Notes under the pieces: generated by a model
The model's database searches: none
What the model was told of the DNA's origin: nothing
What the model saw: the letters and a program-made list of their open reading frames with translations, nothing else
Program-made: the position numbers and the translations under genes
NCBI GenBank assembly: GCA_031082185.1
Contig: JAVHLI010000001.1
Coordinates: 199,127-263,126 of the forward strand
Length of the DNA: 64,000 bases
Reading direction: 5' to 3'
Source: a bacterium
GTDB lineage: Bacteria; Sysuimicrobiota; Sysuimicrobiia; Sysuimicrobiales; Humicultoraceae
Shown: one piece after another, positions 1 to 64,000 of the stretch
Position numbering within the stretch: position 1 is the first letter of the stretch
How the letters are laid out: the number at the start of each line of letters is the position of its first letter

Positions 1-1
1 C

Positions 2-190
2 AAGGCCTGCGGGGAGGATACGCAGCGGACCCTCCAGATCCTGGAGCACCTCAGCCCGCGGCAGGTCGAGGCGGCTCTCCGGTACTCCCGCGCTTACCCC
101 GAGGAGATCGAGGCGCTGGTGGCTGAGAACGAGCGCTCACCAGACGAGTGGGAGCGCCTGTATCCGCATCTGACGCCGCTCAGTGGGTAG
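2..190 (+). CDS. DUF433-family protein, C-terminal fragment (5' end lies outside window)
   Basis: Frame 2 translates to ...[44 protein letters not shown]. Same C-terminal pattern (AYPEEIE..RRNE) as the DUF433 proteins at 639-1055 and 44230-44706. Confidence 0.5.
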   Translation, partial: KACGEDTQRTLQILEHLSPRQVEAALRYSRAYPEEIEALVAENERSPDEWERLYPHLTPLSG

Positions 191-590
191 CAACAGCGTA
201 GGTGCCGGTTTCCCCGGGGAGCTGCCTGTGCGGCTGTGGCTTGACGAGATGGTCCCCGCCGAAGTCGCCCGCCAGTTGCGCCGGCGCGGGTACGACGTGC
301 AGGCCGCGCAGGAACCGGAGCACCGGTGGGCGTGGGGCCTGGAGGACGCCGAGCAACTCCAGGCCGCGACGCGGGTTGGGCGGGCCCTGGTCACCTTCAA
401 CCTGCGGGACTTCGTCCCGCTGTCCCAGCAGTGGGCCGAAGCCGGCAGGGAGCACGCAGGCATCATCCTGGTCCACGCCAGGGCGGTTCAGCCCGGTGAG
501 ATCGGCGCGCTGGTCCAGAGACTGGCTGCGCTGCTCGACGCCACTCAGGATGATCAGGGGCTGGAGAACCGCGTCGTCTTCCTGCGTTAA
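183..590 (+). CDS. DUF5615 (PIN-like, COG4634-type) putative toxin partner of DUF433
   Basis: Paralogous to 1056-1430 and 44751-45050 (..RGYDV/AV.A....L..A.D...L..A..EGR.L.T.N..DF..L). True start probably an internal GTG near 216-228. Confidence 0.55.
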   Translation: MGSNSVGAGFPGELPVRLWLDEMVPAEVARQLRRRGYDVQAAQEPEHRWAWGLEDAEQLQAATRVGRALVTFNLRDFVPLSQQWAEAGREHAGIILVHARAVQPGEIGALVQRLAALLDATQDDQGLENRVVFLR

Positions 591-608
591 GAACCCCGCA
601 GGCGAAGT

Positions 609-618
609 GTGCTACAAT
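609..618 (+). promoter_or_regulatory. extended -10 element TGcTACAAT
   Basis: Sequence gtgTGcTACAATgtagcgtaGAGGTGacaagaATG. A TGn-TACAAT box 21 nt upstream of the ATG at 639, with SD-like GAGGTG. Confidence 0.4.
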
Positions 619-638
619 GTAGCGTAGAGGTGACAAGA

Positions 639-1055
639 ATGCCTGTGGTTAGGCCGGTTTCAGTGAGGCTAGAGCGAGAGGTCGACGCCGAGGTGCGCGA
701 TATTGCCCGCCGGGACGACAGGCCCCTCGGCCGGGTCATCAACGAGCTCCTTGACCGTGCGCTGCGAATGCGGCGGTTTCCGGGAGTCGTCTTCGTAGAT
801 GGGCCGGCCGGGGTCAGAGCGCACCTCAGCGGCAGCGGGCTCGACATCTGGGAGATTGTGGCGCTGGCGCGCGCGTACGGATCCCCTGAGAAGGCCCGCG
901 AGGCGCTGCCCACATTGTCGGAAGCCGACATGCGGCTGGCCCTGGCGTATGGGGGCACCTATCCGGACGAGATCGAAGAGCGCATCCGCCGCAACGAGCG
1001 GCCCATGGAGGACCTAATGCGCGAGTACCCGTTCGTTCGGAAGATCCCCGCGTAG
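639..1055 (+). CDS. DUF433-domain protein (putative antitoxin/regulator of DUF5615 partner)
   Basis: Translation MPVVRPVSVRLEREVDAEVRDIARRDDRPLGRVINELLDRAL...GSGLDIWEIV...YPDEIEERIRRNER. RHH-like N-terminus plus DUF433 core. ORF track calls start at 609, but the -10 box overlaps it, so the ATG at 639 is preferred. Confidence 0.55.
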   Translation: MPVVRPVSVRLEREVDAEVRDIARRDDRPLGRVINELLDRALRMRRFPGVVFVDGPAGVRAHLSGSGLDIWEIVALARAYGSPEKAREALPTLSEADMRLALAYGGTYPDEIEERIRRNERPMEDLMREYPFVRKIPA

Positions 1056-1430
1056 GTGCCGCCTCGCCTGCTGCTCGATGTTCACTTCTCACGAGCCGTC
1101 GCCTACGCGCTCCGTTCCCGAGGATTTGACGCCGTGGCTGCTCAGGACGATGCCTTGCTCCGCAGCCGCAGCGACGAGCACCTGCTGGCAGCGGCTGCCG
1201 AGCAACGGCGCGCGGTGGTCACGTACAACATCAACGATTTCGTCACCTTGGCGCGCGCGTGGGTTATGGGTGAACGCGGGCACTTTGGGATTGTACTGGT
1301 GCACCCTGGAACGATCGCCCAGGCAGACATCGGAGGGCAGGCACGAGCCCTTGAGCACCTCCTGGCGTCACTTCCCACAGAGGACGCGCTCAGGGGCGTG
1401 ACGGTGTTTCTCGGGAAGCCCGATCTCTAG
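1056..1430 (+). CDS. DUF5615 (PIN-like) putative toxin
   Basis: MPPRLLLDVHFSRAVAYALRSRGFDAV...VVTYNINDFVTLA... Immediately follows the DUF433 gene with a 1-nt gap (stop/start coupling). Confidence 0.55.
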   Translation: MPPRLLLDVHFSRAVAYALRSRGFDAVAAQDDALLRSRSDEHLLAAAAEQRRAVVTYNINDFVTLARAWVMGERGHFGIVLVHPGTIAQADIGGQARALEHLLASLPTEDALRGVTVFLGKPDL

Positions 1431-1703
1431 AAACGGCCTTCCTGGTCCGAACTCCCCCGTCCCCGTCCCTGGACCTCGTCCGCGCTTCGCCTTCGGCTAT
1501 CCAGATTGGGTGGCCCTGTAGATCTTGCTCCAGTGTCCAACGAGATGGACGATGACAGTCTGCTCAGGTCGCCGCCGAGAGGCTCAGGGGCAAGACAATC
1601 CCTCACCAGGCCCACCCGGCCCTCTTTGCAACTTCCTGCCGCAGGATAGCCGGGCAGGAAAGCGGAAACAACGTCCTGCCGAAGCACTCCCTGAGGAGAG
1701 AAG

Positions 1704-2441
1704 ATGAGCACCAGGACCGCAAGCACCGTTCTGCGCGGCCTTGCATACACCGCCGCCGTGGTGGCGATCATCGCAGCGGCCGCCCCCACCGCAGCCCCTC
1801 AACCCAGTCAGCCGTTCTCCGAGGACAACGCCAAGAACCTGATCCGGGGAGCGCTCCTGCAGTACTTCGACGCCGAGTCGGTCCTTGAGATCTCTGCCTC
1901 AGGTACGGTCCTGTTAGGCGATGTCCTTGTAATCGAGGACCTGCTGGTCGTAGGCAGGCCCGTACTGCTGCGCGGTGTCCGCGGAGAGGTACTGGTTCAA
2001 GCGGCCGGGCTTCATCTCGACATGCCGGCCCTGGCCGGTCGGCAGATCCGGGTCGTGATACTGGGGAAGGCGACCGTCGTGGGGAAGAGCACCGCGAGGG
2101 ATATCCAGGAAGGACTGGCCAGGACGTCGCCCAACATCCTCAGGCCGACGGTGAGGTTCCAGGTGGGTCAGTTTGAGGTGGCGGCGACGATCAGGCAGGA
2201 GGCGAAGCTCTATCCTGCTCTGGTGAGGGGGAACCTGACGGTCGAGCAGGAGCAGCGAGTGCGCGTGGTGGTCACCGAGGCGCAGGTTTTGGGCAGCGAC
2301 GTCCCCCGGGGCATGATTGAGAAGGAGCTGGCCAAGCTGAACCCCGTGTTGGACCTCTCGAAGTGGCCGTTCAACCTGCGCATCCAGCGGCTGGTGCTCC
2401 ACAACGACACGGTTGAGGTGCTGGCCGCGAGCGGGCAATAG
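1704..2441 (+). CDS. secreted/membrane-anchored hypothetical protein, DUF2993/LmeA-like
   Basis: N-terminal hydrophobic anchor (AYTAAVVAIIAAAAPTAAP), then repetitive beta-rich segments typical of DUF2993. The antisense ORF 1914-2501 was judged spurious. Confidence 0.35.
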   Translation: MSTRTASTVLRGLAYTAAVVAIIAAAAPTAAPQPSQPFSEDNAKNLIRGALLQYFDAESVLEISASGTVLLGDVLVIEDLLVVGRPVLLRGVRGEVLVQAAGLHLDMPALAGRQIRVVILGKATVVGKSTARDIQEGLARTSPNILRPTVRFQVGQFEVAATIRQEAKLYPALVRGNLTVEQEQRVRVVVTEAQVLGSDVPRGMIEKELAKLNPVLDLSKWPFNLRIQRLVLHNDTVEVLAASGQ

Positions 2442-2466
2442 ACACACATCGCGCCCACGTGCGGGG

Positions 2467-3291
2467 CTACAGGTCCAGATCCGCGGGGTAGTCCTGCTCA
2501 CCCCGGTACTCGACGTTCTTGGAGACGATCGCCCGCAGGACCCGCTTGTCGTATCCGGCGCGCTCCAGGGATCGCAGCATGGACAGCGTGTCCTTCGGGA
2601 GGCACTTCCCAGAGAACCCGCGGCTGTCGCCCCACGAGGCGGTGTGCATGGGGCCCACGCGGGGGTCCAGCATCCACAGGTCCCTGGCTTCCCAGTACGG
2701 CACGCCCCACGCGGCGCACGCCTCCCGCATCTCGTTGGCGAACATGACCTTCCAGGCGATGAACTCGTTCTCGAACGCCTTCACCGCCTCGGCGATGCGG
2801 GCCGACGTGACGCGGTACTGCTTCATCGGGCCGGCGATGGGGGCGAATAGATCTACCACCCGCTCACAGTCCGCCGGATCTCCGCCGAAGATGTAGAAGG
2901 GGCACTCGATCTCGTCCCGCATGAAGCCGTACGGAACCCAGTACTGCGGCTCGCCCACGTACTCCGGGGAGAACACGATCGGCTTGCCCGTCTTCGCCTT
3001 AAGCTCGTCGGTCGTCCCGACCGGGACGGTTGAGCGGAGCAGTATCGTGCCGGCCTCGATCCATCCGACGGCCTCTTCCACAATCGTTGTATCGCACGAG
3101 CCATCCGCGCGCATGGGCGTGGGCACGCAGACGGCCACCAGGGCGCTTCCGTTGATGTCGTCCCGGCTACCGTGCCCATTCGGTGGATCGTAGATGGTCA
3201 CCTCATACCGGTGTCCGAAGAACGCCTCCATCGCCTGCCCGACGCGCCCGTAGCCTACGATGCCGACGCGAGATGTGCCGATCCGAGACAT
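2467..3291 (-). CDS. short UDP-glucose/GDP-mannose dehydrogenase-family protein (N-terminal NAD-binding + central catalytic domain only), copy 1
   Basis: GIVGYGRVGQA Rossmann motif, VCVPTP motif, catalytic-Cys motif GKCLPKD (cf. GGSCFPKD). Only 274 aa, so the UDP-binding C-terminal domain is absent. Paralog of 13903-14742. Confidence 0.5.
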   Translation of the reverse strand: MSRIGTSRVGIVGYGRVGQAMEAFFGHRYEVTIYDPPNGHGSRDDINGSALVAVCVPTPMRADGSCDTTIVEEAVGWIEAGTILLRSTVPVGTTDELKAKTGKPIVFSPEYVGEPQYWVPYGFMRDEIECPFYIFGGDPADCERVVDLFAPIAGPMKQYRVTSARIAEAVKAFENEFIAWKVMFANEMREACAAWGVPYWEARDLWMLDPRVGPMHTASWGDSRGFSGKCLPKDTLSMLRSLERAGYDKRVLRAIVSKNVEYRGEQDYPADLDL

Positions 3292-3390
3292 ATTCTCACC
3301 TCAGTCAGGTGTCCCTGGACACCTTCTCGGCTTCGCTGATGGTGCTGCTACTACCTGCGTTGCGATCGCGCAGCGGCCGCCTCCACGCTG
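2467..3390. repeat. direct repeat copy A (~0.9 kb: udg-like gene + ~100 bp upstream leader)
   Basis: By-eye alignment with 13903-14830 is roughly 85-90% identical. It extends past the start codon: cacctcag..ggacaccttctc.gcttcgctgat.gtg.tgctac. Confidence 0.7.
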
Positions 3391-3674
3391 GGGCCTTTGC
3401 CTCACTCATAATCGTGTATCGCGTGATCGAACTACTACTGACACCTGAGGCTCTCTTAGGGGGCAGACCACCGCAACCGAACGCAATTACGCCCCCGCCG
3501 GAGCTGCGGCGCAGATCCACTCCGCCGCACCCGCAAGGGAGTCGGCCGCGAAGTCGAACGTCTCGGGTCTTGGCTCGTCGTAACCATAGCAGGCAGCAAT
3601 TTCAACTTCATACTTGACGTACCTTTCAACCGACTAGTACTCTTACCAATGATAAGGCAAATTGGAGGCGAGAA

Positions 3675-3953
3675 ATGCGTACTTACGCTCGTACGACGAA
3701 GGCCAAGATAACCCTGACGCTGAGCTCTGATGTGGTATGTCAGCTCGACGCTCTGGCACGCGCGCCGCAATCTCGCTCTCGTAGCCATCTTGTGGAAGAG
3801 GCTCTGCGTCGGTGGCTTGACGAACGCGTCCAGGAGAATATCGAGCAGCAGACTGAGGAGTACTACGGCTCTCTATCGCCCGCCGAGCGCGAACAAGACA
3901 GAGAGTGGGCCGCACTCGCAGCCGAGGCAGCCCGACAACTGTGGGACAAGTAA
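3675..3953 (+). CDS. ribbon-helix-helix (CopG/MazE-like) antitoxin
   Basis: MRTYARTTKAKITLTLSSDVVCQLDALA...SRSHLVEEALRRWL. Precedes the MazF gene by 6 nt. Confidence 0.6.
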   Translation: MRTYARTTKAKITLTLSSDVVCQLDALARAPQSRSRSHLVEEALRRWLDERVQENIEQQTEEYYGSLSPAEREQDREWAALAAEAARQLWDK

Positions 3954-3959
3954 CGCTCC

Positions 3960-4307
3960 GTGTCGTATCCACGCCGAGGTGAGATCTACCTGGTCACCCT
4001 ACCCGGGCACCCTGCCGATCCTAAGGCGCGACCCGCCCTGATCGTGTCAATGGACGTCCGTAACCGCCTGGCGAATGATGTGATGGTGGTGCCGCTGTCC
4101 ACGACTCTCCGCGCGGCCCCGACCCACGTCGAACTGCCCGCAGGGGAAGGTGGCCTGCGGGAAACTTCGATGGCCAAGTGCGAGCAGGTAACCACCCTGG
4201 ATAAGTCGTTCCTGATTCGTGGCCCCTTCGCTGGAACCATCAGTCCCGCGCTCATGCGGGAAATCGAAAAAGCGATCCAGCGGGCTATTGGCATTCCCGT
4301 CGCGTGA
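3960..4307 (+). CDS. mazF: MazF/PemK-family endoribonuclease toxin
   Basis: RRGEIYLVTL.....KARPALIVSMDVRNRLANDVMVVPLST. Classic PemK/MazF N-terminal pattern. Confidence 0.7.
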   Translation: MSYPRRGEIYLVTLPGHPADPKARPALIVSMDVRNRLANDVMVVPLSTTLRAAPTHVELPAGEGGLRETSMAKCEQVTTLDKSFLIRGPFAGTISPALMREIEKAIQRAIGIPVA

Positions 4308-4392
4308 CCGGCGAAATCCGGCGGCATTGGGGTAGCCCTGAGGAGTAGTGCTTCTCTCCGGTGCGCCACTTGCTCACCACCTCCCGCCGGGT

Positions 4393-4803
4393 CTAAGCGA
4401 AGCTGCGCAGACCGAGGCGCAGGACGCGGCGTCACTCGGCGTGGTCGGAGACCAGAAAGGTCGCCGAGCGCCTGAGGCGGAGGAAGCGCGCCGCGGGCAC
4501 CGCCATGAACCTGGCGAGGAGGCGCTCGACCGCCGACTCGCTGATGCGCAGCGCGTCCATGAGCTGGTTGACAATGTGGACCACGTCGTACATGGCGTAC
4601 CCAAGGCTCTTGGCCGGGATGGCGCGGGGGTCGGCAAGGTTGATCGAGTCTATGGGATGGCGGGAAACCGGTACCGCGAAGCGGGTCTCCGTGACGATCT
4701 CCTCGTCGTCGTAGGCCAGGACCGTGGTGTGCCGGGTGCGCACGGTGTCGCCGTTGACCCCGTCCAGATCTATGCTGTAGGATTCATACAGGGTCATGTG
4801 CAC
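4393..4803 (-). pseudogene. partial, internally deleted copy of the YjbQ-like fusion gene at 8988-10358
   Basis: DNA at 4393-4790 matches 8990-9660, with two internal deletions bounded by short direct repeats (e.g. gggggtcggc). Translation matches the C-terminal 50 aa (..AIPAKSLGYAMYDVVHIVNQLMDALRISESAVERLLARFMAVPAARFLRL.RSATFLVSDHAE) and the ..MDLDGVNGDT.RTRHTTVLAYDDEE.. block. Confidence 0.7.
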
Positions 4804-4830
4804 ACGACACTGCAGAAGGGACGAGAGGCC

Positions 4831-5079
4831 ATGACAAAGCGCAGGGTGAACTTGACTCTGCCCGAGAACTTGTGGATCAATCTGCGCGCGCGCGTTCCCG
4901 AGCGCAAGATCAGCGAGTACGTCGCCGAGGCGACGGCGGCGCGGCTGGCCGAAGAGGAGAGGGCCATCCTAAGAGAGCGTCTCAAGGACCAGTACGTGGC
5001 GCGGGCGGCTCAAGACCACAAACTGGCCGAAGAGTTCTTCGCCGCCGAGCAGGAGACCACTGATCGGATCGGAGCCTGA
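4831..5079 (+). CDS. RHH antitoxin (MazE/CopG-like)
   Basis: MTKRRVNLTLPENLWINLRARVPERKISEYVAEATAARLAEEERAILRERL... Start computed from the ORF track (Met162 of ORF 4348-5079). The upstream part of that ORF is antisense to the pseudogene. Confidence 0.6.
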   Translation: MTKRRVNLTLPENLWINLRARVPERKISEYVAEATAARLAEEERAILRERLKDQYVARAAQDHKLAEEFFAAEQETTDRIGA

Positions 5080-5086
5080 AAGACCT

Positions 5087-5584
5087 GTGCGCACCTACAG
5101 GCGCGGCGACGTCTGGCTGGCCAACCTGGATCCGGTCATCGGCTCGGAGCAAGGAAAGACTCGCCCGGTTGTCATTGTCCAAAACGACGTGGCGAACGAG
5201 TACAGCCCGGCGGTCATCGTTGCGGCCGTGACCACTGTGCTCGGCCCCAAGGAATATCCCACGGAGGTGCGGGTGCGGGCCCCAGAGGGCGGATTGAAGA
5301 GGGATTCTGCGATCCTGCTCAACCAGATTCGCACCATTGACCGATTCGCGCGGCAAGCCCCGGACTTCAGGCCGGGGAAGGATAGCGCGAGGTGTGGTAC
5401 AATGTTCATGCGGCCAACGCCGCCTACCGCAGGGCATGCGGGAAGTAACGCCGGGGAGATACGAGCAGCCGATCAGGCACTCGGCCCAGGAACCCACCGA
5501 AGCGATCCCGCCAGGGATTGCCGTAGGAATCCCCCGGCTTCAGGTGGGGGAGGATGTCAAAAGCGGCGCATGGTCGAGCGCTGA
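5087..5584 (+). CDS. mazF: MazF/PemK-family toxin carrying a ~170-bp 3' insertion (C-terminally extended ORF)
   Basis: RRGDVWLANLDPVIGSEQGKTRPVVIVQNDVANEYSPAVIVAAVTTVLG...LLNQIRTIDRFAR. The ORF then reads through inserted DNA to 5584 instead of stopping at the TAG that follows DRFAR in the remnant at 45093. Confidence 0.65.
   Translation: MRTYRRGDVWLANLDPVIGSEQGKTRPVVIVQNDVANEYSPAVIVAAVTTVLGPKEYPTEVRVRAPEGGLKRDSAILLNQIRTIDRFARQAPDFRPGKDSARCGTMFMRPTPPTAGHAGSNAGEIRAADQALGPGTHRSDPARDCRRNPPASGGGGCQKRRMVER
5354..5523. repeat. ~170-bp insertion / repeat unit inside mazF 3' end (hairpin CCCCGGACTTCAGGCCGGGG + extended -10 TGgTACAAT)
   Basis: Flanks tgaccgattcgcgcgg | taggaatcccccggcttcaggtgggggaggatgtcaa are contiguous at 45093-45145 but separated by 170 bp here. 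The insert's 5' end mimics the hairpin that follows it. Confidence 0.55.
5395..5403 (+). promoter_or_regulatory. extended -10 element TGgTACAAT inside the insertion
   Basis: Sequence gtgTGgTACAATgttc, the same motif class as at 609-618. Confidence 0.3.
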
Positions 5585-5740
5585 GGAACTCTCGGCCTAG
5601 AGACGATGAAGAGGCTGGACGAAGTCCTGAAGATCAGCCTGGCGCTGGTACCGATCTGAGGGATTCCGGTCGCGCGCCGGCAGAGCGAGGAGATCCTCCG
5701 CGAGATCTTCGTCCGGAAGAGGACTTCCCCGTGAAGCGCA

Positions 5741-5778
5741 CCCTGGCCGACACCGGCCCGCTGGTGGCCTTGCCGTAG
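5741..5778 (+). pseudogene. remnant of a PIN-domain (VapC) N-terminus
   Basis: Translation VKRTLADTGPLVAL then stop. Resembles the conserved PIN start (..LDTNVLIAL..). Surrounded by other short decayed frames. Confidence 0.25.
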
Positions 5779-5838
5779 AGGCTGCCGGCGGACTCCGGGG
5801 ATGCGGTGCACTATCGCTGTGGAGCGGGCCGCGTTGGC

Positions 5839-6063
5839 TCATCCATCGGGATCCCCGGCGGCGCGCCACGCAGCGAGCGCTTCGCGGAGGGAGGCGGCGG
5901 GCCTTCCGGGCAGCGGGACGAGACGGGCCACAGGAGCGCCGTTGCGCTCGACGATGAAAGAATCCCCCCGGTAGCGCACTCTGCCCAGAGCATCGCCGAG
6001 CCTGCGGGCCAATTCGGTTGCAGAAATCCGGCGCTCCATATTCTGAATCATGCGTAATTCCAT
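5839..6063 (-). CDS. Phd/YefM-family antitoxin (apparently orphan)
   Basis: MELRMIQNMERRISATELARRLGDALGRVRYRGDSFIVERNGAPVARLVPLP... Start computed from the ORF track. No intact toxin downstream. Confidence 0.6.
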   Translation of the reverse strand: MELRMIQNMERRISATELARRLGDALGRVRYRGDSFIVERNGAPVARLVPLPGRPAASLREALAAWRAAGDPDG

Positions 6064-6128
6064 GCAAGCTGTAAAGCCCGGCGCGAACCGCGCCGCGCGG
6101 AGCTTCCGCCTGCGGAGGCTCTTCAGGA

Positions 6129-6320
6129 TCACGCCGCCGGGTGGTCGAGCGGCCGATCGGCCTGGCCCTGGCGCCTGAGCAGCAGCGCGCCCAGCCCCAT
6201 GGTGACGGCGAGGATCCAGGCCGTGGACGCGACGACCCCGGCCATCCGCTGCTGCACCCTCCTCACGCTGAAGAAGAGGAAGTTCACCGTCATCGGCAGC
6301 GTGCTCGCGGCCAGCAACAA
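6129..6320 (-). pseudogene. fragment of a Wzx/MOP-flippase-like C-terminus (copy 1)
   Basis: MTVNFLFFSVRRVQQRMAGVV.ST. DNA block ctcctcacgctgaagaagaggaagttcaccgtcatcggcagc is identical at 6262-6303 and 7330-7371. Confidence 0.4.
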
Positions 6321-6511
6321 CAGGATGGACCGGGCGCTGTCGAGAGCGTATCAGACAAGCCGCGCCTCGTCGTGAGAGCCGTGCGCAAACAGCGACATCG
6401 AGGTCGTCAGTTGACCACCAGCAGCGGCAGCAGGAACACTGGTGCGCCCCGCAGGATCGCAGCCACGTATGGAGATAGCAGACTGGCCCGCTTGATGCGG
6501 TAGCACCCCCG

Positions 6512-6877
6512 GTGCTACCCTCAGCGCGTGGGAAGCGCGAGACATGGGGTCTTCGCCGCACGGAGGTGAGCGGGCACCTGTCACATTTCGAAGGACCAAT
6601 TCGTTGGACCCGTCATGCCCAGCACGACCGCCTCCCTAGGCTTGTCGAAACGGGCAGGGTGCGTGATCTGGCAGATGTTGAGGAGATCCTGCGATCCCCT
6701 GAACGCATCGTGCAGGCGAAGATGGGGCGCCGAGAGGCCCAGCAGCGACGTGGCGGCGGCCTCCTGCGCATTGTCTTCGTGGAGGAGAAGGGTAGCCGTG
6801 TTATCATTACGATGAACTGGACGACAAAGGTCGATAGGTACTGGAAAGGGAGTGCCATAGATGAAGGTCACCTATGA
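6512..6877 (+). CDS. DUF4258-family putative toxin
   Basis: HAQHDRLPRLVETGRVRDLADVEEIL.....VVFVEEKGSRVIITM. Matches the DUF4258 H-A..R...R.I....V..vL.......VITvy pattern. Confidence 0.5.
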   Translation: MLPSARGKRETWGLRRTEVSGHLSHFEGPIRWTRHAQHDRLPRLVETGRVRDLADVEEILRSPERIVQAKMGRREAQQRRGGGLLRIVFVEEKGSRVIITMNWTTKVDRYWKGSAIDEGHL

Positions 6878-7091
6878 TCCGGAAGCGGATGTTCTGTACA
6901 TCCTCCTGCGCGAGGAGGCACGCGAGGCGGACACCGAGGAGATCCGTGGGGGGGTGACCGCAGCGTTCGACCAGCATGGACGCCTCATCTCGCTCGAGTA
7001 CATTGGCGCTGCAGCAGACGGCTTGGTCGTGGACGATACCATCAGGGTATCCGTGGTCAACTATCCCGGGCGTGCAAAGACGAGAGCGTAA
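6861..7091 (+). CDS. DUF2283-family protein (partner of DUF4258)
   Basis: MKVTYDPEADVLYILLREEA. Classic DUF2283 N-terminus. Overlaps the upstream gene by 17 nt. Confidence 0.55.
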   Translation: MKVTYDPEADVLYILLREEAREADTEEIRGGVTAAFDQHGRLISLEYIGAAADGLVVDDTIRVSVVNYPGRAKTRA

Positions 7092-7143
7092 CTCCACTCA
7101 TCAAGCAAGAAGGATGCCGGCCGGTGCGCTCGTCCCCATGGGC

Positions 7144-7365
7144 CTAGAGCAGCCGGCGATCGAAGGCAAGACGGGCAAGCAGTACAAGCGCAACTGAACT
7201 TTGTGCCGCGAACCACCCCAGACCCGCCCCCAACAGCCCCATGCGCGGGAGGAGCAGCACGCTCAGCCCCAGTGTCACGACCAGGATACAGAGGGTGCTG
7301 CCCACGACCCCGGCCATCTTCTGCTGCACCCTCCTCACGCTGAAGAAGAGGAAGTTCACCGTCAT
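7144..7365 (-). pseudogene. fragment of a Wzx/MOP-flippase-like C-terminus (copy 2)
   Basis: MTVNFLFFSVRRVQQKMAGVVGSTLCILVVTLGL. Duplicate of the 6129-6320 fragment. Confidence 0.4.
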
Positions 7366-7430
7366 CGGCAGCGCTTGAATTGGGGTGACGCGCGCGGGCC
7401 GGTCCGGCCGCTACGGTCCGGCCGGCAGGG

Positions 7431-7832
7431 CTACGGAATCAGCTTGATGTCCGGGAACACGGCGCGAAAGACGGCGGGGTCCAGGGTGAGCACCGCCAAG
7501 CCGTGGTGCTCGGCATGGGCGGCGATCAGGAAATCGCCCACGATGCGGCGTGGCAGGGCACCGTCGCGCCGCTTGCGGGCGTACTCACCGAATGCGCGCC
7601 CGGCGCGCTCCCACACTTCAGGCGGCATGGACCACAGCACTTCGATCTCGGCCCGCTCCAGGAAGGTCCGCAGCCCCTCCCAGCTCCGCGAGGCGACAAG
7701 CTCCGCGTAGACCACCGGACAGATGACCGGCGGCTGCGATCCCGCCACAGACAGCCTCCGCCTGGCCTCTTCGTGCAGGGCGTCCCGGGAGTCGAACGCC
7801 GCGAGGATGGCGCTGGTGTCAAGGCTGATCAT
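7431..7832 (-). CDS. vapC: PIN-domain toxin VapC
   Basis: MISLDTSAILAAFDSRDALHEEARRRL....PVVYAELVA...D. Start from Met22 of ORF 7431-7895, overlapping the vapB end. Confidence 0.65.
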   Translation of the reverse strand: MISLDTSAILAAFDSRDALHEEARRRLSVAGSQPPVICPVVYAELVASRSWEGLRTFLERAEIEVLWSMPPEVWERAGRAFGEYARKRRDGALPRRIVGDFLIAAHAEHHGLAVLTLDPAVFRAVFPDIKLIP

Positions 7833-8079
7833 CGCCCCACCGCAGTCTCCGCACGTGGCCTGTCGCGTCTCCGCCCGTCTCCTCGGAAAGAGCACGGAAG
7901 TCGAACTCTTGCAGCAGCGCCTCGATCACCTGCCCTATGTCGGGCCTGACTTTCCGGAGCTCGATGTGTTCACCGGCAGTCGTCACCTCCAGACGGTCGC
8001 CCGCCTTGATGCCGAGGGCCCGCCGGACCTGCGCGGGCAGCGTCAGCTGAAACTTGCGGCTTACGCGGGAGAATGCCAT
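7819..8079 (-). CDS. vapB: AbrB/MazE/SpoVT-fold antitoxin VapB
   Basis: MAFSRVSRKFQLTLPAQVRRALGIKAGDRLEVTTAGEHIELRKV. Swapped-hairpin antitoxin motif. Confidence 0.6.
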   Translation of the reverse strand: MAFSRVSRKFQLTLPAQVRRALGIKAGDRLEVTTAGEHIELRKVRPDIGQVIEALLQEFDFRALSEETGGDATGHVRRLRWGDDQP

Positions 8080-8094
8080 CGCTTTACCAGCTTA

Positions 8095-8137
8095 CCAAGC
8101 GCCGTTCGGCAAAGCAAGGCTTGCTTTACATGCTTGG
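8095..8137. promoter_or_regulatory. imperfect palindrome in divergent promoter region (candidate VapB operator)
   Basis: Sequence ccaagc..ggcAAAGCAAggcTTGCTTTacat.gcttgg. A 7-bp inverted repeat with a 3-nt spacer, nested in an outer ccaagc/gcttgg repeat. Lies between divergent vapB and the 8215 antitoxin gene. Confidence 0.35.
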
Positions 8138-8214
8138 TGGCCCCCGCATTCGCAGCGTGCCATATCTGTGCAAAATGTACATCTTGTGCTATCATGCCTG
8201 TGAGGTGATCGGAC

Positions 8215-8637
8215 GTGCTGGTCCCCACGAGGTTCTCAGAAGCCCGCAGCCGGTTCAGCCGGTTGTTCGATGAGGCCGTGGAAGAGCTGCGGCCGGTGTT
8301 GGTCCGCCGAGGAGCCCGACAAGAAGCGGTGCTCGTGAGCCGCGAGAATCTCGATGCGCTTCTGCAGTCGTTCACCCTGCGGCCCCAGGTCCTGCACGAA
8401 GAAGATGGCTCGGTGACGATAACGGTGGACGAATTGGACTGGGCCGTCAACGCTGCGTCAGTTGAGGAGGCAGTGAGCGCCCTCGTCTCCGACCTGCGCC
8501 AGTACGCGGAGGACTATCTTGAGCGGGCATCGCTGTTTCTACGCGCGCCCAACCGCCGTTCTCATTTCCCCCATGTGCTCAAGATTGTGCTCGCTCGCGA
8601 TGAAGAAGAGGTCCGCCACGGGCTGCTGGGCCTGTAG
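8215..8637 (+). CDS. antitoxin: Phd/YefM-like N-terminus with HicB-like (UPF0150-like) C-terminal extension
   Basis: VPTRFSEARSRFSRLFDEAVEELRPVLVRRGARQEAVLVSRENLDALLQ (Phd pattern), then ..DGSVTITVDELDWAVNAASVEEAVSALVSDLRQYAEDYLE. Confidence 0.45.
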   Translation: MLVPTRFSEARSRFSRLFDEAVEELRPVLVRRGARQEAVLVSRENLDALLQSFTLRPQVLHEEDGSVTITVDELDWAVNAASVEEAVSALVSDLRQYAEDYLERASLFLRAPNRRSHFPHVLKIVLARDEEEVRHGLLGL

Positions 8638-8864
8638 TGCCTCCCACGTTTCGTGACCTCAAGCGGTTCTGCGAGCGCGATCGTTGGGCGCTCATCCGGT
8701 CAACGGACCATTGGTACTACGAGAAAGTGCTCCCGGACGGCCGCATACTCCGCACCAAGGTGAGCCGCGCGCTCCACCGGGAGATTCCCGGGCATCTGTG
8801 GAAGAGCATCCTCAAGCATCAAATCCAGATCCTCGAAGAGGAGTTCTGGAGGAAGATCCGGTAG
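8637..8864 (+). CDS. hicA: HicA/YcfA-family mRNA-interferase toxin
   Basis: 75 aa. ..RDRWALIRSTDHWYYEKVLPDGRILRTKVS....IPGHLWKSILKHQIQI. Fits the HicA G.H..y ... tvP.H ... IlKq pattern. Start overlaps the upstream stop. Confidence 0.5.
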   Translation: MPPTFRDLKRFCERDRWALIRSTDHWYYEKVLPDGRILRTKVSRALHREIPGHLWKSILKHQIQILEEEFWRKIR

Positions 8865-8987
8865 CCTCAACCCCCGCCTCGTAGAGTACGAGGCTCCTCT
8901 TCTCATCAGCCTTCACGCTGCCGGGCGCAGGACATCCTGCTCGGCCAGCCGCGCCAGGACCCTGGTGAGGTCTTTGCGGCTCGAGTA

Positions 8988-10358
8988 CTAAGTGAAGCTG
9001 CGCAGACCGAGGCGCAGGACGCGGCGTCGCTCGGCGCTTGCCGACCACTGGAGGAGGATCGGACTCTGGTAGCGCCCCTGGACGAGGGCCCCGCGCCCGG
9101 GCTCGGCGTGGTCGGAGACCAGAAAGGTCGCCGAGCGCTTGAGGCGGAGGAAGCGCGCCGCGGGCACCGCCATGAACCTGGCGAGGAGGCGCTCGACCGC
9201 CGACTCGCTGATGCGCAGCGCGTCCATGAGCTGGTTGACAATGTGGACCACGTCGTACATGGCGTACCCAAGGCTCTTGGCCGGGATGGCGCGGGGGTCG
9301 GCGAGGGCGCGCTTGCCGGCGCGCATCGCGAACTTGAGCGGGTCGCGCAGGACCTCGGCCAGGTCGTGCCGCATCAGGAGCGTCTCGTGCTCGTTGACCG
9401 TGAGCCCCGCGTTGTGCTCCTCAGGGTCGAGGGTGATGTCCACCCGCCCCTTGGCGACCCCGTGGCGGGCGACGAGATCCTCGATGAACGGGACCAGCCC
9501 GACCCGGGGGTCGGCGAGGTTGATCGAGTCGATGGGATGGCGGGAAACCGGTACCGCGAAGCGGGTCTCCGTGACGGTCTCCTCGTCGTCGTAGGCCAGG
9601 ACCGTGGTGTGCCGGGTGCGCGCGGTGTCGCCGTTGACCCCGTCCAGATCCATGAAGTAGACGGGCTCGCCGGGGCGGTTGATGTAGGTCACGCAGTTGA
9701 GCAGCCCGGAGCCGATGAAGGCGAGGTGGGAGTCGGCGTTCCTGGGCTCCACGCGGCGCTGCTCCTCGGAGAGTTCGGTGCGCAGGTCGAGTCGGTCGTG
9801 GCGGTAGTCGGCGTCGGGCGGGAACAGCGCCCGGAACGCCGCGATGAACGGGTCGAGTTGCTCGCGGCGGTGCTGCAGTCGCCTCGACAGGCTCTGCTCC
9901 AGGTAGCCCGCGGTGGTGTGATAGGAGCAGTACAGGGCCCGGCGGTAGGGCGTGAGGGCATCGCCGTGCGCCTGGCGCACCCTCTCGGTGACGTCGATGG
10001 CGTCGTAGCGAGTGCGCGGCCGCAGCGTGAGGTCGAGCTGGAGCGGGGCCGTGCGGCCCCGCCCACGCCGGCGGCGCACCTCACCGGTCTGACTCACCCC
10101 GACCTCCCCTCGGTCCCCGGCCTCGTGCCCCGGCCAAGCCCCCGCGGCGGCCGGAAGGCGCCCCGGGAGTGGATGTCGCGACTCGAGCGCAGCTTTCCCC
10201 CGCGTGCAAACGATAGACGGAGTCGGGCCGAAAGTCAAAGGCGTGCGGCCGAGGCGATGCTGGCAGTACTGCGCGAGGATGGCGACCCACTGGCACCGGA
10301 AGACGCTACCGCTGGCTATTCGGGGCAGATTCGCCTGAGACTCCCAAGGTCGCTGCAC
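8988..10358 (-). CDS. hypothetical fusion protein: YjbQ/UPF0047-like domain + unknown C-terminal (HTH-like) domain. True start probably internal.
   Basis: PLQLDLTLRPRTRYDAIDVTERV..YCSYHTTAGYL...NADSHLAFIGSGLL..YFMDLDGVNGDTARTRHTTVL echoes YjbQ motifs (HTTAG, D..SH....G..L). The C-terminal ~200 aa (..LRISESAVERLLARFM..) is unassigned. The N-terminal ~90 codons of the ORF abut the IS481 end and are probably non-coding. Confidence 0.4.
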   Translation of the reverse strand: MQRPWESQANLPRIASGSVFRCQWVAILAQYCQHRLGRTPLTFGPTPSIVCTRGKAALESRHPLPGRLPAAAGAWPGHEAGDRGEVGVSQTGEVRRRRGRGRTAPLQLDLTLRPRTRYDAIDVTERVRQAHGDALTPYRRALYCSYHTTAGYLEQSLSRRLQHRREQLDPFIAAFRALFPPDADYRHDRLDLRTELSEEQRRVEPRNADSHLAFIGSGLLNCVTYINRPGEPVYFMDLDGVNGDTARTRHTTVLAYDDEETVTETRFAVPVSRHPIDSINLADPRVGLVPFIEDLVARHGVAKGRVDITLDPEEHNAGLTVNEHETLLMRHDLAEVLRDPLKFAMRAGKRALADPRAIPAKSLGYAMYDVVHIVNQLMDALRISESAVERLLARFMAVPAARFLRLKRSATFLVSDHAEPGRGALVQGRYQSPILLQWSASAERRRVLRLGLRSFT

Positions 10359-10399
10359 GAGCGGGGGTGCAGCAGCGCCAGGTCGGGCTGAGGCTCGGG

Positions 10400-11798
10400 T
10401 GTACTGGTCCAGTAGATGCGAAACACTTTCCTCCTCTCATTGGCCGTGGTGTTGGGTTTGCCACTGGGTTAGGTACTCCTGCGGGGTCCGGTAGCCCAGA
10501 GCTTGGTGGGGCCGGACGGTGTTGTAGGTCCGCTCCCATTCTTGGAGCAGGGCGTTGTGCTCCGCCAGCGGGTCTGGCACTTCTACCAGGTCATAAAACT
10601 CTTCCTGGTGCGTCCGCTGCGCCCGCTCCACGTGCCCGTTCAGCTTCGGGCTCCGCGGCGGCAACACGAACAGCCGAATCCCCATCCGCTCGCAGGCCGC
10701 CTCGAACACCGCCTTGAACTCACTGCCCCCGTCGATCTGAATCGCCCGCACCGGGAACCCAAACCTGGGAAACGCCTCCCGGAGCACCCGCTCCGCTGCC
10801 CGGCTGCTCCCTCGATCATGCGCCGCGACCACGCCCTTACGGCTCACCACATCGCAAGCGCTGAAGTGCACCCGCCTCAGCCCCGGCCGCACCTCTACCG
10901 GCGTCGTATCGATCTGCACCAGATCCCCGGGGGAGTGCACCACGTACTCCCAGGGCTTCCGCTGCGCGTAGCGACGCCTCTGGCGCCTCCGGTGACGCTT
11001 GGCCTGCGCCGCCCGCACCACCGCCGGTTCCCGCAGCTGCCCCAACGCCCGCAAGCGTCTCAGCGTCCGTCCCACCGTCGAGGCTGAGACCTTCCATCCC
11101 TCCCGAGCCAGCAGCACCGCCAGCTTTACCTTCCCCCACCGCGGATATGCCTCCCGCAGCGCCCGGATCCGCCCCACCAGCAGGACCGAGGTCTGCGGCT
11201 GCCTCACACGCCGGGGCCGCCGCGTGCGACGATCATCCTCCAAACTGCTCAGCCGCCGGGGATTGTAGCGCTTCCTCCACCGGTAGAACGTCGCCGAGCT
11301 GATCCCAAAGCGCCGGCAGGTCAGCCGCGCGTTGGGCCCATGCGCCTCGTAGAACTCCATCCACCGCAACCGCTGCCGCGCCTCGCGGGTCAGCGGCGCC
11401 GACATCCGAATCCGTAACCTCTGGGGAAGCAGGCTCTGCTCGATCATCATGCGGCCAGTATAGCCGCCTCCAAGGGGCCGGAAGCCCCCCTTCAACCGGT
11501 ACGGCATCCTCAGTCAGGGTGTTTCGGATCTATCTGAACCAGGGCATGCGCTCCGCGCGGACAGAGCGAAGGGTTAGCGTGCTGCCGCAGCACCTCGGCT
11601 CGGCACGCACGGCCTCCTTGACCACACGCCCACGGATGCGCGGGTCGACCGCCCGGCAGCGCTCGAGTTGGGATGGGTGAATCTGCAGCCTGATCTCCTG
11701 AAGCCGCCACCACATCGTAGCCGAGTTTCTGGAGCGCGTCCGCGACCGCGCGTTCACCTCCAGGAAGGAAAGTGTTTCGTATCTACTGGACCAGTACA
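10400..11798 (-). mobile_element. IS481-family insertion sequence (~1.4 kb) with 33-bp terminal inverted repeats
   Basis: Left inverted repeat at 10400-10432 is tgtactggtccagtagatgcgaaacactttcct. The right end 11766-11798 is its reverse complement with 1 mismatch. TG...CA termini. Single DDE transposase ORF inside. Confidence 0.8.
10437..11507 (-). CDS. IS481-family DDE transposase (HTH + rve integrase core)
   Basis: ..FGISSATFYRWRKRY.. HTH. Integrase-core motifs DLVQIDTTP...HFSACDVVSRKGV...IQIDGGSEF...NGHVER...RPHQALGYRTP. Confidence 0.85.
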   Translation of the reverse strand: MPYRLKGGFRPLGGGYTGRMMIEQSLLPQRLRIRMSAPLTREARQRLRWMEFYEAHGPNARLTCRRFGISSATFYRWRKRYNPRRLSSLEDDRRTRRPRRVRQPQTSVLLVGRIRALREAYPRWGKVKLAVLLAREGWKVSASTVGRTLRRLRALGQLREPAVVRAAQAKRHRRRQRRRYAQRKPWEYVVHSPGDLVQIDTTPVEVRPGLRRVHFSACDVVSRKGVVAAHDRGSSRAAERVLREAFPRFGFPVRAIQIDGGSEFKAVFEAACERMGIRLFVLPPRSPKLNGHVERAQRTHQEEFYDLVEVPDPLAEHNALLQEWERTYNTVRPHQALGYRTPQEYLTQWQTQHHGQ

Positions 11799-11853
11799 TT
11801 CGCTTGACAACACGGATAGGGTGGCTACAATGGCTACTACGGAGGGTTCCGCC

Positions 11854-12135
11854 ATGGGAAGCGTTGGGGTCAAGGAACTGAAGAACCGCCTCACCCATTA
11901 CCTTCGCAGGACCAAGCAAGGCGAGGAAGTCATCGTCACCGAGCGGGGAAGGCCGATCGCGCTCATCCAGCCGATTCGGTCTGCGGAGCGAATCGTTAGT
12001 CTGGAGGCGCGGCTTGCAAGGCTGGCCGCCCGGGGATTCCTGACCCTCCCTACCCACAAGCCCTTGAGCAGAGTGCGGCCAGTGGAGGCCTCCGGCCCGC
12101 CTGTCTCAAGGATCATCCTGGAAGATCGCCGATGA
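11854..12135 (+). CDS. Phd/YefM-family antitoxin
   Basis: MGSVGVKELKNRLTHYLRRTKQGEEVIVTERGRPIALIQPI. Alternative in-frame ATG at 11830. TACAAT box at 11826-11831 upstream. Confidence 0.65.
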   Translation: MGSVGVKELKNRLTHYLRRTKQGEEVIVTERGRPIALIQPIRSAERIVSLEARLARLAARGFLTLPTHKPLSRVRPVEASGPPVSRIILEDRR

Positions 12136-12581
12136 ACTATCTGGATACCAGCGCGCTCATCAAGCGCTTCGTCGCCGAAAAGGGCTCGCCGCTGGTGAGC
12201 GCCATTGTGACGCGCAAGGGGCCCGTCGCGACGGCCAAGATCGCCTATGCCGAAGTCTATGCAGGGCTGACACGGAAGCGCCGGGATGGCCAGCTCTCCG
12301 AGGGTCGGTACGTCGTGGCGTGCAGGCAGTTCGAGCGCGATTGGCAGGCCTACATTCGGGTGGACTTGTGGGATGAGGTCCTCCTGCTGGCCCGCGACCT
12401 GATTCAACGGCACCCGCTCAGGGGTTTCGACGCCATCCACCTGGCTTCTGCCATGGGCTTGAGGAGTGCGCTCGGCGAAGACATCACTTTTGCTGCGGCA
12501 GACGAGCGGTTGCTCCGGGCGGCTGGAGCCGAGGGCCTCCATGTGCTCGACGTCGAGAAAGCCTCCGGCCTGCACACCTGA
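12132..12581 (+). CDS. vapC: PIN-domain toxin VapC
   Basis: MNYLDTSALIKRFVAEKGS...AYAEVYAGL...FDAIHLASA. 4-nt ATGA overlap with the antitoxin. Confidence 0.7.
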   Translation: MNYLDTSALIKRFVAEKGSPLVSAIVTRKGPVATAKIAYAEVYAGLTRKRRDGQLSEGRYVVACRQFERDWQAYIRVDLWDEVLLLARDLIQRHPLRGFDAIHLASAMGLRSALGEDITFAAADERLLRAAGAEGLHVLDVEKASGLHT

Positions 12582-12651
12582 TCGAGGCTGTTCCTTCCAC
12601 CGCCTCTGAGCGGTCCGGGTCGCCGTGACAACCCATGTGCCGATCTACTCG

Positions 12652-12885
12652 CTATAGAACTCCCTTCGTAGCTCGTCCTCCGCAATGAACCGGCACGCTT
12701 CCCGTGGTGGTTACCCGTCGCAGCTTTACATGACTGCCGCGCTGGGAGTGAACCATGAAGCCAAACCTGGCCAGGATAGCGACGACCTGGTCGCCCGATA
12801 GCCGCCTAAGCCTGGGCAAAGTCAGCGGTGTCCTCACCCTCCAGATGCAGGGTGACAGCCTCCTGAAGGTTCGCAAGGGTTTCAT
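12652..12885 (-). CDS. hicA: HicA-like toxin, possibly degenerate (aberrant C-terminus; true start probably internal TTG/CTG)
   Basis: ..LSGDQVVAILARFGFMVHSQRGSHVKLRR...VPVH fits the HicA G-S-H pattern. Overlaps the hicB end. Confidence 0.4.
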   Translation of the reverse strand: MKPLRTFRRLSPCIWRVRTPLTLPRLRRLSGDQVVAILARFGFMVHSQRGSHVKLRRVTTTGSVPVHCGGRATKGVL

Positions 12886-12988
12886 CCAGCGTTTTCCCCT
12901 GAGTCACCACGGCAATCTCCACGCACTCGGCTACATAGTAGTGCTCGCCTTTTCGCACTACAGCCTTCACATTCTGTTGGAGCCTCAT
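12806..12988 (-). CDS. hicB: HicB-like antitoxin (UPF0150 fold)
   Basis: MRLQQNVKAVVRKGEHYYVAECVEIAVVTQGKTLDETLANLQEAVTLHLE. Start from Met31 of ORF 12806-13078. Confidence 0.55.
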   Translation of the reverse strand: MRLQQNVKAVVRKGEHYYVAECVEIAVVTQGKTLDETLANLQEAVTLHLEGEDTADFAQA

Positions 12989-13495
12989 ACGTTCCCCTCC
13001 TGGCAGCCGGTTGGGAAGTCCTTCACCTTCATGGCGGCCTTCTTGCGGATAAGCCTTCTCCTTGTGAAGCGGTATCATTATCCCACAACCCTGTCGTCTC
13101 GTCTCACATCAGCGGCTGACACCGCGCCCTTGGCCGCCGTAGATCAGAAAGGCGATTGGAGTTGACCCGGTTTCGAGGACACCGGCGCGGACGTATAGGG
13201 GCACCTTCACCTCGCGGTCGGCGTCGGCTGAAATACGCACTCAATATCCTTGAGCAGCCACCGCGCCCAGCAAGGCGTCCGTGGCGCCGATGTTGAGGAC
13301 GATGCCCAGGACGGTGGGTGCCGTCTCCGGGGGTCGCCCGCTTACCGACCTGCGCTGTTCAGTCTTTGGGATGGGTCCAAATCGGTCCCGGTCGTACGCC
13401 ACGGGAACGGAACTGGTTCCCCAGCGTCGATGCGCGCGACGACCATGCGGTGCCCAAGCGGCGCCAGCACTTCGGCGAACTCCCTGGCGAGTGCC

Positions 13496-13876
13496 TCAAG
13501 GTCGGCGAGGTCGGCCTTGGCGAGCCTTACGGCGTCTCCATGCCAGGACCACTACCCATGCGGCCAGGACACCAAGCGCGTTCATGAGGAGATCTACGAG
13601 TTCAGCGCTCCGGTAGGAGATGAACCACTGCGCACCTTCAAGCGCGGCGCCGTAGGTCCAGGCCAGTCCCATGGCGCGGGCGGCCGGCAGTTGGGTCTGG
13701 AGGAGAACTGTCAGAATCCCGCTGGCGGCGATATGACCCCCGGGCCCATCGAGAGGGCGAAGGGAACCAAGCCTGGGTGACGGCACCTGGGGCAGGACCG
13801 CCCCGACGACCATTACGACCATCCAGGCCGCCGTGGCCACCCTCCACCAAAAGGTCCGGGTTGAGCGTAGATGCAC
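13496..13876 (-). CDS. VanZ-like membrane protein
   Basis: Multi-TM protein with C-terminal EGAQWFISYRSAELVDLLMNALGVLAAW, matching the VanZ E..Q.f.pgR....D...N..G pattern. Confidence 0.5.
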   Translation of the reverse strand: MHLRSTRTFWWRVATAAWMVVMVVGAVLPQVPSPRLGSLRPLDGPGGHIAASGILTVLLQTQLPAARAMGLAWTYGAALEGAQWFISYRSAELVDLLMNALGVLAAWVVVLAWRRRKARQGRPRRP

Positions 13877-13902
13877 TGCTTTGGGTCTTCCCTACTTGAG
13901 AC

Positions 13903-14742
13903 TCAGCGTTCCGGTGTCTCCACGTCGAGATCCGCAGGGTAGTCCTGCTCGCCCCGATACTCGATGTTCTTGGAGACAATAGCCCTGAGGACCCGCTTGT
14001 CGTATCCGGCATGCTCCAGGGATCGCAACAGCGACAACGTGTCCTTAGGGAGGCACTTCCCAAAGAACCCACGGCTGTTGCCCCACGAGGCGGTGTGCAT
14101 GGGACCCACGCGGGGGTCCAGCGTCCACAGATCCCGGGTTTCCCAGTACGGCACGCCCCATGCGGCGCACGCCTCCCGCATCTCGTTGGCAAACATGACT
14201 TTCCACGCGATGAACTCGTTCTCGAACGCCTTCACCGCCTCAGCGACGCTGGCCGACGTCACGCGGTACTGCTTCATGGGACCGGCTATGGGGGCATACA
14301 GATCAATCACGCGCTCGCAGTCTGCCGCGTCGCCACCGAAGATGTAGAAGGGGCATTCGATCTCGTCCCGCATGAAGCCGTACGGTACCCAGTAGTGCGG
14401 CTCGCCCACGTACTCGGGGGAGAACACTATCGACTTACCCGTCTCGGCCTTGAGCCTATCGGTTGTCCCGACGGGGATGGTCGAGCGGATCAGGATCGTG
14501 TCGGCCCCGATCCATCCGACGGCCTCTTCAGCAATTGATGTATCGCACGAGCCGTCCGGGCGCATGGGCGTGGGCACGCAGACCGCAACCATAGCACACT
14601 CGTTGATGTCGTTCCGGCTGCTGTGCCCCTTCGGTGGGTCGTAGATGGTCACCTCATACCGACGCCCGAAGAACGCCTCCATCGCCTGCCCGACGCGCCC
14701 ATACCCTACGATGCCGATGCGAGCCATGCTGACCCGAGACAC
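13903..14742 (-). CDS. short UDP-glucose/GDP-mannose dehydrogenase-family protein, copy 2 (native polysaccharide-operon context)
   Basis: 279 aa. Same motifs as 2467-3291 (GIVGYGRVGQA, VCVPTP, GKCLPKD). Downstream of the PglC-like transferase gene. Confidence 0.5.
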   Translation of the reverse strand: MSRVSMARIGIVGYGRVGQAMEAFFGRRYEVTIYDPPKGHSSRNDINECAMVAVCVPTPMRPDGSCDTSIAEEAVGWIGADTILIRSTIPVGTTDRLKAETGKSIVFSPEYVGEPHYWVPYGFMRDEIECPFYIFGGDAADCERVIDLYAPIAGPMKQYRVTSASVAEAVKAFENEFIAWKVMFANEMREACAAWGVPYWETRDLWTLDPRVGPMHTASWGNSRGFFGKCLPKDTLSLLRSLEHAGYDKRVLRAIVSKNIEYRGEQDYPADLDVETPER

Positions 14743-14830
14743 ATTCCACCTCAGATGGGGGTTGTTGGATACCTTCTCTGCTTCGCTGATCGTGATGCTA
14801 CCAGATGTGCTGCTATCGCGTAGGCCTTCC
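13903..14830. repeat. direct repeat copy B (~0.9 kb)
   Basis: Aligns with 2467-3390, including the ~100 bp upstream leader. Confidence 0.7.
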
Positions 14831-14917
14831 GCAGCGTCTTGTTCGTATGCCGTCTTGTGAGCAACTGGGTGTTGTGTCGATCGATGAAGGTCTGGACCGC
14901 CGTGCGCGGCCCGTTGC

Positions 14918-15604
14918 TTATCCCTTAGATGTCCTGTCAGGGGACTCTAATTTGGAAGGCTCCGCGTGCGAGCCCATGAACTCGGGCATCGTCTCATACC
15001 CGGGCGCGCTGACCCCTTCGCGGGATAGTACTTTGGGCAGCGTGGCCAGGACTATCCGGAGGTCGAGGGCCAGCGACCAGTTGTCCACATACCACACGTC
15101 CAGCCGGAACTTCTCCTCCCACGACAGGGCGTTGCGGCCGTTGACCTGCGCCCAGCCTGTCAGGCCGGGCCTGACCTCCAGGCGCCTGGCCTGCTCCGGC
15201 GTGTAACGGGCTACGTACTCGGGAAGCAGCGGCCGCGGGCCGACCAGGCTCATCTCCCCGCGCAGGATGTTTGCGAGCTGCGGCAGCTCGTCGATGCAGG
15301 TGGCCCTGAGGAACCTCCCGAGGGGCGTCAGACGCTCTGCGCTCGCAGTGAGGTCTCCTGCCAGATCTCGCGCCTCGGTCATCGTTCGAAACTTGTAGAG
15401 AATGAAGATCCTGCCCCCGATCCCGGCTCTAGCCTGCCGGAAGAGGACGGGAGGCCCCATGGAAAGCCAAACCGCCAGACCCGCCAGCAGGGCCACAGGG
15501 AGAACAACGATGCCGGCGGTTGCCGCGCAGGCCAGGTCAAACAGGCGCTTGGCGCGCGATCGCGCCGCAGGGGCGACCCTCACATGGCGTCTCGTGGCTC
15601 CCAT
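14918..15604 (-). CDS. polyprenyl-phosphate sugar-phosphate transferase (bacterial sugar transferase, PglC/WbaP C-domain type)
   Basis: LFDLACAATAGIVVLPVALLAGLAVWL TM helix. Motifs GPRP....Y and PGLTGWAQV. Size ~200 aa, as for PglC/WecP-type enzymes. Confidence 0.75.
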   Translation of the reverse strand: MGATRRHVRVAPAARSRAKRLFDLACAATAGIVVLPVALLAGLAVWLSMGPPVLFRQARAGIGGRIFILYKFRTMTEARDLAGDLTASAERLTPLGRFLRATCIDELPQLANILRGEMSLVGPRPLLPEYVARYTPEQARRLEVRPGLTGWAQVNGRNALSWEEKFRLDVWYVDNWSLALDLRIVLATLPKVLSREGVSAPGYETMPEFMGSHAEPSKLESPDRTSKG

Positions 15605-15694
15605 CGGGTTCCCGGCCGTCTTCCAGGCCTTTCGCGCGAGTCCTGCTCCGCGCGCGCACTCATGTTGCGGTGGATGTGGGGCTGTGGGGCGCTG

Positions 15695-17563
15695 CTAGGC
15701 CTGCGGGGGGGTGTACTGAGGAACCAGACATCTGAGGGCTTCACGCAGCGCTTCCGGACGCCCATTCTCCGCCAGCGCCCGTATCGCCTCGACGTGCAGG
15801 CGCAGTTCGTCCACCGATGCGAACGGCTCGGGGCGTGCCGCGAAGATCTTCTCGTGCGGAGTCGGTGCAATGCCGTCATCGGACGCCAGCAGTTCCTCCG
15901 TGAGCTTCTCGCCGGGCCGGATGCCGGTGAAGACCACCGCAATGTCAACTTCGGGCTCAAGGCCGGAGAGGCGGATCACCTCGTGGGCCAGGTCGAGAAG
16001 CCGGATCGGCTTTCCCATGTCCAGGACGTAGACTTCGCCCCCGGGCCCGGCGGCCGCTGCCTGCAGCACCAGCAGAACAGCTTCCGAGACCAGCATGAAG
16101 TACCTGTGCATCTCTGGATCGGTCACGGTCACCGGGCCGCCGCCGGCGATCTGCTCCTGCCATGTGGGCACCACGCTTCCTCGGCTGCCCAACACGTTCC
16201 CAAACCGCACCGACATGAACCTGGTCGGTCCGTCACGGTTGAGCGTGGCGACGACCCTCTCGGCCAGCCGCTTGCTGGCACCCATGGCCGACACGGGATG
16301 GACGGCCTTGTCGGTGGATATCAGGATGAAGCGCCCGACCCCGAACTCCCTCGCCAGCCCGGCGGGCACCCAGGTTCCCCAGACGTTGGTCTTTACCGCC
16401 TCGGCCGGGTGCGACTCCATCAAGGGCACATGCTTGTAGGCGGCGGCGTGGAAGACCACATCGGGCCTGGTCGCTTCGAAGACCTGCCGCATTCGCGAGG
16501 GATCCCGCACATCGGCCACCGCCGGTTCCAGGCGTACCGAATTGCGTGCCTCACGGGCCACCCGCAGCTCGAGGTTGAACAGGCCGGTTTCATCCACGTC
16601 CACCATGACCAGCCGCCGCACGCCGAAGCCCACCATCTGCCTGCAGATCTCGCTGCCGATGGAGCCTGCTGCCCCGGTGACAAGGACGGTCCGCCCCCCC
16701 AGCATTCCCCGGATGGCACCGGTCTCCGTGCGGACCACCTGGCGGCCGAGCAGGTCCTCCAGTTGGACCTCACGCAGATCGGCGAGGGTGACGCCACCTC
16801 TCAAGACGCGATCGATCCCGGGTACTATCCGAATCTCCCGCACGCCCGCATCCCGCGCTCGTGCGACGACGTCCCGCACGACCTCCGGTGACGCTGATGG
16901 CATGGCGATCAGTACCGCCTCGGCGTGGTAGGTTCTGACGGCTTCCCCGATGGCCGCGCGCCCGCCGACCACCGGGAGGCCATGGATGAGGTCGCCGTGC
17001 TCACGGGGGTCGTCGTCAATGAAGGCGTAGGGGCAGAAGGGTGGCTCGGGCGAGTCGCGGAGTGCCCGGACCAACTGGTCTCCGGCAGCACCGGCGCCCA
17101 CTATTATTGCGGCCCGGCCATGGTTTCTGCCGTGATTGCGGATGTGCAGGTAGATTCGCCTGCTCAGCCTGAAGCCGCCCACGGCCGCCAGGGAAAGGAC
17201 CAGGTCGAGCAGCAGCACCGAGCGTGAGAACCCGCCCAGCACCGGGGTTAGGCGGAGCGCCATGACAAGCCCCGCGAAGATCAGCCACCCGGCGCCAAGA
17301 CACCGGGCTAGGGTCAGCATATCCCCGAGGCTGAACCGCGACCAGCTCACCCCCTGCAACCGCCGGATCACCAGGAGTGGAAGCTTCGCTGCTAGGCTCA
17401 ACGGGAGGGCGATCCGCAGATGGGCAATGACTTGAGCGGACAGTTCCCACTCAAACCGCAGCAACGCCGCAGTAATAAGGGCGAGGGCCAGCAGCATGGC
17501 GTCCCCGGTGAGGAAGAAGGCGCGCCTGCGGGTGTGGTAGGGGATAGAGAGGAGACTATACAT
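15695..17563 (-). CDS. membrane-anchored NDP-sugar 4,6-dehydratase (PglF/CapD/WbpM family)
   Basis: Four N-terminal TM helices. Motifs ..LVTGAAGSIGSEI....VDVDE....ADVRD.....VFHAAAYKHVPLME. 622 aa. Confidence 0.75.
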   Translation of the reverse strand: MYSLLSIPYHTRRRAFFLTGDAMLLALALITAALLRFEWELSAQVIAHLRIALPLSLAAKLPLLVIRRLQGVSWSRFSLGDMLTLARCLGAGWLIFAGLVMALRLTPVLGGFSRSVLLLDLVLSLAAVGGFRLSRRIYLHIRNHGRNHGRAAIIVGAGAAGDQLVRALRDSPEPPFCPYAFIDDDPREHGDLIHGLPVVGGRAAIGEAVRTYHAEAVLIAMPSASPEVVRDVVARARDAGVREIRIVPGIDRVLRGGVTLADLREVQLEDLLGRQVVRTETGAIRGMLGGRTVLVTGAAGSIGSEICRQMVGFGVRRLVMVDVDETGLFNLELRVAREARNSVRLEPAVADVRDPSRMRQVFEATRPDVVFHAAAYKHVPLMESHPAEAVKTNVWGTWVPAGLAREFGVGRFILISTDKAVHPVSAMGASKRLAERVVATLNRDGPTRFMSVRFGNVLGSRGSVVPTWQEQIAGGGPVTVTDPEMHRYFMLVSEAVLLVLQAAAAGPGGEVYVLDMGKPIRLLDLAHEVIRLSGLEPEVDIAVVFTGIRPGEKLTEELLASDDGIAPTPHEKIFAARPEPFASVDELRLHVEAIRALAENGRPEALREALRCLVPQYTPPQA

Positions 17564-17603
17564 GTCGGACTACAACTGATTGTGGTCGGTGCTGATCTGG
17601 CAG

Positions 17604-18725
17604 CTAGCGGTCAAGCGCACGCCGCAGGGCGTCTGCGGCGTAATCGAGTTCCTCGTCTGTGATCGTGTTGAAGAACGGAAGTGCTAGACACTGCCGCCCC
17701 GCCGCTTCCGTAACGGGGTACATTCCCTCTTGGTAGCCCATCTCTCTATAGAACGGCTGGAGGTGGATCGGCGTGAAGTAGGGCCGGCACTCAACGCCCT
17801 TGCCCAGGAGATCGCGCAGGACGGCGTCGCGATCAATCTCCGGGGCCAGCCGCACCACGTAAACGAACCAGCTCATCCTGGTCACCGCCGGGTGGATCCA
17901 CGGAAGGCGCAGCAGGCCGCGTTCTGCCAGGGGCGCGAGTCGCTCAGCCCACCGACTTGCCACCGACTGACGCGACGCGATGATATCGTCCAGGCGGGAG
18001 ACCTGCGCCAAACCCAGGGCGGCATTCATCTCGGCCATCCTGTAGTTGTAGCCGAGACGTTCGTGGTCCAGCCATCCCCCCTGCTCTGAGCGGCCCTGGT
18101 TACGCATGCTCCGGCAGAGGCGGTAGATCTCCTTGCTGTCGGTGACAATGCACCCACCCTCGCCGGTGGTAATCTGCTTGTTGGGATAGAACGCAAACGT
18201 CGCTGCCTCGGCCCACCGGCCGTTGCCCGCCGGCAACCCCTGGAATGCTGACCCCAAGGACTCGCAGGCATCTTCGATCATGAGCAGGCCCCTGCGTGAA
18301 GCGATCTCTCGGATCCGGTCAAGCGCTGCTGGTTGTCCGAAGACGTCTACGGCCAGGATTGCTCGGGTGCGCGGCGTGATTGCTGCCTCAATGAGATCGG
18401 GGGAAATGCAGAGAGTATCATCGAGGATATCGACGAACACGGGGGTCGCCCGTTCGTACAGGATGGTGTTGGCACTGGCCACGAACGAGAACGGAGTCGT
18501 GATTACCTCATCCCCTTGCCCCATGCCCAGAGCACGAACAACCAGGTGAAGCGCTGCCGTTCCGCTTGAGACCGCCACGGCGAACTGTGTCCCGGCCGCT
18601 TTGGCCATCGCTTCCTCGAACGCCACTAAGCGGGGGCCAAGCGCGAGGGTAGGACCATCGAGGATACCCAGAACTGCTCTTCTGTCAAGTTCTGTGATCT
18701 CGGGCCTAGACAGGGGTACCTTCAC
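17604..18725 (-). CDS. DegT/DnrJ/EryC1/StrS-family sugar aminotransferase (PglE/WecE-like)
   Basis: Motifs ..AVSSGTAALHL....DEVITTPFSFVASAN.....IEDACESLGS....FYPNKQITTGEGG. Confidence 0.8.
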   Translation of the reverse strand: MKVPLSRPEITELDRRAVLGILDGPTLALGPRLVAFEEAMAKAAGTQFAVAVSSGTAALHLVVRALGMGQGDEVITTPFSFVASANTILYERATPVFVDILDDTLCISPDLIEAAITPRTRAILAVDVFGQPAALDRIREIASRRGLLMIEDACESLGSAFQGLPAGNGRWAEAATFAFYPNKQITTGEGGCIVTDSKEIYRLCRSMRNQGRSEQGGWLDHERLGYNYRMAEMNAALGLAQVSRLDDIIASRQSVASRWAERLAPLAERGLLRLPWIHPAVTRMSWFVYVVRLAPEIDRDAVLRDLLGKGVECRPYFTPIHLQPFYREMGYQEGMYPVTEAAGRQCLALPFFNTITDEELDYAADALRRALDR

Positions 18726-18755
18726 AGCGGCTGCTACCCTCCCTCGGCGAGGAAT

Positions 18756-19604
18756 TCAGGGTCCTCCACCGGTATCGGTCTGTTGTGATGTAGTCTCGGT
18801 TTGAGGTGCGTCCTCCAAGGTCCTTACAGGTTTGGCCGGGACGCCCACGGCAACCACCCGCGGCGGAATGTCCCTAATCACGGTCGCGCCCGCACCTATG
18901 ACGCTCCACTCACCTATGGTCACGCGGTTGATGGCGCAGGCGTTAAGTCCGAAGTAGCAACCGGTGCCAACAATCACGTCGCCGGCTAGGTTCACACCCG
19001 GCATGAGACTTGAGAAATCACCGACTCTCGTGTCATGTCCGATGAAACAACCCGGATTGATGATGCAGTTCCGGCCAATCCGGATGTTCGTTGTCAATAT
19101 GCAGCCCGCGCATACTATCGAACCCTGTTCCACTCTGACGTGTCCCGACATTCTCACAGAAGGGTGCACGAGCGTCGCGAAGGGGAACCCCTTGTCTTCC
19201 AGTTCGCGCGCCAGTCGGTATCTGGCGCGCGAATCACCTACTGCGAGCACCACCCAGACCTGGCCCTTAAGGGTGTTAAGGTGCGCGACAGGTCCAAGGA
19301 TTGGCACGCCCTCTGTGGTGTGTCCAGTGGCCCGATCGTCTACGAACCCGAGCAGCTCCCACTCCGGGCTCACTCCGTTGATTTCATCTACAAGCCAGGC
19401 CACCTCGCGGCCGAATCCCCCCGCACCGAAGATTACCAGTGGCTTAAGGTTCTCCACCACGCGCCACTCCCTTGGATAGGCTTGCTCTCTGAGGATCTGG
19501 GACTTGCAGTGGGTCCACCAACCCCGTCGCCGGCCCAACTCCGGAGTGTGGCGTGGCGATGGCGCGCTCGTGAAATGCCAGCGGGCCGGCGACCAACCAA
19601 GCAC
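18756..19604 (-). CDS. hexapeptide-repeat sugar N-acetyltransferase (PglD/NeuD family). Real start likely the internal GTG near 19460.
   Basis: KPLVIFGAGGFGREVAWLV....LLGFVDD, then left-handed beta-helix repeats (IGRNCIINPGCFIGHDTRVGDFSSLMPGVNLAG). Confidence 0.7.
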   Translation of the reverse strand: MLGWSPARWHFTSAPSPRHTPELGRRRGWWTHCKSQILREQAYPREWRVVENLKPLVIFGAGGFGREVAWLVDEINGVSPEWELLGFVDDRATGHTTEGVPILGPVAHLNTLKGQVWVVLAVGDSRARYRLARELEDKGFPFATLVHPSVRMSGHVRVEQGSIVCAGCILTTNIRIGRNCIINPGCFIGHDTRVGDFSSLMPGVNLAGDVIVGTGCYFGLNACAINRVTIGEWSVIGAGATVIRDIPPRVVAVGVPAKPVRTLEDAPQTETTSQQTDTGGGP

Positions 19605-19906
19605 GCCCCTTTGTGGCGTGGCCAGGCGCGCTGATTCTCCGGATGAGAAGAACTGCGATGACGGTTGTTGTTATGATCTGCACGCTTATCGAGAGCGGGT
19701 CGTTGACCATATGCCGGACGTCTAATTCGAACCCGCTTGCGAGGAGGACCCAGTTCGGCAGTAGACAATTGTCAGCCCGGTTCGACCCATGCGTGCGCTG
19801 TGGTGCCAGCGCTGAGAGACAAGAAGACTGCGAGCTCTACGCCGGCACCCAGCACATCAACGGCCCACTGGAGCCGCTGGGCCAACACGAACTCGCTCCG
19901 AGAGTT

Positions 19907-20337
19907 TCATTTGACCACTTCTCGAATCACAGTTTCCAACTTAGAAGCTGGGTGGGAGAAGTCGTGGTTTGCCTCTGCGTACCGCCGTCCCCTCAGGCCC
20001 ATCTCCCAGCGTTCGCGTGGGCTCAAGCGGCGCGTTTCTTGTACTGCCCGAGCCAGCGCCTGCGGGTTACCAGCGGGGACCGTGAGTCCCGCTCCAGCTG
20101 ACGCAACACGTGCGCACGGCCGGGGAGGAGGACAATGGCTCGCACACCTCTGAGCGCTGGCCCCCAATCAACTGGACCGCTTAGAACACCCAACACGATG
20201 CCATCAACTCCGGCAGGGAGAAGCATAGCGCTGTCTTGCCGCCGGAGCGCGGATCGCACGGCGTGACCGCTTGCAGCGAGTGCCCTAACCAGGCGCTTCC
20301 CAATGAACCCTGTAGCGCCTGTGACAAGGATCAGCAT
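19907..20337 (-). pseudogene. chimeric gene remnant: NAD-dependent epimerase N-terminus (104 aa) joined out of frame to a GT4-type C-terminal tail
   Basis: MLILVTGATGFIGKRLV.. stops after 104 aa. The next frame reads ..GNPQALARAVQETRRLSPRERWEMGLRGRRYAEANHDFSH.., a typical GT4 C-terminus. Confidence 0.5.
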
Positions 20338-21527
20338 CGCGTGACTTCCGTGCCGGACTGGTGGCCTTTGAGCCGGAGCAGGCGCGTGTACGTCGCCTCG
20401 ATTCGAGCGAAGATCTGTCGTTCATCGAACAGCAGCTCCACCCGACGTCGCCCCGCCGCCCCCATGGCGAGTCGTCGAGTTTCATCTCGAAGAAGATCGA
20501 GGATAGCCACGGCGAACCTCTCGGGGTCCCCGGGTGGCAAGAGAATCCCGGTCTCTCCGTTCGCCACGACCTCGAGCAGTGCAGGGATGTCACTTGCCAC
20601 GACGGGGACTCCCATTGCCATCGATTCCGCAAGGACTACCCCAAATCCCTCGCGCAGCGTGGGCAGCACGAAGAGGTCCATTGCGGCCATCTGCTCAGGG
20701 ATGTCGCTTCGCATCCCCGCGAAGATTACTCGGTCAGCAATCCCCAGACGCTGGGCCTGTTGTTCCAGTGCTCGCCGCAGGGGACCGTCCCCCACGATGA
20801 GGAATCGAACCCGTTCGTTCAACGCAGCTACTCGGGCAGCAGCGTCGAGGAAACACTCTAGCCCTTTGTCGGGGACAAGCCGCGCTACTGATCCCACGAC
20901 AGGCGCGTCGAAGGGGACCCCCCACTCTTCGCGGATCGCTGCCGGGTTGGTGCGCTGTCTCGAGAACCGTTGGAGGTTGATCCCCATCGGCACGGTGAGT
21001 ATCTTCTCGGGAGGGGCGACCTGGTGGTAGAGTCCATCTAATCGGACCGCATCGGTGGGCACCATGACGAGGTCGGCCCACTTCGCGGCCACTCGTTCCA
21101 TCCATGCATACACCTTGCGACGCATGGCAGGAAGATAAGGGTGGAACGGAAAGGCATATGCGGAGTGAATGATCACCGGGGCACGCGCGAGGGAGGCAGC
21201 AAGGCGCCCAACGAACCCGGCTTTGGTTGTCTGTGTATGTACGATTGCGAACCGCTCCTTGCGGATGAACCGGTATAGTTCGAGGGTCGCACGGAGGTCG
21301 CCGATCGGCTGGATGAGGCGTGGGATCGGGATTTCCTTCATCCGGAATCCGGCTGCACGCATTTCTTCCATCGTGACCCCGATCTCCTGATTCGGATCTT
21401 CCGAGCAGGCGATCGTTACCTCATAGCCCCTTGTCTCAAGGTAACTGGCAAGCGGGGCAACGAAGGCTCGAGCGGTTGACGGGACAGTACAGACATGGAG
21501 CACTTTCAGTATGGGGCATGCAATCAT
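20331..21527 (-). CDS. glycosyltransferase family 4 (GT-B, GT4)
   Basis: Start MIACPILKVLHV.. (Met129 of ORF 20331-21911). Motifs ..VIIHSAYAFPF....GSVARLVPDKG....EGFGVVLAESMAMGVPVVASD (E-x7-E). Confidence 0.75.
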   Translation of the reverse strand: MIACPILKVLHVCTVPSTARAFVAPLASYLETRGYEVTIACSEDPNQEIGVTMEEMRAAGFRMKEIPIPRLIQPIGDLRATLELYRFIRKERFAIVHTQTTKAGFVGRLAASLARAPVIIHSAYAFPFHPYLPAMRRKVYAWMERVAAKWADLVMVPTDAVRLDGLYHQVAPPEKILTVPMGINLQRFSRQRTNPAAIREEWGVPFDAPVVGSVARLVPDKGLECFLDAAARVAALNERVRFLIVGDGPLRRALEQQAQRLGIADRVIFAGMRSDIPEQMAAMDLFVLPTLREGFGVVLAESMAMGVPVVASDIPALLEVVANGETGILLPPGDPERFAVAILDLLRDETRRLAMGAAGRRRVELLFDERQIFARIEATYTRLLRLKGHQSGTEVTRC

Positions 21528-21586
21528 CTGCACGTGCCCTCCGACGCACATTAGCAGCGCTGAAAATGGCCGTCCAGCAATCCACC

Positions 21587-22522
21587 CTACCGATGTTCCA
21601 GGTACCAGTTGATTGTGTTCCGCAGCCCCTTGCGTAGGGGCGTCCGAGCCCGAAATCCGAAGAGGGCTTCTGCACCGGAGGTATCCAGACAGCGTCGGGG
21701 CTGGCCGTCGGGCCTTGTGGAGTCCCACTCGACGTCCCCTTTGAAACCCACTAGGCTGCGAATCTCCTCCACCAGGTCCCGAATGAGCACCTCGCGCCCG
21801 GTTCCCAGGTTCACCGGATCCGAGCCATCGTAGCGCTCCGCCGCCAGGACTATGCCTTCTGCTGCATCCTCCACGTACAGGAACTCCCGACTCACCTGCC
21901 CGGTTCCCCACGCCGTCACGACCCGACCCCCGCGTTCCCGCGCCTCCACGAACTTTCGGATGAGCGCCGGTATAACGTGGCTGGTCTCGAGATCGAAGTT
22001 GTCCCGCGGCCCGTAGAGGTTGGCAGGGATGAGCGCGATCCCGTTCAGTCTATATTGCAGCCGGTACGCCTGCACCATGGCGACCAAGGCCCGCTTGGCG
22101 ACCCCATAGGGGGCGTTCGTATCCTCCGGAAAGCCGCCCCAGAGGTCCTCTTCGCGGAACGGCACGGATGTGACCTTCGGATAGGAGCATGAGGTCCCGA
22201 TCAGCACCAGCTTCTCCACCCCACGCCGCATGGCCCCGTGGACGACGTGGAGGCCCATGGCCATGTTCTCGTAGAAGAACCCCCCCGAGTTAACCTGGTT
22301 GGCACCAATTCCCCCCACCCTGGCCGCAAGGTGGATAACGACCTCCGGCCGGGCATGGTTGAAGAGCCGCTCAACGGCAGGTGCTTGGGTGAGATCGTAG
22401 TCGCGGCTTCGCGGCACGAACACATCAGCCCCTCGGGACAGCAGTCGCGCCACAACGAAGGATCCTAGGAAGCCAGCCCCGCCGGTGACGACGACCCGAC
22501 GGCCGGCCAGGTTAGTAGCCAT
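21587..22522 (-). CDS. fcl: GDP-L-fucose synthase (GDP-4-keto-6-deoxymannose 3,5-epimerase/4-reductase)
   Basis: 311 aa SDR. Motifs ..[12 protein letters not shown]....[13 protein letters not shown].....SCSYP....PYGVAKR. Confidence 0.8.
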
Positions 22523-23567
22523 GGCCTTCCATCGGGACGGCGAACCCCGCGTCCCGGAGTATCTTCTCGCGTCGCGCTAGTTCGAGATCCGCTTCCACCA
22601 TCATCCGCACGAGGTCCCCGAACCGCACGCGCGGTTCCCACCCCAACACCCGCCTCGCCTTGCTAGCGTCTCCTTGCAGCACATCCACCTCAGCCGGGCG
22701 GTAGTAGTGGGGATCAACGGAGACGAAGTCCCGCCAGTCAAGTTCCAGCATACCGAAGGCCGCTTCACAGAACTCCTTCACGGAATGGCTCTCTCCTGTG
22801 GCCACGATGAAGTCACCCGGTTCTGGCTGTTGCAGCATCATCCATACGGCCTCGACGTAGTCGCCCGCGTAACCCCAGTCGCGGCGTGCCTCGAGATTCC
22901 CTAGGTAGAGGCGTTCCTGTAACCCCAACTTGATCCGGGTGGCGGCCCGGGTGATCTTCCTGCTAACGAAGGTCTCACCGCGGCGAGGTGATTCGTGGTT
23001 GAAGAGGATCCCGTTCACGGCAAAGAGGCCATAGGCCTCCCGGTAGTTGACCGTCTGCCAGTGGGCGAAGACCTTCGCCACCGCGTATGGGCTGCGCGGG
23101 TGAAAGGGCGTCTGCTCAACCTGGGGGACTTCCTGGGCCAGGCCGAACATCTCGGAGGAGCCGGCTTGGTAGTATCGGACGATCTTTCCCGTACGCATCT
23201 GGAAGTCGCGGACGGCCTCGAGCAGACGCAGCACCCCCAGCCCGTCCACGTCAGCGGTGTATTCCGGCTGCAAGAAAGAGACCATCACATGTGATTGAGC
23301 GCCCAGATTGTAGACTTCGTCCGGCTGGACGGCCTCCAGGACTCTTCGCAACCCTGTGCCATCCGTCAAGTCCCCGTGGTGCAGGAAGACCCGCGTGTCA
23401 GGATCATGGGGATCCCTGTATAGATGGTCGATGCGCCCGGTATTGAACAAAGAAGACCTGCGGATCATGCCGTGGATCTCGTAGCCTTTTGCCAGGAGGA
23501 ACTCGGCCAAGTACGAGCCATCTTGACCGGTAACACCGGTAATTAGAGTTCGTTTCACGGGCAACAT
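22512..23567 (-). CDS. gmd: GDP-mannose 4,6-dehydratase
   Basis: [43 protein letters not shown]....LHHGDLTD.....SPYAVAK....[13 protein letters not shown]. Confidence 0.85.
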
Positions 23568-23693
23568 AGCAGGTCTCCTACGGTCGGGGAGTCGAGCGTA
23601 CGCTTGCGTTCGCGGCCAAGTTGTCTACGCACGGCTTGTGGCGGTGCCCGAAGAGCGGACAGTGAAGCACCAAGCCCAGCCCCGTACGCGGTA

Positions 23694-24760
23694 TCACGCT
23701 GGCGCGAGCGCACCGCGTTCATGCCCCGCGTCTAGCGCTGCTCTACAATGCTTGAACTCGTGCGTGATCGTCGACGCTGTAGCCGTCCAGATGAACGGGC
23801 GGGGATGCTTGTCCTTCTCCCGCAGGTACTGATAGATGGCCCGCTCCAATTCGCGGGCGCGGCGGAAGGCGCCGGATGTGCTTGCGGGTGAGTTTGGCAA
23901 ACCAGCGATCCACCAGACTGAGTCACTACGACCCGGTAGGGGTGAAGTGGAGAGGGTACTGCGGGAGCGCCGCGAACCACGCCTGTACCCGCAGATGCTT
24001 GTGCGTACCGTAGTTGCCCAGGGTCAGGTGAATCTCGGATCGGCGCGGGCCCCCCCGTTCCACCCGCTTCAGGGAGACCGGGAGTTCCGTGTTGCGGTGC
24101 CGCGGCTGGCAGTGGCCGATTACTGTCCCATCCAAGACCTTGAGGGCTACAAACAGCGTCATGATCCCATGGCGGACGTAGTCCGGGGTCTGGCGCGTCG
24201 GGATCCCCGGCCGCAGCGGCGGGCTCGGCTGCGACCGATCCAGGGCCGGGATCCGGTTCTCTTCGTCCACGCACAGCACCAGCGCTTTGTAGGGCGGGTT
24301 GAGGTACAGCCCCACCACGTCCCGCAGATTGCGGACGAAGTTAGGTTCCCGACTCAACTTGAACGTTTCAGTTCGATGTGGTTGCAGGCCGTGTGCGTGC
24401 CAGATGCTCCGCGCGGTGGCCTCGCTCACCCCCTTCGTGCGCGCCATCCTTCGGGTGCTCCAGTGCGTCGCATCAGGGGGCGTGGCGTGCAGCGTGGGGG
24501 CCACGATGGCCGTTACCTTATGGGCCCCGATCTGCTTTCGAAGGCCCGGCCGGGGCGCGTCTTTGAGGAGGTCGGACACGCCAGCCTGCACATACCGCGC
24601 ACGTCACAAGAGCACCGTCGGCCGAGTGATGCCCAACTGCTTGGCCAGTTGCGCGTTCTACCGCCGCTCGGAGGCGCCGAGCACGATGCGGGCTCGCAGG
24701 GCCACCTTCTACGCCGTGGTGCGACCATACATCAGGCCTTCCAGGAGGGCGCGGTTTTCA
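23694..24760 (-). mobile_element. decayed IS630-family transposase gene (frameshift plus in-frame TAG stops in the HTH region). Element ends not identified.
   Basis: DDE region ..LVLCVDEENRIPALD....HLTLGNYGTHKH (23926-24591). C-terminus ..KHPRPFIWTATA (23694-23900) lies in another frame. N-terminal HTH ..KVALRARIVLGASERR*NAQLAKQLGITRPTVLL has internal stops at ~24600-24740. Confidence 0.6.
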
Positions 24761-24876
24761 GGGGCAACGGCCAGAGCTTTGGCTGGTCTCCACGTTGTAC
24801 TAGGACCATGGCACGAACCACCGTGATTGTTCAGTAATTTGCAACGCACTGCACAAGCCTCGCGACTGCCATACGC

Positions 24877-25803
24877 TCAAGGTCCATGTGGTGCAGAACC
24901 GGCGGGAGAGGTTTGTGCCTGCACGGAGTTCCAGACCCGGCGCCATGCTAGGATTTCTTCCGCCGACGCAGGTCCAGCACGATGGTGGAGGAGACGATAG
25001 TTCAAACCAGTACCGATGGCAACGATGTCCAACGCCGACGACACAAGCTGTTTGAGGAGCATCGGCGAAAGGGAAAGGTATGAGTCACCCTCGCTTTGGA
25101 CGTACCTCAACGCCGACACCGCGAAGCTCCATCTCCTGCCTAGGTTTCTGCGGAGAGCGAGGGAGGGTTCTCGATAGCCTAGGAGGATGTCGCTGAAGTT
25201 CGCAAATCGACTTCTCTTGTGCGCCCTTAGGAGCAGCTCCTGGTCCTCGGCACTATGCGCACGGTGGTCGTAATAGTGCGCCTTGAACCAATCTAGCCGT
25301 CCCAGGAAGGTCGGGTGTATCATTCGAAACCCAGCGATCGGTCGACGACAGATTTCCTCGTGTCTCTCGGGGCAGCCCCTTCTCCCCAACGGCTTGCCAT
25401 TGCTATCGAACACCATTGCGGCCGAGCCGACCAGGTCCACATCCTCGTGCGTATCCATATATGCTACCTGCAATTCAAACCTATCCGGGTATGCTACGTC
25501 GTCACCGTCCATACGGGCAAAATACTCTCCCCGAGCCGCTGCTATAGCCTGGTTAAGCCGGGCGGAAATCCCAAGCCACTGGCCGTCCGAGGATATCTTG
25601 ATGCGCGGATCAGCGAATTGCCGGGCGATCTGCACTGTCTCATCCTGAGAGCCGTCATCTATCAACAGAAGCTCCCAAGAAGTGTATGTTTGGGCAAGCA
25701 GCGACTGTAGGGCCGGCTGTAGCGTGTCCTGACAATTCCGAACGGGCATGCCGATGCTTACTCGGGGGGAGCGTTTGTCCAATGCAGCGTCAACGAAGAT
25801 CAT
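24877..25803 (-). CDS. glycosyltransferase family 2
   Basis: ..VSIGMPVRNCQDTLQPALQSLLAQTY....LLLIDDGSQD....RMDGDD (DxD). Confidence 0.7.
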   Translation of the reverse strand: MIFVDAALDKRSPRVSIGMPVRNCQDTLQPALQSLLAQTYTSWELLLIDDGSQDETVQIARQFADPRIKISSDGQWLGISARLNQAIAAARGEYFARMDGDDVAYPDRFELQVAYMDTHEDVDLVGSAAMVFDSNGKPLGRRGCPERHEEICRRPIAGFRMIHPTFLGRLDWFKAHYYDHRAHSAEDQELLLRAHKRSRFANFSDILLGYREPSLALRRNLGRRWSFAVSALRYVQSEGDSYLSLSPMLLKQLVSSALDIVAIGTGLNYRLLHHRAGPASAEEILAWRRVWNSVQAQTSPAGSAPHGP

Positions 25804-27022
25804 AGAACATTCGCCCAGGCCAGCCCTCAGACGAGTAGGTACGGGCGCCGGTCAAGCGCCAACTCAACTCAAACACCAAACGCCGCGCTGCACGTGGCCC
25901 GATCGCCGAACCCCACGCTGCCGAGCATGCTGCGATCAACGCACGCCGCACGAGCATGAGTCTGCGGTTCACTCGGTGGCGATGAGAGGCTTCTTCAAAT
26001 CTATCCCAGTCTATCTGGAACGTGGGCGCACCTTGGCCTGCAAGGTACTTCTGATGTTGGTTCAGCGCGAACCCTAATACCTGAACCAGTCGTTGATCAT
26101 ACGTATGGACAGCGCGTGTTCGCTCGTAGCCGGCCCACGCAATGGCATCCCGCTGAGCCGGGTGCGCCAGATAGTGCCGGATCTTGTTCTCCATCTCCTC
26201 CAAATCGCGGAAGACCGCAACCTCTCGTTCGCCTTCGTAGTACTGCTCCATGCCGTTTGCCCATTCTGTCAGAAGGAATCCGCCAGCACCGGGAACCTCA
26301 AACATGCGTGCCTTGATTTGGCTAGCCAGGGGGGACAGAATTCCTTGCCATGGCCGACCGCTGTTGGCGAAGTTCAGGCTGATGACAGAACTATGGATGA
26401 TCCGCGGGATGTCCTCAGCGGCCACCGGTCCGTGTGGCCAACCATGTCCGAAGCAGGCTACGTCGATTCCTCGCCGGCGGAGAGCGTCAACCCAGGTCCG
26501 GCGCTTACCATAGGCAGTCCCCACGAAAGAGACAGAGAAGTGGCACTCCCCGGCCGACAGTGGTGGTCGCAGGCCCGCAGCGTTGGCCGCCCATTGGGTC
26601 AAGAGGACGTGCGAGATACCATCACGCTGGTAGCTCGAATAGGCGTCCGGGCAAGTGGTCGTGAAGGCGTGAAAGGCTGGCGCCACAAGTCGTGAGAACT
26701 GGGAATACTTCCAGGAATCATCCGTAGCCCAGTTGACGGTAGCCGCAATACCAGAGCCACGCAGGATCTCCCACGTTTCTAGCCAGATCTCATAGTGCGT
26801 GAGGACGGAGAAGACCACTTCTGGGCGATACTTGTCGACAGCACACAGCAGGGCGCGATTCAACTCGGCAAAGGTGCGATAGTGGTTTCGATTCCATGAG
26901 TCCAGGAAGATTACTTCATGGCCCAGGCGCCGTAGCGCTGGAATGAAGTTTGCATATTCGTATCCCTCGCCACGGGCTCTGTCTCCGTAGTTGTGCTGGC
27001 CAAAGACACACAAGACCCTCAC
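25790..27022 (-). CDS. glycosyltransferase (CgeB/DUF3880-like GT-B family)
   Basis: 410 aa. ..ILLTEWANGMEQYYEGEREVAVFRDLEEMENKIRHYLAHPAQRDAIAWAGYERT.. resembles the CgeB-type C-terminus. Family-level call only. Confidence 0.45.
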   Translation of the reverse strand: MRVLCVFGQHNYGDRARGEGYEYANFIPALRRLGHEVIFLDSWNRNHYRTFAELNRALLCAVDKYRPEVVFSVLTHYEIWLETWEILRGSGIAATVNWATDDSWKYSQFSRLVAPAFHAFTTTCPDAYSSYQRDGISHVLLTQWAANAAGLRPPLSAGECHFSVSFVGTAYGKRRTWVDALRRRGIDVACFGHGWPHGPVAAEDIPRIIHSSVISLNFANSGRPWQGILSPLASQIKARMFEVPGAGGFLLTEWANGMEQYYEGEREVAVFRDLEEMENKIRHYLAHPAQRDAIAWAGYERTRAVHTYDQRLVQVLGFALNQHQKYLAGQGAPTFQIDWDRFEEASHRHRVNRRLMLVRRALIAACSAAWGSAIGPRAARRLVFELSWRLTGARTYSSEGWPGRMFYDLR

Positions 27023-27353
27023 ACGAGATGTCCGGAGACTAGGCGCCTATGCAAAGCTTCGTATTGAGGCGCAATCTTGCTCCAGAGGTGCCTCTCTTGG
27101 AGCCGCGCTCTACCTCGCGCCCCGATCTCGCGGCGCAACTGCGGGTTTTCGACAAGAAGTTTGACCTGATTGCACATCTCAGCAAGGTCTCCTGCAACGA
27201 AACCGCCGACATGTCCTCGCACAGACCCAACATCGAACGATACCCAAGGGACCCCGGCAGCCATGGCTCCCAAGATGACGATGGAGTTAGTTTCCCAAGC
27301 GGTGACGGCAGTTTCGCAATTGCGGACAGGCATGCCGATGCTAAGCAGTGGAC
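27019..27353 (-). pseudogene. chimeric glycosyltransferase remnant (GT2-like N-terminus fused to GT4-like C-terminus), 5' end severed by IS21
   Basis: Reading across the insertion site gives MNDGRPLLSIGMPVRNCETAV (29571-29600 + 27353..), then ..ILGAMAAGVPWVSFDVGSV...LLVENPQLRREIGARGRARLQERHLW. Confidence 0.55.
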
Positions 27354-27431
27354 TGTCAGCGGTCATGCAATAATCCTCAGGTCGGGTCATCGAAAACTCC
27401 CCACCCTCCAACCCAGGAGAGGAGGGTGACG

Positions 27432-28736
27432 ATGACGGCAGTGGACGAAAGAATCCCTGAGCAGAACTCGCTCCGGGAGGCTGAGATGATTAGTCGTGAC
27501 CGATGGGAGGAGATTCACCGGCTTGCGGCCGGGCACGTGACCGTATCGGAGATTGCCCGACGCCTGGACGTCGATCGCAAAACCGTTGCGCGCTGTTTGC
27601 GCCAGGAGGCGTGGCAGCCGTATCGGCGATCGGCGTCGACAGAGACGCTGCTGACGCCGCACGTGAACTTCCTGCAGGAGCGCGCGGCCGCGGTCGGCTA
27701 CTCGGCGCGGATCCTGTGGCAGGAGCTGCGACAGTACCATGGATATGTCGGCAGCTACGAGACGGTGAAGCGCTTCGTCCGGCCGCTGCGCGAGGAGGGT
27801 CTACGGGCCTCGCTGACGTGGACGCGGTTCGAGACGCCGCCTGGCGTGCAGAGCCAGATTGACTGGGGCCAGGCGCGCGTGGTCTTCGGGCACCGGCCGG
27901 TGGTGCGACACCTCTTCGTCCTCACCCTGGGCTTCTCGCGGCGGAGCTTCTACCTCCCATGCCTGGGCGAGACGCTCAGCGAGCTCCTGGACGCGCACGA
28001 ACGGGCCTTCGAGCACTTCGGCGGCCACACGCGCGAGCATCTGTACGACCGTCCGCGCACGGTCTGCCGGCCCACGGACGGTGGCGTGATCTGGAACACG
28101 ACGTTCCGGGCGTTTGCCGACTTCTGGGGCTTCGAGCCGCGGCTCTGCCGGCCGTATCGCGCTCAAACGAAGGGCAAGGTCGAGTCGGGCATCAAGTACT
28201 TCCGGCGCAACTTCCTTCCCGGCCGGATGTTCCGGGACGACGTGGACCTGAGCGAGCAGCTTGGGGAGTGGATCGCCACGGTGGCCGATGTCCGAGAGCA
28301 TGGCACGACGCACGAGCGGCCGATCGATCGCTTCAGCCGCGAGCGGAGTGCGCTTATCGCCGCACCTGGGCACCGGGGCTTTCAGCTCGAGGCGACGCAG
28401 CCACGGATCGCCGCCGGCGACTACCTGGTCAGCTTCGAGACGAACCGCTACTCGGTGCCATTCAGGCTGATCGGCCAGGCCGTCGAGGTGCGTCGGCAGG
28501 GGGACGCCCTGGAGATCCTCCATCGCGGCGACCTGGTGGCTCGACATCACATGCTCGGTGGCCAGCATCAGCTTGCCATCCTCCCTGAACACGGTCCCGG
28601 GGCCCTCGCCCGGACCGCAAGGCAGCGGCGGTCTACACTGCCGGATCACCGGCGGCCACTGCAGGCTACCCCCGAAGTCGCTCACCGCGATCTCGCCTGC
28701 TACGAGGCAGTGTGCCAGATGGGAGGTGAGGCATGA
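27432..28736 (+). CDS. istA: IS21-family transposase IstA
   Basis: HTH ..[19 protein letters not shown].. DDE core ..SQIDWGQ....[15 protein letters not shown]....YDRPRTV. Confidence 0.85.
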
Positions 28737-29509
28737 CGGCGGTCCAGCTCGAGCGCCTGCAGGAGTACTTGCAGCGACTGCGCCTGTTCAAGAGCCGGGA
28801 GCGGCTGGAGGCGTTGCTGCAGGACGCCACCACCAAAGAACTCTCCTATGCGGACTTTCTCGACCAGGTGCTCACCGAAGAGGTCACGGCGAAGACCACC
28901 AAGAATGTGACGATGCGCACCAGCCTCGCCCGATTCCCATTCGTCAAGAGCCTGGACAGCTTCGATTTCTCGTATCAGCCATCCTTGGATCGCAAGCAGA
29001 TCCAGACCCTGAGCACCTGCCACTTCATCGAGCACGGCGAGAACGTCATCCTGCTCGGGCCACCGGGAGTAGGCAAGACGCACCTGGCTGTGGGCCTGGG
29101 GCTGCGGGCCATCGAGCGCGGCTACCGTGTGCTGTTCACCACAGCGGCGGCGATGATCGCGACCCTTACCCGGGCCCTGGCCGAAGGCCGGGTCGAGGAC
29201 AAGCTCAAGGTCTACACTGTGCCGCGCCTGCTGATCATCGACGAAATCGGCTATCTGCCCATCGAGCGGGCCGGTGCTAATCTCTTCTTCCAGCTGATCA
29301 GTCGTCGCTACGAGCGCGGCCCGATGATCCTCACCAGCAATCAGAGCTTCGGGAGTTGGGGGGAGGTCTTCGGCGACCGGGTGATCGCAGCGGCGATCCT
29401 GGATCGCCTGCTACACCATGCGATCACCGTGAACATCCGAGGCAACTCCTACCGTCTCAAGGAGAAGCTGAAGGCCGGTCTGGTTAAGCCGACCGAGACC
29501 CTGGCGTAA
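28733..29509 (+). CDS. istB: IS21-family helper ATPase IstB
   Basis: Walker [18 protein letters not shown]. Walker [12 protein letters not shown]. 4-nt overlap with istA. Confidence 0.85.
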
Positions 29510-29804
29510 GAACCAGGGGGTGGGGAGTTTTCCATGACCGCGGGTGAGGAGTTTTGGGTGACCCTTGACAGTGGACGCCCGTCGTTCATTGGATCTTCCC
29601 CCCCAAGCGGACGGAATGTCCTTCCGGCCAGCCTTCGCCGAGGAAGCTGACTACCGACGAACACCCGTGTCCCACCCCGTCCAGGTGCGCAAGGTGCCCC
29701 TCCTGGTTCAGCCAGACTGACGTCCCCCCGAGAAGGTGGTTGAGGTGCTCCCCAAGTTTGGTCCAGGCCTTACCCGTACAGCGCCACCTCCTTGAGGTGA
29801 ATTT

Positions 29805-31103
29805 TCACCTTTGCCCTGGACCACCTTCTGGGGAGGACGTCAACACGCACGATCTAGTCTTGGTGCGTGCAAAGGGTGACCGACCGCGAAGCACGATGAG
29901 GTTATGGCATGTCCACCCAATTCCGATAGAGAATATGAAAGAGAACCTAATGAATTCGTTGTTCATCGGCGCCATTATTGCAGCGTAAGCAGCATACGAG
30001 TATGCGACGAGATTATGTAACGTCGCTTCCTTTCGAACGCGTTGGTGCAGCCAGGATGCAAGCGCGCCGGTGAAGAACGAACCGACGAGTGCACCAGCTA
30101 TCCCGAAATCGAGCGTGTATACGTCCAGAAAGGTATAGGTGTTCATAGGTATCGGCGCGAGAATGGCGGGCCGAACTATGTCCGGGTAAGAGGGTATGAT
30201 TGATAGTTTGTGAAGAACGAAGTTCAGTGCATCAAGTGAATAGAACCCCGGCTCCCTTGGGAGTGCTCCCCGAATAAGCTCTTCGTATGCCTTGACAGAG
30301 GCCCCGATGTAGGAGAGCAGGGATTCTGCTGGCGTGACTCTGGCGAGGGGATCAGAGAGGGTAAGAGCAGTCTGACTGAGGACCAAGAACAACCACATTG
30401 CCAGCGCCAAGCTGAAACACGCAAGGAGGACTCGTGCAGGTTGTGGTCGCCAGAGTAGGAGCCATGAGACCAATGCCGTCGTCGAGACGTGGAGAAGGGG
30501 GGTTCGTGTTAGTTTGGTAAGTGACGAGAGCAGGGCCGAGGCAAACACCAGTGCAATGAACGGTTTCGAGACAAGGCCCTTTCGCCAGAGCACTAGGCCG
30601 AGTGGGATGTACCATACATAGCTCCAACGCCAGGCCTCCAAGAACCACGGAAGATCCTCCTCCCGCAAGACCCCCATAAGGCGGAGCTCAAGGGTGGGGA
30701 GGAGAAGTCCGTAGAAGAACGACTGCAGTTGACGGCGCGACACTTCATACCCGATCGACAGCCATTGTAGAGCAACCAGCGCGAGGACCAATGACACCGC
30801 AGGGAGCGGGCGGATCTCGGGAATACGGCCGAAATTTCCAGCCTGACGGCGGCCGCCAGTGAGAACGCCCAGCGTCCCTAACAAGTACAACCACCAGGCC
30901 GCAAAGAGAACTAGAAGAGTCTCAGGATCCGGCCTGAGCTTTCCGGATAGTGCGGCCTGAGCAACCGACAGGTTGAGGGCCCATAGAATTGAGAAGAGGT
31001 AGGCGTGCGGAACCCAGCCCCGCCCAAGTCTCGTGACAAGAAACAGAAGGGCCGCTGCAACCAGGAAGCCAACCAAGTTGATCGACCACTGGTCTGCTGT
31101 CAA
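29805..31103 (-). CDS. polytopic membrane protein, O-antigen/EPS polymerase (Wzy)-like
   Basis: ~10-12 predicted TM segments with a larger loop. Lower-GC segment next to a GT2 gene. No conserved catalytic motif can be verified by eye. Confidence 0.4.
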   Translation of the reverse strand: MTADQWSINLVGFLVAAALLFLVTRLGRGWVPHAYLFSILWALNLSVAQAALSGKLRPDPETLLVLFAAWWLYLLGTLGVLTGGRRQAGNFGRIPEIRPLPAVSLVLALVALQWLSIGYEVSRRQLQSFFYGLLLPTLELRLMGVLREEDLPWFLEAWRWSYVWYIPLGLVLWRKGLVSKPFIALVFASALLSSLTKLTRTPLLHVSTTALVSWLLLWRPQPARVLLACFSLALAMWLFLVLSQTALTLSDPLARVTPAESLLSYIGASVKAYEELIRGALPREPGFYSLDALNFVLHKLSIIPSYPDIVRPAILAPIPMNTYTFLDVYTLDFGIAGALVGSFFTGALASWLHQRVRKEATLHNLVAYSYAAYAAIMAPMNNEFIRFSFIFSIGIGWTCHNLIVLRGRSPFARTKTRSCVLTSSPEGGPGQR

Positions 31104-32071
31104 ACTGAGTCCCGTCGAAGCCGTAAGAGGAGTTGGTAGACCGCCTTCGTTCCAAGATCTAACGTGCGGACCGCGAGGAGCAACACAAGGTGGACGTCCG
31201 AAACCAGTAGGTACTTGCGGCAGAAGTAGACCTCGCTTCGCACCTGTTCTAATCCCATCCGCAATCTAAACCTTCGCTGATTATGGCCAGTCGATGTCCC
31301 CTGAAGGTGGTCTACAACTGCCGAGGTGACTAAGCAGGTAGCCTTACCACGCTGGGCGATCTGCATGCCCAGAATCAATTCTTCGGAATACAAGAACGTG
31401 CCAGAGTCGAAGAACCCGATCCCCTCTAAGAAGTCCCGCCTTATTAGGAAGCAACAGCCGTTTATAGTCTCGCATACAAGGACCCGTGAAGCTTCAAGAG
31501 GCGCCAGATCAGCGTATACACTTCTATCAGCAAGTCTCCGAAGGAACGGGAGCCGCCGAAGCCACCAGCTATGGGCTACGAGGAGAGTACTAAACCCGGG
31601 AATTCGCCGGACTTGGATCTGTCTTTCAACAGGTGTGTTCGAAGGCAGAGTGTTGACTAGGGGTGAACAGGCTACCCGGGCCGAATCCTCTTCAAGAGCG
31701 TCGACCAAGGCCCTGAAAGTGGATGGCTGCGGAAGAATGACATCACTGTTCAGCACTAGGACATACTCTGGCCGTGGCAGGATACTTAACTTAGCACCCA
31801 GATTGTTGCCCCCGGAGTAGCCGAGGTTCTCCTCGGACCTGACAATGTGGAAGCTTCCTCCGTTCCTGCACAATGCCTCGTACTGATCGGAACTCGACCC
31901 ATTGTCCACGACGACGATCTGAAGAGGCCGGTAATCCTGTCGGAGAACCGACTCGACCGTAGCGAGGGTCGATGACGTGGTGTTGTAGTTGAGAATGACA
32001 ACGAGAAGCTGAGGGTACGTCAGGGAATCATCCTCGGTGTACACAGCCTGCACTACTTCGGCGGTAGGCAA
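31100..32071 (-). CDS. glycosyltransferase family 2
   Basis: ..LLVVILNYNTTSSTLATVESVLRQDY....VVDNGSSSDQ.....LNSDV. Confidence 0.65.
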   Translation of the reverse strand: MPTAEVVQAVYTEDDSLTYPQLLVVILNYNTTSSTLATVESVLRQDYRPLQIVVVDNGSSSDQYEALCRNGGSFHIVRSEENLGYSGGNNLGAKLSILPRPEYVLVLNSDVILPQPSTFRALVDALEEDSARVACSPLVNTLPSNTPVERQIQVRRIPGFSTLLVAHSWWLRRLPFLRRLADRSVYADLAPLEASRVLVCETINGCCFLIRRDFLEGIGFFDSGTFLYSEELILGMQIAQRGKATCLVTSAVVDHLQGTSTGHNQRRFRLRMGLEQVRSEVYFCRKYLLVSDVHLVLLLAVRTLDLGTKAVYQLLLRLRRDSV

Positions 32072-32179
32072 ACCCCAAGAACCCCGCCATCAGCTAAGAG
32101 ATCCGGTCTCGCGGAGCAAGTGGCGCCGATGCATCGCAGCGTGAGATCCTAGCCTTCGGTCCCTTACGCCCGTTGAGCA

Positions 32180-33705
32180 TCACATCTTCCGTCGGGACGC
32201 GCGCAGTTGCCCAAACGCTGTGGCGACCGCTGTTCGATCCCGTGTGTCGAGGATGGCGTTCCAGGCGAACCAGGCAAACGCGACAAGGAGCGTACCGAAA
32301 GCTACCGATTGCACTACCAGCGAGTATGCGCCCGTCAGGCTGGTTGTTACGTAGGCTCCTCCCGCTAGAAGGAGGAGGGCTATGCCGGGAAATGCTACCT
32401 TGCGGGCAAGGGTGAGACCTCGCTTGAGACCGAAGATTCTACCTGCGGCCAGGAAGAGCAGGCTCGCATCAAGGGTGACGCGGAATGTCCACGCTGCGGC
32501 AGCCCCCGTAACTCCCCAGCGGTGTATCAGAGCCCAGGCTGCCAGGACATGCACGGGTAGCTCAAGGACGTGGAACTTGGCAGGGATATCCGGTCGCCCT
32601 CTTCCTAGGAGGAGCGCATGTGGGACATGGGCGACAGAGTTCATGAAGACTCCGATCGACACGATCATAAGCACAACAGCGCCTCTCGAAGCGAACTCGG
32701 CACCCAGCCACAAGCGTAGGATATCGTCAGCGAACAGCCCTAGAGTAAGCGCGATGGGACCGACCGCGAGAAGGATGTACTTCACGGATCGCGCAAAGAC
32801 CTCTTCTCCTACTTGATGGTCCCCGGAGCCCAGCAGGGTGCTGAATGCTGGGGTTAGCGCGGTTGCCAGCCCCCCGGGAATAAACAGGATGCGTGTGGCA
32901 GCTTCGTGGGGCGCAGTGTAGTATGCCATGGCTGCAACGCCGAGGAGGGAGGCTACGAGGAAGCGGTCCAAGTACGTCAGAAGGGGGTTGACGATGCCCG
33001 AAATCGTGATCCAGCCCCCGAATGCGAAGAGTCGTGGCATGAGATCACTACGAAAGGCCGGCCGTCGCAACTCAGGAATCGCCCTGATACTCATCAACAC
33101 CAAGACAGCAAGCGCCACACACGTAGTGAGCACCATGAGGCCGATGATCCCTGGCAGTTGACAGCCCATAGTCAATCCCAGTAGTGGAATCAGGAAGCTC
33201 AGCACTCGAAGGGGTACCTTGACTGCGTTGAGCAGATCAAACCGTTGCGCGGCTTCTAGTGCCCCCGAGAAGGAGTGTGAGAGGAAGAGAAGTGGGACGG
33301 CCGTAGCAAGCCAGTAGAACATGGCCCGAGCTTCTACTGCGAGTTCCAATGGAATCTTCAGGGTACCAACGAGAGCCGGAGTGAGGCTTGCAAGGCCAAC
33401 TGCAGCGGCACCACAGTCCAGACTATCGCCGATGCTGTCTCCCTTCTACCCTGCCCCAGAGCCTCAGCCCCGAACCTCGCCGTCGCTCGTCCAAGGCCGA
33501 GATCGAAGATGGTGGTGTATCCGAGGACCGCCCACGCCAGCGCCAGCAGGCCAAACCTCTCGGTGCCCAACCCCCGGACAACTGCAGGAATGGTTACGAC
33601 ACCGACCAGCAATGCCGCGACATTCCCACCGAGATTCAGCAGTGTGTTGCGAGCAAGCAGGTTGCTGGTGATCTTGAGACGCGTCACCTTTCGTCTTCCA
33701 TGCAT
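32180..33705 (-). pseudogene. wzx: Wzx-type polysaccharide flippase (MOP superfamily) interrupted by a 1-nt frameshift near 33350
   Basis: N-terminal 115 aa (MHGRRKVTRLKITSNLLARNTLLNLGGNVAALLVGVVTIPAVVRGLGTERFGLLALAWAVLGYTTIFDLGLGRA..) in ORF 33358-34125. Remaining 389 aa (12 TM) in ORF 32180-33349, in an adjacent frame. Confidence 0.6.
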
Positions 33706-34553
33706 CCATGTTCGCGAAGGTAGTCTTGAAGAGCTTCCTGCCAAGGACGCATGGCGAATCCTGGGATTGCCCTCCCCTTCAGCGAGGAGTTCCTGGGGCG
33801 GCGCGCTCGTGTAGGGAACTCGCTGGACGGAACCGGGATGACCGACGTACTGATCTTGAGGTGCGCCAGTGCCTCCTGGGCGAACTCGTACCACGAGCAG
33901 CACCCGGCATTGGTCGCGTGGAAGACCCCGGTACAGCCCTCCGCCACCAGCCGCTCGATTGCCGCCGCCGCATCCGGGGTGTATGTCGGCGACATTACCA
34001 TGTCCGCGACCACCCTCAGCGGCTCGCCGGCCCGGGCCCTGGCGACGATTCGGTCGAGGAAGCTGCCACCCTTGCTGCTGGCCCCACCCGGCCCGAAGAG
34101 GCTGGCAACCCGGACGACCAGCCACCGTTGGCAGGCCTGGCGGGTGAGCACCTCGCCAGCCAGTTTGGAGGCGCCGTAGATGTTGGGGGGGGTCGGGGGA
34201 TCCTCTTCGGTGTACGCCCCGCCCTTGGCGCCGTCAAAGACATAGTCGGTGCTGATGTAGACGGCGCTGGCACCCAGGTTCGCGCAGGCGCGGGCTACAT
34301 GGAGGGCGCCCAGAGTGTTGACCCGGAAGGCCTCCTCCGGTCGGTCCTCGCAGTCGTCCACCCGGTGGAAGGCCGCGCAGTTGATCACGACATCGGGGCG
34401 CAGCGGAGCCAGAGCCCTGGCGACGACACCGGCGTCTGCGACCTCCATCTCGGAATGGGTGAGTCCTGCCACCTCGCACCCGGGGGCGCTACCGAAGGTC
34501 CGCATGAGGGCGGTACCGAGCTGGCCGGCCGCGCCTATGATGGCGATCCTCAT
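33684..34553 (-). CDS. rmlD: dTDP-4-dehydrorhamnose reductase
   Basis: MRIAIIGAAGQLG..L.........................VINCAA...VD.CE......VN..G....A.....GA..V.ISTDYVFDG. Confidence 0.8.
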   Translation of the reverse strand: MRIAIIGAAGQLGTALMRTFGSAPGCEVAGLTHSEMEVADAGVVARALAPLRPDVVINCAAFHRVDDCEDRPEEAFRVNTLGALHVARACANLGASAVYISTDYVFDGAKGGAYTEEDPPTPPNIYGASKLAGEVLTRQACQRWLVVRVASLFGPGGASSKGGSFLDRIVARARAGEPLRVVADMVMSPTYTPDAAAAIERLVAEGCTGVFHATNAGCCSWYEFAQEALAHLKISTSVIPVPSSEFPTRARRPRNSSLKGRAIPGFAMRPWQEALQDYLREHGCMEDER

Positions 34554-35560
34554 GCCTGCTCCTTCCCCTCCAAACGCTTGAGGAAGGCGCCTCTTTCAGC
34601 GAGGTGCCTGTACCATCCCACGGTGATCGTGCGAGGGTCGTGGGGATCGACCTGCTTAGACCGCAGGGCCTCGTGTACCTCCGTAGCACCATCGGCCGGG
34701 GAGTGCGTGGGCTGATACCCTAGAACCTCGTGAATCTTCCTGAAGCTGACGCGGTACGAGCGGTGGTCGGGGAGACCGTACCATTCAAACTGGAACGGCA
34801 GGCCGAGGGCCTCGGCGACGCCGCGGGCCAGGGGCAGGATTTGGCAGTTCTGCTCGTCTGCGCCCACATTAAAGATCTGGCCGTCGATGTGCTCGGCTGG
34901 GGCCTCCAGCGCTAGCAGCATCGCGCGGCATGTATCGCGCACGTGGACGAAGGGCCGCCACTGGGTGCCGTCCTGGAGGACTGGAATCGTACCGGTGAGA
35001 TAGAGTCCGCGCACCATCCCGTTGATGGCCAGATCGAAGCGCATACGGGCGGACAGCCCGTAGACAGTCGCCTGGCGCAGTACCGTGACGCAGAGCCGGT
35101 CGCCGGTGAAGGAGAGGATGTCGCTCTCCGCCTGGAGGTTGGCTTTTGCGTAAGTCGTCAAGGGGTTGGGCGGCGACGTCTCGTCGAGAAGGCCGTCCTG
35201 AAAGCCGTAGATGCTGCATGACGATGGGAACACATAGCGTCGGACTCCCGCGGCCCGAGCCAAGCGGGCGACGCGAACCCGGGCTCGGTGGTTGACCTGC
35301 CAGGTGAGCTCGGGGTCCAGTTCGCCTGCCGGGTCGTTGGAGAGCGCGGCCAGGTCGACCACCGCGTCGACGCCCTCCAGGTGGCCGATCTCCAGGTGGC
35401 GGACATCCTCGGTCACTATGCGTAGCCGTTCATGCATCGGCAACGTGGGGCCGAAGAGGAACCGGTCGACCGCGATCACGGTCCGACCCTCCTCAAGCAG
35501 CATCCGGGCAAGAACGGATCCGATGTAACCGCCAGCGCCTGTGACGAGTACCGTCGTCAT
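34550..35560 (-). CDS. NAD-dependent sugar epimerase/dehydratase family protein (SDR)
   Basis: Start MTTVLVTGAGGYIGS.. (the upstream extension of ORF 34550-35653 is unlikely to be coding). Confidence 0.6.
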   Translation of the reverse strand: MTTVLVTGAGGYIGSVLARMLLEEGRTVIAVDRFLFGPTLPMHERLRIVTEDVRHLEIGHLEGVDAVVDLAALSNDPAGELDPELTWQVNHRARVRVARLARAAGVRRYVFPSSCSIYGFQDGLLDETSPPNPLTTYAKANLQAESDILSFTGDRLCVTVLRQATVYGLSARMRFDLAINGMVRGLYLTGTIPVLQDGTQWRPFVHVRDTCRAMLLALEAPAEHIDGQIFNVGADEQNCQILPLARGVAEALGLPFQFEWYGLPDHRSYRVSFRKIHEVLGYQPTHSPADGATEVHEALRSKQVDPHDPRTITVGWYRHLAERGAFLKRLEGKEQA

Positions 35561-36123
35561 GTGTCTCCCCCGTGGACGAAGTCGATGTCGGCGTCCCGCA
35601 GCGCGGGCATGCGGGCGTCCTTCTCGGACAGCACTGGAGCCGCCACCGGCCATGAGATTGCCAAGTCCGGGTCGTCCCAGCGGATTCCCCGGTCGTACTC
35701 AGGAGCGTATTCGGCTGTTACCTTGTACAACACATCGGCTTCATCGGTGAGTGCGCAGAAACCGTGAGCGAAGCCTTCTGGCACGTACAGCATAGTGTGG
35801 TTCTCGTCCGATAGAATCACGCCAACCCACCGGCCGAAAGTGGGCGAGCCACGACGGATGTCGACAGCCACGTCGAAGATCTCGCCACGGAGCACCATGA
35901 CAAGTTTACCCTGGGCATACGGGGTCTTCTGGTAGTGGAGACCCCGCAGCACGCTGCGGGTCGAGCGGGAGAAATTGTCCTGCAAGAACCCCTGGGGGAT
36001 TCCACTGGCGGCGAACTGAGACATCCGGTAGGACTCCATGAAGTACCCGCGCGGGTCGGGGAAGGCCCGAGCTCGCACCAGTATGACTTCGGGAATGGCC
36101 TGAGGCTCGAATTCGAACGGCAT
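35557..36123 (-). CDS. rmlC: dTDP-4-dehydrorhamnose 3,5-epimerase
   Basis: ..FPDPRGYFMESYR..F...G....F.QDN.S.S...VLRGLHYQ.....KLV.V..GEIFDVAVDIR..SPTFG.W. Confidence 0.85.
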   Translation of the reverse strand: MPFEFEPQAIPEVILVRARAFPDPRGYFMESYRMSQFAASGIPQGFLQDNFSRSTRSVLRGLHYQKTPYAQGKLVMVLRGEIFDVAVDIRRGSPTFGRWVGVILSDENHTMLYVPEGFAHGFCALTDEADVLYKVTAEYAPEYDRGIRWDDPDLAISWPVAAPVLSEKDARMPALRDADIDFVHGGDT

Positions 36124-37236
36124 CTAGAGCAACACCTCCGCGTCATCGCCGACCATGATGCGCAGCGCCTGGTTGTTGCCGCCCGGCCTCCGCACCGAGG
36201 CCCCCCGGCCGAGGATGCTGTCCTCCAACCGCTGCACGCCTTCCAGGCAGACCTTGTCGAGGAGCACACAGTGCTCGACCGAGGAGCGGCGAATTTGACA
36301 GCCGCGGCCTACGCTTGTGAAGGGCCCCACGTAGGCGTCCTCGATGAGCGCGTCTGAACCCACGACCGCGGGCCCCCGGATAGTGCTCCGGTGAACCGCG
36401 CAGCCAGGTTCAAGCAGGACGCGGCCGACGATATTGCTCTCACCATCGACCGTGCCTCGGATATCTCGCTGGACGAAGTCGTCCAGCACGACGCGGTTAG
36501 CTTCCAACAGATCGTCCTTCTTCCCGGTGTCCAGCCACCAGCCATCAAGGGTAGCGCTGCACACATGTCGACCCCGGTCCACCAGGCGCTGGATGGCATC
36601 GGTGATCTCCAGTTCTCCCCTCCAGGACGGTTCGATTTCATCGATCGCCTCATGGATGCGGGCGGCGAAGATGTACACGCCGACGAGGGCAAGATTACTG
36701 GGCGGCACTTGAGGTTTCTCCATCAGCCTCTTGACCCGACCGTGGCCGTCTAACACCCCGACACCGAACATGCGGGGGTCTGAGACCTCCTTCAGTAGAA
36801 CCAGAGCGTCCGCATCCCTCGACCGGAACTCCTCAACGTAGGATCGAATACCCTGACCAATTAGGTTGTCGCCCAGGTACATAACGAACGGATCGTCCTG
36901 GAGGAAGTCCCGGGCCACCTTCACGGCGTGGGCCAAGCCCAGGGGAGAAGATTGCTCGATGAACGTGAGGGCGAGATCCAGCCCCGCAGCAGTGACTGCT
37001 TTTCTTACCTGCGCACCGGTCTCTGGAGAGATCACGATTCCGACGTCTCGGATTCCCGCCTCGCGGATGTGCTCCAACACGTAGAATAGAATTGGCCGGT
37101 TCGCGACGGGGATCAGCTGCTTGGCCATCGTGAAAGTCAGGGGGCGAAGACGTGTTCCTCTTCCCCCTGCCAATACAAGCCCCTTCACGTGCGTATCACT
37201 TGGCCCGCCCAGACTTGTGCTGTCGCGCGTTTGCAC
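36124..37236 (-). CDS. rmlA: glucose-1-phosphate thymidylyltransferase, long form with C-terminal LbH domain. Likely start at the internal GTG near 37188.
   Basis: KGLVLAGGRGTRLRPLTFTMAKQLIPVANRPILFYVLE. C-terminal hexapeptide repeats. Confidence 0.75.
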   Translation of the reverse strand: MQTRDSTSLGGPSDTHVKGLVLAGGRGTRLRPLTFTMAKQLIPVANRPILFYVLEHIREAGIRDVGIVISPETGAQVRKAVTAAGLDLALTFIEQSSPLGLAHAVKVARDFLQDDPFVMYLGDNLIGQGIRSYVEEFRSRDADALVLLKEVSDPRMFGVGVLDGHGRVKRLMEKPQVPPSNLALVGVYIFAARIHEAIDEIEPSWRGELEITDAIQRLVDRGRHVCSATLDGWWLDTGKKDDLLEANRVVLDDFVQRDIRGTVDGESNIVGRVLLEPGCAVHRSTIRGPAVVGSDALIEDAYVGPFTSVGRGCQIRRSSVEHCVLLDKVCLEGVQRLEDSILGRGASVRRPGGNNQALRIMVGDDAEVLL

Positions 37237-37257
37237 AATGTGACTGCAGCGCCCGCT

Positions 37258-39405
37258 TCATCGCCCGCCTACCGCGGCCTTTCCCTTCCCTGCATCTTCC
37301 CCGCCCGCCTGATAGTAGCTGTAGTACCCGTAGTACCCCTTCCCTCGTCTACCAGGGGCGCCTGTCACCACCAACCCCAGCACCCGCGCGCCCACGGCCT
37401 CCAACTGCTGGCGGGCCCGGCGGGCGGCCTCGCGAGGGGTCTTCTCGAGGCGGACGAGCAGCAGCACGCCGTCGGCGGCCGGGGCAAGCACCGAGGCGTC
37501 GGTGACCGGTAGCACCGGTGGGGCGTCCAGTATTATGGCGTCCACCGCGGTGCGTCCGTGCTCGAGGAACGCCCGCATCTTCCGACTGCCCAGCAGCTCT
37601 GCCGGGTTGGGAGGTACGGTGCCGCCGGGCACGAACCAGAGGTTCTCCACCTTTGTTGGATGGAGGGCCCGGTCCGCGGGCAGGCCGTCCACCAGCAGCT
37701 CGGTGAGCCCGCCGGTGCCCTCGGGCTGGAAGGCCCAGCTCAGGCCGGGCCGGCGCAGGTCGCACTCGACCAGCCACACCCGGTGGCCCATCTGGGTGAA
37801 CACCACGGCCAGGTTGGCGGCCACCGTGCTCTTGGCCTCGTCCGGCCCCGGGCTGGTGACCAGCACGGTCCTCAGAGGCCGGTCGGGGCTCAGGTAGAGC
37901 AGGCTGGTGCGCAGGTGCCTGAAAGCTTCGGTGAAGGGCGAGTTCCGGTGCTCTTGTTCAATCATGGGGAATTCCGTCCCGCCCGGGTTACGGCGGCGAT
38001 GGTTCACCCACGGGATGGTGGCGAGCACGGGAAGGCCAAGGGACTGGCCTGCCTCGTCCGGTGTCTTGAAGGTCACGTCCAGTGACTCGAGGACGAACGC
38101 CCCACCGACCCCGAGCATCAGTCCGAGCATCAGGGCGAGCAGCATATTGAGGGCAGGCCGCGGCCGGACCGGGGCCTGCGGCGGGACTGCTGGATCCACC
38201 ACGCGCAGGTCGCCCACGATGGAGGCCTCCGCGATTCTGGCCTCCTGGAGCTTCTGCGAGAGCAGCAGGTATGTCTCCTCTGCGATCCTGAGGTCGCGCG
38301 TCAGGCGCGCCAGGGCCACCTCCCTGGGAGGGAGCGCCTGCACCTCCCTGGCGTATCGGCCCGCGGCGACAGCCAGTGCTGCCTCGCGGGCCTGCAGGGA
38401 CTGCCGCTCAACTTCAAGCTTGATGACCTGGCCGGCGATCTCCCGGTGCAGCGGGTTGAGGGCTGCGGTCTCGGTCGACAAGGTCCGCGCAACCTGCTGG
38501 CGCAGCAGTGCCTTGACCTCCTCGATGCGTGCATTGGTGGCCGCCACACGCGGGTGCCGGTCGGTGAACTGTTCGCGCAGCCCGGCCAGTTCCGTTTCGA
38601 GCTTGACCAGCTCGCTCCTCAGCCCGGCCGAGACCGGATCCTCGGCTGTCACGAACGCCGAGGGAATGGTGGCTTCCAGCTTCCCAAGCGATGCGCGCGC
38701 CTGGCGCAGGCCGGCCTCGGCCGCCTGACGCTCGGCCCCTGCCACGCGGCGCTGCGCCTCGAACTCGGCGAGCTTGTTCACGGCGATCCTGGTCTGCTCG
38801 GAGAGCGCGACCTGGCCAGCTTCGGTCTTGTAGACCGCGAGCGCGTTCTCGGCCGCGCTGAGCTCCTTCGTGAGCCCGACGAGCTGGCCCTCGATGAACT
38901 TCCTTCCGGCCGAGGCCTGGGTGCGGCGCGACTCGACGTGCCACGCCAGGAACGACTCGGCCACCGCGTTGGTGGCCGCCGCCGCATCCTGCGCCGTGGG
39001 CGCCTCGGCCTGGACGCGGATCAGGTCGGCTCCCCTGACCCGCTGCACCTTGAGCCCGTCTTGAAGCTTCTTGAGTTCCTTCTCGAGGTTGTCCTTGGAT
39101 GTGCCCAACCGCGCGAGCGCCCGCTCGCCCACGGACCGGCTCTTCATGATCTCGGCGAGCGTGTCCACGTAGGCCTGCTGACTCATGCCGGTGAAGTCGG
39201 GGATGAGGCCCAGGGCCGAGCCTCCGCGGTCCACGACTATCGTCGCGGTGGCCCTGTAGACCGGCGGGGTAATCAGGGTGCCGGCTACGGCAGCGGCAAC
39301 AGCCAAGCCCACGGCCGCGGCGATCAGCCACCACCTCCTGAGCAACACATTCAGGTAATCACTCAGCCCCGGCTCGCTCTCAGGCGAGCGCCCTTCAGAA
39401 CTCAT
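37258..39405 (-). CDS. wzc: polysaccharide co-polymerase / tyrosine autokinase (Wzc/GumC-type PCP2a)
   Basis: N-terminal TM + Wzz domain + coiled coil, second TM, then P-loop region LVTSPGPDEAKSTVAANLA and C-terminal tyrosine cluster GKGYYGYYSYYQ. Confidence 0.8.
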   Translation of the reverse strand: MSSEGRSPESEPGLSDYLNVLLRRWWLIAAAVGLAVAAAVAGTLITPPVYRATATIVVDRGGSALGLIPDFTGMSQQAYVDTLAEIMKSRSVGERALARLGTSKDNLEKELKKLQDGLKVQRVRGADLIRVQAEAPTAQDAAAATNAVAESFLAWHVESRRTQASAGRKFIEGQLVGLTKELSAAENALAVYKTEAGQVALSEQTRIAVNKLAEFEAQRRVAGAERQAAEAGLRQARASLGKLEATIPSAFVTAEDPVSAGLRSELVKLETELAGLREQFTDRHPRVAATNARIEEVKALLRQQVARTLSTETAALNPLHREIAGQVIKLEVERQSLQAREAALAVAAGRYAREVQALPPREVALARLTRDLRIAEETYLLLSQKLQEARIAEASIVGDLRVVDPAVPPQAPVRPRPALNMLLALMLGLMLGVGGAFVLESLDVTFKTPDEAGQSLGLPVLATIPWVNHRRRNPGGTEFPMIEQEHRNSPFTEAFRHLRTSLLYLSPDRPLRTVLVTSPGPDEAKSTVAANLAVVFTQMGHRVWLVECDLRRPGLSWAFQPEGTGGLTELLVDGLPADRALHPTKVENLWFVPGGTVPPNPAELLGSRKMRAFLEHGRTAVDAIILDAPPVLPVTDASVLAPAADGVLLLVRLEKTPREAARRARQQLEAVGARVLGLVVTGAPGRRGKGYYGYYSYYQAGGEDAGKGKAAVGGR

Positions 39406-40996
39406 GACGCGCCTCCCACCAGAAGTACCAGTCGTGCCGGTTCTGTCCGCTCACGTGCCCTGCATTGGATATTGCCGACCAGGTGAGACTCACGGCCTGT
39501 GACAGGCCGCCCCGCTGCATCCATGAATACCCGAGTCTGAGCGCGTGCGTGGTTTCGATCACGCCCCACATGTAGTGCCTGTCCCGCGCGTCGTCAGGAT
39601 CCGACCAGAACTGTCCCAGGCGCCCTTCGCCTTTGCGGACCAGATCGTATGCTACGCTGGCTGAGGCCTCCGCGGCCAGGCGCCGCGTCAGTTCAACCGT
39701 CCACAGCTCGCAGTCGGGCGCGCACCAGTGGCCCAGCGATCTGCCGTCCCGAACGTAGTCGTTGAGGTTGCGGGAGGTCGTGTAGGTCCAGTTGCTCACC
39801 CTGCTGTGCTCGAAGCGCAGATCGGAGCGCGTCAGGCCGAACGGATTGCTGAGTTGGGCGCCCAACAGGCCGCCGATGCGGTGGGGATAGGGATTGGGCT
39901 TTCCGATTCCCAGCGCGCCGAAGACGATGTCGTCGAAGAGGACCTCGCCGTAGGCCAGGACGCCCGGGCGGACCCGCCAGTCGAAGTCCAGGGTGAAGCT
40001 GTAGTTGTCGTCGAGACCTTGGCCGCGATAGCGGTTCCACAGGGAGAGCGCGTAGTTCAGGCCCGGGATAGGGTTGAAGATGTACGGCGCGTACAGGCCG
40101 CCCGTGCCCACAACCGTTTCTCCGAAGCCCAGCCGAAGGTTGTCGCGGGGCAGCCAGTCGTACCGCATCCCGTAGAGGACCCGGCCCACCTGGTAATCAA
40201 CGGGCGCCACAATCCTGGTCAGCCGGAGCGTGCCCCAGTTGGCCGTCAGCCGCACCGCCTCCAGCGGTCCCGCGTTGTCCGACAGCAGGAACGCCCCCCG
40301 CGAGCCCGGCCCCCACCACAGGGAGTCGCGCCCGGCCTGCGCGCGGACGCCCATCGTCTCACCGCTCACGTATGCCCGCGGCACGCCTCCGAGGCGGTCC
40401 GCGCCCCAGAGGAGGCCGCGCCTGATCTCAGTGCCCGCGGCCAGCGCAGGCCCCAGGCCCAGCACCGCGCGCGCCTCCAACTGGAGGAAGCTTCCCTCGG
40501 AGCGCTCGGGCCAGCGGTCGGTCCAGCGGGGCGTGCCTGCTTCCACCCGCGCCACCACCGCCCGCTCGAACTTCAGTCCCCAGCCGGTCACCGTGCTGGC
40601 CGCGGGCCCCATGGGTGGGTTGATGACCCGGTATCCCAGCAGGGCAAGCTCGTCGGAAAAGGCCAGCACCAGCGATTCCAGGTCCTCCAGGGATGATCGG
40701 GGCGCGGGCCGGCTTGGGCCGGCGCCCGAGGTCCGCTCGGCCGCCAGCCGTTCCAGCCCCCAGGCCACCATCTCCGCCAGCTCCATGCGGGTCAGCGGCC
40801 GGGCCGAGGCCGCCCACAGCGGCGCCAGCCCCCAGGCCGCCAGCCGGTAGAGCGTCTTGTATGCCCAGTGGTCCGCCGGAACCACCTCGAGCGGGAAGGC
40901 GCCGGCCGGCGTCACCGGCATAAGCCAGCCCGCCAGCGCCGCGGTCAGGCACACCGCGAGCAGGCGGCGCCGGGCGCCCGCGGACATCGCTCTCAC
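39395..40996 (-). CDS. secreted beta-rich outer-membrane protein, putatively Wzi-like capsule assembly protein
   Basis: Signal peptide (LLAVCLTAALAGWLMPVTPAGA), then ..PADHWAYKTLYRLAAWGL. Aromatic/Gly-rich barrel-like composition. Position between wzc and wza. Family call uncertain. Confidence 0.35.
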   Translation of the reverse strand: MRAMSAGARRRLLAVCLTAALAGWLMPVTPAGAFPLEVVPADHWAYKTLYRLAAWGLAPLWAASARPLTRMELAEMVAWGLERLAAERTSGAGPSRPAPRSSLEDLESLVLAFSDELALLGYRVINPPMGPAASTVTGWGLKFERAVVARVEAGTPRWTDRWPERSEGSFLQLEARAVLGLGPALAAGTEIRRGLLWGADRLGGVPRAYVSGETMGVRAQAGRDSLWWGPGSRGAFLLSDNAGPLEAVRLTANWGTLRLTRIVAPVDYQVGRVLYGMRYDWLPRDNLRLGFGETVVGTGGLYAPYIFNPIPGLNYALSLWNRYRGQGLDDNYSFTLDFDWRVRPGVLAYGEVLFDDIVFGALGIGKPNPYPHRIGGLLGAQLSNPFGLTRSDLRFEHSRVSNWTYTTSRNLNDYVRDGRSLGHWCAPDCELWTVELTRRLAAEASASVAYDLVRKGEGRLGQFWSDPDDARDRHYMWGVIETTHALRLGYSWMQRGGLSQAVSLTWSAISNAGHVSGQNRHDWYFWWEARHEF

Positions 40997-41934
40997 CGCA
41001 GCAGCGAGCGCAGATCGGCGATGCCCGTAAGGATGAGGACGATATTCTCCAGGGCCAGGGGATTGTCGGGCACGTACAACACGTCGCCCCGCTGCAGGAG
41101 CAAGTCGCGGGCCACGTCACCCGCACGCAGTATCTTGTACAGATCCACCGGGATCAGCCTGAGTGGCGGGCCTGCCTGGCGCGCTACGGTCACCGTGGCG
41201 AGCGGTAGGGGCTCGGCCGCGGCCTCGGCTCCGCGCCGGATCACGTGGGCTCGGCTCAGCATCGCGCGCCGCGTGGGCCCCCCGACCAATCCCAGGGCCT
41301 GCACCACCGTCATCGGCCCCCGCAGGGGTATCATCCCAGGCCGCGCCACCTCACCCAGCACATAGACCCGCGCGGTCAGGTCCTCAGGCACCACCAGCGT
41401 GTCTCCGGTCTCGAGACGCTGGTTGAGGGCCACCTCGCCGCGCAGCAGCAGCCGCTCCAGATCTATCACCACGGGCGGCGCCTGCCCGCGGCTGAGCCTG
41501 ATCTCGCCCAGGCCCGCGGCCTCGGTCAGCCCGCCGGCCGAGGCCAGGGCGTCGAGCACCGACGACCCCAGGCGCAGCTCGTGGACCCCGGGCCTCATCA
41601 CCTGGCCCAGCACCGTCACCCTGACGCGGCGGAACTCGCGCACGATGACCGCAACCTGGGGGTTTCTAATGAAGCGGGCGTAGAAGGGGACCAGCCGCTC
41701 GCGCAACTGCTCGGGCGTCAGCCCCGCGGCCCTGATCTCACCTACCAGCGGCAGTGAGATCATCCCGTCCGGCCGCACGGTGACGACGCGCGATAGGTCG
41801 TCGTTGCCGTAGACTGAGACCTCGACGACGTCCTCCGGCCCCAGGATGTAGGGTTGCTGGGCCCTGACAGGAACCGGGAGTAGCGTGGCGCCAATCAGGA
41901 TCAGCAGGGCGCCCGCTGCGAAGCGTAGGGTCAT
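40993..41934 (-). CDS. wza: polysaccharide export outer-membrane protein Wza (Poly_export + SLBB domains)
   Basis: Start MTLRFAAGALLILIGATLLPVPVRAQQ (signal). YILGPEDVVEVSVYG.........VRPDGMISLPLVGEIRAAGLT..QL. Confidence 0.8.
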   Translation of the reverse strand: MTLRFAAGALLILIGATLLPVPVRAQQPYILGPEDVVEVSVYGNDDLSRVVTVRPDGMISLPLVGEIRAAGLTPEQLRERLVPFYARFIRNPQVAVIVREFRRVRVTVLGQVMRPGVHELRLGSSVLDALASAGGLTEAAGLGEIRLSRGQAPPVVIDLERLLLRGEVALNQRLETGDTLVVPEDLTARVYVLGEVARPGMIPLRGPMTVVQALGLVGGPTRRAMLSRAHVIRRGAEAAAEPLPLATVTVARQAGPPLRLIPVDLYKILRAGDVARDLLLQRGDVLYVPDNPLALENIVLILTGIADLRSLLR

Positions 41935-42057
41935 AGTCTCACCAGGGGTTGGATTTCGGTGGGTAAAGCTCCGCCCAATACGGTGCGCCTTTTCGCGCGC
42001 CACCGCCGGAGGAGGAGGTGGATTTCCGACGCGCTCCAGACAACTATTCGTAGCCTT

Positions 42058-42067
42058 CCTTACCGCC
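42058..42067 (-). promoter_or_regulatory. ops/JUMPstart-like element GGCGGTAAGG on the transcribed-sense strand of the wza leader
   Basis: Reverse complement of ccttaccgcc gives GGCGGTAAGG (ops consensus GGCGGTAGnnTG). 5 nt downstream of the NusG-paralog stop, ~125 nt upstream of wza. Confidence 0.3.
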
Positions 42068-42071
42068 GTAC

Positions 42072-42626
42072 TTAGGCAACCTCCAGGTTGATTTCTTCCA
42101 CTTCCACGGGCGTGCTGTGGCCGAGGACCTCCATCAGCACCCGCACCCGGCCGGCCCGGGAAGTGTGCCGCTCGAAGATCCCCTCCAGACCGGCCAGCGG
42201 GCCGTCCAGCACGCGCACGTGCTGGCCAGCCCGCAGGCCCGAGCCCACGCGCACGAAGCCCGACTCCCCGGACCGCTCTCGGATTGCCTCGATCACATCC
42301 TCGTGAACCGGAAGCGGCCGCTCGCCGTCTCCCAGCAGCCGGCGGACGCCCGGTGTCCAGCGCACCGCATCCCACACCGACGGAGAGAGGCTCATCCTCA
42401 AGAACAGGTAGTTCGGGAACAGCGGCTCCAACACCGTGGCCCGGCGACCCCAGCGCCGCCGAATCACCTCCAGCCGCGGCGAGTAGGGCTCGACTTCCCC
42501 AGACCTGAGCCGCAACTGGGCCAGCACGCGCGACTCATGCCGGGGTTTGATGTGCGCCACATACCAGGCCGGGGCCTGCGTGGAAAGATCCACGGCGAGA
42601 CCCGACGCCGGTCTAGAGAGCCCCAT
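42072..42626 (-). CDS. NusG-family paralog (RfaH/UpxY/LoaP-like operon-specific antiterminator) with KOW domain
   Basis: WYVAHIKPRHESRVLAQL....VEPYSPRLEV....EPLFPNYLFLRM... KOW: GQHVRVLDGPLAGLEGIF. Start at Met45 of ORF 42072-42758. Confidence 0.65.
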   Translation of the reverse strand: MGLSRPASGLAVDLSTQAPAWYVAHIKPRHESRVLAQLRLRSGEVEPYSPRLEVIRRRWGRRATVLEPLFPNYLFLRMSLSPSVWDAVRWTPGVRRLLGDGERPLPVHEDVIEAIRERSGESGFVRVGSGLRAGQHVRVLDGPLAGLEGIFERHTSRAGRVRVLMEVLGHSTPVEVEEINLEVA

Positions 42627-43326
42627 TGCGGAACCCCATGGCGATGGCGCCGGCGCGGTTGCGCGCCCCGGTCTTGCGCAGTATGGAGCGCACGTGGGTC
42701 TTGACGGTGGGCACAGACACTTCGAGGCGGCGCGCGATCTGGGCGTCGGTCTCCCCATCGGCGATGGCGGCGAAGATTTCTGACTCCCGCCGGCTTAGCG
42801 CATTCAGTGTGCCGGCCAGGCCATGGTTGAATTCCTCCCGAAGGCCGAGCTGTTCCGGTGAGAGGGAGCAGTACAGCACGATCCGACCCCCTGCCACCGC
42901 CCTCAGAGCCCAGACGAGAACGTCCTGGGGTGCGTCCCGATGCAGGTAGCCCCAAAGGCCGCTGTTGAGGGCCGGGCCCAGTTCCTCACCGGCGCAATCC
43001 TCGGCCAGGACCAACAGCCGGGTGTGCGGCGAAGCTTCCCGCAACTGGTGGATGTGATCCAGTAGCGGGCCGTCCAACCTGTCGGCATCCAGCACCGCAA
43101 TGTCGGGCGCGGTCCGGCGGACGAAGGCCAGGGCCTCGGGGCCGACCGCTATTGCGCCCGCGACCTCCAGGTCAGGAGCATCGCGCAGGTACGTTACGAT
43201 CGGGATTCTGAATGCGCCTGCTGCCTCCAGCATCAGGACTGAGGAGACCGCCGGCTGAGACGAGTTCGGATGTGCCTCGGTCTGTCGGTTGCTGATTTCC
43301 AATCCAGACCTCACATGAGAAGGCAT
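42613..43326 (-). CDS. NarL/FixJ-family response regulator (REC + LuxR-type HTH)
   Basis: ..DIAVLDADRLDGPLLD.....RLLVL.. (REC-like). C-terminal LSRRESEIFAAIADGETDAQIARRLEVSVPTVKTHVRSILRK. Likely start at the internal MLEAAG. Confidence 0.7.
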   Translation of the reverse strand: MPSHVRSGLEISNRQTEAHPNSSQPAVSSVLMLEAAGAFRIPIVTYLRDAPDLEVAGAIAVGPEALAFVRRTAPDIAVLDADRLDGPLLDHIHQLREASPHTRLLVLAEDCAGEELGPALNSGLWGYLHRDAPQDVLVWALRAVAGGRIVLYCSLSPEQLGLREEFNHGLAGTLNALSRRESEIFAAIADGETDAQIARRLEVSVPTVKTHVRSILRKTGARNRAGAIAMGFRNGAL

Positions 43327-43441
43327 GAGACGGCAGCAACGGGATTCGTCGAACGGATCGCATCTCCTGCTGATGGCTTAGGGGAAAACCACTATTGACA
43401 GGCCCGCCCTCATCGAATGGATGAGCAGTGCCGCTCGCAAG

Positions 43442-43828
43442 CTAATCCGTTTGCGCGAGATCGCCGGCGAGCCCGAGGGAGTCCTCCAGAGCCCGGTCAA
43501 TCCGGCGCATCACCGCCGGTGGGAACCTCCCCAGGCGGCGGACGATCTCTGTGCGCGGCACCGTGGCCACGGTCTGGCAATCCACGACGCTGTCGAGCCT
43601 GAGGCCGGCCTGCTGCCCGGCCGGGCTGTCCTTCTCCACGACCACCTTACATGGCAGCCCGGTGTGTGAGCGCGTGCTCGTGATCGCGGCGATGATGACG
43701 GCGGCGCGCCGCTGGTTGTACCGGTCGGCCTGCACCACCACCGCCGGCCGCAGCTTGCGTTGCACCTTCCCCTCAGTCAGGAACGGGAACGCGAGCAGGA
43801 CGACGTCGCCTCTGGCGATCTCCATCAC
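43442..43828 (-). CDS. mazF: MazF/PemK-family toxin
   Basis: ARGDVVLLAFPF......KLRPAVVVQADRYNQRRAAVIIAAITS. Confidence 0.7.
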   Translation of the reverse strand: MMEIARGDVVLLAFPFLTEGKVQRKLRPAVVVQADRYNQRRAAVIIAAITSTRSHTGLPCKVVVEKDSPAGQQAGLRLDSVVDCQTVATVPRTEIVRRLGRFPPAVMRRIDRALEDSLGLAGDLAQTD

Positions 43829-43831
43829 CTC

Positions 43832-44059
43832 TCAAGCCTCGCCGTAGACATCCAGCGCGGGATCGTCCCACGCCTCAGCCAGCGCCTGCTGCTGGAGCCA
43901 TAGACCTTCGGGGCCGGTCCACGGGTTCGCCATCTCGGCGAACTCGTCGGCCACGAGATCCTCGACGACCTTTCCCATAGGCCGGTTGTGCTGGGCTGCC
44001 AGCAGCCTGAGCCGCTTGTGCGCCCCCTCGGAGACATAAACTATCTTCCCGCGTGGCAT
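43832..44059 (-). CDS. MazE-like antitoxin
   Basis: MPRGKIVYVSEGAHKRLRLLAAQHNRPMGKVVEDLV. Start at Met55 of ORF 43832-44221, 4 nt upstream of mazF. Confidence 0.55.
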   Translation of the reverse strand: MPRGKIVYVSEGAHKRLRLLAAQHNRPMGKVVEDLVADEFAEMANPWTGPEGLWLQQQALAEAWDDPALDVYGEA

Positions 44060-44114
44060 TGGTACCGCCCCCCTGCCCGGTGGTTCTCTGCATAAGTACC
44101 GAAAGCAGTAGTTG

Positions 44115-44136
44115 CTGTATATGCAGTATATACTGC
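44115..44136. promoter_or_regulatory. palindromic operator candidate upstream of mazE
   Basis: ctgtatatgcaGCAGTATATACTGC. Perfect 14-bp palindrome GCAGTATATACTGC with an adjacent half-site repeat. ~60-80 bp upstream of the mazE start on the minus strand. Confidence 0.4.
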
Positions 44137-44229
44137 GCCTGAGGTTCATGCAACGCATCCGTCCTGCCTGTTCTTTGCCGTCCCCGACAGCGATCACGGA
44201 TTGACGCTCCGCGTAACCCAATGTAGTAT

Positions 44230-44706
44230 ATGTCGTACGACCGGATCCGAACCGGCCATGCGCAGCCAGGCGGGAGGGGTGGAATAATGGCCACGGTCCA
44301 AAAGAGCCTACGGATTCCCGAGGACATCGCCAAGGCTATTGAGGAGTCGGCGCAGTCCACCGGACGAGACTTCTCGGCGGTCGCGAACGAACTCCTCGCC
44401 GAAGTGATCAAGATGCGCCGCTGCCCGGGGATCCTCTTTGCGGACGGTCCTACCGGCCGAAGGGCCCGTATCGCTGGCACAGGCCTCGACGTCTGGGAGG
44501 CCATCGCCACGTACAAGAGCCTCAAGAACGATCCCGAGCGTCTCCGCCACGCCTACCACTGGCTCTCGGAGATACAACTGCGGGCTGCGCTTGGTTACTA
44601 CGTCGCCTATCCGGAAGAGATCGAAGCCCAGATCCGACGGAACGAAGCCTGGACACAGGAGCGGCTCGCGCAGCGCTATCCCTCCTTGGCGGTGCGCGGC
44701 TCCTGA
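44230..44706 (+). CDS. DUF433-domain protein (third copy). Probable start ATG at 44287.
   Basis: [22 protein letters not shown]..(RHH-like)..[29 protein letters not shown]....[15 protein letters not shown]. Confidence 0.55.
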
Positions 44707-44750
44707 AGTACTACCTGGACGAAGACCTGAGCCCCACGGTCGCCGAGCTC

Positions 44751-45050
44751 TTGCGCGCGCGAGGCGTCGATGCCGTGAGCGCACACGAAGTCGGCGCGCA
44801 AGGCCTCTCGGATCTGGAGCAGCTCGACCGGGCGGCCCGCGAAGGGCGCTGCCTCGTCACACGTAACCGGGATGACTTCATCGCGCTCACGCTGCGCTTC
44901 TTCGCCGACGGGCGCCCTCATCCGGGGGTCCTGATCGTACCCCGCACGCTCCCGGGCGACCGCTTTCAACTCCTCGCCGATGTCCTCGGCCAGCATGCGG
45001 CGCGCCACCCCGCAGGCCTCCCCCCGTACACTCTCCATTTCCTCTCCTGA
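44751..45050 (+). CDS. DUF5615 (PIN-like) putative toxin. Frame is open upstream to ~44702 (..[17 protein letters not shown]..), so the real start is probably earlier.
   Basis: ..[46 protein letters not shown].. Confidence 0.5.
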
Positions 45051-45092
45051 CGGCCCGCGACCCTCGCCGCCAGTGGAGGCGGGCTCTCGTTC

Positions 45093-45145
45093 AGTATGAC
45101 CGATTCGCGCGGTAGGAATCCCCCGGCTTCAGGTGGGGGAGGATG
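45093..45145 (+). repeat. 53-bp remnant of a mazF 3' end (..DRFAR-TAG) plus hairpin CCCCCGGCTTCAGGTGGGGG
   Basis: Identical to the sequence flanking the 170-bp insertion at 5338-5353 + 5524-5560. Confidence 0.6.
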
Positions 45146-45413
45146 TCAACACGGATACCCTGACGGTATCGTCCACGACCAAGCCGTCTGCTGCAGCGCC
45201 AATGTACTCGAGCGAGATGAGGCGTCCATGCTGGTCGAACGCTGCGGTCACCCCCTCCCGGATCTCCTCGGTGTCCGCTTCGCGTGCCTCCTCACGCAGG
45301 AGCATGTACAGAACATCCGCAGCGCGCCACCGATCACTCCACGACCGTCCCTGAGCGCCTTCTGCCGCACCCGTCCACCCGGTCCGGCTTGACGATTCGT
45401 AACATCGACCCAC
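45129..45413 (-). pseudogene. truncated copy of the DUF2283 gene (cf. 6861-7091)
   Basis: ..ADVLYMLLREEAREADTEEIREGVTAAFDQHGRLISLEYIGAAADGLVVDDTVRVSV.. Lacks the MKVTYDPE start. Confidence 0.55.
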
Positions 45414-45622
45414 AAACCTACCAGCGTCTGAAAGAGCAGGCCCGGCGCCACCGCCGGTCCATCACGCAGGAAGCTGCGGTCATCATCGAGGAAGCCGTGG
45501 CGAGGGCCCAGGACCCTCAGGAGTTCTGGCGGCATGCCCGCCGAGTGCGGGAGGCTGTTCAGGCCAGGTACGGAGCGTTTCCCGACAGCGCCGAGCTCAT
45601 CCGAGAGGATCGCCGGCGGTGA
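45284..45622 (+). CDS. vapB: VapB/FitA-like antitoxin (probable start near 45385)
   Basis: ..LTIRNIDPQTYQRLKEQARRHRRSITQEAAVIIEEAV.. N-terminal extension of the ORF is doubtful. Confidence 0.5.
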   Translation: MPPHAGACTEHPQRATDHSTTVPERLLPHPSTRSGLTIRNIDPQTYQRLKEQARRHRRSITQEAAVIIEEAVARAQDPQEFWRHARRVREAVQARYGAFPDSAELIREDRRR

Positions 45623-46068
45623 CCGCTGTCCCCGCGGTGGTAGTGGACACAAGCGTCGCGGTTAAGTGGTTCTTCGACGAGCCGTACTCTCGCGAGGCCC
45701 TGCACCTGCTCGAGGCGTTCGAGCAGGGTCGGCTCAGGCCCCTGGCCCCGGACCTGATCTACGCCGAGTTCGCGAACGCGGTATGGAAGCGGGTCTCCGC
45801 GGCCCACGTGAGGCCTGAGGATGGGGAGGCGGTGATCGCGGCCTTCCTCGATCTCCCGCTGGAGGTCGTGCCCAGCCCCCTCGTGCTCCTACCGGCCTAT
45901 CGCCTGGCCCTTGAGCACAGGCAGAGCATCTACGACGCCCTGTTTCTTGCGTTGAGCCTTCAGGCTGGCGCTGATCTCGTCACGGCGGATAGGGCCTTCT
46001 ATGAGAGCATCAGCGCCGGCTTCCCTCAGGTCAGGTGGGTAGGCGACGGCGTCCGAGGAGGTGCGTGA
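45619..46068 (+). CDS. vapC: PIN-domain toxin VapC
   Basis: VVDTSVAVKWFFDE.....APDLIYAEFANAV......YDALFLALS......VTAD. 4-nt overlap with the antitoxin. Confidence 0.7.
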   Translation: MTAVPAVVVDTSVAVKWFFDEPYSREALHLLEAFEQGRLRPLAPDLIYAEFANAVWKRVSAAHVRPEDGEAVIAAFLDLPLEVVPSPLVLLPAYRLALEHRQSIYDALFLALSLQAGADLVTADRAFYESISAGFPQVRWVGDGVRGGA

Positions 46069-46108
46069 CGGCGATCGGTCCGCGCCCATGCGCGTCCGGT
46101 CCCTGCTG

Positions 46109-46801
46109 CTAGGGCTGCTCTCCTCGGAGCGCGTTCTTCTCCAAGAAGCGATCGCACGCCGCGCGCAGGGTCGTTTCGGCGTCTACCCCGGCGGCCTGGG
46201 CCAAGGCAACGACCGAGAGGAGCAGTTCCTCGACCAGCTCGCTCGGCACCTGCTCGGCCGACGCCGCATCGGCCGACGCCGCATCGAGGGCCTGCCGGAT
46301 TCCCTCCAGCGCCAGCCTGAAGTCCGGCTCGGTCTTCTCCTCTTCCTGCCGCGCAGCCCGCTCGACAATCTTCTGCGCGCGGGCCAGCGCCGGTAGCGAC
46401 GCCGGGATTCCGTCGAAGACCCCCCGCTGTGGGGCCTCGCGCCGTTTGATCTCGTGCCATTGGGTCAGGACCTCGCCCGGAGTTCCAAGAGCCGTCCCCC
46501 CGAAGACGTGCGGGTGGCGGGAGATCAGCTTGCGCACCAAGCCGTCCACGACGTCGCCCGCATCGAAGGCGCCGGTTTCTTTCGCCATTTGGCCGTGGAA
46601 GACAACTTGAAGCAGCAGGTCGCCCAGCTCGTCGCGCAGCGCGGCGGAATCACCGCGCGAGATCGCCTCCAGGGTTTCGTGGGTCTCTTCCAGCAGGTAG
46701 GGCGCCAGCGAGGCGTGCGTCTGCTCGCGATCCCACGGGCAGCCGTCAGGCCCGCGCAGGCGGGCCATCACCGCGACGAGATCCTCGAAGGTGTGCCGCA
46801 T
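46109..46801 (-). CDS. mazG: nucleoside triphosphate pyrophosphohydrolase MazG
   Basis: ..LRGPDGCPWDREQTHASLAPYLLEETHE..EA........ELGDLLLQVVF. Confidence 0.8.
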   Translation of the reverse strand: MRHTFEDLVAVMARLRGPDGCPWDREQTHASLAPYLLEETHETLEAISRGDSAALRDELGDLLLQVVFHGQMAKETGAFDAGDVVDGLVRKLISRHPHVFGGTALGTPGEVLTQWHEIKRREAPQRGVFDGIPASLPALARAQKIVERAARQEEEKTEPDFRLALEGIRQALDAASADAASAEQVPSELVEELLLSVVALAQAAGVDAETTLRAACDRFLEKNALRGEQP

Positions 46802-46822
46802 GCGCGTGGTCGAGGCCGTTGG

Positions 46823-47254
46823 TTAGCTGCCCGCCGCGTTCTGCCTGAGCACGCGCAGGGCCTCCTGCCTGAACTCCTCGAAGTCCCCCAGCCCTGTCTG
46901 CAAGATCTCGAACACCCTGCGGTCGTCCACGCGCGCGTACTCGTGGACGAGGATGTTGCGGAAGGCTTTCATGCCGCGCAGCCGCTCCTTCAGTTCTGCC
47001 GGAAGCACCCCGGCCGCGTGGAGCTTCTCGAAGAGGTCGTCCTCCTCGCCCGGCAGGCCAAGCCGGAGGCCGGCCACCAGCATGGCGCAAACATCCACGA
47101 CTGCTTCGACGGCGATCTGAAGGAGGCGCTCACAGGCCCGGCGCGTCGCCACATGCCGGTAATCCTCGACGGTCGCGGGCGCGACCTGCCGCAACTCGCG
47201 CAGGTACTGCTCCAGGTCATCCAGGCGCCCGAGGATGCGCTCACGGTCCAGCAT
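46823..47254 (-). CDS. hepT: HepT (DUF86, HEPN-RNase) toxin
   Basis: ..RGMKAFRNILVHEYARVD.. (R-x4-HxY). Start at Met60 of ORF 46823-47431. Confidence 0.65.
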   Translation of the reverse strand: MLDRERILGRLDDLEQYLRELRQVAPATVEDYRHVATRRACERLLQIAVEAVVDVCAMLVAGLRLGLPGEEDDLFEKLHAAGVLPAELKERLRGMKAFRNILVHEYARVDDRRVFEILQTGLGDFEEFRQEALRVLRQNAAGS

Positions 47255-47624
47255 GGAGCACCGCGTCGAGGTACATCTTGTGGATGTGCCGGAAGTCCTC
47301 GAAGGCCGCGATAGTGCGCCGGGCGAGCGTGTAGAGCGCGTCCTCGTCCCGCACGAACAGCACCCTGCCCTCCTTGAGGATTCGCGAGCGCATCGCCAAC
47401 GGCAGGGACTGGAACACCTGGAGGTCCACATCGTGCCGGCTCAGATAATGCAGGCGGCGCTCCAAGGCATCGGCGCCGCCGGTGGGGGAAAGGACCAGGC
47501 ACACGTCGAGATCCGACCCCGCTCCCGCCTGACCGCGCGCCGCGCTTCCAAAAAGCACAACGGCCAGCACCGCGGAGTCTGTCTCGGCCTCCAGGACAAG
47601 CCTATCGAGCGTTCCGTTCTTCAT
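47241..47624 (-). CDS. mntA: MntA nucleotidyltransferase antitoxin
   Basis: VLFGSAARGQAGAGSDLDVCLVL (GS...DxD). Confidence 0.65.
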   Translation of the reverse strand: MKNGTLDRLVLEAETDSAVLAVVLFGSAARGQAGAGSDLDVCLVLSPTGGADALERRLHYLSRHDVDLQVFQSLPLAMRSRILKEGRVLFVRDEDALYTLARRTIAAFEDFRHIHKMYLDAVLHAGP

Positions 47625-47656
47625 CGTGCCGCCCCTGGTTCAAGCCTGCCGGCGCG

Positions 47657-48637
47657 CTACTTCCGCTCGAACCGCTCGACCTTGGCCACCTTCCGCTGCT
47701 CCGTCAGCCAGGCATCAAACGCCTTCTCGCGCCTGGATCCGAGCAGTTGCGCGCGGATCTCTTCCTTGACCTTCTCGAGCGAGCCCTTCTCGGCGATCTT
47801 CGTTTCGTGGACCCGGATGATGTGCAGGCCGTACTGCGTCCGCACCGGGCCGCTGGTCTGTCCGGGCTTGAGCGCCCACGCGACCGTCTCGAACTCCTTC
47901 ACGAGCGTGCCCTTGGTGACGAACCCCAGGTCGCCGCCGCGCTCAGCGCTGCCCGGGTCCTCGGAGTACTGTTTGGCCAGGTCCTCGAACTTCGCGCCGT
48001 CGGCCAGCTTGGCTTGGATTATCTTGACCTTGGCCGCCGCCACCGGCTCGGTGCCCTTCTCGCCTATGCGCAGCAGGATGTGGCTGACCTTGATCTGGGC
48101 AGGCTTGTCGTAGAGCGCCGGGTTGGTGTTGTACTGCTTGCGCACCTCGTCGTCCGACACGCTTGCCACCGCCACGACCTCCGCCACTTTCCGCTGGGTG
48201 ATGCTGATGCTGATCATCTCGCGCAGGCCGGCGAGCGTCAGGCCGTTCCGGGCTAAGGCGGCTGTGAACTCGGCTTCGCCGGGGAACCGCTGCTTGATGG
48301 CGGCAATCTGCTCCTCGATTTCCTTGTCGCCGGCCGCGATGTTGCGCTTCCGCCCCTCCTGAACCACCAGGCGCTGCGCGACGATCTGATCTATCACTGC
48401 CTTGGCGATCTCGCCCTGCTGCTTTGCGAACTCTGCGCCGGTCGGATCCAGGCCAAACTGGGCGGCGGCCCTGGTTACCTCAGCGTCCACCTGCGACCAG
48501 TAGATCGCGTCGCCGTTTACACGGGCGGCCACGGCCGATCCCTTCCGGGCGCCCTTCGTTAGGAACCATGCTCCGACGCCCGCGGCTGCCACGACGGCCA
48601 CCACGGCGACGGCGATAATGACATTGCGTAGCTTCAT
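47657..48637 (-). CDS. parvulin-type peptidyl-prolyl isomerase (SurA/PrsA-like), secreted
   Basis: N-terminal TM/signal. ..KVSHILLRIGEKG.....GGDLGFVTKGTLVKEFETVAWALKPGQTSGPVRTQYGLHIIRV. Confidence 0.7.
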   Translation of the reverse strand: MKLRNVIIAVAVVAVVAAAGVGAWFLTKGARKGSAVAARVNGDAIYWSQVDAEVTRAAAQFGLDPTGAEFAKQQGEIAKAVIDQIVAQRLVVQEGRKRNIAAGDKEIEEQIAAIKQRFPGEAEFTAALARNGLTLAGLREMISISITQRKVAEVVAVASVSDDEVRKQYNTNPALYDKPAQIKVSHILLRIGEKGTEPVAAAKVKIIQAKLADGAKFEDLAKQYSEDPGSAERGGDLGFVTKGTLVKEFETVAWALKPGQTSGPVRTQYGLHIIRVHETKIAEKGSLEKVKEEIRAQLLGSRREKAFDAWLTEQRKVAKVERFERK

Positions 48638-51600
48638 CTGGGAACTCCCTCCTCTGTGCGAACGGAATCAGCATACCGCAGCGCGTCGCGTGCCGCCAGC
48701 CTTCCAACCAGCTCCAGCGTCTCTATCAACGGTCCGGCCTGCTCGGCGAAGGTCCGGCCCACGGCGCGCACCGTGAGACCGGCCGCCGTGACCTGGGCCC
48801 GGCTGCCCAGCGCCAGGCGGAGCCGATCCTGGGCGGTCGCGTCGAGGTGACTACCCTCGTTCAGGCGCACAACGAATCGTCCATCCTTCCGCGTGATCGA
48901 GGTGGCGCCGACGCCGCGTGCCGCGACCCGCAGGCGCACCGCGTCGAGCAGCGCGCGTGCAGGAGGCGGAGGTGGGCCGTAGCGTTCCTCCATTTCGGCG
49001 GCGACGGTCTCTGCCTCCTCGGCGGTACGCGCCGCCCCCAGGCGCCGGTAGCTGGCCATGCGCTCGTTCTCGTCGGGCAGATACGCCACGGGCAGGTGCG
49101 CGTCCACGCCGAGCTCGAGCGCCGGGTCCCGCGCATCCTCGATGATCTCACCGCGCGCCTCGCGGATCGCCTCGTCGAGCAGCCGGCAGTACAGGTCGAA
49201 ACCCACCGCCGCCACGTGGCCGTGCTGTTCAGGGCCCAGGATGTTGCCGGCCCCCCTGATCTCGAGGTCCCGCATCGCCAGGCCCATCCCGGAGCCCAAC
49301 TCGACGAACTCGGCCATCGCCCGCAGCCGCTGCTCGGCTTCGCCCGTCAGCGGTGTCCTGGGCGGGTAGAGCAGGTAGCAATACGCCTGCCGGTCGGCGC
49401 GGCCCACGCGGCCGCGCAACTGGTAGAGCTGCGCCAGGCCCATCAAGTGCGCGTCCTCGATCAGGATCGTGTTGACCTGCGGGATGTCCAGGCCAATCTC
49501 GACGATGGTGGTGCAGACGAGCACGTCGAGACGTCCGCCGAGGAAGTCGAGCATCACGGTTTCCAGCCGCTCCTCGCTTATCTGTCCGTGCCCGATCCCG
49601 ACGCGCGCTTCGGGCACCAGGTGGCGGATGCGTCGAGCAGCGCGCCCGATCGTTTCGACCCGGTTGTGCACCACGTACACCTGCCCGCCGCGCGCCAGCT
49701 CGTGCCGGATCGCGTCGCGCACCAGGTCGTCGTCCTGGGGCCGGATCTCGGTGTGGATGGGCAGACGGGCCTCCGGCGGCGTCTCCATCACCGTGAGGTC
49801 GCGCAGGCCGGCCAGCGACATGTGCAGCGTGCGCGGGATGGGCGTGGCGGTGAGGGTGAGCACGTCCACGCTCCGCCGTAGCGCCTTGAGGTGTTCCTTG
49901 TGCCCTACGCCGAAGCGCTGCTCCTCGTCCACGACCACCAGCCCCAGGTTGGGAAACCGCACATCTTTGCCCAGCAGCCGGTGGGTGCCGATCACCACGT
50001 CCACGGTGCCGGCCGCCAGGCCCGCCAACACCGCCTTCTGTTCAGCGGGCGAGCGGAAGCGGCTGAGCAACTCCACCGTTACAGGGTAGGGTGCGAACCG
50101 TTCGCTGAAGACGCTGAAGTGCTGCTGCGCCAGCACCGTGGTCGGGACCACCACGGCCACCTGCCTGCCGTCCATCACCGCCTTGAACGCCGCGCGCAGC
50201 GCCACCTCGGTCTTTCCGTAGCCGACGTCGCCTGCCACCAGCCGGTCCATGGGCCGCGGCGCCTCCATGTCGCGCTTGACCGCCTCGATGGCCATGCGCT
50301 GGTGCGGGGTTTCCTCGTGGGGAAACGCGGCCTCCATCTCGGCCTGCCAGGGCGTGTCCGGGCCGAAGGCGTGGCCCGCTGCCGTGGCCCTCGCCGCGTA
50401 GAGCGTCAGCAGCGAGGCCGCCATCTCGCGCGTGGCTTCCTTTACCTGGCGCTTCTCACGCTCCCACTCGGCGCCGCCCAGCCGGTGGATCCTGACCTGC
50501 GCGCCCTCGCCGATGTAGCGCTGGACCAGTCCGATCTGGTCGGTGGGAACGTAGAGGCGATCTTCCGCCGCGTACTGGAGCATCAGGTACTCTCGTTCCG
50601 CGCCGCCCTGCTGCAACCGGACCAGGCCCTTGTAGCGGCCGATGCCGTGGTGCAGGTGCACGACCAGATCGTCAGGGGACAGGTCAACCCACGACGCAAG
50701 GCGCTCGCCCTCGCGCAGGAACCGCATCCGGGGCCGGCGCCGCCTCCACCCGACGATCTCGGCGTCGGTCGCCACCGCCAGGCCTGCCGAGTCGAGGCGG
50801 AATCCCCGCGCAAGGGGAACGGGGACGGCCACGATGCGGCCGCGGAGGGGCATCGCGTCGAGGCGCTCGGCCAGCGCCACCTCGATGCCGGAGTCTGCCA
50901 GGATGTGCGCAAGGCGACCGGCCTGGGCAGAGGCGACCACGACGCTCAGGCCCTCATCTGCCAGGCCTGCGAGCATCTTGGCGAACAGGTGCGTCTGGCC
51001 GCCGTGGGCTTCTAGGCCTCCTGCTTCCAGGCGGATCTCGTGCCAGCGTCCCTCGGGCGGTCGCGCGGCCGCGATCGCCATGCGCCGGCGTCCGGGGGCC
51101 GGGCCGGCAATCCGCGACCAGGGCAGGGGTTTGGGATCGGCGCGCTCGCCGAGCAGGCGGACCGCGCCCTCGGCCTCGGCCGGTTCCACCAGGACCAGCA
51201 GCCCGCCGGAGGGGAGATGCTCCGCAAGCGATGTGGCGGCGTCGCTCTCCGCGCGCAGCCACGCCGGCCGCACCGTGACCTCGGGCAGCGCTTCCAGGCC
51301 GCGCTGCGAGAGCGGATCGAACGCGCGCAGCGAGTCCACCTCATCTCCCCACAGATCGAGGCGGACCGGCGCGTCCGCGTCCGGAGGAAACAGGTCCACG
51401 ACGCCGCCGCGTACCGCGAACTCGCCCGGATTGGCCACCAGCCCGACGCGCTGGTAGCCGCCGGACTCCAGGTCGGCCACCAGGCGATCGCGCGGCAGCG
51501 TCTGTTCAGGGCGCAGGCGGAGCGTCGCGGCGGACAGGGCTTCGGGGGAAGGGAGCGGCTCGGCGCACGCGGCCGCGGACGCCACCACGACCACCTGTCT

Positions 51601-51963
51601 TCCGGCGGTGGCGAGGGCGTCTAGGACCCCCAGGCGCTCGCGGACCGCGGCCGGGTCGTCCGGGAAGAGAATTACCTGGATCTCCGCGCCGGAGAGCGCC
51701 GCACGCAGGTCGTCTGTCAGGCGCTCGGCGGCCTCGCGGTTCGGGGCAATCGCCAGGGTGGGCGGCCGGGCGCCCGTCCCGTCAGGGACCGTGCCGGCGA
51801 TCTCGGGATCGGTGATGACCGCGGCCAGCAGGCACGCCGCCGCGCTGCCGCCCGGCCCGAGGGCGGACGGCGGCACATCACCCTCGATCAGGGCCCGGCG
51901 GATCTCTTTGTAGGCAGGCGCCTCCCGGAGAAGCTCCAGGAGACCCTGCAGGAGCAGGGTCAT
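48634..51963 (-). CDS. mfd: transcription-repair coupling factor Mfd
   Basis: 1109 aa. ..DLVVHLHHGIGRY.G.......EYL.LQYAAEDRLYVP.... GDVGYGKTEVA. DEEQRFGV. TATPIPRT. Confidence 0.9.
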   Translation of the reverse strand: MTLLLQGLLELLREAPAYKEIRRALIEGDVPPSALGPGGSAAACLLAAVITDPEIAGTVPDGTGARPPTLAIAPNREAAERLTDDLRAALSGAEIQVILFPDDPAAVRERLGVLDALATAGRQVVVVASAAACAEPLPSPEALSAATLRLRPEQTLPRDRLVADLESGGYQRVGLVANPGEFAVRGGVVDLFPPDADAPVRLDLWGDEVDSLRAFDPLSQRGLEALPEVTVRPAWLRAESDAATSLAEHLPSGGLLVLVEPAEAEGAVRLLGERADPKPLPWSRIAGPAPGRRRMAIAAARPPEGRWHEIRLEAGGLEAHGGQTHLFAKMLAGLADEGLSVVVASAQAGRLAHILADSGIEVALAERLDAMPLRGRIVAVPVPLARGFRLDSAGLAVATDAEIVGWRRRRPRMRFLREGERLASWVDLSPDDLVVHLHHGIGRYKGLVRLQQGGAEREYLMLQYAAEDRLYVPTDQIGLVQRYIGEGAQVRIHRLGGAEWEREKRQVKEATREMAASLLTLYAARATAAGHAFGPDTPWQAEMEAAFPHEETPHQRMAIEAVKRDMEAPRPMDRLVAGDVGYGKTEVALRAAFKAVMDGRQVAVVVPTTVLAQQHFSVFSERFAPYPVTVELLSRFRSPAEQKAVLAGLAAGTVDVVIGTHRLLGKDVRFPNLGLVVVDEEQRFGVGHKEHLKALRRSVDVLTLTATPIPRTLHMSLAGLRDLTVMETPPEARLPIHTEIRPQDDDLVRDAIRHELARGGQVYVVHNRVETIGRAARRIRHLVPEARVGIGHGQISEERLETVMLDFLGGRLDVLVCTTIVEIGLDIPQVNTILIEDAHLMGLAQLYQLRGRVGRADRQAYCYLLYPPRTPLTGEAEQRLRAMAEFVELGSGMGLAMRDLEIRGAGNILGPEQHGHVAAVGFDLYCRLLDEAIREARGEIIEDARDPALELGVDAHLPVAYLPDENERMASYRRLGAARTAEEAETVAAEMEERYGPPPPPARALLDAVRLRVAARGVGATSITRKDGRFVVRLNEGSHLDATAQDRLRLALGSRAQVTAAGLTVRAVGRTFAEQAGPLIETLELVGRLAARDALRYADSVRTEEGVPR

Positions 51964-52086
51964 ATTGAGAAACCGTAACCTCTATTGTACCGAAACCAGA
52001 GGCGGTGGTGAATCAGCTAGAGGACACACGCCCGATGACACGAAGACGATCATCGGTGGAAACTCAATGCGGGTCTTTCGGGAGGT

Positions 52087-53088
52087 GTGGCGCGCGTGAT
52101 TCGGCGGCAACTTGGCCGGGGCGGGTTTGAGGTCTCGGCGTTCGGGCTCGGCTGCATGAGCATGTCGGGAAGTTACGGGTACGGCGTGGGTGACGAGGCC
52201 GAGTCGATCGCCACGATTCACCGGGCCTACGAGCTTGGGGTTGCGTTCTTCGACACGGCGGACGCCTACGGTAACGGGCACAACGAGACGTTGCTGGGGC
52301 AGGCCGTCCGTCCGTTCCGGCGTGAGATCGTTATCGCCACCAAGTTCGGCCACGTGCCCGCCAGAGAAGGCCGGCCCGCGGGCATAAGTGGCAAGCCCGA
52401 TTACGTGAGGGAAGCGTGCGCGGAGAGCCTGCAGCGACTGGGGGTCGATGTCATCGACCTCTACTACCAGCATCGCGTCGATCCCGATACGCCCATCGAG
52501 GATACGGTGGGTGCGATGGTCGGGCTGGTCGAAGCCGGCAAGGTGAAATACCTGGGCCTCTCGGAGGCGTCGGCTGCCACCATCCGGCGCGGGCACGCCA
52601 TTCATCCCATCACCGCGGTTCAGTCGGAATACTCGCTATGGACTCGAGATCCCGAACGCGAGGTCTTGAAGACCTGCCGCGAGTTGGGGATTGGCTTCGT
52701 GCCCTACAGCCCGCTCGGCCGGGGCTTCCTCACCGGTACGGTGCAGTCGCCCGACGACCTGGCGGCAGACGACCGGCGGCGCATTCATCCACGTTTCCAT
52801 CCAGAGAACTTCAGCAGCAATCTCCGGCTGGTCGACCGCCTGCGCGCCATGGCGGAGGCGAAGGGCTGTTCGCTGCCCCAACTGGTGATCGCTTGGGTGC
52901 TGGCGCAGGGCGACGATATCGTGCCCATCCCCGGTGCCCGGCGCCGCGCGCACCTGGAGGAAAACCTGGGCGCCCTGAGTGTCACGCTGACGAAGGACGA
53001 TCTGGCCGCGCTGGACGAAATCGCGCCGATCGGTGTCGCAGCCGGCGCCCGCTATCCGGCGGATGGGATGCGGGCTATCAACCGCTAG
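52087..53088 (+). CDS. aldo/keto reductase
   Basis: ..[22 protein letters not shown]......[24 protein letters not shown].....[10 protein letters not shown]. Confidence 0.8.
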
Positions 53089-53192
53089 ATCCTGCAGCCC
53101 GCAGCGCACCCCGGCACGCGCGCCATGCGCAGTAGCCGGTGGGGGAGACACCCAGGGCGCGGCTCATCCTGGTCACTCGGTCAGGGATGGTC

Positions 53193-55325
53193 TCAGGCCA
53201 GGTTGAAGCGGCGGTGGAGCGCCCCGACCGCATCCTCCGCCCTGTCCCTGGAGATGACGCAGGAGATGCGCAGCGGGGAAGTGCTGATCATGTCAATGTT
53301 GATTCCTTCATCTGCCAGGGCCTCGAACATGGAAGCGGCGACCCCCGCATCCTGCGAGATGCCGGCTCCCACCACGGACACCTTGGCGATCCCCGCATCC
53401 TCAGCAACACGGCGGGCGCCCAACTCAGCCGCCAGATCACGGCATACGCGGCGGGCGTCATCCAGGTGTTCCCTGACCACGGTGAAGGCGATGTCGTTCC
53501 GTCCTTCCCGATGCATGCCCTGCAGGATCATGTCCACCTTCACCCCGGCGTTTGCCAGGGCCCGGAACACCCGGGCCGCCATACCCGGCACGTCGGGCAC
53601 GGCCTCCAACACCAGCTTGATCTCGTCGCAGCTGTGGGTGACCGCTCTAATGATGACTTCCTCCATCTCGTTTCCTCCTCCCACCTGCGTGCCCGGATCG
53701 TCGCTGAAGCTGGACCGAACCACCAGCTCTACTCCGAACCGCTTGGCGACTTCCACTGCGCGCGGCTGAATGACTCGGGTTCCCAGGTCGGCCATCTCCA
53801 GCATCTCGTCGTAGGAGATCCGACGAATGAGCCTGGCCTGGGGGATCACCCGCGGATCGGCCGTGTAGACCCCATCGACATCGGTATGGATCTCGCATCG
53901 GTCCGCCCGAAGGGCTGCGGCCACGGCGACGGCGGTGGTGTCCGACCCACCCCGACCCAGCGTGGTTACATCACCGCCGGCCTCCCGGCCCTGGAAGCCG
54001 GCCACCACCACGACCCTGCCGGTCCTGAGGTGGTTCATGATCTTCTCCCGGTCGATCCGGCGGATGCGGGCCCGACGGTGTGCGCGATCGGTGATGATCC
54101 CAACCTGGGACCCGGTCAGGGAGACGGCTTCCACCCCCTGACGGCTGAGCGCCATGGACAGAAGGGCGATGGAAACCTGCTCGCCGGTGGAGAGGAGCAT
54201 GTCCATCTCCCGAGGCGGCGGCTCAGGGTTGATGGAATTGGCCAGGGCGATCAACTCGTCGGTGGCACCTCCCATGGCCGACACTACCACCACGACATCG
54301 TCACCGGCCCTGCGGGCCTGTGCTACACGGTCGGCCACCTTCCTGATGCGATCTGCATCGGCCACCGAGGTGCCCCCGTACTTCTGGACAACCAGGGAGC
54401 GCACAGGGCGGTCGGTCGTGGAGACCTCGGCGCCGAACAGATCGGCCATTACCACCTGTGTGTCCGTCTTGACGCCGGCGCGGGAGAAGGCGGCCTGCAT
54501 GGCATCGGCCACTTCCGCTTCCACGCGCTCGGGGACGAAGGCCAGCAGGGAGGGTCCGGAGCCGCTTAGGGCCACTCCTGCCGCGCCGGCTGCATGGGCC
54601 GCGGCAATGGCTTCAGCCATACCCGGGATGAGCTCTGCCCGGTAGTTCTGGTGCAGCCGGTCGTCCATTGCAATTGCCAGGTGAGCGTGCTCGCCGCTGG
54701 AGATCCCGGCCATGAACAACGCCACCCGGCCTATGTTGAAGACCGCGTCGTCAAGGGGCACCACCGAAGGTAGGACCTGGCGGGCAAAGGCCGTGGGAAC
54801 CTGGAAGTCCGGTACCACGACGAGGATGTTCAGGCCAAACGACGGGTTGATGCGGACATGCTCCACACGCCCCGCGTGGGGGACAGAAACCACCAACCCG
54901 CCCAGGAAGGCAGGGACCACGTTGTCCGGGTGGCCCTCGCGCTCCACGGCCATCACCATCAGTTGCTCGCGATCGTACGGCCCACCGATGAGATGGTTGG
55001 CTGCCAGCAGCCCACCGACGATGGCGGCGGCGCTGGACCCCAACCCCCGGCCGAGGGGGATGCGGTTGAGGCAATGCACCCGCAGTCCGGGTGGACTCGA
55101 TCCGGCGCGGTCGAAGACCATGTTCATGGCCTGGACCACCAGGTTGGAGCCATCACGGGGTAGCGTATCCGCGCCTTCACCCTCTACCGTAACCACCAGG
55201 CCTTCGGGGATGACCACGGTCTCGATCTCGTTGTAGAGTTCCAGGGCTAATCCCAGGACGTCAAAGCCCGATCCCAGGTTGGCGCTGGTTGCCGGCACGG
55301 TCACCCTGACGCGCATTGCCTTCAC
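53193..55325 (-). CDS. in-frame fusion ORF: homoserine kinase (GHMP) N-terminal ~310 aa + aspartate kinase with two ACT domains (C-terminal ~400 aa)
   Basis: N-terminus VTVPATSANLGSGFDVLGLA....GRGLGSSAAAIVGGLLAANHL....LSGSGPSLLAF. No stop, then VVQKYGGTSVADADRIRKVADRV....VVVVSAMGGATDEL....GRGGSDTTAV, then ACT repeats. Confidence 0.6.
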   Translation of the reverse strand: MKAMRVRVTVPATSANLGSGFDVLGLALELYNEIETVVIPEGLVVTVEGEGADTLPRDGSNLVVQAMNMVFDRAGSSPPGLRVHCLNRIPLGRGLGSSAAAIVGGLLAANHLIGGPYDREQLMVMAVEREGHPDNVVPAFLGGLVVSVPHAGRVEHVRINPSFGLNILVVVPDFQVPTAFARQVLPSVVPLDDAVFNIGRVALFMAGISSGEHAHLAIAMDDRLHQNYRAELIPGMAEAIAAAHAAGAAGVALSGSGPSLLAFVPERVEAEVADAMQAAFSRAGVKTDTQVVMADLFGAEVSTTDRPVRSLVVQKYGGTSVADADRIRKVADRVAQARRAGDDVVVVVSAMGGATDELIALANSINPEPPPREMDMLLSTGEQVSIALLSMALSRQGVEAVSLTGSQVGIITDRAHRRARIRRIDREKIMNHLRTGRVVVVAGFQGREAGGDVTTLGRGGSDTTAVAVAAALRADRCEIHTDVDGVYTADPRVIPQARLIRRISYDEMLEMADLGTRVIQPRAVEVAKRFGVELVVRSSFSDDPGTQVGGGNEMEEVIIRAVTHSCDEIKLVLEAVPDVPGMAARVFRALANAGVKVDMILQGMHREGRNDIAFTVVREHLDDARRVCRDLAAELGARRVAEDAGIAKVSVVGAGISQDAGVAASMFEALADEGINIDMISTSPLRISCVISRDRAEDAVGALHRRFNLA

Positions 55326-55393
55326 CCTCCAACGCTCACACGGAGTTCGGCTGCGGGTTTGCGCAGGACTCTACCACCTTGTGCGGGGGGCGG

Positions 55394-55716
55394 TCAAATG
55401 TTTGAGTCGAGTTGGGCCACCAGCCGGACGAACTCCCGGATCGGGGCGAGCTGATGCATCGCGGCAAGCACCAGGCGGTAATCCAATCCTACATATTCAT
55501 GGACTACGACGTTCCGAAAGCCAGGGAGTCGCACCAGGACCTCGACGACCTCAGAGGGGAAGCCATCTGCGCGATCATCAACAGCGAGAACAGCACGTCG
55601 TTTCGGAGCGAGAGGTTGCTTTCGAGATCCTGCGGGGTCACAACCTCGTCCCTGCGGGCCTCAAGGTGATCGAGGTACCGCTGGATCTCGCTCAGCCTCT
55701 CGGTAAGGAACGTCAT
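55394..55716 (-). pseudogene. hepT: HepT (DUF86) toxin gene with a 1-nt frameshift
   Basis: Frame A: MTFLTERLSEIQRYLDHLEARRDEVVTPQDLESNLSLRNDVLFSLLMIAQ.. Frame B resumes: ..DGFPSEVVEVLVRLPGFRNVVVHEYVGLDYRLV..LDSNI*, which carries the R-x4-HxY motif. Confidence 0.6.
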
Positions 55717-56135
55717 CGGCTCAGCCGCTCGAGCTGCGCCTGCCGCGCCCGCCGGAGGAATGGAATGAGGTCCGCGGCGCGCAGTAAGGTATCGCGCTCG
55801 AACTCGCGCGCCCGCTCCGGGTCGGTGACGTGCACGCGGACCCCTTCGCGAAGGATCTTCGCGGCAAACGGCGCCGGGATCTCGTTGAGGATGACGACGT
55901 CCACGTCGTTCTCCCCGAGGGCGTGAATGAGGTCGCCGATGAGCCGCAGGCGGATCTCGAAGCGGGCCGCGGCGGCGAGGTGGGCGGCCGGATCAAGCAC
56001 CACCCCCACGTCCACGTCGCTCTCAGGCACATCTCTTTCCAGTGCGCGGCTGCCAAACAGGTACGCTGCAAGGACGCCATCAGGGGCCCGATGGCGGAAG
56101 TATTGTTCCAGTTTCTCGCGGAGATCGGGAGTCAT
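55713..56135 (-). CDS. mntA: MntA nucleotidyltransferase antitoxin
   Basis: AYLFGSRALERDVPESDVDVGVVL. Confidence 0.65.
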   Translation of the reverse strand: MTPDLREKLEQYFRHRAPDGVLAAYLFGSRALERDVPESDVDVGVVLDPAAHLAAAARFEIRLRLIGDLIHALGENDVDVVILNEIPAPFAAKILREGVRVHVTDPERAREFERDTLLRAADLIPFLRRARQAQLERLSR

Positions 56136-56174
56136 AAGAATCGGCCGCCCACATCACGATACCACACGCCCGTC

Positions 56175-56540
56175 TCAGCCATCGGCCTTCTTGTTGCTGA
56201 CCTCTGCCAGGACGTTCACGATCGCTGCCTTGAATCCCGGGAGATCCTCACGGATCGTCTGCCACACAACTTCGAGGTTCACTCCGAAATAGTCGTGGAT
56301 CAGCTTGTCGCGCAGTCCGGCAGCCGCCTGCCACGGCACATCGGGGTGCCGTTTCCGGACGGAGGCGGGAACCTTCTTGGCGGCTTCGCCCACCAGTTCA
56401 AGCGCCCGGATTACGGCATAGACCGTCTTCTCGTCTGCCGAGAAGGAGGCGAGGTTCATGCCTTCGGTGAATCGATCGGCCTTTTCGGCGGCGTCCAGGA
56501 TGTCGCGCAGGTAGTCAGCAATGGCGCGCTTTCTAGTCAA
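56175..56540 (-). CDS. hepT: HepT (DUF86) toxin
   Basis: ..GLRDKLIHDYFGVNLEVVW.. (R-x4-HxY). Confidence 0.65.
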   Translation of the reverse strand: MTRKRAIADYLRDILDAAEKADRFTEGMNLASFSADEKTVYAVIRALELVGEAAKKVPASVRKRHPDVPWQAAAGLRDKLIHDYFGVNLEVVWQTIREDLPGFKAAIVNVLAEVSNKKADG

Positions 56541-56875
56541 ACCTGGACGACCTCGTCAAGAATTCTCTTGCCGACGGTTGGTTTCAGGGCGTCCTTCATT
56601 ACCAGGTCTACCTTCACGCCGAGCAGGCGGCTGATCTCGTGTTCGAGTTCGATGAACTTGAAGAGACCAAGTGGACGGTTGAAGTCCACGAGCACGTCCA
56701 GATCGCTGCCCCGCCTCTGTTCGCCGCGGACGTAGGAACCGAACACCCCCAAGGATCTCACCCTGTAGAGATGTCTCAACATCGGTAGGTGCCGCCGCAG
56801 GATGCGGACGTACTGAGCCGTCGATCCTGGCAGAGTGACGACTCCACTTCGGCGCGTTCGACTAGACCGGTTCAT
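56537..56875 (-). CDS. mntA: MntA nucleotidyltransferase antitoxin
   Basis: LGVFGSYVRGEQRRGSDLDVLVDF. Confidence 0.65.
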   Translation of the reverse strand: MNRSSRTRRSGVVTLPGSTAQYVRILRRHLPMLRHLYRVRSLGVFGSYVRGEQRRGSDLDVLVDFNRPLGLFKFIELEHEISRLLGVKVDLVMKDALKPTVGKRILDEVVQV

Positions 56876-56988
56876 CTCAGCGCTCCTGAGAACGTTCAGG
56901 CTGTCTCACAACACCATTCTACCGAATCTGAGATGGGACTACCTAGTTGGGCGCGCGGCTACAAAACAGGTAGGCCGCCATGACGCCG

Positions 56989-57717
56989 TCAGGGGATCGG
57001 CGGCGGGCGCCGCTTGTGCTCGGTCGCGGCGTGCATGCGCTCGATGCGCGTCCGTATCTCCGCCGGCGCCGCCCCGCTGAGGAGGTACGCGTCGAGGACG
57101 GCGTAGGTCAACCCCATTTCACCCTCGTCGGTCTGGCCGGGCCATAGGCCGGCGCTCGGGGTGCGGTCCACGATCGCCTGCGGCACCCCCAGGTGGGCTG
57201 CCAGCTCGCGCACCTCGGACTTCACGAGCCCGCCGATGGGCTGCAAGTCCACGCCGCCGTCACCGTGCTTGGTGAAGTAGCCGACGTAGGCCTCGCTGCG
57301 GTTGCCGGTGCCGACCACCAACCGGTTGAGCCGGTTGGCGAAGTAGTAGAGCGTTGTCATCCGCAGCCGAGGGCGCAGGTTGGCCAGCGCCATGCGGTGG
57401 TCCGCGGGCTGCCCGCCATCCCGCAGCGCCGCTGTCAGCGCATCGAAGGTCGCATCGAGTACGACCGTCGTGTAGGGCAGGCCCAACGCCGCGCAGAACG
57501 CTTCGGCATCCTCTATGTCACGCGGGTCGCTGTGACAGGGGATGATGACACCCAGCGTCGATTCGGGAAACGCGCGCAGGCAGAGCGCTGCGACGGCCGC
57601 GGAATCCACCCCTCCTGAGATGCCCACCACCGCTCCCAGCGTTCCGGCTTCGCCCGCCCGTTCGCGCAGCCAGGCGATCAGGCGCTCTGATACCTCTTGT
57701 GGGGATCTCTGCGGCAT
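56989..57717 (-). CDS. nadE: NH3-dependent NAD+ synthetase
   Basis: ..GISGGVDSAAVAALC.. (PP-loop SGGxDS). ..LVVGTGNRSE...GYFTKHGDGG. Confidence 0.85.
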   Translation of the reverse strand: MPQRSPQEVSERLIAWLRERAGEAGTLGAVVGISGGVDSAAVAALCLRAFPESTLGVIIPCHSDPRDIEDAEAFCAALGLPYTTVVLDATFDALTAALRDGGQPADHRMALANLRPRLRMTTLYYFANRLNRLVVGTGNRSEAYVGYFTKHGDGGVDLQPIGGLVKSEVRELAAHLGVPQAIVDRTPSAGLWPGQTDEGEMGLTYAVLDAYLLSGAAPAEIRTRIERMHAATEHKRRPPPIP

Positions 57718-58113
57718 CTACTGTGAGGGCACGCGGTGGGTGTAGGTGACCAGGCCGAACTCGCGCGTGGTGGAGGACCGGTGCACGGGCTTGCCGGCGA
57801 CCGTTACCTGGATACCGAGCTCGCCTTTGTCCGTGGTCTTCTGCAGCGTGACCGAGAACCCTGACACCGTCTGGAACGCAATGCGGGTCGGTACGGCGCC
57901 GCCAGCGCGCTTCGATTCGCCGAGTTCTCCGTAGGAACCCTCGAACTTCAGCCCTGCGGTGCCGAAGACCTCGACAACCACCGGCATCGCCGGCCGCGGG
58001 CTGGGCTTCGGGATGAGGGGCTCGATGCTGCCCCCCCGGCGGCCGGGCGCCCGACATGAAGCGGTGGCGGCGATCACGACAACCAGTACCACGAGCAGGG
58101 CAACGTGTCTCAT
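57718..58113 (-). CDS. putative lipoprotein of unknown function
   Basis: MRHVALLVVLVVVIAATASC (lipobox-like TASC). No recognisable domain. Confidence 0.35.
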   Translation of the reverse strand: MRHVALLVVLVVVIAATASCRAPGRRGGSIEPLIPKPSPRPAMPVVVEVFGTAGLKFEGSYGELGESKRAGGAVPTRIAFQTVSGFSVTLQKTTDKGELGIQVTVAGKPVHRSSTTREFGLVTYTHRVPSQ

Positions 58114-58297
58114 GGTTAGGCCGTTTCGCAGCGGATGCGCCAACCTCCTTCCGGATTCCGGGGCTTGCCAACGGAGGACGCACGCAGTATCCTCGAATCA
58201 ACTGAATACGGATCACACCTCCGAACGGGCAAACCCGGAGCAATCCGGGGACGCAAAGCCGCAGGGCCACGGCAGTGGCCGGCTGGGTTGCCGAAGA

Positions 58298-58347
58298 GGA
58301 AGCACCGGCGAGGCGAGTGCTTCCATTCGCGCTCGCGTTTTCTTTTT
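58298..58347 (+). terminator. GC hairpin followed (after 13 nt) by T-rich tract. Candidate terminator / end of an unannotated small RNA.
   Basis: GGAAGCACcggcgaggcgaGTGCTTCC attcgcgctcgcg TTTTCTTTTT. No plus-strand CDS upstream within 400 bp. Confidence 0.25.
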
Positions 58348-58744
58348 CCGGGATTGCCCATCGGACGGCGCGCCGCCGCATCCATCCAGACCTCACCGTG
58401 GCGCGGCCGGGATACCGGGGGGAGCACGCCGGTCGCCGAATCCGGCACGGCGATCCGGCGCCACAAGGCGCCATACGGCGCAACGTCGTTTCCCCACGGC
58501 TCTCCCCATCCCGGCCGTCGCCATTCGATCCCCGTATGGACAAGTTGAGTAGCACGGGCGGCGATGTTCTTCGTTGCCCGCCGGAAGGGCAGGGGGGCGT
58601 CGGGCCAAGAGCTTGTCCAGGAAACCGGGGCCGGTGCACCCTCCCGAAGCTACTGATGATCAGGTATTCTATGAGTGACCACGGGTCCGGGCCGGGCCAT
58701 GTGTTGCCATCGGAGGCCGCAAATGAGGACGGGGGGAGGTCTCA

Positions 58745-58972
58745 ATGACACAGATCTTCACGGCGTATGTGGAGTTTGACCCCGATACGCTAATGTACGT
58801 CGGATCAATTCCGGGGCTGCCGGGCGCACATACTCAGGCGGCAACACTGGACGAGCTGCAGCACAACCTTCGCGAGGTTCTTGAACTCATCATCGAGGAG
58901 AGGAAGGCGAAAGGGGAACCTCTCGACATCGAGCACTTCGTTGGGATTCAGCAGATCGCGGTGAGCGTGTGA
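58745..58972 (+). CDS. hicB: HicB-like antitoxin (UPF0150)
   Basis: MTQIFTAYVEFDPDTLMYVGSIPGLPGAHTQAATLDELQHNLREVLELIIEE. Confidence 0.65.
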   Translation: MTQIFTAYVEFDPDTLMYVGSIPGLPGAHTQAATLDELQHNLREVLELIIEERKAKGEPLDIEHFVGIQQIAVSV

Positions 58973-59202
58973 CCAGATTGCCAATCGTCAATGCACGGAA
59001 GATGGAGCGGGTTCTACTTCGGCTGGGTTTCGATGCGGTGCGGCAGAAGGGGGGTCACGTCTTCTACCGGCATCCAAACGGTCGCACGACGACCATTCCG
59101 CACCACCCCGGTCGTGATCTGGCTCGCCCCCTCATCCGAGAGATCCTCCGCGAGGTCGACCTTTCGCCCGAGGACTTCGAGCGTCTGCTTCACGAGATCT
59201 GA
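58969..59202 (+). CDS. hicA: HicA-family mRNA interferase toxin
   Basis: ..KMERVLLRLGFDAVRQKGGHVFYRHPNGRTTTIPHHPGRDLARPLIREILRE. 4-nt overlap with hicB. Confidence 0.7.
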   Translation: MTRLPIVNARKMERVLLRLGFDAVRQKGGHVFYRHPNGRTTTIPHHPGRDLARPLIREILREVDLSPEDFERLLHEI

Positions 59203-59270
59203 TAGATCTGACAGCAGGACAACCCTCCGGCCGGCCTGCCCGATGCCCCCCGACGGCCCGTCCACTTCCG

Positions 59271-59327
59271 TTGACGGCCCGGCCCCAAGGCCGTACAATC
59301 GTTGCGCGGAGTGAGAAAGATTCTCAC
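59271..59327 (+). promoter_or_regulatory. sigma70-like promoter (TTGACG-17-TACAAT) followed by Zur/Fur-box-like inverted repeat GTGAGAAagaTTCTCAC
   Basis: -35 at 59271-59276, -10 at 59294-59299, palindrome at 59311-59327. 19 nt upstream of the zur start. Confidence 0.5.
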
Positions 59328-59345
59328 TTACTGCCCCGGCGGTGA

Positions 59346-59732
59346 ATGGTGGCGGACCCGAAGCGGACGCGCAATTCCCAGCAGCGCCAGCGCATCCTGC
59401 GTGCGATCCAGGCCGCAGGATGCCACCTGACCGCAGGAGAGATCCACCGCAGCGTGGGGCGAGGTGGACGCGCGATCGGGCTCGCCACGGTCTATCGAGC
59501 GCTTGAAGCGTTCGCGCGCGCGGGCATCGTGGAGTCGGTATCCCTGGGCGGCAGAGCGATCCGCTACGGCCTGGCGGTCGAGCACCACGACCACCTGGTT
59601 TGTCTGGAGTGCGGGAAGTGGCAGCCGCTGGGGCGTTGCCCTGCCCCGCGCGCCCCGAGGGGTGCTGCGCCTGGATTTAGGGTAACCGGGCACCGGCTGG
59701 AGTTCTTCGGTTACTGCGTGGAGTGCCGGTGA
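59346..59732 (+). CDS. zur: Fur-family metalloregulator, probably Zur
   Basis: ..QRQRILRAIQAAGCHLTAGEIH.....ATVYRALEAFARAGIV....HHDHLVCLECGK. Immediately upstream of znuACB. Confidence 0.75.
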   Translation: MVADPKRTRNSQQRQRILRAIQAAGCHLTAGEIHRSVGRGGRAIGLATVYRALEAFARAGIVESVSLGGRAIRYGLAVEHHDHLVCLECGKWQPLGRCPAPRAPRGAAPGFRVTGHRLEFFGYCVECR

Positions 59733-59742
59733 GGCGCTTACG

Positions 59743-60693
59743 ATGAACCGGCGCATCGCCATCGTGCTCCTAGTCGTCGCGATCCCGCTGCTGATCCTCG
59801 TGGTCGCACGGTCCCGCAGCGCCCGCGTGCCCACGGCGCGTCCGGTGGTCGTGGCCACGATCTACCCCCTGGCGGAGTTGGCCCAGAGGATCGGCGGCGA
59901 CCGCGTCGAGGTACGGACGCTGGTGCCCGCGGGCACCGAGGCCCACGACTTCGAGCCCGGACCACAGGATGTGGCCGCGATCGGCCGGGCGCGGTTGTTC
60001 ATCTACAACGGCGCAGGGTTCGATCCGTGGGTCGAGCGGCTGCTCCCGATGCTCCCGCCCACGGTCGGCGTCGTCCGGGCCACCGCCGGCCTGCCCCTGA
60101 TCAAGGCGTCGGGCGAGGCGGACGCCCACGGCCACCGTACACACGGCCACCCCACAGCGGTCGGGTTGCCCGACCCCCACGCATGGCTGGATCCCCTGCT
60201 GGCGGCGCAGATGCTGGAGGTAATTCTGATCGCATTTGTGGCCACCGACCCGGCGGGCGCGGAGGCGTACCAGCAGGCCGCCACCGTTGCCCGCGGGGAG
60301 CTCGCCGGACTGCACGCCCGCTTCATCCAGGGTCTGGCACGGTGCGAGCAGCGGCTGGTGGTGAGCACGCACACCGCGTTTGCATACCTGGCGCGGCGCT
60401 ACGGCCTCGAGCAGATCGGGCTGGCCGGGCTGGCGCCCGAGGCAGAGCCGACGCCCGCCGCGCTCGCCCGTCTGGCAAGAACGCTGCGGGCGAGAGGGGT
60501 GCGCGTGGTGTTTGTCGAACGGCTGGCGTCGCCGCGGGCCGCAGAGACCCTGGCGCGCGAGATCGGGGCGCGCACCATGATGCTGCACCCGGTCGAGGGG
60601 CTGACGCCCGAGGAGATCGCCGCCGGCGCCAACTACGTCACGATCATGGACGAGAACCTGCGCGTCCTGCGCGAGGGGCTCGGGTGTCGTTGA
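59743..60693 (+). CDS. znuA: zinc ABC transporter substrate-binding protein (ZnuA/TroA-like) with His-rich loop
   Basis: ..VVATIYPLAELAQRIGGDRVEVRTLVPAGTEAHDFEP... His-rich ADAHGHRTHGHP. Confidence 0.8.
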   Translation: MNRRIAIVLLVVAIPLLILVVARSRSARVPTARPVVVATIYPLAELAQRIGGDRVEVRTLVPAGTEAHDFEPGPQDVAAIGRARLFIYNGAGFDPWVERLLPMLPPTVGVVRATAGLPLIKASGEADAHGHRTHGHPTAVGLPDPHAWLDPLLAAQMLEVILIAFVATDPAGAEAYQQAATVARGELAGLHARFIQGLARCEQRLVVSTHTAFAYLARRYGLEQIGLAGLAPEAEPTPAALARLARTLRARGVRVVFVERLASPRAAETLAREIGARTMMLHPVEGLTPEEIAAGANYVTIMDENLRVLREGLGCR

Positions 60694-61526
60694 TGAGGGC
60701 CGCCGATGGGACACGGGATGAGGCGCCGGCGACGGACCGTGGGGCCCGCGATGAGGCGCCCCTGATGGATCCCGGTGCGCGCACCCCGGTCGTCGAGGTG
60801 CGCGGCGTCTGCTACGCCTACGCTCACGAGCGCGTGATCGAGGACATCTCGCTGACCATTCACGCAGGGGACTTCCTCGGTATAATCGGACCCAACGGTT
60901 CTGGGAAGACCACGCTGTTGAAGATCCTTGTCGGGCTGCTGCGTCCCTCGTGCGGCGAGGTGCTCCTGTTTGGCACCGAGCTGACGCGGTTCACCGAGTG
61001 GCGGCGCATCGGCTACGTGCCCCAGCGCGTTACCGCCTTCGATCCTCGTTTTCCGGCCACGGTAAGGGAAGTCGTGGCCAGCGGCCGCGCCGGGCGGACC
61101 GGATTGCTGCGGGCCCCGGGCAAGGAGGATCGGCGCGCGGTCGAGCGCGCGCTGGAGGTGGTCGGCGTCGCGGAGTTGAGCGGGCGGATGATAGGCCACC
61201 TCTCCAGCGGCCAGCAGCAGCGTGCCTTCATCGCGCGAGCGCTGGTCAGCGAACCCGAGCTGCTGGTGCTCGACGAGCCGCTCGTCGGCGTGGACGCCGG
61301 GGCGCAGGAACGGTTCTACGACCTGCTCCGCCACCTGCACCGCGACCTCAACGTGACGCTGGTGATGATCTCCCACGACGTAGGCGTGATCGCCTCGGAG
61401 GTCACCACGCTGGCATGCATGAACCGCACGCTCGTCTACCACGGCGAGCCGAGCGCGTTCCTGGAGAGCGACGTGCTGAGCGCGGTCTACCACACCGGCG
61501 TGCGCGTCGTCTCGCACGTGCACTGA
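60693..61526 (+). CDS. znuC: zinc ABC transporter ATP-binding protein (start uncertain; a later in-frame Met is possible)
   Basis: GIIGPNGSGKTTLLK... LSSGQQQRAFIARAL... LLVLDEP. Confidence 0.8.
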   Translation: MRAADGTRDEAPATDRGARDEAPLMDPGARTPVVEVRGVCYAYAHERVIEDISLTIHAGDFLGIIGPNGSGKTTLLKILVGLLRPSCGEVLLFGTELTRFTEWRRIGYVPQRVTAFDPRFPATVREVVASGRAGRTGLLRAPGKEDRRAVERALEVVGVAELSGRMIGHLSSGQQQRAFIARALVSEPELLVLDEPLVGVDAGAQERFYDLLRHLHRDLNVTLVMISHDVGVIASEVTTLACMNRTLVYHGEPSAFLESDVLSAVYHTGVRVVSHVH

Positions 61527-62347
61527 TGCCGGAGATCCTGCAGCACTCGTTCATGCAGCGCGCACTGCTCGCAGGGGTGATCGTGGCCGTGGTCTGTCCC
61601 CTGATAGGCGTCTTCCTTGTGCTGCGCCGCCTATCGCTGATTGCCGATACGCTCTCGCACGTGGCGCTGGCCGGCATCGCGATCGGGTTGTTCGCCGGGG
61701 TGCCTCCGATCCTGTCGGCGCTCGTGGTCGCCATCGCGGGCGGCGTGGGGGTTGAGGCCCTGCGCGCGCGCGGCCGGATGTTCGGCGAGGCGGCGCTCTC
61801 GGTGTTCCTCTCGGGCGGGCTCGCGGTGGCGATAGTGCTGATCGGGCTGGCACGCGGTTTCACGGTGGACCTGTTTGGGTATCTCTTCGGCAGCATCACC
61901 ACGGTGACGCCGCTGGACGTGTGGGTGATAGCCGCGCTCGGCGGGCTGACCGCCGCAACCGTGCTGGGATTCTACAAAGAGCTGTTTGCCATCACCTTCG
62001 ACGAGGAGGCGGCGCGCACGAGCGGGCTGCCGGTCCGGGCGCTGAACCTCCTGTTCACGGTGCTCACCGCGCTGGTGGTCGTACTGGCGATGCGGATCGT
62101 GGGCATACTGCTGGTGGGCGCGCTGCTGGTGCTGCCGACTCTCGCTGCGATGCAGGTGGCGTCGTCGTTTCGGGGGACGCTGACGGCGGCGATCACCTTC
62201 GCGGTTGCCGCGGTGGTGCTGGGGCTGGTGGCGGCGTTCTATCTGGACGTGGCAGCGGGCGGGGCGATCGTGCTGGTGGCGCTGGCGCTGCTGGGGGCGG
62301 CGGCGCTGGTCGGGCGCGAGGTCGCGCGCGAGGTCGCGCACACCTGA
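61526..62347 (+). CDS. znuB: zinc ABC transporter permease
   Basis: MPEILQHSFMQRALLAGVIVAVVCPLIGVFLVLRRLSLIADTLSHVALAGIAIG. ATGA overlap with znuC. Confidence 0.8.
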   Translation: MPEILQHSFMQRALLAGVIVAVVCPLIGVFLVLRRLSLIADTLSHVALAGIAIGLFAGVPPILSALVVAIAGGVGVEALRARGRMFGEAALSVFLSGGLAVAIVLIGLARGFTVDLFGYLFGSITTVTPLDVWVIAALGGLTAATVLGFYKELFAITFDEEAARTSGLPVRALNLLFTVLTALVVVLAMRIVGILLVGALLVLPTLAAMQVASSFRGTLTAAITFAVAAVVLGLVAAFYLDVAAGGAIVLVALALLGAAALVGREVAREVAHT

Positions 62348-62455
62348 TCCAACGGACGGTCGTGCCGGTGATGAACTAGGCCTCGTTAGGCCCAGAACCC
62401 TCCCCAGAAATCCCCTGTAGCCGAAGAAGGAATTCGCGGGGCGCGCGGTGTACTG

Positions 62456-62463
62456 TGTCGACA
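62456..62463. promoter_or_regulatory. GntR-type operator candidate TGTCGACA (t.GT..AC.a) within a longer imperfect palindrome gtgtactgTGTCGACAgtatacac
   Basis: ~40 bp upstream of the GntR regulator start at 62502. Confidence 0.35.
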
Positions 62464-62501
62464 GTATACACTCTACCCCACCCGCGACCGGAGGCTGGCC
62501 T

Positions 62502-63197
62502 ATGCGGCCCATCGACAACGCGACCCTCAGCCATCGGGTCCGTGACCACCTGCGGGAGGATATCCTCGCCAACCGACTTCCGCCGGGGACGCGCCTCCAG
62601 GAGAAAGAGATTGCCGGCGCGCATGGGATCAGTCGTGCGCCGGTGCGCGAGGCGCTGCGCCTGCTGGCGGTCGAGGATCTGGTGGCGATTGAGCCCCGGC
62701 GCGGCGCCGTGGTCAAGGCGCTCTCGCCCTCGGAGTTTCTGGCCGCCTACCAGGTACGCGAGGCGCTCGAGATGCTGGCGATCCGCCTGGCGGTGCCGCG
62801 GATGACCGACGAGGACCTCAAGACGCTGAGGGACCTGCACGCCCAGATGGCCACCTACACCGAGAAGCACGACGCGGACCGCTTCTTCCGGAGCAACAAC
62901 GCATTTCACAGCCTGTTTGCCGAGCGGTCGGGCAACGATCTGCTCCAGCGGCTGTACCGGCAACTGATCAACAAGATGCGCCGATACCGCATGCGGTCGC
63001 TCTACCTCCGCGGCGGGCTGGACCGGTCGATTGCCGAACACGCGGCGATCCTCGAGGCGGTCGAGAGCCGCGACGCCGAGGAGGCCATGCGCCTGCTCAG
63101 CGAGCACATCCAGGTCCCGCAGCGGATACTGCGGTCAGTGCCTGAAGACGAGCTCGTGCAGGTCGCTGCGGGTAGGGAGCCGCGGCGGCGGTCGTAG
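62502..63197 (+). CDS. GntR-family transcriptional regulator (FadR/FCD subfamily)
   Basis: MRPIDNATLSHRVRDHLREDILANRLPPGTRLQEKEIAGAHGISRAPVREALRLL. Helical FCD domain follows. Confidence 0.75.
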   Translation: MRPIDNATLSHRVRDHLREDILANRLPPGTRLQEKEIAGAHGISRAPVREALRLLAVEDLVAIEPRRGAVVKALSPSEFLAAYQVREALEMLAIRLAVPRMTDEDLKTLRDLHAQMATYTEKHDADRFFRSNNAFHSLFAERSGNDLLQRLYRQLINKMRRYRMRSLYLRGGLDRSIAEHAAILEAVESRDAEEAMRLLSEHIQVPQRILRSVPEDELVQVAAGREPRRRS

Positions 63198-63239
63198 CCC
63201 GTCGACGCAACGCGTTCCGAGCGGAGAGGAGCACGGCGC

Positions 63240-64000
63240 ATGGTACCAGGATCCCTGAAGTTCGGAGTCAACCTGAACAACCGCGAGCCACTACTGGCGC
63301 CGCAGTACGACATACCGGCGTTGCTGGACCTTTCGGTGGCCGTGGAGGAGGCGGGGTTTGACTCGGTCTGGGTCGGCGACAGCCTCTTCTCCAAGCCACG
63401 CTACGAGCCGCTGGCGCTGCTGGCGGCCATCTCGCAGCGCACCAGCCGGGTGCGACTGGGCACCGCGTGCCTGGTGACGGCCACCCGCAACCCCCTCTAC
63501 TTGGCGCTGGAGTGGGCGACCCTGGACGTCATCTCGCGCGGCCGCACCATCCTGGGCGCCTGCATGGGGAACCCCGAGGAAGGCGTGCGCCGCGAGTACA
63601 AGGCGCTGGGGCTGGACTTTGGGAAGCGGGCGGCGATCTTCGAGGAAGGCCTTCACGTGCTGCGAGCGCTGTGGACCGACGGGCGCGTGTCCTTCCACGG
63701 CCAGTTCTTCCAGTATGACGACATCAGCTTCTCCTCGGGCGTGGAGATGGGACCGCTGATTCCGGTGCAACAGCCGCCGCCCACATGGATCGTGAGTAAC
63801 CCCCGCCTGATCCGCGGCGTACAGGAGGACGTGGTGGGCCGCGTCATCGACCGCGCCGCCGCCCGCATCGTGCGCTACGGCGACGGCTGGATGACGTGCT
63901 GTCGCGCGCGGCACCCAGAGGAGCTCGTTGAGCAGCTGGCACGGATCCGCGATGCCGCCCGAGAGGCGGGCAAGGACCCGTCGTCGCTCGAGGTGGCCTA
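63240..64000 (+). CDS. LLM-class (luciferase-like) flavin/F420-dependent oxidoreductase, 3' end outside window
   Basis: MVPGSLKFGVNLNNREPL......AGFDSVWVGDSLF......GTACLVTATRNPLYLA. Confidence 0.65.
   Translation, partial: MVPGSLKFGVNLNNREPLLAPQYDIPALLDLSVAVEEAGFDSVWVGDSLFSKPRYEPLALLAAISQRTSRVRLGTACLVTATRNPLYLALEWATLDVISRGRTILGACMGNPEEGVRREYKALGLDFGKRAAIFEEGLHVLRALWTDGRVSFHGQFFQYDDISFSSGVEMGPLIPVQQPPPTWIVSNPRLIRGVQEDVVGRVIDRAAARIVRYGDGWMTCCRARHPEELVEQLARIRDAAREAGKDPSSLEVA

Follow-up and report, generated by a model that had tools for sequence, protein, structure and literature searches.

The window, by which we mean the whole 64,000-nucleotide stretch of DNA that was analysed, very probably carries three independent, anciently diverged type II toxin-antitoxin (TA) operons of the DUF433 (COG2442)-DUF5615 (COG4634) family, which is often filed under VapBC. 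A preliminary description had noted three two-gene cassettes, and this was borne out by a six-frame scan of the whole 64 kb with family profiles, which returned exactly three DUF5615 and three DUF433-type open reading frames (ORFs). All of them lie on the forward strand, with the antitoxin and toxin genes at 2..190 and 228..590 in pair 1, at 639..1055 and 1056..1430 in pair 2, and at 44287..44706 and 44703..45050 in pair 3. The family-profile E-values ranged from 9e-31 to 3e-39 for the three toxins and were 2e-59 and 9e-61 for the antitoxins, with about 2e-11 for the cut pair 1 fragment. The three toxins belong to Pfam DUF5615 / COG4634, all scoring above the gathering score (E 9.5e-15, 1e-11 and 1.4e-11). 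A search of NCBIfam with the cassette proteins gave noise only, and the GC content did not mark the cassettes as foreign. The window cassettes consist of small co-oriented genes, antitoxin first, which are adjacent or overlapping and whose pairing is conserved. The gaps between antitoxin and toxin are 37 nt in pair 1, 0 nt in pair 2 and -4 nt in pair 3 if the CTG start is taken; the tight coupling of stop and start codons described earlier for every pair therefore holds for pair 2 but neither for pair 1, with its spacer, nor for pair 3, with its CTG.

The antitoxin gene of pair 1 is interrupted by the window edge and its last 62 codons are present (family profile E 1.8e-11, with a weak Pfam DUF433 match). 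A contig that is 100% identical to positions 1-700 of the window, L090, holds the complete gene at its positions 171-590, and the full protein has 139 aa and an RHH-like N-terminus. The antitoxin stop codon (188-190) is followed by the 37-nt spacer and by GTG 228, with a GGGGAG Shine-Dalgarno sequence 6 nt upstream, from which a toxin of 120 aa is read (profile E 2.9e-39). The gene call on L090 (120 aa) has the identical start; an alternative GTG at 183 overlaps the antitoxin stop. The toxin keeps D6, D23, D40, N58, D61 and H76. In pair 2, the TAG of the antitoxin gene (1053-1055) abuts the toxin start GTG 1056, and the genes encode an antitoxin of 138 aa and a toxin of 124 aa. The latter is 91% identical to a protein named 'DUF5615 family PIN-like protein' at NCBI.

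Translation of the antitoxins probably starts at ATG 639 (rather than GTG 609) in pair 2 and at ATG 44287 in pair 3, instead of 44230, where the preliminary description had begun the pair, as these starts give proteins of 138 and 139 aa, the same lengths as the relatives; those of the pair 2 antitoxin all have 137-139 aa. From ATG 44287, the pair 3 antitoxin is of the long form (RHH-like plus DUF433; profile E 2.4e-59) and is 58-70% identical to antitoxins in Binatia, Nitrospirota, Methylomirabilia and deltaproteobacterial MAGs. The pair 3 toxin (115 codons) is 58-72% identical to its relatives over the full length, and its homology begins at 44703, a CTG that overlaps the TGA stop of the antitoxin gene (cTGA). 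Initiation at TTG 44751, the only canonical start, would cost the protein 16 conserved residues, among them the first Asp. In an alignment of the junction, the eight close relatives have ATGA, GTGA or TTGA, and CTGA occurs in the window only.

To place the upstream proteins, sequence and structure comparisons were combined. The window antitoxins scored 23.0-23.1 bits (pair 2) and 21.9 bits (pair 3) against Pfam DUF433, just below the cut-off of 23.6. The antitoxins nevertheless belong to DUF433 / COG2442: Pfam found the DUF433 match in 27/27 of their relatives, the antitoxin family profile matched the DUF433 crystal structure 2GA1 (E 1.3e-8), and 2GA1 was also the best Foldseek match of the antitoxin model (probability 1.00). 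The AlphaFold (AF2) model of the pair 2 antitoxin (pLDDT 86) suggests an RHH-like region at about residues 1-46, a DUF433 core at about 47-119 and, modelled with low confidence, a C-terminal tail in which a YP motif is conserved. Its N-terminus is predicted to form a short extended segment followed by helices 13-25 and 30-46. In local Foldseek searches with this monomer model, the N-terminus matched CdbA, Arc and M. tuberculosis VapB (0.85-0.96), and the range was 0.47-0.96 when the RHH domains of MatP and PutA were included. The model and Foldseek thus agree with the RHH-like N-terminus proposed earlier; the RHH matches in sequence were weak (RHH_4 E 0.02, CdbA E 0.14, and weak Pfam hits to RHH_4/RHH_1).

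The search for conserved PIN acidic residues suggested in the preliminary description was run by alignment. Among 159 family members, D8 was conserved in 97%, D25 in 96%, D40 in 99%, N/D58 in 98% and D61 in 89%. The near-invariant residues D8, D25, D40, R52, T56, N/D58, D61, H76 and G78 (pair 2 numbering) occur in all three window toxins, and the acidic ones among them would be compatible with a PIN-like active site. In the AF2 model of the pair 2 toxin (pLDDT 93.5), the conserved Asp residues are placed after strand 1, at the start of the helix after strand 2 and after strand 3, the positions expected for a PIN-like protein. This toxin also gave sub-threshold Pfam matches to Mut7-C (E 9e-4) and PIN_10 (E 1.2e-3). 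Searches of the PDB with the toxin, by sequence and by profile, gave no credible match, the predicted DUF5615 fold did not retrieve PIN structures in a structure search, and the DUF5615 profile did not align with the window's own PF01850 VapC (probability 0.25%). The nuclease assignment therefore draws on Pfam clan-level similarity and on the relatives. Neither a DUF5615 toxin nor a DUF433-DUF5615 complex has a solved structure.

The pairing itself is widespread. Using an alignment of the three window toxins as the query, 80 loci from many phyla were picked on toxin similarity alone, and a DUF433-type gene lay directly upstream of the toxin in 80/80; the possibility raised earlier that the pairing is not conserved across genomes was thus checked and found not to apply. 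The antitoxin gene overlapped the toxin start by 4 nt (NTGA) at 53 of the 80 loci, and 23 of 24 short-form upstream ORFs were independently confirmed as DUF433 by Pfam. The toxin family comprises 13,539 clusters at 50% identity, and relatives are annotated as 'predicted nuclease of predicted toxin-antitoxin system' or 'DUF5615 family PIN-like protein'. The antitoxin-then-toxin order, the pairing and the retained acidic residues together uphold the earlier proposal of a type II TA couple.

The ancestry of the copies turned out differently from what had been suggested. The three window paralogues are only 31-38% identical and rank 105th to 331st among one another's relatives, each having more than 100 closer relatives elsewhere. 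A recent tandem duplication is ruled out by these values, and the notion of a tandemly duplicated, expanding family was abandoned. Given the low identity and the low mutual rank, the three copies represent separate subfamilies, and as judged from sequence comparison their presence is most simply explained by independent acquisition. A tblastn search of 72,556 plasmids with the pair 2 toxin (E 1e-3) gave no match, which we attribute to the family being too diverged for a single-sequence search.

The couple had been thought to lack experimental characterisation, a view that is superseded by reported work on sll7033/sll7034, VapBC10 and Rv2019/Rv2018. The name DUF5615 was not found in the literature searched; the experimental studies use the older names PIN-COG2442 and COG4634, which accounts for the impression of an uncharacterised family. 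Since COG4634, the 'PIN' partner of COG2442, now goes under the name DUF5615, experimental results published for PIN-COG2442 systems apply to DUF5615 as well. Two papers initially taken as DUF433 literature (PMC7251935, PMC10853773) were discarded, both concerning DUF4338.

Among the closest comparisons is the Synechocystis pSYSA pair sll7033/sll7034, which is DUF5615/DUF433 by RefSeq annotation and by Pfam (E 3.7e-22 and 5.8e-19, respectively); sll7033 aligned with the toxin profile in hhalign with a probability of 99.2 (E 6e-20). According to the summary in PMC4963859, this pair is one of five pSYSA systems with reported toxicity and neutralisation; in E. coli, the toxin inhibits growth and is neutralised. 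It shares the Pfam families and the gene order of the window pairs, and its genes overlap by 4 nt. It differs in being plasmid-borne and cyanobacterial and in its short-form antitoxin of 110 aa (gene of 333 nt including the stop), which lacks the additional strand-helix at the N-terminus of the window antitoxins; across the aligned core, the toxins are about 36% identical. VapBC10 (ssr2962/slr1767) of the Synechocystis chromosome likewise has a COG2442/DUF433 antitoxin upstream of a small PIN-like toxin. Its genes are co-transcribed, the toxin arrests E. coli, the antitoxin rescues growth via a complex, and VapB10, which ClpXP2 degrades, binds the promoter of its own operon (PMC3834315). At this promoter, VapB10 was reported to act as an activator and not as a repressor (PMC3834315), and the sign of autoregulation is therefore not transferable to the window antitoxins. 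The VapBC10 toxin begins with MNIWVDA, and its acidic residues 6, 40, 61 and 104 coincide with D6, D40, D61 and D104 of window toxin 1; from this primer-encoded N-terminus and the residue numbers we infer that slr1767 is a DUF5615 member. VapB10 differs from the window antitoxins in being short, with DUF433 only.

VapBC45 (Rv2018/Rv2019) of M. tuberculosis combines a DUF433-containing antitoxin with a PIN-like toxin of the Mut7-C group. Rv2019 halts growth of both E. coli and M. smegmatis, and Rv2018 neutralises it; the toxin is an RNase whose cleavage of rRNA and mRNA is sensitive to EDTA (PMC5175181). Unlike the window toxins, Rv2019 is a PIN_10 protein, of a sister family of COG4634/DUF5615 rather than DUF5615 itself (PMC5499597), and Rv2018 carries a winged-HTH fusion instead of the RHH-like extension (PMC2701414). 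Canonical VapBC modules (PF01850 toxin with an RHH, AbrB or Phd antitoxin), exemplified in the window at 45284..46068, share the operon logic, the small size, the RHH-type DNA-binding antitoxin N-terminus and the acidic toxin residues. They differ in that DUF5615 has no detectable profile similarity to the window's VapC, that the predicted DUF5615 fold retrieves no PIN structures and that VapB is without the DUF433 core.

Taken together with these systems, each operon would work as follows. The upstream gene would produce an antitoxin of about 139 aa with an RHH-like DNA-binding N-terminus, a winged-helix-like DUF433 core and a flexible C-terminal tail, and the downstream gene a DUF5615 toxin of about 120 aa, a small alpha/beta protein predicted to be a PIN-like nuclease of the Mut7-C branch. 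Judging from the tested relatives, toxin that is not bound by the antitoxin would arrest growth, and metal-dependent cleavage of RNA is its most likely mode of action. From homologues we infer that the DUF5615 protein is toxic and an RNase, that it is neutralised in a complex with the antitoxin and activated in a protease-dependent manner, and that the operon is autoregulated. Translation of the toxin would follow that of the antitoxin through the abutting codons of pair 2 and the overlapping codons of pair 3. Transcription would probably start from a promoter in which short TGTA/TGTC repeats or palindromes, acting as the antitoxin operator, lie across the -10 element.

Candidate elements of this kind were identified upstream of pairs 2 and 3. 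A perfect 6-1-6 palindrome, GCTACAaTGTAGC, at 611..623 (no strand assigned), 16 nt upstream of the pair 2 antitoxin start, overlaps a -10-like TACAAT (613-618) and may represent an operator. It is kept in the related contig L087, which is 94% identical overall, and a related ACANTGT motif occurs upstream of long-form antitoxin genes at 12 of 43 loci, compared with a background of 2%. A standard sigma-70 promoter scan of positions 1-1800 found no site, including at 611..623, and a generic inverted-repeat scan did not detect the short palindromes upstream of antitoxin genes. Upstream of pair 3, the promoter scan located TTGACG-17-TAGTAT at 44201-44229 on the forward strand, the sole promoter-like match within 43300-46200. 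With TGTA (44222) and TGTC (44231) over and just after its -10, it forms a promoter-like site and candidate operator spanning 44201..44238. The arrangement ATGTA..ATGTC with 10-nt spacing is repeated in relatives of several phyla, and TGT[AC] motifs at this spacing upstream of long-form antitoxins amounted to 15 pairs against 0.6 expected.

Other readings of the cassettes were weighed against that of three TA operons. The most serious, possible although we regard it as rather unlikely, is that one or more modules are decaying remnants, in which the toxin is unmade or inactive while the antitoxin persists as a regulator or as an anti-addiction factor. The CTG of the pair 3 toxin, where the eight relatives have ATG, GTG or TTG, would fit such decay, and this toxin, without a canonical start codon, may be poorly expressed; ribosomes that re-initiate at a stop-start overlap could nevertheless use such a CTG. 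Residue 9 of the pair 2 toxin, Val in place of the Glu found in 85% of the family, points the same way, as does repeated toxin loss among relatives: toxin 1 is cleanly absent in the related contigs L087-L089, which keep the antitoxin, in P0278 the antitoxin is joined to what remains of a toxin, residues 79-119, the toxin is lost in L001, and L034 is frameshifted. Toxin-specific decay with a retained antitoxin is, however, also what is expected for an addictive module. All three toxin ORFs in the window are uninterrupted and of full length, with D8, D25, D40, N58, D61, H76 and G78 retained, and the pair 3 toxin resembles its relatives over its whole length, all of which argues against inactivation.

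A role as anti-phage abortive-infection modules, in which infection would free the toxin and the copies would reflect an arms race, appears very unlikely. Phage defence is a known function of some type II TA systems. DUF433-PIN_10 pairs lie inside a restriction-modification/GmrSD island in Belliella (PMC5499597), and pSYSA, the carrier of sll7033/34, has been described as a defence plasmid. Against this, none of 5027 PADLOC models matched the five cassette proteins at E <= 0.1, and the neighbours in the window are an LmeA-like protein, a UDP-glucose dehydrogenase-like protein, a LuxR-type regulator, MazG and other TA modules, that is, housekeeping genes and further TA modules with no defence genes among them. 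The copies are old and diverged, not recently amplified, and no phage assay of a family member was found in the literature consulted. The suggestion of a possibly defensive family was accordingly not retained. It is highly improbable that DUF5615 is a non-PIN alpha/beta enzyme or binder with another target (DNA, nucleotide or protein) and that DUF433 regulates it without classical TA behaviour. Modulation of conjugation has reportedly been observed for pRet42a, which would be an example. The sub-threshold Mut7-C and PIN_10 matches, the Asp residues where a PIN-like active site is expected, the growth arrest and neutralisation reported for sll7033/34 and VapBC10, and the RNase activity of Rv2019 all favour a PIN-like TA toxin instead.

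As a discovery, the finding of these TA operons is minor and routine: the DUF433-DUF5615 module was predicted in 2009, is annotated automatically, comprises thousands of clusters and has tested representatives. A more speculative proposal, which we consider unlikely, is that the long-form antitoxins and their DUF5615 partners form an uncharacterised, horizontally spreading subfamily with its own TGTA/TGTC 10-bp-repeat operator over the -10. Its spread would be indicated by members of 58-72% identity in Nitrospirota, Methylomirabilia, Binatia and deltaproteobacterial genomes as well as in the window genome, which is probably of Armatimonadota type. Because no DUF5615 structure has been solved and the predicted fold is not recognisable as PIN, these toxins could act by another catalytic mechanism, or on another cellular target, than VapC toxins. 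The structure of DUF5615, the long-form antitoxin with its candidate 10-bp-repeat operator and the toxin-first decay of such modules, which was observed among closely related contigs, may be of interest to TA specialists.

A six-frame scan of the entire window with family profiles identified exactly three DUF5615-type and three DUF433-type ORFs, every one of which was located in an adjacent same-strand pair. This confirmed the three cassettes named in the preliminary description. Pair 1 comprises an antitoxin fragment (2..190) and a toxin (228..590), pair 2 an antitoxin (639..1055) and a toxin (1056..1430), and pair 3 an antitoxin (44287..44706) and a toxin (44703..45050). The first antitoxin is truncated by the window edge; its complete gene on the public contig L090, which is identical to window 1-700, encodes 139 aa, and the gene call for toxin 1 on that contig (120 aa) independently corresponds to a start at GTG 228. 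All three toxins matched DUF5615 in Pfam (E 9.5e-15, 1e-11 and 1.4e-11), with Mut7-C and PIN_10 as sub-threshold co-matches. The antitoxins scored slightly under the Pfam cut-off for DUF433 (21.9-23.1 against 23.6 bits). Their membership is nevertheless secure, because 27 of 27 antitoxin relatives matched DUF433, the profile of the relatives matched the DUF433 crystal structure 2GA1 (E 1.3e-8), and the AlphaFold model of the antitoxin (pLDDT 86) had 2GA1 as its top structural match.

The combination of PIN and COG2442 (DUF433) proteins was predicted as a new toxin-antitoxin (TA) family, with as many as nine pairs in a single cyanobacterial or Chloroflexi genome (Makarova et al., 2009; PMC2701414), and COG4634 was assigned to the Mut7-C group as potential toxins (Matelska et al., 2017). 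The family looks uncharacterised under the name DUF5615 because this name occurred in no paper of the literature searched. The earlier statement that experimental characterisation is lacking does not hold. VapC10 (slr1767) arrests growth of E. coli, and complex formation with the COG2442 protein VapB10 restores it (Ning et al., 2013; PMC3834315). The same study reported that VapB10 acts as an activator at its own promoter, to which it binds, and that ClpXP2 degrades it. Rv2019 is an EDTA-sensitive RNase neutralised by the DUF433-containing Rv2018 (Kim et al., 2016; PMC5175181), and sll7033/sll7034 is listed among five pSYSA pairs for which growth inhibition and neutralisation had been shown earlier (Kopfmann et al., 2016; PMC4963859). 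Using Pfam, we verified sll7033 as DUF5615 (E 3.7e-22) and sll7034 as DUF433 (E 5.8e-19). These two genes overlap by 4 nt, and sll7033 matched the window toxin profile with an hhalign probability of 99.2. The published acidic positions of slr1767 (6, 40, 61 and 104) are exactly those of D6, D40, D61 and D104 in window toxin 1, a comparison based on the cloning primer (N-terminus MNIWVDA) and the published positions rather than the full sequence. Comparative evidence and the experiments on homologues thus support well the prediction that the three window pairs are type II TA couples. The pairs add new members to a family that is known and abundant (13,539 toxin clusters at 50% identity, E <= 1e-3), and a claim of novelty is not supported.

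Conservation across 159 family members (pair 2 numbering) was high for D8 (97%), D25 (96%), D40 (99%), R52 (99%), T56 (92%), N/D58 (98%), D61 (89%), H76 (89%) and G78 (99%). All of these residues are retained in the three window toxins, including the acidic set D8, D25, D40, N/D58 and D61, for which an alignment check had been proposed. The pair 2 toxin carries Val in place of Glu9, which is 85% conserved in the family. The toxin model, which is confident (pLDDT 93.5), showed an alpha/beta domain of five strands, with the conserved Asp residues placed behind strands 1 and 3 and at the N-terminal end of the helix following strand 2.

To survey the pairing, one genome per species was queried with the toxin alignment alone. 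The 80 loci returned covered Chloroflexota, Armatimonadota, Nitrospirota, Methylomirabilota/Rokubacteria, Planctomycetota, Desulfobacterota, Actinomycetota, Gemmatimonadota, Bacteroidota, Cyanobacteria and others. The same-strand ORF directly 5' of the toxin matched the window-antitoxin profile in 80/80 of these toxin-selected loci, so the pairing is conserved across genomes, and the junction was a 4-nt NTGA overlap in 53/80. Pfam independently called DUF433 in 23 of the 24 most diverged upstream ORFs, which are short forms; the long form, bearing the RHH-like extension, was present at 56/80 loci. In the antitoxin model, residues ~1-46 form a short extended segment and two helices, and locally match the RHH proteins CdbA, Arc, M. 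tuberculosis VapB, MatP and PutA. RHH-family sequence matches were weak, and the earlier label of an RHH-like N-terminus is a fair description of what the model suggests. The N-terminal helix of 2GA1 likewise aligned with the second of these helices; therefore, the extension proper is only about 28 residues, one strand and one helix.

The antitoxin starts GTG 609 and ATG 44230 of the ORF list are probably not in use. Antitoxin relatives are all 137-139 aa, profile alignments start at ATG 639 (pair 2) and ATG 44287 (pair 3), each preceded by a purine-rich Shine-Dalgarno sequence, and a -10-like hexamer lies directly 5' of ATG 44230. The tight stop-start coupling described for each pair was found only in pair 2, where the antitoxin TAG abuts the toxin GTG; in pair 1, a 37-nt spacer carries its own GGGGAG. 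In pair 3, toxin homology extends back to 44703 (N-terminus KYYLDED...), to a CTG (44703-44705) that overlaps the antitoxin TGA stop; initiation at TTG 44751, the first canonical start, would cost 16 conserved residues, among them the first invariant Asp. Since this CTGA is ATGA, GTGA or TTGA in eight close relatives, the toxin may either rely on re-initiating ribosomes for inefficient translation from CTG or have recently lost its start. The ORF is otherwise intact. Locus L051 likewise has no canonical start near this position.

Upstream of pair 2, the perfect palindrome GCTACAaTGTAGC (611-623) overlaps TACAAT and is kept in L087, a contig from a close relative. Pair 3 is preceded by a promoter-like TTGACG-17-TAGTAT with TGTA and TGTC (within 44217-44238) over and just past the -10, and pair 1 (L090 59-95) by TTGTCA-17-TACAAT with GTTACA repeats. 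In a set of 45 regions lying upstream of long-form antitoxin genes, TGT[AC] pairs at exactly 10-nt spacing occurred 15 times against 0.6 expected, and ACANTGT was present in 12/43 such regions against a 2% background. The spaced motifs lie over the -10 element in many phyla (e.g., L018, L059, L063, L072 and L075), the typical layout being TTGACN-17-TAATAT with ATGTAATATAATGTCATAC. These motifs likely represent a conserved candidate operator of the antitoxin. The literature searched yielded no papers on long-form antitoxins or their promoters.

The preliminary description attributed the tandem arrangement to duplication. Judged by divergence, pairs 1 and 2 are not recent duplicates, because the window paralogues are only 36-38% (toxins) and 31-42% (antitoxins) identical, rank only 105th to 331st among the fetched relatives of each window toxin, and have closer relatives in other lineages. 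Those of pair 3 (58-72% identical) derive from deltaproteobacterial, Methylomirabilia, Rokubacteria, Binatia and Nitrospirota MAGs, and those nearest to pair 2 are Armatimonadota-labelled proteins. In the close relative (L087-L089, 87-94% nucleotide identity), the antitoxin 1 end and the whole of pair 2 are kept. About 3727-4825 of L087/L088/L089 aligned to window 1-1463, with window 226-600, precisely toxin 1, missing; the antitoxin 1 remnant no longer has a stop codon, and its reading frame continues into that of antitoxin 2. In P0278 (156 aa), a pair 2 antitoxin relative, deletion of the N-terminal 78 toxin residues, conserved Asp included, fused the antitoxin in frame to toxin residues 79-119, and in L034 the toxin is frameshifted. 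An addictive module would be expected to decay in this way, losing the toxin and retaining the antitoxin. Toxin 1 is also truncated at window 367 in L001 (JASEHJ010000098.1), a possibly chimeric contig in which the breakpoint reflects either rearrangement or an assembly chimera. L001 1-6231, from a MAG, matches the window piecewise at 9278-10098 (99.6%), 367-1483 (93%), 12687-13227 and 13785-13917. Clustering of such modules seems common in this lineage, because further DUF5615 or DUF433 genes lie a few kb from the pair 2 orthologue in related genomes (L087 6844-7538, minus strand; L082 1311-1868); a tandem pair was present in only 1/79 unrelated loci.

The suggested defensive role found no support: PADLOC models did not match the pair proteins, and neither site is flanked by defence genes. 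By GC content, the cassettes were not distinguishable from their surroundings. Pair 3 lies between a MazF/PemK gene (43442..43828) with its RHH partner (43832..44059), both on the minus strand, and a FitA-like RHH gene (45284..45622) with a canonical PF01850 PIN VapC (45619..46068). In the region 43442-46801, three type II TA modules are grouped into a small island, adjoined by a MazG pyrophosphohydrolase gene (46109..46801, minus strand). The product of the gene just 3' of pair 2 (1704-2441) has a hydrophobic N-terminus and showed weak LmeA-like phospholipid-binding similarity, which at E 4.8e-5 did not reach the gathering score; the gene is apparently unconnected with the TA modules.

Follow-up and report, generated by a model that had tools for sequence, protein, structure and literature searches.

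Two copies of a short NDP-sugar-dehydrogenase-like gene (udg) lie on either side of a run of toxin-antitoxin (TA) genes in the window, the whole stretch of 64,000 nucleotides analysed here. A type II TA module consists of two genes that stabilise themselves by addiction. The preliminary description left two readings of this arrangement: an integrative event that duplicated the 3′ region of its target gene, or a hot spot of recombination in which addiction modules accumulate. We therefore asked what the two copies are, where the variable DNA begins and ends, and how the locus differs among relatives.

BLAST self-comparison of the window returned a 907-nt direct repeat, 2467-3373 versus 13918-14823, at 86.8% identity (E=0), in agreement with the 85-90% previously estimated for diverged repeats of ~0.9 kb, and MAFFT placed weak similarity past the repeat ends to about 3378/14830. 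The copies have the same orientation, with both genes on the minus strand:

2467-3291, minus strand: copy A, short NDP-sugar-dehydrogenase-like gene; ORF of 274 aa ending DLDL*; Pfam UDPG_MGDP_dh central and N domain
3292-3373, minus strand: leader of copy A, ~82 nt (alignments)
13903-14742, minus strand: copy B, short NDP-sugar-dehydrogenase-like gene; ORF of 279 aa ending DLDVETPER*
14743-14917, minus strand: leader of copy B (to about 14830) and 87-nt spacer to the PglC stop codon (alignments)

The copy A protein is present exactly in the NCBI MAG as MDQ7839588.1 (RDU83_01015), and the copy B protein is MDQ7839607.1 (RDU83_01110). Both carry the central and a partial N domain of UDPG_MGDP_dh, the C-terminal UDP-sugar dehydrogenase domain was absent from both in Pfam searches, and both score under the NCBIfam cut-offs for real UDP-sugar dehydrogenases. 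Because ~270 aa is the usual length in this large family (1124 homologues), copies A and B are whole genes, and the supposed duplication of a 3′ region gives way to repetition of the entire gene with its leader. Identity is 87.9% in the coding part and 78-80% in the leader, so that it extends beyond coding sequence, reaching about 82-90 nt 5′ of the start codons and ending 5 codons short of the ancestral stop. A leader of ~75-85 nt accompanies udg in every context aligned, indicating a component of the gene module and no integration scar. No covariation, promoter or terminator signal was detected in leader A.

The surroundings of the two copies agreed with the original view that copy B belongs to a polysaccharide operon while copy A stands alone:

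1-2441, plus strand: left flank, with two DUF433/DUF5615 TA pairs (2-590, 609-1430) and an LmeA-like gene (1704-2441) (Pfam)
13496-13876, minus strand: VanZ-like gene, 126 aa (Pfam VanZ)
14918-15604, minus strand: PglC-like gene of the bacillosamine-type set (Pfam Bac_transf)
15695-17563, minus strand: PglF-like gene of the same set (Pfam Polysacc_synt_2)
17604-18725, minus strand: DegT/PglE-like gene of the same set (Pfam DegT_DnrJ_EryC1)
18756-19604, minus strand: PglD-like gene of the same set (Pfam PglD_N and Hexapep)

The bacillosamine-type gene set (14918-19604) lies upstream of copy B, giving the minus-strand order PglD-like, DegT/PglE-like, PglF-like, PglC-like, copy B and VanZ-like, and copy A is convergent with the LmeA-like gene and without a same-strand neighbour. 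The core of the glycan cluster (17.5-35 kb) is atypical in composition.

Between the copies, six-frame Pfam searches identified seven two-gene TA modules rather than the at least eight counted before (four TA components being assigned by eye alone), together with the orphan Phd antitoxin, the single IS481-family element and the several gene stubs already described:

3374-13523, no strand: variable TA-rich interval, 10.15 kb, from the VanZ 3′ junction to leader A (comparison with relatives)
3675-3953 and 3960-4307, plus strand: TA 1, RHH antitoxin and MazF/PemK toxin (Pfam RHH_1, PemK_toxin)
4393-4803, minus strand: truncated duplicate of the large-ORF 3′ part, with internal deletions, 96-99% identical to 8988-9660
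4831-5079 and 5087-5584, plus strand: TA 2, RHH-like antitoxin (by eye) and MazF-like toxin (Pfam, NCBIfam)
5839-6042, minus strand: orphan Phd-family antitoxin (Pfam PhdYeFM, TIGR01552)
6512-6877 and 6861-7091, plus strand: TA 3, DUF4258-like (by eye) and DUF2283 (Pfam DUF2283)
7819-8079 and about 7431-7826, minus strand: TA 4, VapB (AbrB/MazE fold) and VapC (PIN) (Pfam MazE_antitoxin, PIN)
8215-8637 and 8637-8864, plus strand: TA 5, PHD_like antitoxin (Pfam PHD_like, E=7e-35) and 75-aa toxin-like ORF
8988-10358, minus strand: large ORF, ~370 aa from a likely GTG start, weak YjbQ/UPF0047-like N-terminus
10400-11798, minus strand: IS481-family insertion sequence, 33-nt terminal inverted repeats (Pfam rve, rve_3, HTH_32)
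about 11845-12135 and 12132-12581, plus strand: TA 6, Phd antitoxin and PIN toxin (Pfam)
about 12806-12988 and 12652 to about 12810, minus strand: TA 7, HicB-like antitoxin and HicA toxin (Pfam HicA_toxin, weak DUF7387 match)
13173-13231, minus strand: Uma2-family gene stub (blastn, tblastn)

The MazF-like toxin of TA 2 matched profile positions 1-83 of 109 and is divergent beyond, and by this measure is probably eroded; the HicA toxin of TA 7 is short at its C-terminus. Searching the window with tblastn did not recover a PIN partner for the orphan Phd, and the 75-aa ORF of TA 5 matched no family in the Pfam and NCBIfam profiles. The TA 3 region (6129-7365) includes two diverged small hydrophobic ORFs flanking the pair (6129-6320 and 7144-7365, both on the minus strand), which share a 131-nt repeat at 84% identity. 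The IS481 element, whose 356-aa transposase spans 10437-11507, had no visible target-site duplication at its flanks.

Comparison with five related metagenomic lineages (R1-R5), represented by short metagenomic or MAG contigs of 1-9 kb, some at about 5x coverage and open to chimeric assembly at repeats, and none carrying both region ends on one molecule, revealed that the VanZ-to-leader-A interval measures 0 bp in R1, about 0.4 kb in R2, 3.2 kb in R3 and 10.15 kb in the window, with TA sets that differ among lineages. The TA 1 pair is conserved beside leader A in R3 and R4, TA 5 recurs in R2 at 92.6% identity, TA 6 is missing from R2 by synteny, and the IS481 element is missing from R2, R3 and R5. 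The Phd whose partner is missing from the window is still paired with PIN in R3, and Uma2 is full-length in R1 and R4, directly downstream of udg. The large ORF is 99.5% identical to its R2 and 96.5% to its R3 counterpart; in R3 and R4 it is single, undivided and contiguous with MazF/RHH, whereas the window has 4.6 kb extra plus the partial duplicate.

The boundaries of the variable DNA were located from the same alignments. From 13524 downward, the VanZ 3′ end is fused to sequence found after the udg tail in other genomes, and in the junction alignment (window, R1, R3, R4 and R5) the window, R3 and R5 read GGCATGGAGAC followed by the udg-tail continuation. On this alignment, the VanZ junction is the footprint of a leader and udg deletion via TGGAGAC microhomology. 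The leader A counterpart in R1 consists of the VanZ ORF tail and the udg ribosome-binding site. Since VanZ separates copy B from the variable DNA, the latter occupies 3374-13523 rather than the whole distance from repeat to repeat; the copies flank the island, as first proposed, but copy B does not stand at its edge.

Copy B with its tail, leader and spacer forms a 1,047-bp segment (13885-14931) that is missing in R1 (L001/L015) and R5 (L054), where VanZ directly follows PglC and the two junctions read identically. In R5, colinearity with the window extends over 3.1 kb to 14932 and picks up again at 13884. R5 nevertheless carries the start of the window's TA stretch (VanZ-Uma2′-HicB′-large ORF), indicating that copy B and the island are separable events.

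Copy A differs from copy B at dS 0.41, with dN/dS 0.15, and from its orthologues at dS 0.16-0.20. Purifying selection acts on both copies. The udg copies of seven relatives are 93-95% identical at the nucleotide level to copy A and to one another, while copy B is 87-90% identical to all seven and is the outgroup to copy A plus the relatives' copies. By these sequence relationships copy A is the conserved, orthologous, resident copy common to all sampled relatives. No B-type sequence occurred elsewhere in the 90%-identity protein cluster (nine members), making copy B known from this genome only; either an ancient paralogue that other lineages have lost or an acquisition from an unsampled lineage could account for it.

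The position of copy B as outgroup led us to reject an origin of both repeats in a single insertion at a single target within this lineage. An integrated island bracketed by a target duplication was not supported either. Six-frame Pfam found no integrase and no recombinase other than the one IS481 transposase, and neither a tRNA nor a short att repeat is present; composition is native, with no contrast between island and flanks (GC 0.650 inside versus 0.651 outside; tetranucleotide r 0.97 between the interval and elsewhere in the window); and further TA genes occur beyond the repeats, at 43.4-46.1 kb and at 1-1430, where the left-flank DUF433/DUF5615 pairs take them on beyond copy A. The other reading, a recombination hot spot collecting addiction modules, gained support from the varying interval size and TA sets, the toxin loss, the microhomology deletions and the nested partial duplications.

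We consider it fairly probable that this is a TA hot spot built piecemeal where a bacillosamine-type glycan operon ends, together with a separately placed paralogue. The repeats would be two intact paralogues of a ~1-kb module (leader plus short NDP-sugar-dehydrogenase-like gene), with A resident and B, the more divergent, in the 1,047-bp segment between PglC and VanZ. The 10.15 kb from VanZ to leader A would be a 'TA spot' with rapid turnover at the operon's distal end. Small type II modules and one IS481 element were presumably added to it piecemeal, and one or more of these additions would be a 4.6-kb block that partly duplicated the large-ORF 3′ end. Erosion would have removed the PIN toxin and left the orphan Phd antitoxin, truncated one MazF and one HicA, and cut Uma2 to a stub, while the original leader and udg beside VanZ would have been deleted through the 7-nt TGGAGAC microhomology. 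The order of the duplication, deletion and insertion events is one we infer. The predicted modules may be active and addictive, and their presence would slow loss of the interval by recombination between the 87%-identical copies.

An ancient tandem duplication of the VanZ tail plus udg (and Uma2), by unequal crossing-over at TGGAGAC, followed by differential deletion and TA accretion, is the strongest competitor, though we regard it as unlikely. Intervening DNA would then be kept because loss of TA modules would be lethal. TGGAGAC is present at the VanZ end as well as in the udg tail, and one of the reciprocal products, namely the deletion, was seen; leaders A and B start at the same point relative to VanZ; R2 has three copies, of which two have decayed, and its udg-tail|VanZ-start junctions resemble the window's; Uma2 stubs follow VanZ, and a complete Uma2 follows udg in R4 and R1; and dS 0.41 implies an A/B split older than strain divergence. 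Yet an event so old predicts B-type genes in relatives, and none turned up in the nine-member cluster. The series udg, large ORF, large-ORF fragment, udg is moreover nested and not alternating, a pattern that a single tandem duplication of a larger unit does not explain; the spacer upstream of B resembles neither the udg 3′ end nor VanZ nor Uma2; and according to published data TA systems do not keep their neighbourhoods over the long term (PMC13617665).

Less probable again is a Campbell-type integration, in which circular DNA from a related strain, bearing leader plus udg, VanZ and TA genes, entered by a single homologous crossover in the resident udg and left two direct donor/recipient hybrid copies flanking the incoming DNA. 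Its geometry fits, with PglC and the spacer upstream of B, and DLDL*, LmeA and the left flank downstream of A, as resident sequence, and the B tail, VanZ, TA genes and A leader as incoming. The large-ORF partial duplicate around 4.2 kb of TA DNA, undivided in R3/R4, has the exact single-crossover form, and nested direct repeats around TA DNA suit such insertion of circular DNA equally well. However, the predicted empty site (PglC-spacer-udg-left flank without VanZ) was found in no relative, both informative ones having PglC-VanZ. Relatives match A along the whole gene at A/B-differing sites without a clean switch point, homologous crossover is strongly hindered at 12% divergence, and the R5 arrangement separates the incoming block from B.

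That the 451-kb MAG contig joins two strains' haplotypes, so that the copies and part of the island were never on one chromosome, is very improbable: the window does come from a metagenome-assembled genome of a population polymorphic at this locus, sample ERZ27300255 alone giving two different udg contexts, but 87%-identity copies do not confuse assemblers, no repeat lies at any plausible chimeric join, and all comparable window junctions recur in independent assemblies (udg-tail|VanZ in R2, VanZ|tail′ in R3/R5, large ORF|PHD-like TA in R2).

Several known systems resemble the locus that we read as a piecemeal TA hot spot. Vibrio superintegrons are sedentary chromosomal integron arrays that carry TA cassettes. 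The interval shares with them a long run of small gene pairs, mostly promoter-proximal and often TA modules, that are gained and lost quickly, but its modules lie on both strands, and neither an IntI-type integrase (six-frame Pfam) nor a repeated attC-like element between modules (self-BLAST) was found. As in segmental duplication and divergence at the ends of surface-glycan clusters, two intact, selected sugar-nucleotide enzyme genes lie one in and one outside the operon; unlike usual glycan-cluster paralogy, these copies include a conserved leader and are separated by selfish DNA, not glycan genes. SGI1, an integrative genomic island stabilised by the TA module sgiAT (PMC5006074), likewise has TA genes inside direct-repeat-flanked DNA, where segment loss removes antitoxins. 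Islands of this type possess an integrase/excisionase, transfer functions and short att repeats, identical to each other, at the end of a defined target gene, all of which are missing here; our repeats are 907 bp long, differ by 13% and do not mark the edge of the variable DNA.

The locus agrees in pattern with the chromosomal type II TA 'spots' of Photorhabdus, which turn over rapidly, associate with transposases and lose toxins to pseudogenisation (Belot et al. 2026, PMC13617665). Common to both are several unrelated type II modules packed into a small space, accompanied at most by a transposase and not by defence systems; content that varies between close relatives in neighbourhoods that are not conserved; and loss by deletion or toxin pseudogenisation that leaves orphan antitoxins (PMC13617665). 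This locus differs in belonging to an uncultured bacterium, with TA modules predicted from sequence, and in lying between diverged sugar-dehydrogenase-like copies where a bacillosamine-type glycan operon ends. We take it to be a hot spot of a kind already familiar from bacterial genomes, and not a new mobile element.

Self-comparison of the window by self-BLAST revealed one long direct repeat (2467-3373 versus 13918-14823, 907 nt, 86.8% identity), which bore out the preliminary description of two same-orientation gene copies with leader sharing ~85-90% identity. MAFFT alignment showed that similarity fades near 3378/14830 at one edge, and stops within a few bases of 2467/13918 at the other. 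Both short NDP-sugar-dehydrogenase-like genes (udg) in the repeat are intact ORFs, and the repeat therefore spans the entire gene plus ~82-90 nt 5' of the start codon, rather than a duplicated 3' region of the gene as had been proposed. The two copies and the DNA between them were annotated by scanning 3301-8300, 8101-9099 and 11451-13949 in six frames against Pfam, together with the intervening ORFs, with NCBIfam support.

Features of the two gene copies, the VanZ-like gene and the variable interval
2467-3291, minus strand, copy A, intact ORF of 274 aa
3675-4307, RHH/MazF (RHH_1/PemK), Pfam matches for both partners
4393-4803, minus strand, truncated second copy of the 3' part of the large ORF
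4831-5584, RHH-like/MazF, toxin covering just 83/109 profile positions, putative partner (4831-5079) called by eye
5839-6042, lone Phd antitoxin, Pfam
6512-7091, DUF4258-like/DUF2283, DUF2283 by Pfam, putative partner (6512-6877) called by eye
7431-8079, VapB/VapC (MazE-AbrB/PIN), Pfam matches for both partners
8215-8864, PHD_like antitoxin and small ORF, putative partner (8637-8864) called by eye
8988-10358, minus strand, large ORF of ~370 aa
10400-11798, IS481-type element with domains rve, rve_3, HTH_32 and HTH_28 and 33-nt inverted repeats (32/33 complementary)
11845-12581, Phd/PIN, Pfam matches for both partners
12652-12988, HicB-like/HicA (DUF7387, weak, and HicA), Pfam
13496-13876, VanZ-like gene, Pfam, downstream of copy B and between it and the variable DNA
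13903-14742, minus strand, copy B, intact ORF of 279 aa
Uma2 stub, 59 nt

UDP-glucose/GDP-mannose 6-dehydrogenases consist of an N-terminal NAD-binding domain, a central domain and a C-terminal UDP-binding domain. Copies A and B contain the central domain and a partial N-terminal domain of this family and are missing the C-terminal domain, and they matched TIGR03026 at profile positions 73-294 of 413 with 115.8 bits, where the NCBIfam cut-off is 189.8. We therefore rejected their assignment as bona fide members, which carry all three domains and score above family cut-offs. A homologue search returned 1124 matches at E ≤ 1e-10 to a ~270-aa UDPG_MGDP_dh-like family without the C-terminal domain; as this length is normal for a family of >1100 members, A and B are complete short-family genes rather than truncated udg. 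The short family spans Chloroflexota, Patescibacteria and others, and its proteins are mostly named UDP-glucose 6-dehydrogenase in their sources, yet fall below curated cut-offs; their activity is putative. The protein of copy A matches NCBI MDQ7839588.1 (RDU83_01015) exactly and that of copy B is MDQ7839607.1 (RDU83_01110), both encoded on one contig (451,537 bp) in the MAG of an unclassified bacterium. Copy A and an LmeA-like gene (1704-2441) converge, and copy A lacks any neighbour on the same strand; upstream of copy B lie PglD-like, DegT/PglE-like, PglF-like and PglC-like genes, all on the minus strand, forming a bacillosamine-type set. The leader was rejected as a structured RNA or regulatory element, since RNAalifold gave no covariation-supported structure (the covariation term was positive, which is unfavourable, and a single pair was compensatory) and neither a sigma-70-like promoter nor a terminator was detected in it.

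Type II toxin-antitoxin (TA) systems combine a DNA-binding antitoxin fold with a known toxin family in adjacent or overlapping small genes. The pairs in the interval appeared to follow this layout, being small adjacent or overlapping genes with an antitoxin fold and a toxin family, and eight TA loci were counted within 10.15 kb. Both partners had Pfam matches in five pairs (RHH_1/PemK, MazE-AbrB/PIN, Phd/PIN, DUF7387 (weak)/HicA and, outside the interval, DUF433/DUF5615), and in three further pairs one partner had a match and the other was called by eye from position and sequence reading; in all, four TA partners were called by eye. ORFs 4831-5079, 6512-6877 and 8637-8864 had no family matches. 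These scans left the inventory of the preliminary description essentially intact, in which "TA-rich" denoted toxin-antitoxin and not A+T, GC being ~65% throughout. The large ORF had no Pfam or NCBIfam family, and its N-terminus gave a weak YjbQ/UPF0047-like structure match (E = 0.057). A small hydrophobic ORF (MTVNFLFFSVRRVQQ...), also with no family match, occurs in two diverged copies around DUF4258/DUF2283 (6129-6320 and 7144-7365, both minus strand; 84% over 131 nt), one of which has a GC3 of 0.98.

Members of the IS481 family encode a DDE (rve) transposase with an N-terminal HTH, and have terminal inverted repeats and a short target-site duplication. The element at 10400-11798, named for this family from its domain pattern, had no flanking direct repeat at its ends (CTCGGG/TTCGCT) and no visible target-site duplication, and its flanks are not contiguous in relatives. 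These observations are a hint that the element took part in a rearrangement and did not simply insert.

We compared the window, itself metagenome-derived, with related metagenomic lineages (R1-R5) represented by short metagenome-derived contigs of 1-9 kb, some at ~5x coverage. In addition to the lineages tabulated below, these were R4 (L050), R5 (L054) and other relatives at loci L051 and L052.

Length and content of the interval from VanZ end to leader
R1 (L001 and L015), 0 bp, none
R2 (MAG Yes70-20; L003 and L008), about 0.4 kb, unrelated DNA
R3 (L049), 3.2 kb, small-ORF fragment, Phd+PIN, large ORF, MazF/RHH
Window, 10.15 kb (3374-13523), eight TA loci, IS481-type element, large ORF, stubs

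The preliminary description had proposed checking whether related genomes lack the 3.3-13.9 kb segment and have a single udg gene; we found this range of interval sizes, and in R5 the right-hand part of the interval was present and copy B absent, separating the two. In R1 the VanZ ORF (312-755) leads directly to the leader and udg (765-1601), and the leader there is the VanZ tail plus ribosome-binding site, the VanZ Pfam domain being already complete before it. R2 carries Uma2'-HicBA-large ORF-PHD-like TA in the same order as the window, without IS481 and the Phd/PIN pair, and in both R3 and R4 the large ORF directly adjoins MazF/RHH and the leader. Relative to R3 and R4, the window has 4.6 kb extra, comprising 4.2 kb of TA genes and the partial large-ORF duplicate. 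R3 still has a PIN toxin beside the Phd that stands alone in the window, where tblastn found no trace of that toxin. Downstream of the A-type copy we found Uma2-VapBC(-Phd/PIN) in R1 and R4, Phd/PIN-LmeA in R3 and LmeA alone in the window. From block to block, the window was between 82% and 99.5% identical to its relatives, a signature of frequent exchange.

Several further features were observed in these contigs. The large ORF has a GC3 of 0.90 and is 99.5% identical to the R2 MAG versus 82-93% in adjoining blocks; and R3 retains just a 48-nt piece of the small hydrophobic ORF. In R1 (L001 131-301/L015 2253-2423) a MazF fragment of 67 nt, with 98.5% identity to window 43557-43623, is fused to the final 117 nt of PglC, and the glycan operon upstream of VanZ is therefore broken in R1. 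The R2 MAG "bacterium isolate Yes70-20" has three short dehydrogenase-like gene copies (L003 4121-4945; L008 488-1126 and 4749-5111), one of them intact and following another glycan operon, with long UDP-sugar dehydrogenase, GT4/WecA-like and epimerase genes, and the other two decayed through internal deletions.

Seven copies from other assemblies were 93-95% identical to copy A and among themselves, and 87-90% identical to copy B, while A and B shared 87.9% identity; no B-type sequence besides copy B was found within the 90%-identity protein cluster. Over 273 shared codons, A versus B gave dN 0.063, dS 0.41 and dN/dS 0.15, and A versus its orthologues gave dS 0.16-0.20 with similar dN/dS, thus indicating purifying selection on both copies. 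Recent in-situ duplication was rejected, since A is nearer to the seven copies from other assemblies than to B (dS 0.16-0.20 versus 0.41); either the split of copy B is about twice as old as the divergence of the strains, or copy B derives from a lineage further away. Window positions 17984 to 14932 are colinear with R5 (91.9% over 3.1 kb; PglE, PglF and PglC), which picks up 20 nt later at window 13884 (VanZ), with 1,047 bp missing that comprise the spacer, leader B, copy B and tail. The PglC-stop/VanZ junction sequence of R1 is identical to that in R5, so that, together with the A-type orthologues, the operon copy B is the odd one out. On this sequence evidence the conserved copy is the lone copy A, although copy B looks at home in its operon, and operon position gives no ground for taking copy B as the original gene. 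The edges of the 1,047-bp segment (13885-13905 and 14905-14931) carry an imperfect 7-nt repeat, TAAGGGA/TAGGGAA, where R1 and R5 have a single TAGGAAG/GAGGAAG; the repeat may be a target duplication or chance. The 87-nt spacer upstream of leader B gave nothing above shuffles as a udg 3' end, VanZ or Uma2 relic, and its sole match was the equivalent position in R2.

One event could be traced from the junction sequences. In R1 the VanZ end reads ...GGCATGGAGAC and continues with the leader sequence CTGGAAGGCC..., whereas after GGCATGGAGAC the window, R3 and R5 have (A/G)CCG(G/T)AAGG, the sequence that comes after ...GTGG(A/G)GAC in the udg 3' tail of R4 and copy B; in R5 it continues into the Uma2 start, just like the udg tail of R1 and R4. 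On the simplest reading of these junctions, leader and udg would have been deleted between two TGGAGAC microhomologies in an ancestor shared by the window, R3 and R5, and the window's 126-aa VanZ ORF would therefore be a VanZ/udg-tail fusion. The 3' end of copy A is without a tail, ending DLDL* as in the R2-L003, R3 and L051 copies, so there is a breakpoint here too. VanZ remnants upstream of leader A (3374-3700) were sought and rejected (alignment score within the shuffled range, tblastn empty), and the DNA after VanZ (13523-13232) showed no homology to the DNA after udg in R1 past the first ~45 nt and the Uma2 stub. On this reading, microhomology deletion seems to have removed the glycan operon's own dehydrogenase-like gene, and the operon would now hold a divergent replacement just upstream of VanZ.

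Two histories are possible for the order of events. In one, the unit leader-udg-tail-Uma2 was duplicated in tandem, and the microhomology deletion and TA accretion came afterwards. In the other, circular DNA of related strains was inserted, each time through a single crossover. Direct repeats here are nested, a 131-nt repeat around DUF4258/DUF2283, a large-ORF repeat around 4.2 kb and the udg repeat around all, a pattern suggestive rather than probative of duplicative insertion. The large ORF behaves, as judged by sequence, like recently exchanged or selfish DNA. Where A and B have different bases, the relatives agree with A along the whole gene, with scattered exceptions; the donor/recipient switch point inside the gene that a Campbell-type event predicts was not seen in this site pattern, and the lack of a single switch point argues against a simple hybrid origin of the copies.

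We considered it improbable that the leader and short dehydrogenase-like gene (~1 kb) are themselves a movable cassette, with a fixed 5' boundary ~85 nt upstream of the start at TGGAGAC and a dedicated, unrecognised recombination mechanism. The unit does occur in at least five different upstream contexts and in three copies in one MAG, and is a clean 1,047-bp insertion in the window, bordered by the imperfect TAAGGGA/TAGGGAA repeat; if such a mechanism moved it, perhaps neighbouring TA pairs would be moved too, and the locus would then represent a cassette array, either recombinase-less or with a novel recombinase, and not a passive junkyard.

Integrative islands typically have an integrase at one end and, at both ends, short near-identical att repeats, mostly located at a tRNA or where a conserved gene ends, and are present or absent as one unit, deviant composition being common and not obligatory. 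Six-frame Pfam and ORF searches found no tyrosine or serine recombinase in the interval and just the IS481-type DDE transposase, and there were no tRNA or tmRNA genes in 64 kb. The only end-to-end repeat was the 907-bp, 86.8% gene repeat, with VanZ parting copy B from the variable DNA. The first reading of the preliminary description, an integrated island with target duplication, found no support, and a site-specific integrative or mobilisable element was rejected: the locus has neither an integrase nor an att site or tRNA, does not come and go as one unit among relatives, and is native in composition. GC was 0.650 in the interval versus 0.651 in the rest of the window, and tetranucleotide correlation (r 0.96-0.97) was the same as in the flanks. 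A composite transposon comprises two copies of the same IS around cargo and an integron array an IntI with attC sites between cassettes; the window had one IS481-type element and no second IS copy, and no IntI and, by repeat search and self-BLAST, no attC-like short repeat family between modules, and both were rejected.

The compositionally foreign stretch is the glycan-cluster core (17500-35000), and not the TA interval, with GC of 0.60-0.63 and tetranucleotide correlation of 0.87-0.93, below the rest of the window. TA genes reach beyond the interval: two DUF433/DUF5615 pairs lie in the left flank (2-1430), and a second TA cluster (43445-46065; MazF, DUF433/DUF5615, DUF2283 fragment and FitA-like RHH/PIN) is located beyond the glycan genes. 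Here 45150-45320 matches 6885-7055 in inverted orientation (96.5% identity) and adjoins 45109-45149, which matches 5520-5560 (97.6%), implying recent exchange or inversion between the clusters. The sole Rfam match in the window was a c-di-GMP-I-GGC riboswitch aptamer (RF03167; 58219-58296, plus strand; 60.2 bits versus a gathering score of 59).

The alternative proposal of a hot spot gathering addiction modules was supported, in that TA content and interval size differ among relatives, their addictive action being putative. In Photorhabdus, chromosomal type II TA systems cluster in small spots, alone or with transposases, and these spots show high turnover, loss via deletion or toxin pseudogenisation and neighbourhoods that are not conserved long-term (PMC13617665). 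The window locus resembled them in clustering, transposase company, turnover and toxin loss (PMC13617665), and we classed it as a high-turnover chromosomal TA spot in the same sense, with clustered TA genes, content varying among relatives and toxin erosion in the interval (PIN lost, MazF truncated, HicA shortened). TA-mediated stabilisation of repeat-flanked DNA has been documented in SGI1 (PMC5006074), and by analogy the TA modules may slow deletion between copies A and B.

The best-supported picture is a TA hot spot and a separately placed divergent gene copy, in which TA pairs and IS would pile up and erode at the distal end of the glycan operon and the second copy would happen to create a large direct repeat around them. 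Large diverged direct repeats around a TA stretch thus need not signal an integrated element, and neither genomic island nor prophage-like element is a suitable annotation for the region. The locus is of a known kind and is a new example of it, showing junction by junction the growth and decay of a TA hot spot in an uncultured lineage; if the operon did lose its own dehydrogenase-like gene and acquire copy B, this would be a loss-and-replacement event in a surface-glycan pathway.

Follow-up and report, generated by a model that had tools for sequence, protein, structure and literature searches.

The disrupted mazEF locus

The DNA analysed, a stretch of 64 kb denoted below as the window, hosts a mazEF locus. 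The mazE-like antitoxin gene (4831-5079, plus strand, 82 aa) is intact. The mazF gene is split into two parts, both on the plus strand. The 5' part (5087-5341) contains codons 1-85 and ends with QIRTID; the 3' part (5561-5659), recognized by translation, contains codons 86-117. The two are separated by a 219-bp DNA segment (5342-5560, plus strand). Alleles lacking this segment have been identified by an exact-sequence look-up of the antitoxin protein, which retrieved three independent metagenome contigs (L121, L122 and L123). In all three an identical MazE is encoded directly upstream of an intact 117-aa MazF. Blastn comparison to the window revealed 99.1% identity upstream, up to residue 5341, and a break of the homology located exactly at 5341|5561. 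The inserted DNA therefore corresponds to 5342-5560, and includes both hairpins described in the next section.

The empty alleles read ATTGAC|AAGCGG at the insertion point (in a wider context, CAGATTCGCACCATTGAC|AAGCGGCGCATGG) and host no hairpin. In the window the corresponding sequence is ATTGAC|element|AAGCGG. The insertion point is located 3' of the sequence TTGAC (5337-5341, plus strand), present in the empty alleles, which is the target, or transposon-adjacent, motif (TAM) of the element, has TGAC as core and marks the left cleavage site. Comparison of the window to the empty alleles shows that no target-site duplication accompanied the insertion.

An earlier note on this DNA had described an insert of 170 bp at the 3' end of mazF. 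The repeats to which it referred are real. The 35-nt sequence GGAATCCCCCGGCTTCAGGTGGGGGAGGATGTCAA is found exactly twice, at 5526-5560 and 45115-45149, and no such repeat is expected in shuffled sequences. At 45 kb the 35-nt block is adjoined by tgaccgattcgcgcgg (45097-45112) plus ta (up to 45114); at mazF the two tracts are 170 bp apart (5338-5353, with 5354-5523 in between). The interval assigned to the 45-kb repeat, 45093-45145, is shifted by about 4 nt. Size and position of the insert have to be revised. The element measures 219 bp, as the hairpin taken for downstream DNA is part of it, and the insertion site follows codon 85 of 117, the in-frame C-terminus being encoded by 5561-5659. The related contigs, all featuring an intact mazF, lack the whole of 5342-5560.

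The interrupted ORF (5087-5584) encodes 165 aa, as had been reported, and matches positions 1-83 of the 109 of the Pfam PemK_toxin domain. The in-silico joining of 5087-5341 to 5561-5659 restores a match to the complete domain (1-109 of 109, 112 bits). Downstream of 5560 the frame (AAG CGG CGC ATG...) reads KRRMVER*GTLGLETMKRLDEVLKISLALVPI*, as in a normal MazF C-terminus apart from a single TGA in frame. This codon, at 5582-5584, replaces a TGG (Trp) found in L121-L123, and is a secondary change in an already dead gene. The element is inserted in mazF and inactivates the toxin gene. The mazF gene of the window is thus a pseudogene accompanied by an intact antitoxin gene, and the 165-aa "extended MazF" is an artefact of transposon insertion. 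Exact-protein look-ups of the interrupted 165-aa MazF, and of a neighbouring 115-aa toxin, gave no matches.

Ends of the element

The left end starts with 16 nt (5342-5357, plus strand), made by CGATTCGCGCGG and by the tetranucleotide CAAG (5354-5357), which align to the consensus C.GGTGCGCGGCAAG of the left ends of related insertion sequences (ISs) and of palindrome-associated transposable elements (PATEs), which are non-autonomous derivatives of the IS200/IS605 group. A subterminal hairpin follows (5358-5377, plus strand; CCCCGG-ACTTCAGG-CCGGGG, DNA folding energy -13.9 kcal/mol), and is directly adjoined by the conserved sequence AAGGATAGCGCG (5378-5389). The right end (5527-5560, plus strand) contains the tetranucleotide GAAT (5527-5530), a second hairpin (5531-5550) and the sequence AGGATGTCAA, which includes the cleavage motif TCAA (5557-5560). 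The first hairpin is a diverged copy of the second, as already noticed. The two are located 16 nt (left) and 10 nt (right) from the tips of the element, and are in direct, not inverted, orientation.

Imperfect palindromes located subterminally at both ends, lack of terminal inverted repeats and insertion 3' of a specific motif without target duplication all conform to the IS200/IS605 type. A 4-nt guide located 5' of the foot of each hairpin matches its own cleavage site (CAAG and TGAC at the left end, GAAT and TCAA at the right one). In IS608 the corresponding tetranucleotides are AAAG and TTAC at the left end, GAAT and TCAA at the right end (PMC5934647). TGAC directly precedes the left end in all the 11 related PATEs that could be interpreted. 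In different subfamilies left guides and cleavage sites covary (CAAG-TGAC, GAAA-TCAT, AAAG-TTAC, GAAG-TCAC), and GAAT is paired with TCAA, within GTCAA, in 42 right ends. These data are consistent with a geometry in which guides would pair with cleavage sites. Both hairpins are end palindromes of the element itself and so, contrary to the previous supposition, are not its target; the target is TGAC, here within TTGAC.

Other types of elements do not fit. Classical MITEs, mobilized by cut-and-paste DDE transposases, feature terminal inverted repeats and target-site duplications, and neither is found here. The sole inverted match is TTGAC...GTCAA, the left arm of which is the flanking target motif, outside the element. 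The hypothesis of a small MITE-like element was correct in spirit, the sequence being a mobile miniature element, and erroneous in size, target and empty site. Once empty site and IS605-type ends were recognized, the possibilities of a terminator, a CRISPR repeat or a group I/II intron were also discarded.

Sequences fitting a degenerate pattern that covers both hairpins are found at more than 120 genomic loci, in many phyla, and fall into two classes. The first corresponds to the right end of the window element, organized as GTAGGAAT-hairpin-AGGATGTCAA, or also as GCCGTAGGAAT-hairpin-AGGATGTCAA, followed by unrelated flanking DNA. ORFs encoding TnpB (Pfam OrfB_IS605, Cas12f1-like_TNB and HTH_OrfB_IS605 domains) end just upstream of sequences of this class. 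In Klebsiella plasmids the match overlaps the 3' end of a gene annotated in RefSeq as "RNA-guided endonuclease TnpB family protein". The second class corresponds to the left end, organized as TAM|~12 nt-guide-hairpin-(A)GGATAGCG, and is adjoined by genes encoding Y1_Tnp, the IS200-type transposase. Both ends of the window element thus match the ends of IS200/IS605 elements encoding TnpB, with or without Y1 TnpA. L043 is a full-length relative of 1.8 kb, which carries tnpA and tnpB, TTGAC as TAM, CAAG as guide, and both ends as in the window. No tnpA or tnpB gene was found within the 64 kb by tblastn searches with Y1 TnpA and TnpB proteins of the relatives; the TnpB queries matched only a short remnant of the tnpB tail, inside the element.

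A dispersed family of miniature elements

A metagenome scan, carried out with a pattern taken from the interior of the element, identified 23 loci, nearly all of which are elements of about 290 bp set in unrelated flanks; the pattern misses the subtype of the window copy, because of a one-base indel, and the 23 loci include no closer copies of the 219-bp variant. The elements share the same layout, in which TGAC is followed by left end, second hairpin, TATAAT, about 190 conserved nt and right end. One member is located, unannotated, on a Paenalcaligenes plasmid. Hosts, in which the lineage is nearly unchanged, belong to distant phyla, and include a betaproteobacterial plasmid, a Kiritimatiellia metagenome-assembled genome and the GC-rich bacterium of the window. 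Mean identity among the PATE copies is 87%. The window copy is a short and diverged member, which has no second hairpin at the left end and has one of its stems shortened by 18 nt, and from its sequence it could be decaying.

With a length of 219 bp, IS605-type sequences at both ends, two copies in the window and about 20 family members in differing flanks, the sequence inserted in mazF is almost certainly a PATE of the IS200/IS605 group. The same architecture in about 20 unrelated contexts, along with ends matching those of IS200/IS605 elements, excludes the tandem duplication that had been considered. PATEs "often encode omega RNAs", to be used in trans (Meers et al., PMC10055086).

The interior of the element

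The region 5436-5560 is linked by blastn to sequences proximal to right ends. Among these are the tnpB 3' termini of L043 and L078, and a similar element lacking protein-coding genes in L077. The frame reading through the element retains the C-terminal tail of TnpB (AGHA...GTHRSD). The interval 5410-5560 (plus strand) accordingly looks like an omega-RNA scaffold derived from tnpB 3' end and right end, an assignment based on covariance model, covariation and residual TnpB frame. The covariance model, R1, was built from an alignment of 18 PATEs. The window copy scores 145 bits over 5398-5560, and the tnpB 3' end/right end regions of full-length elements are matched over the full length of the model, with scores of 85-105 bits.

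RNAalifold analysis of the PATE alignment revealed a multi-stem structure with compensatory changes. In a wider alignment, including both PATEs and tnpB-linked sequences, 92.6% of the cells are paired versus 41-46% when partners are slid by 1-3 columns, values to be read with caution, as fitting of the alignment to the R1 model inflates pairing. Compensatory (double) changes occur in 38 of 46 pairs, and the observed values were reached by none of 500 shuffles. The single-sequence fold of the window copy is not unusually stable (z = -1.6). As omega RNAs do, the structured region takes in both the 3' terminal part of tnpB and the transposon right end, and stops at the transposon boundary; the TnpB omega RNA is known to be encoded by this region. 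The interior is quite probably an omega-RNA homologue.

The sequence TGgTACAAT, already reported, is located at 5395-5403 (plus strand), and has the features of an extended -10 box, plausibly the promoter of a guide RNA. All the 18 elements of the PATE alignment (A3) feature at this point either TATAAT or a hexamer differing from it by one base, and T1 and A2 are invariant. The box is maintained in every member, within elements having a G+C content of about 62-65%. Full-length relatives have no TATAAT box at the corresponding position, and the box is therefore a feature of the miniature lineage. A scan for sigma-70 promoters detected no -35/-10 pair and no acceptable -35 sequence, the extended -10 alone being present; transcription is therefore something that we infer. 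Of the outward promoter formerly proposed, the -10 hexamer is conserved family-wide; the -35 sequence is wanting, and the promoter stays putative. The chances that the RNA of the window copy is transcribed and used in trans may be about even.

The second copy at 45 kb

The 45-kb repeat is a terminal-only, core-deleted PATE copy of 49 bp (45101-45149, plus strand; hairpin at 45120-45139). Its sequence is that of the left-end tip, 12 nt long (corresponding to 5342-5353), joined directly to the terminal 37 nt of the element (5524-5560), with 100% identity. The target motif, as read directly in the sequence, is ATGAC (45096-45100, plus strand). On the other side the copy abuts a fragment of a DUF2283 gene (45150-45320, minus strand), recognized by homology to an intact paralogue. 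The homology to the paralogue (6861-7091), and to the contigs L147 and L148, begins exactly at 45150, just after TCAA. At the point matching the ATGAC of the 49-bp copy, both the paralogue and the two contigs have TTGAC. The left flank is unrelated to DUF2283, so that the copy lies at a synteny break; the relatives retrieved by DUF2283 look-up similarly indicate a break rather than a clean empty site. Exact-protein look-ups of the genes flanking the copy (PIN, RHH, and DUF433 with two choices of the start) gave no matches.

The deletion junction (GCGCGG|TAGGAAT) features about 1 nt of microhomology, and does not fit a clean repeat-mediated deletion. The 49-bp copy may have arisen by core deletion in place; alternatively, it may have arisen by deletion or recombination between two copies. 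Lacking the left hairpin, it is probably immobile. The R1 model recognizes only its right-end part, and a search of the 64 kb with R1 retrieved the two known copies only. A third match (12825-12935, 12.7 bits) corresponds to HicB-like coding sequence, and was discarded as noise. Forms with a single hairpin are found elsewhere in the genome set, in L030 and L085. In Haloquadratum, terminal-only PATEs of 52 bp arise through core deletion (PMC3119063). The 45-kb repeat is thus transposon debris, lying at a point of rearrangement.

Proposed mobilization and alternative explanations

Both ends of the 219-bp element retain what Y1 (HUH) TnpA requires, that is subterminal palindromes and matching 4-nt guides. 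A Y1 TnpA encoded elsewhere would mobilize the element by single-strand "peel and paste". The top strand would be excised and inserted as single-stranded DNA, and TGAC and TCAA would be read through the guides CAAG and GAAT, respectively. The GC skew, which was examined for a bias of orientation relative to the lagging-strand template, is noisy. A transcript of about 150 nt starting at the -10 box could extend beyond the right end into the adjoining mazF sequence, and would acquire AAGCGGCGCATGGTCG as guide. These 16 nt, a would-be guide segment under the TnpB/omega-RNA model, lie at 5561-5576 (plus strand) in the window, and directly 3' of TTGAC in the empty alleles. A TnpB protein provided in trans might then cut vacant mazF alleles carrying TTGAC and AAGCGGCGCATGGTCG, as those of L121-L123, and retention of the element would be favoured. 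The explanation as a whole, i.e. a PATE with an omega-RNA region inserted in mazF, with a core-deleted copy 40 kb away, is very probably correct.

The earlier note had proposed that the mazF stop codon was the insertion site of a hairpin-targeting element of 170 bp (5354-5523); 45093-45145 would be the empty site, surviving in a second mazF allele. It is true that the 53 bp form an uninterrupted stretch at 45 kb, one frame of which reads DRFAR followed by a stop. Yet nothing of 5342-5560, be it the "downstream" hairpin or the DRFAR codons, is present in the true empty alleles of L121-L123, and the MazF frame resumes at 5561, at odds with an insertion at the stop codon. The 45-kb locus has no homology to mazF upstream of TGAC, and abuts the DUF2283 fragment; sequences shared with the mazF region are the 12 nt of the element and TGAC. 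It is therefore not an empty site, and the proposal is hardly tenable. Equally implausible is that the sequence is a REP/REPIN-type repeat mobilized by a RAYT (REP-associated tyrosine transposase), rather than an IS200/IS605 derivative. A short GC-rich palindrome does follow GTAG (ccGTAGgaat), and RAYTs too are Y1 HUH enzymes. But the two hairpins are direct rather than inverted, each aligns to the left or the right end of ISs carrying tnpB or tnpA, and the interior derives from tnpB. Moreover, no Y1 gene is found within the 64 kb, and the insertion is intragenic, gene-disrupting and TAM-specific.

The tnpB-derived interior might also suggest that mazF was hit by a complete IS605/IS1341 element carrying tnpB, which later lost its interior in place, the 219 bp having never moved as a miniature. 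Core deletions are common in elements of the IS605 type (PMC3119063). The combination of left end, -10 box, RNA region and right end recurs, however, in about 20 further contexts and phyla, where junction and PATE-specific GGAAGTAACGCC variant are both shared. The deletion therefore predates the insertion in mazF, and the miniature form itself spreads; decay in place is accordingly very improbable. A less remote, still unlikely, alternative is that the sequence is an IS605-derived PATE turned into an inert fossil, in which interior and TATAAT reflect either recent spread or the DNA needs of TnpA. The 87% mean identity among PATEs is such that conservation could result from recent ancestry, no -35 was found in the promoter scan, and the secondary nonsense mutation in mazF indicates that the insertion is not very recent. 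On the other side, compensatory changes maintain the stems across PATEs and distant tnpB-linked homologues, and the -10 box is found in every member of elements with a G+C content of about 62-65%. Work by Barabas and coworkers from 2008 is said to have found that TnpA requires only subterminal hairpins and guides, which speaks against needs of TnpA for the interior.

A PATE in mazF accompanied by a terminal-only relic is a known kind of element, real but ordinary. It is only mildly unusual in belonging to a widely dispersed miniature lineage which has its own -10 box ahead of a structurally constrained guide-RNA region. The lineage may tentatively be regarded as a "guide-RNA-only" element which spreads horizontally and parasitizes IS605 elements; it would have its own promoter instead of tnpB and would depend on TnpA and TnpB in trans, a view that falls somewhat short of being probable. 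If it holds, the RNA encoded in the window would direct the cleavage of intact mazF alleles; dedicated promoter and cross-phylum lineage would be new, while the general idea has already been put forward (PMC10055086). If the RNA is expressed, we would have here a case, occurring in nature, of selfish elements which exchange guide RNAs and TnpB nucleases in trans. Such exchange has already been proposed in the literature, and the example opens no new question.

Relation to known elements

The window element resembles the PATEs described in Haloquadratum walsbyi (PMC3119063) and Geobacillus stearothermophilus (PMC10055086) in being too short to encode a protein, and in having neither terminal inverted repeats nor target duplication. 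In addition, palindromes close to both termini resemble the ends of tnpB-bearing ISs, the interior derives from the tnpB 3' end/omega-RNA region, and a terminal-only derivative of about 50 bp is found alongside. Unlike known PATEs, it belongs to another sequence lineage and another host, a GC-rich bacterium, and in its lineage the RNA region is directly preceded by a conserved -10 box of its own. The junction in the 49-bp copy is moreover located just outside the palindromes, not in a perfect repeat.

The similarity extends to IS608 of Helicobacter pylori, on which the mechanistic model of the IS200/IS605 group is based. Right guide and cleavage site (GAAT and TCAA) are identical, and the right hairpin lies 10 nt inside the tip, its left counterpart being located further in. 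IS608 similarly inserts, without duplication, 3' of a short specific motif which pairs with the left guide. The spacing of the left hairpin is about 19 nt in IS608, 16 nt in the window element. The two differ in target and left guide, which are TTAC and AAAG in IS608, TGAC (within TTGAC) and CAAG in the window, and the window element encodes neither tnpA nor tnpB.

No Rfam family matches the element region at the gathering threshold. At E<=10 sub-threshold matches to HgcC and sot0042 only were found. These, which are sense-overlapping or small RNAs located at the 3' ends of archaeal IS1341-type tnpB genes, are the only Rfam families touching the right-end region. HgcC has an E value of 0.037 on the window and of 0.006 on the Klebsiella tnpB 3' end, and sot0042 of 0.006 on the latter; all the scores are far below the gathering thresholds, and the element is a member of neither family.

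As the omega RNA (reRNA) of ISDra2 TnpB (PMC8612924), the RNA of the window element would be a structured molecule derived from tnpB 3' end and right end, with the flank immediately after the right end as guide, and the target motif of the transposon as TAM. Unlike in ISDra2, TnpB is not encoded in cis, and the RNA would need the TnpB of another element. It would also start at the PATE-specific -10 box, rather than resulting from the processing of tnpB mRNA. The target motif of ISDra2, TTGAT, is one base away from the TTGAC found at the mazF insertion site.

The 45-kb PATE copy and its surroundings

The terminal-only, core-deleted copy of the PATE, a protein-less miniature IS200/IS605 derivative, found at window 45101-45149 is located precisely at the break of a PIN-RHH/DUF2283 block, as defined by comparison with contigs L147 and L148 of relatives. 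In these contigs, compared with window 45150-46099, PIN-RHH adjoins an intact DUF2283 gene. The block is divided in the window: PIN/RHH lie at 45 kb together with a 171-bp DUF2283 fragment, and the region at 6.5-7.2 kb holds the intact DUF2283 gene with its flanks. L147 and L148 both lack 103 bp (window 6726-6828) within the ORF spanning 6512-6877, a length not divisible by three.

A putative DUF5615-like gene, assigned to the family by eye only, is found 5' of the 45-kb copy (44703-45050, plus strand), and may be a pseudogene. No start codon was found in the first 40 codons of the open frame, in a scan covering only 44343-44462 and ending far before the conserved N-terminus at 44700. The earliest start given by the ORF tool is a TTG at 44751, past the conserved N-terminus.

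Related ends and PATE copies in other genomes

Single-hairpin versions of the same end are found in other genomes, at the loci L021, L049 (1755-1779) and L116, as well as L030 and L085. Part of them are perfect palindromes, organized as TTGACATCCT-hairpin-AGGATGTCAA; others are fusions, in which the hairpin is flanked by the left-5' and right-3' segments. All may be additional terminal-only derivatives. In the metagenome contig L144, a match to the group I intron family (Rfam RF00028; 1148-1371, minus strand; 45 bits, under the gathering score of 50) is found about 500 bp away from a PATE copy, a possible IStron-like neighbourhood. In L142, a public contig, Nextera adaptor sequence (agatgtgtataagagacag) is joined to the left end of the PATE copy, at about 109-160; this fusion is an assembly artefact.

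Variation around mazE/mazF and in the rest of the window

About 450 bp immediately 5' of mazE (4322-4770) include a partial copy of the 456-aa ORF 8988-10358, 96-99% identical to it (compared with 8988-9660; repeats D2, D3 and D6). The segment is missing in the near-identical relatives' contigs L121 and L122, where the equivalents of 4321 and 4771 are just 78 bp apart, and the contig L123 starts with it. It is a polymorphic duplication or insertion. A 48-bp stretch 3' of mazF (5668-5715) is skipped in the L121 and L122 alignments and has no counterpart there, a variation of small-repeat or indel type.

The 456-aa ORF neighbours a 356-aa ORF (10437-11507, minus strand) resembling, by eye only, rve/integrase-type IS transposases. 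Additional repeat pairs are 2467-2766/13918-14217 (90%) and 6166-6301/7238-7373 (83%). Overall, the first 15 kb of the window have the appearance of a rearranged toxin-antitoxin island. Positions 58219-58296 (plus strand) match a c-di-GMP-I-GGC riboswitch aptamer (Rfam RF03167) with 60.2 bits, narrowly over the gathering score of 59.
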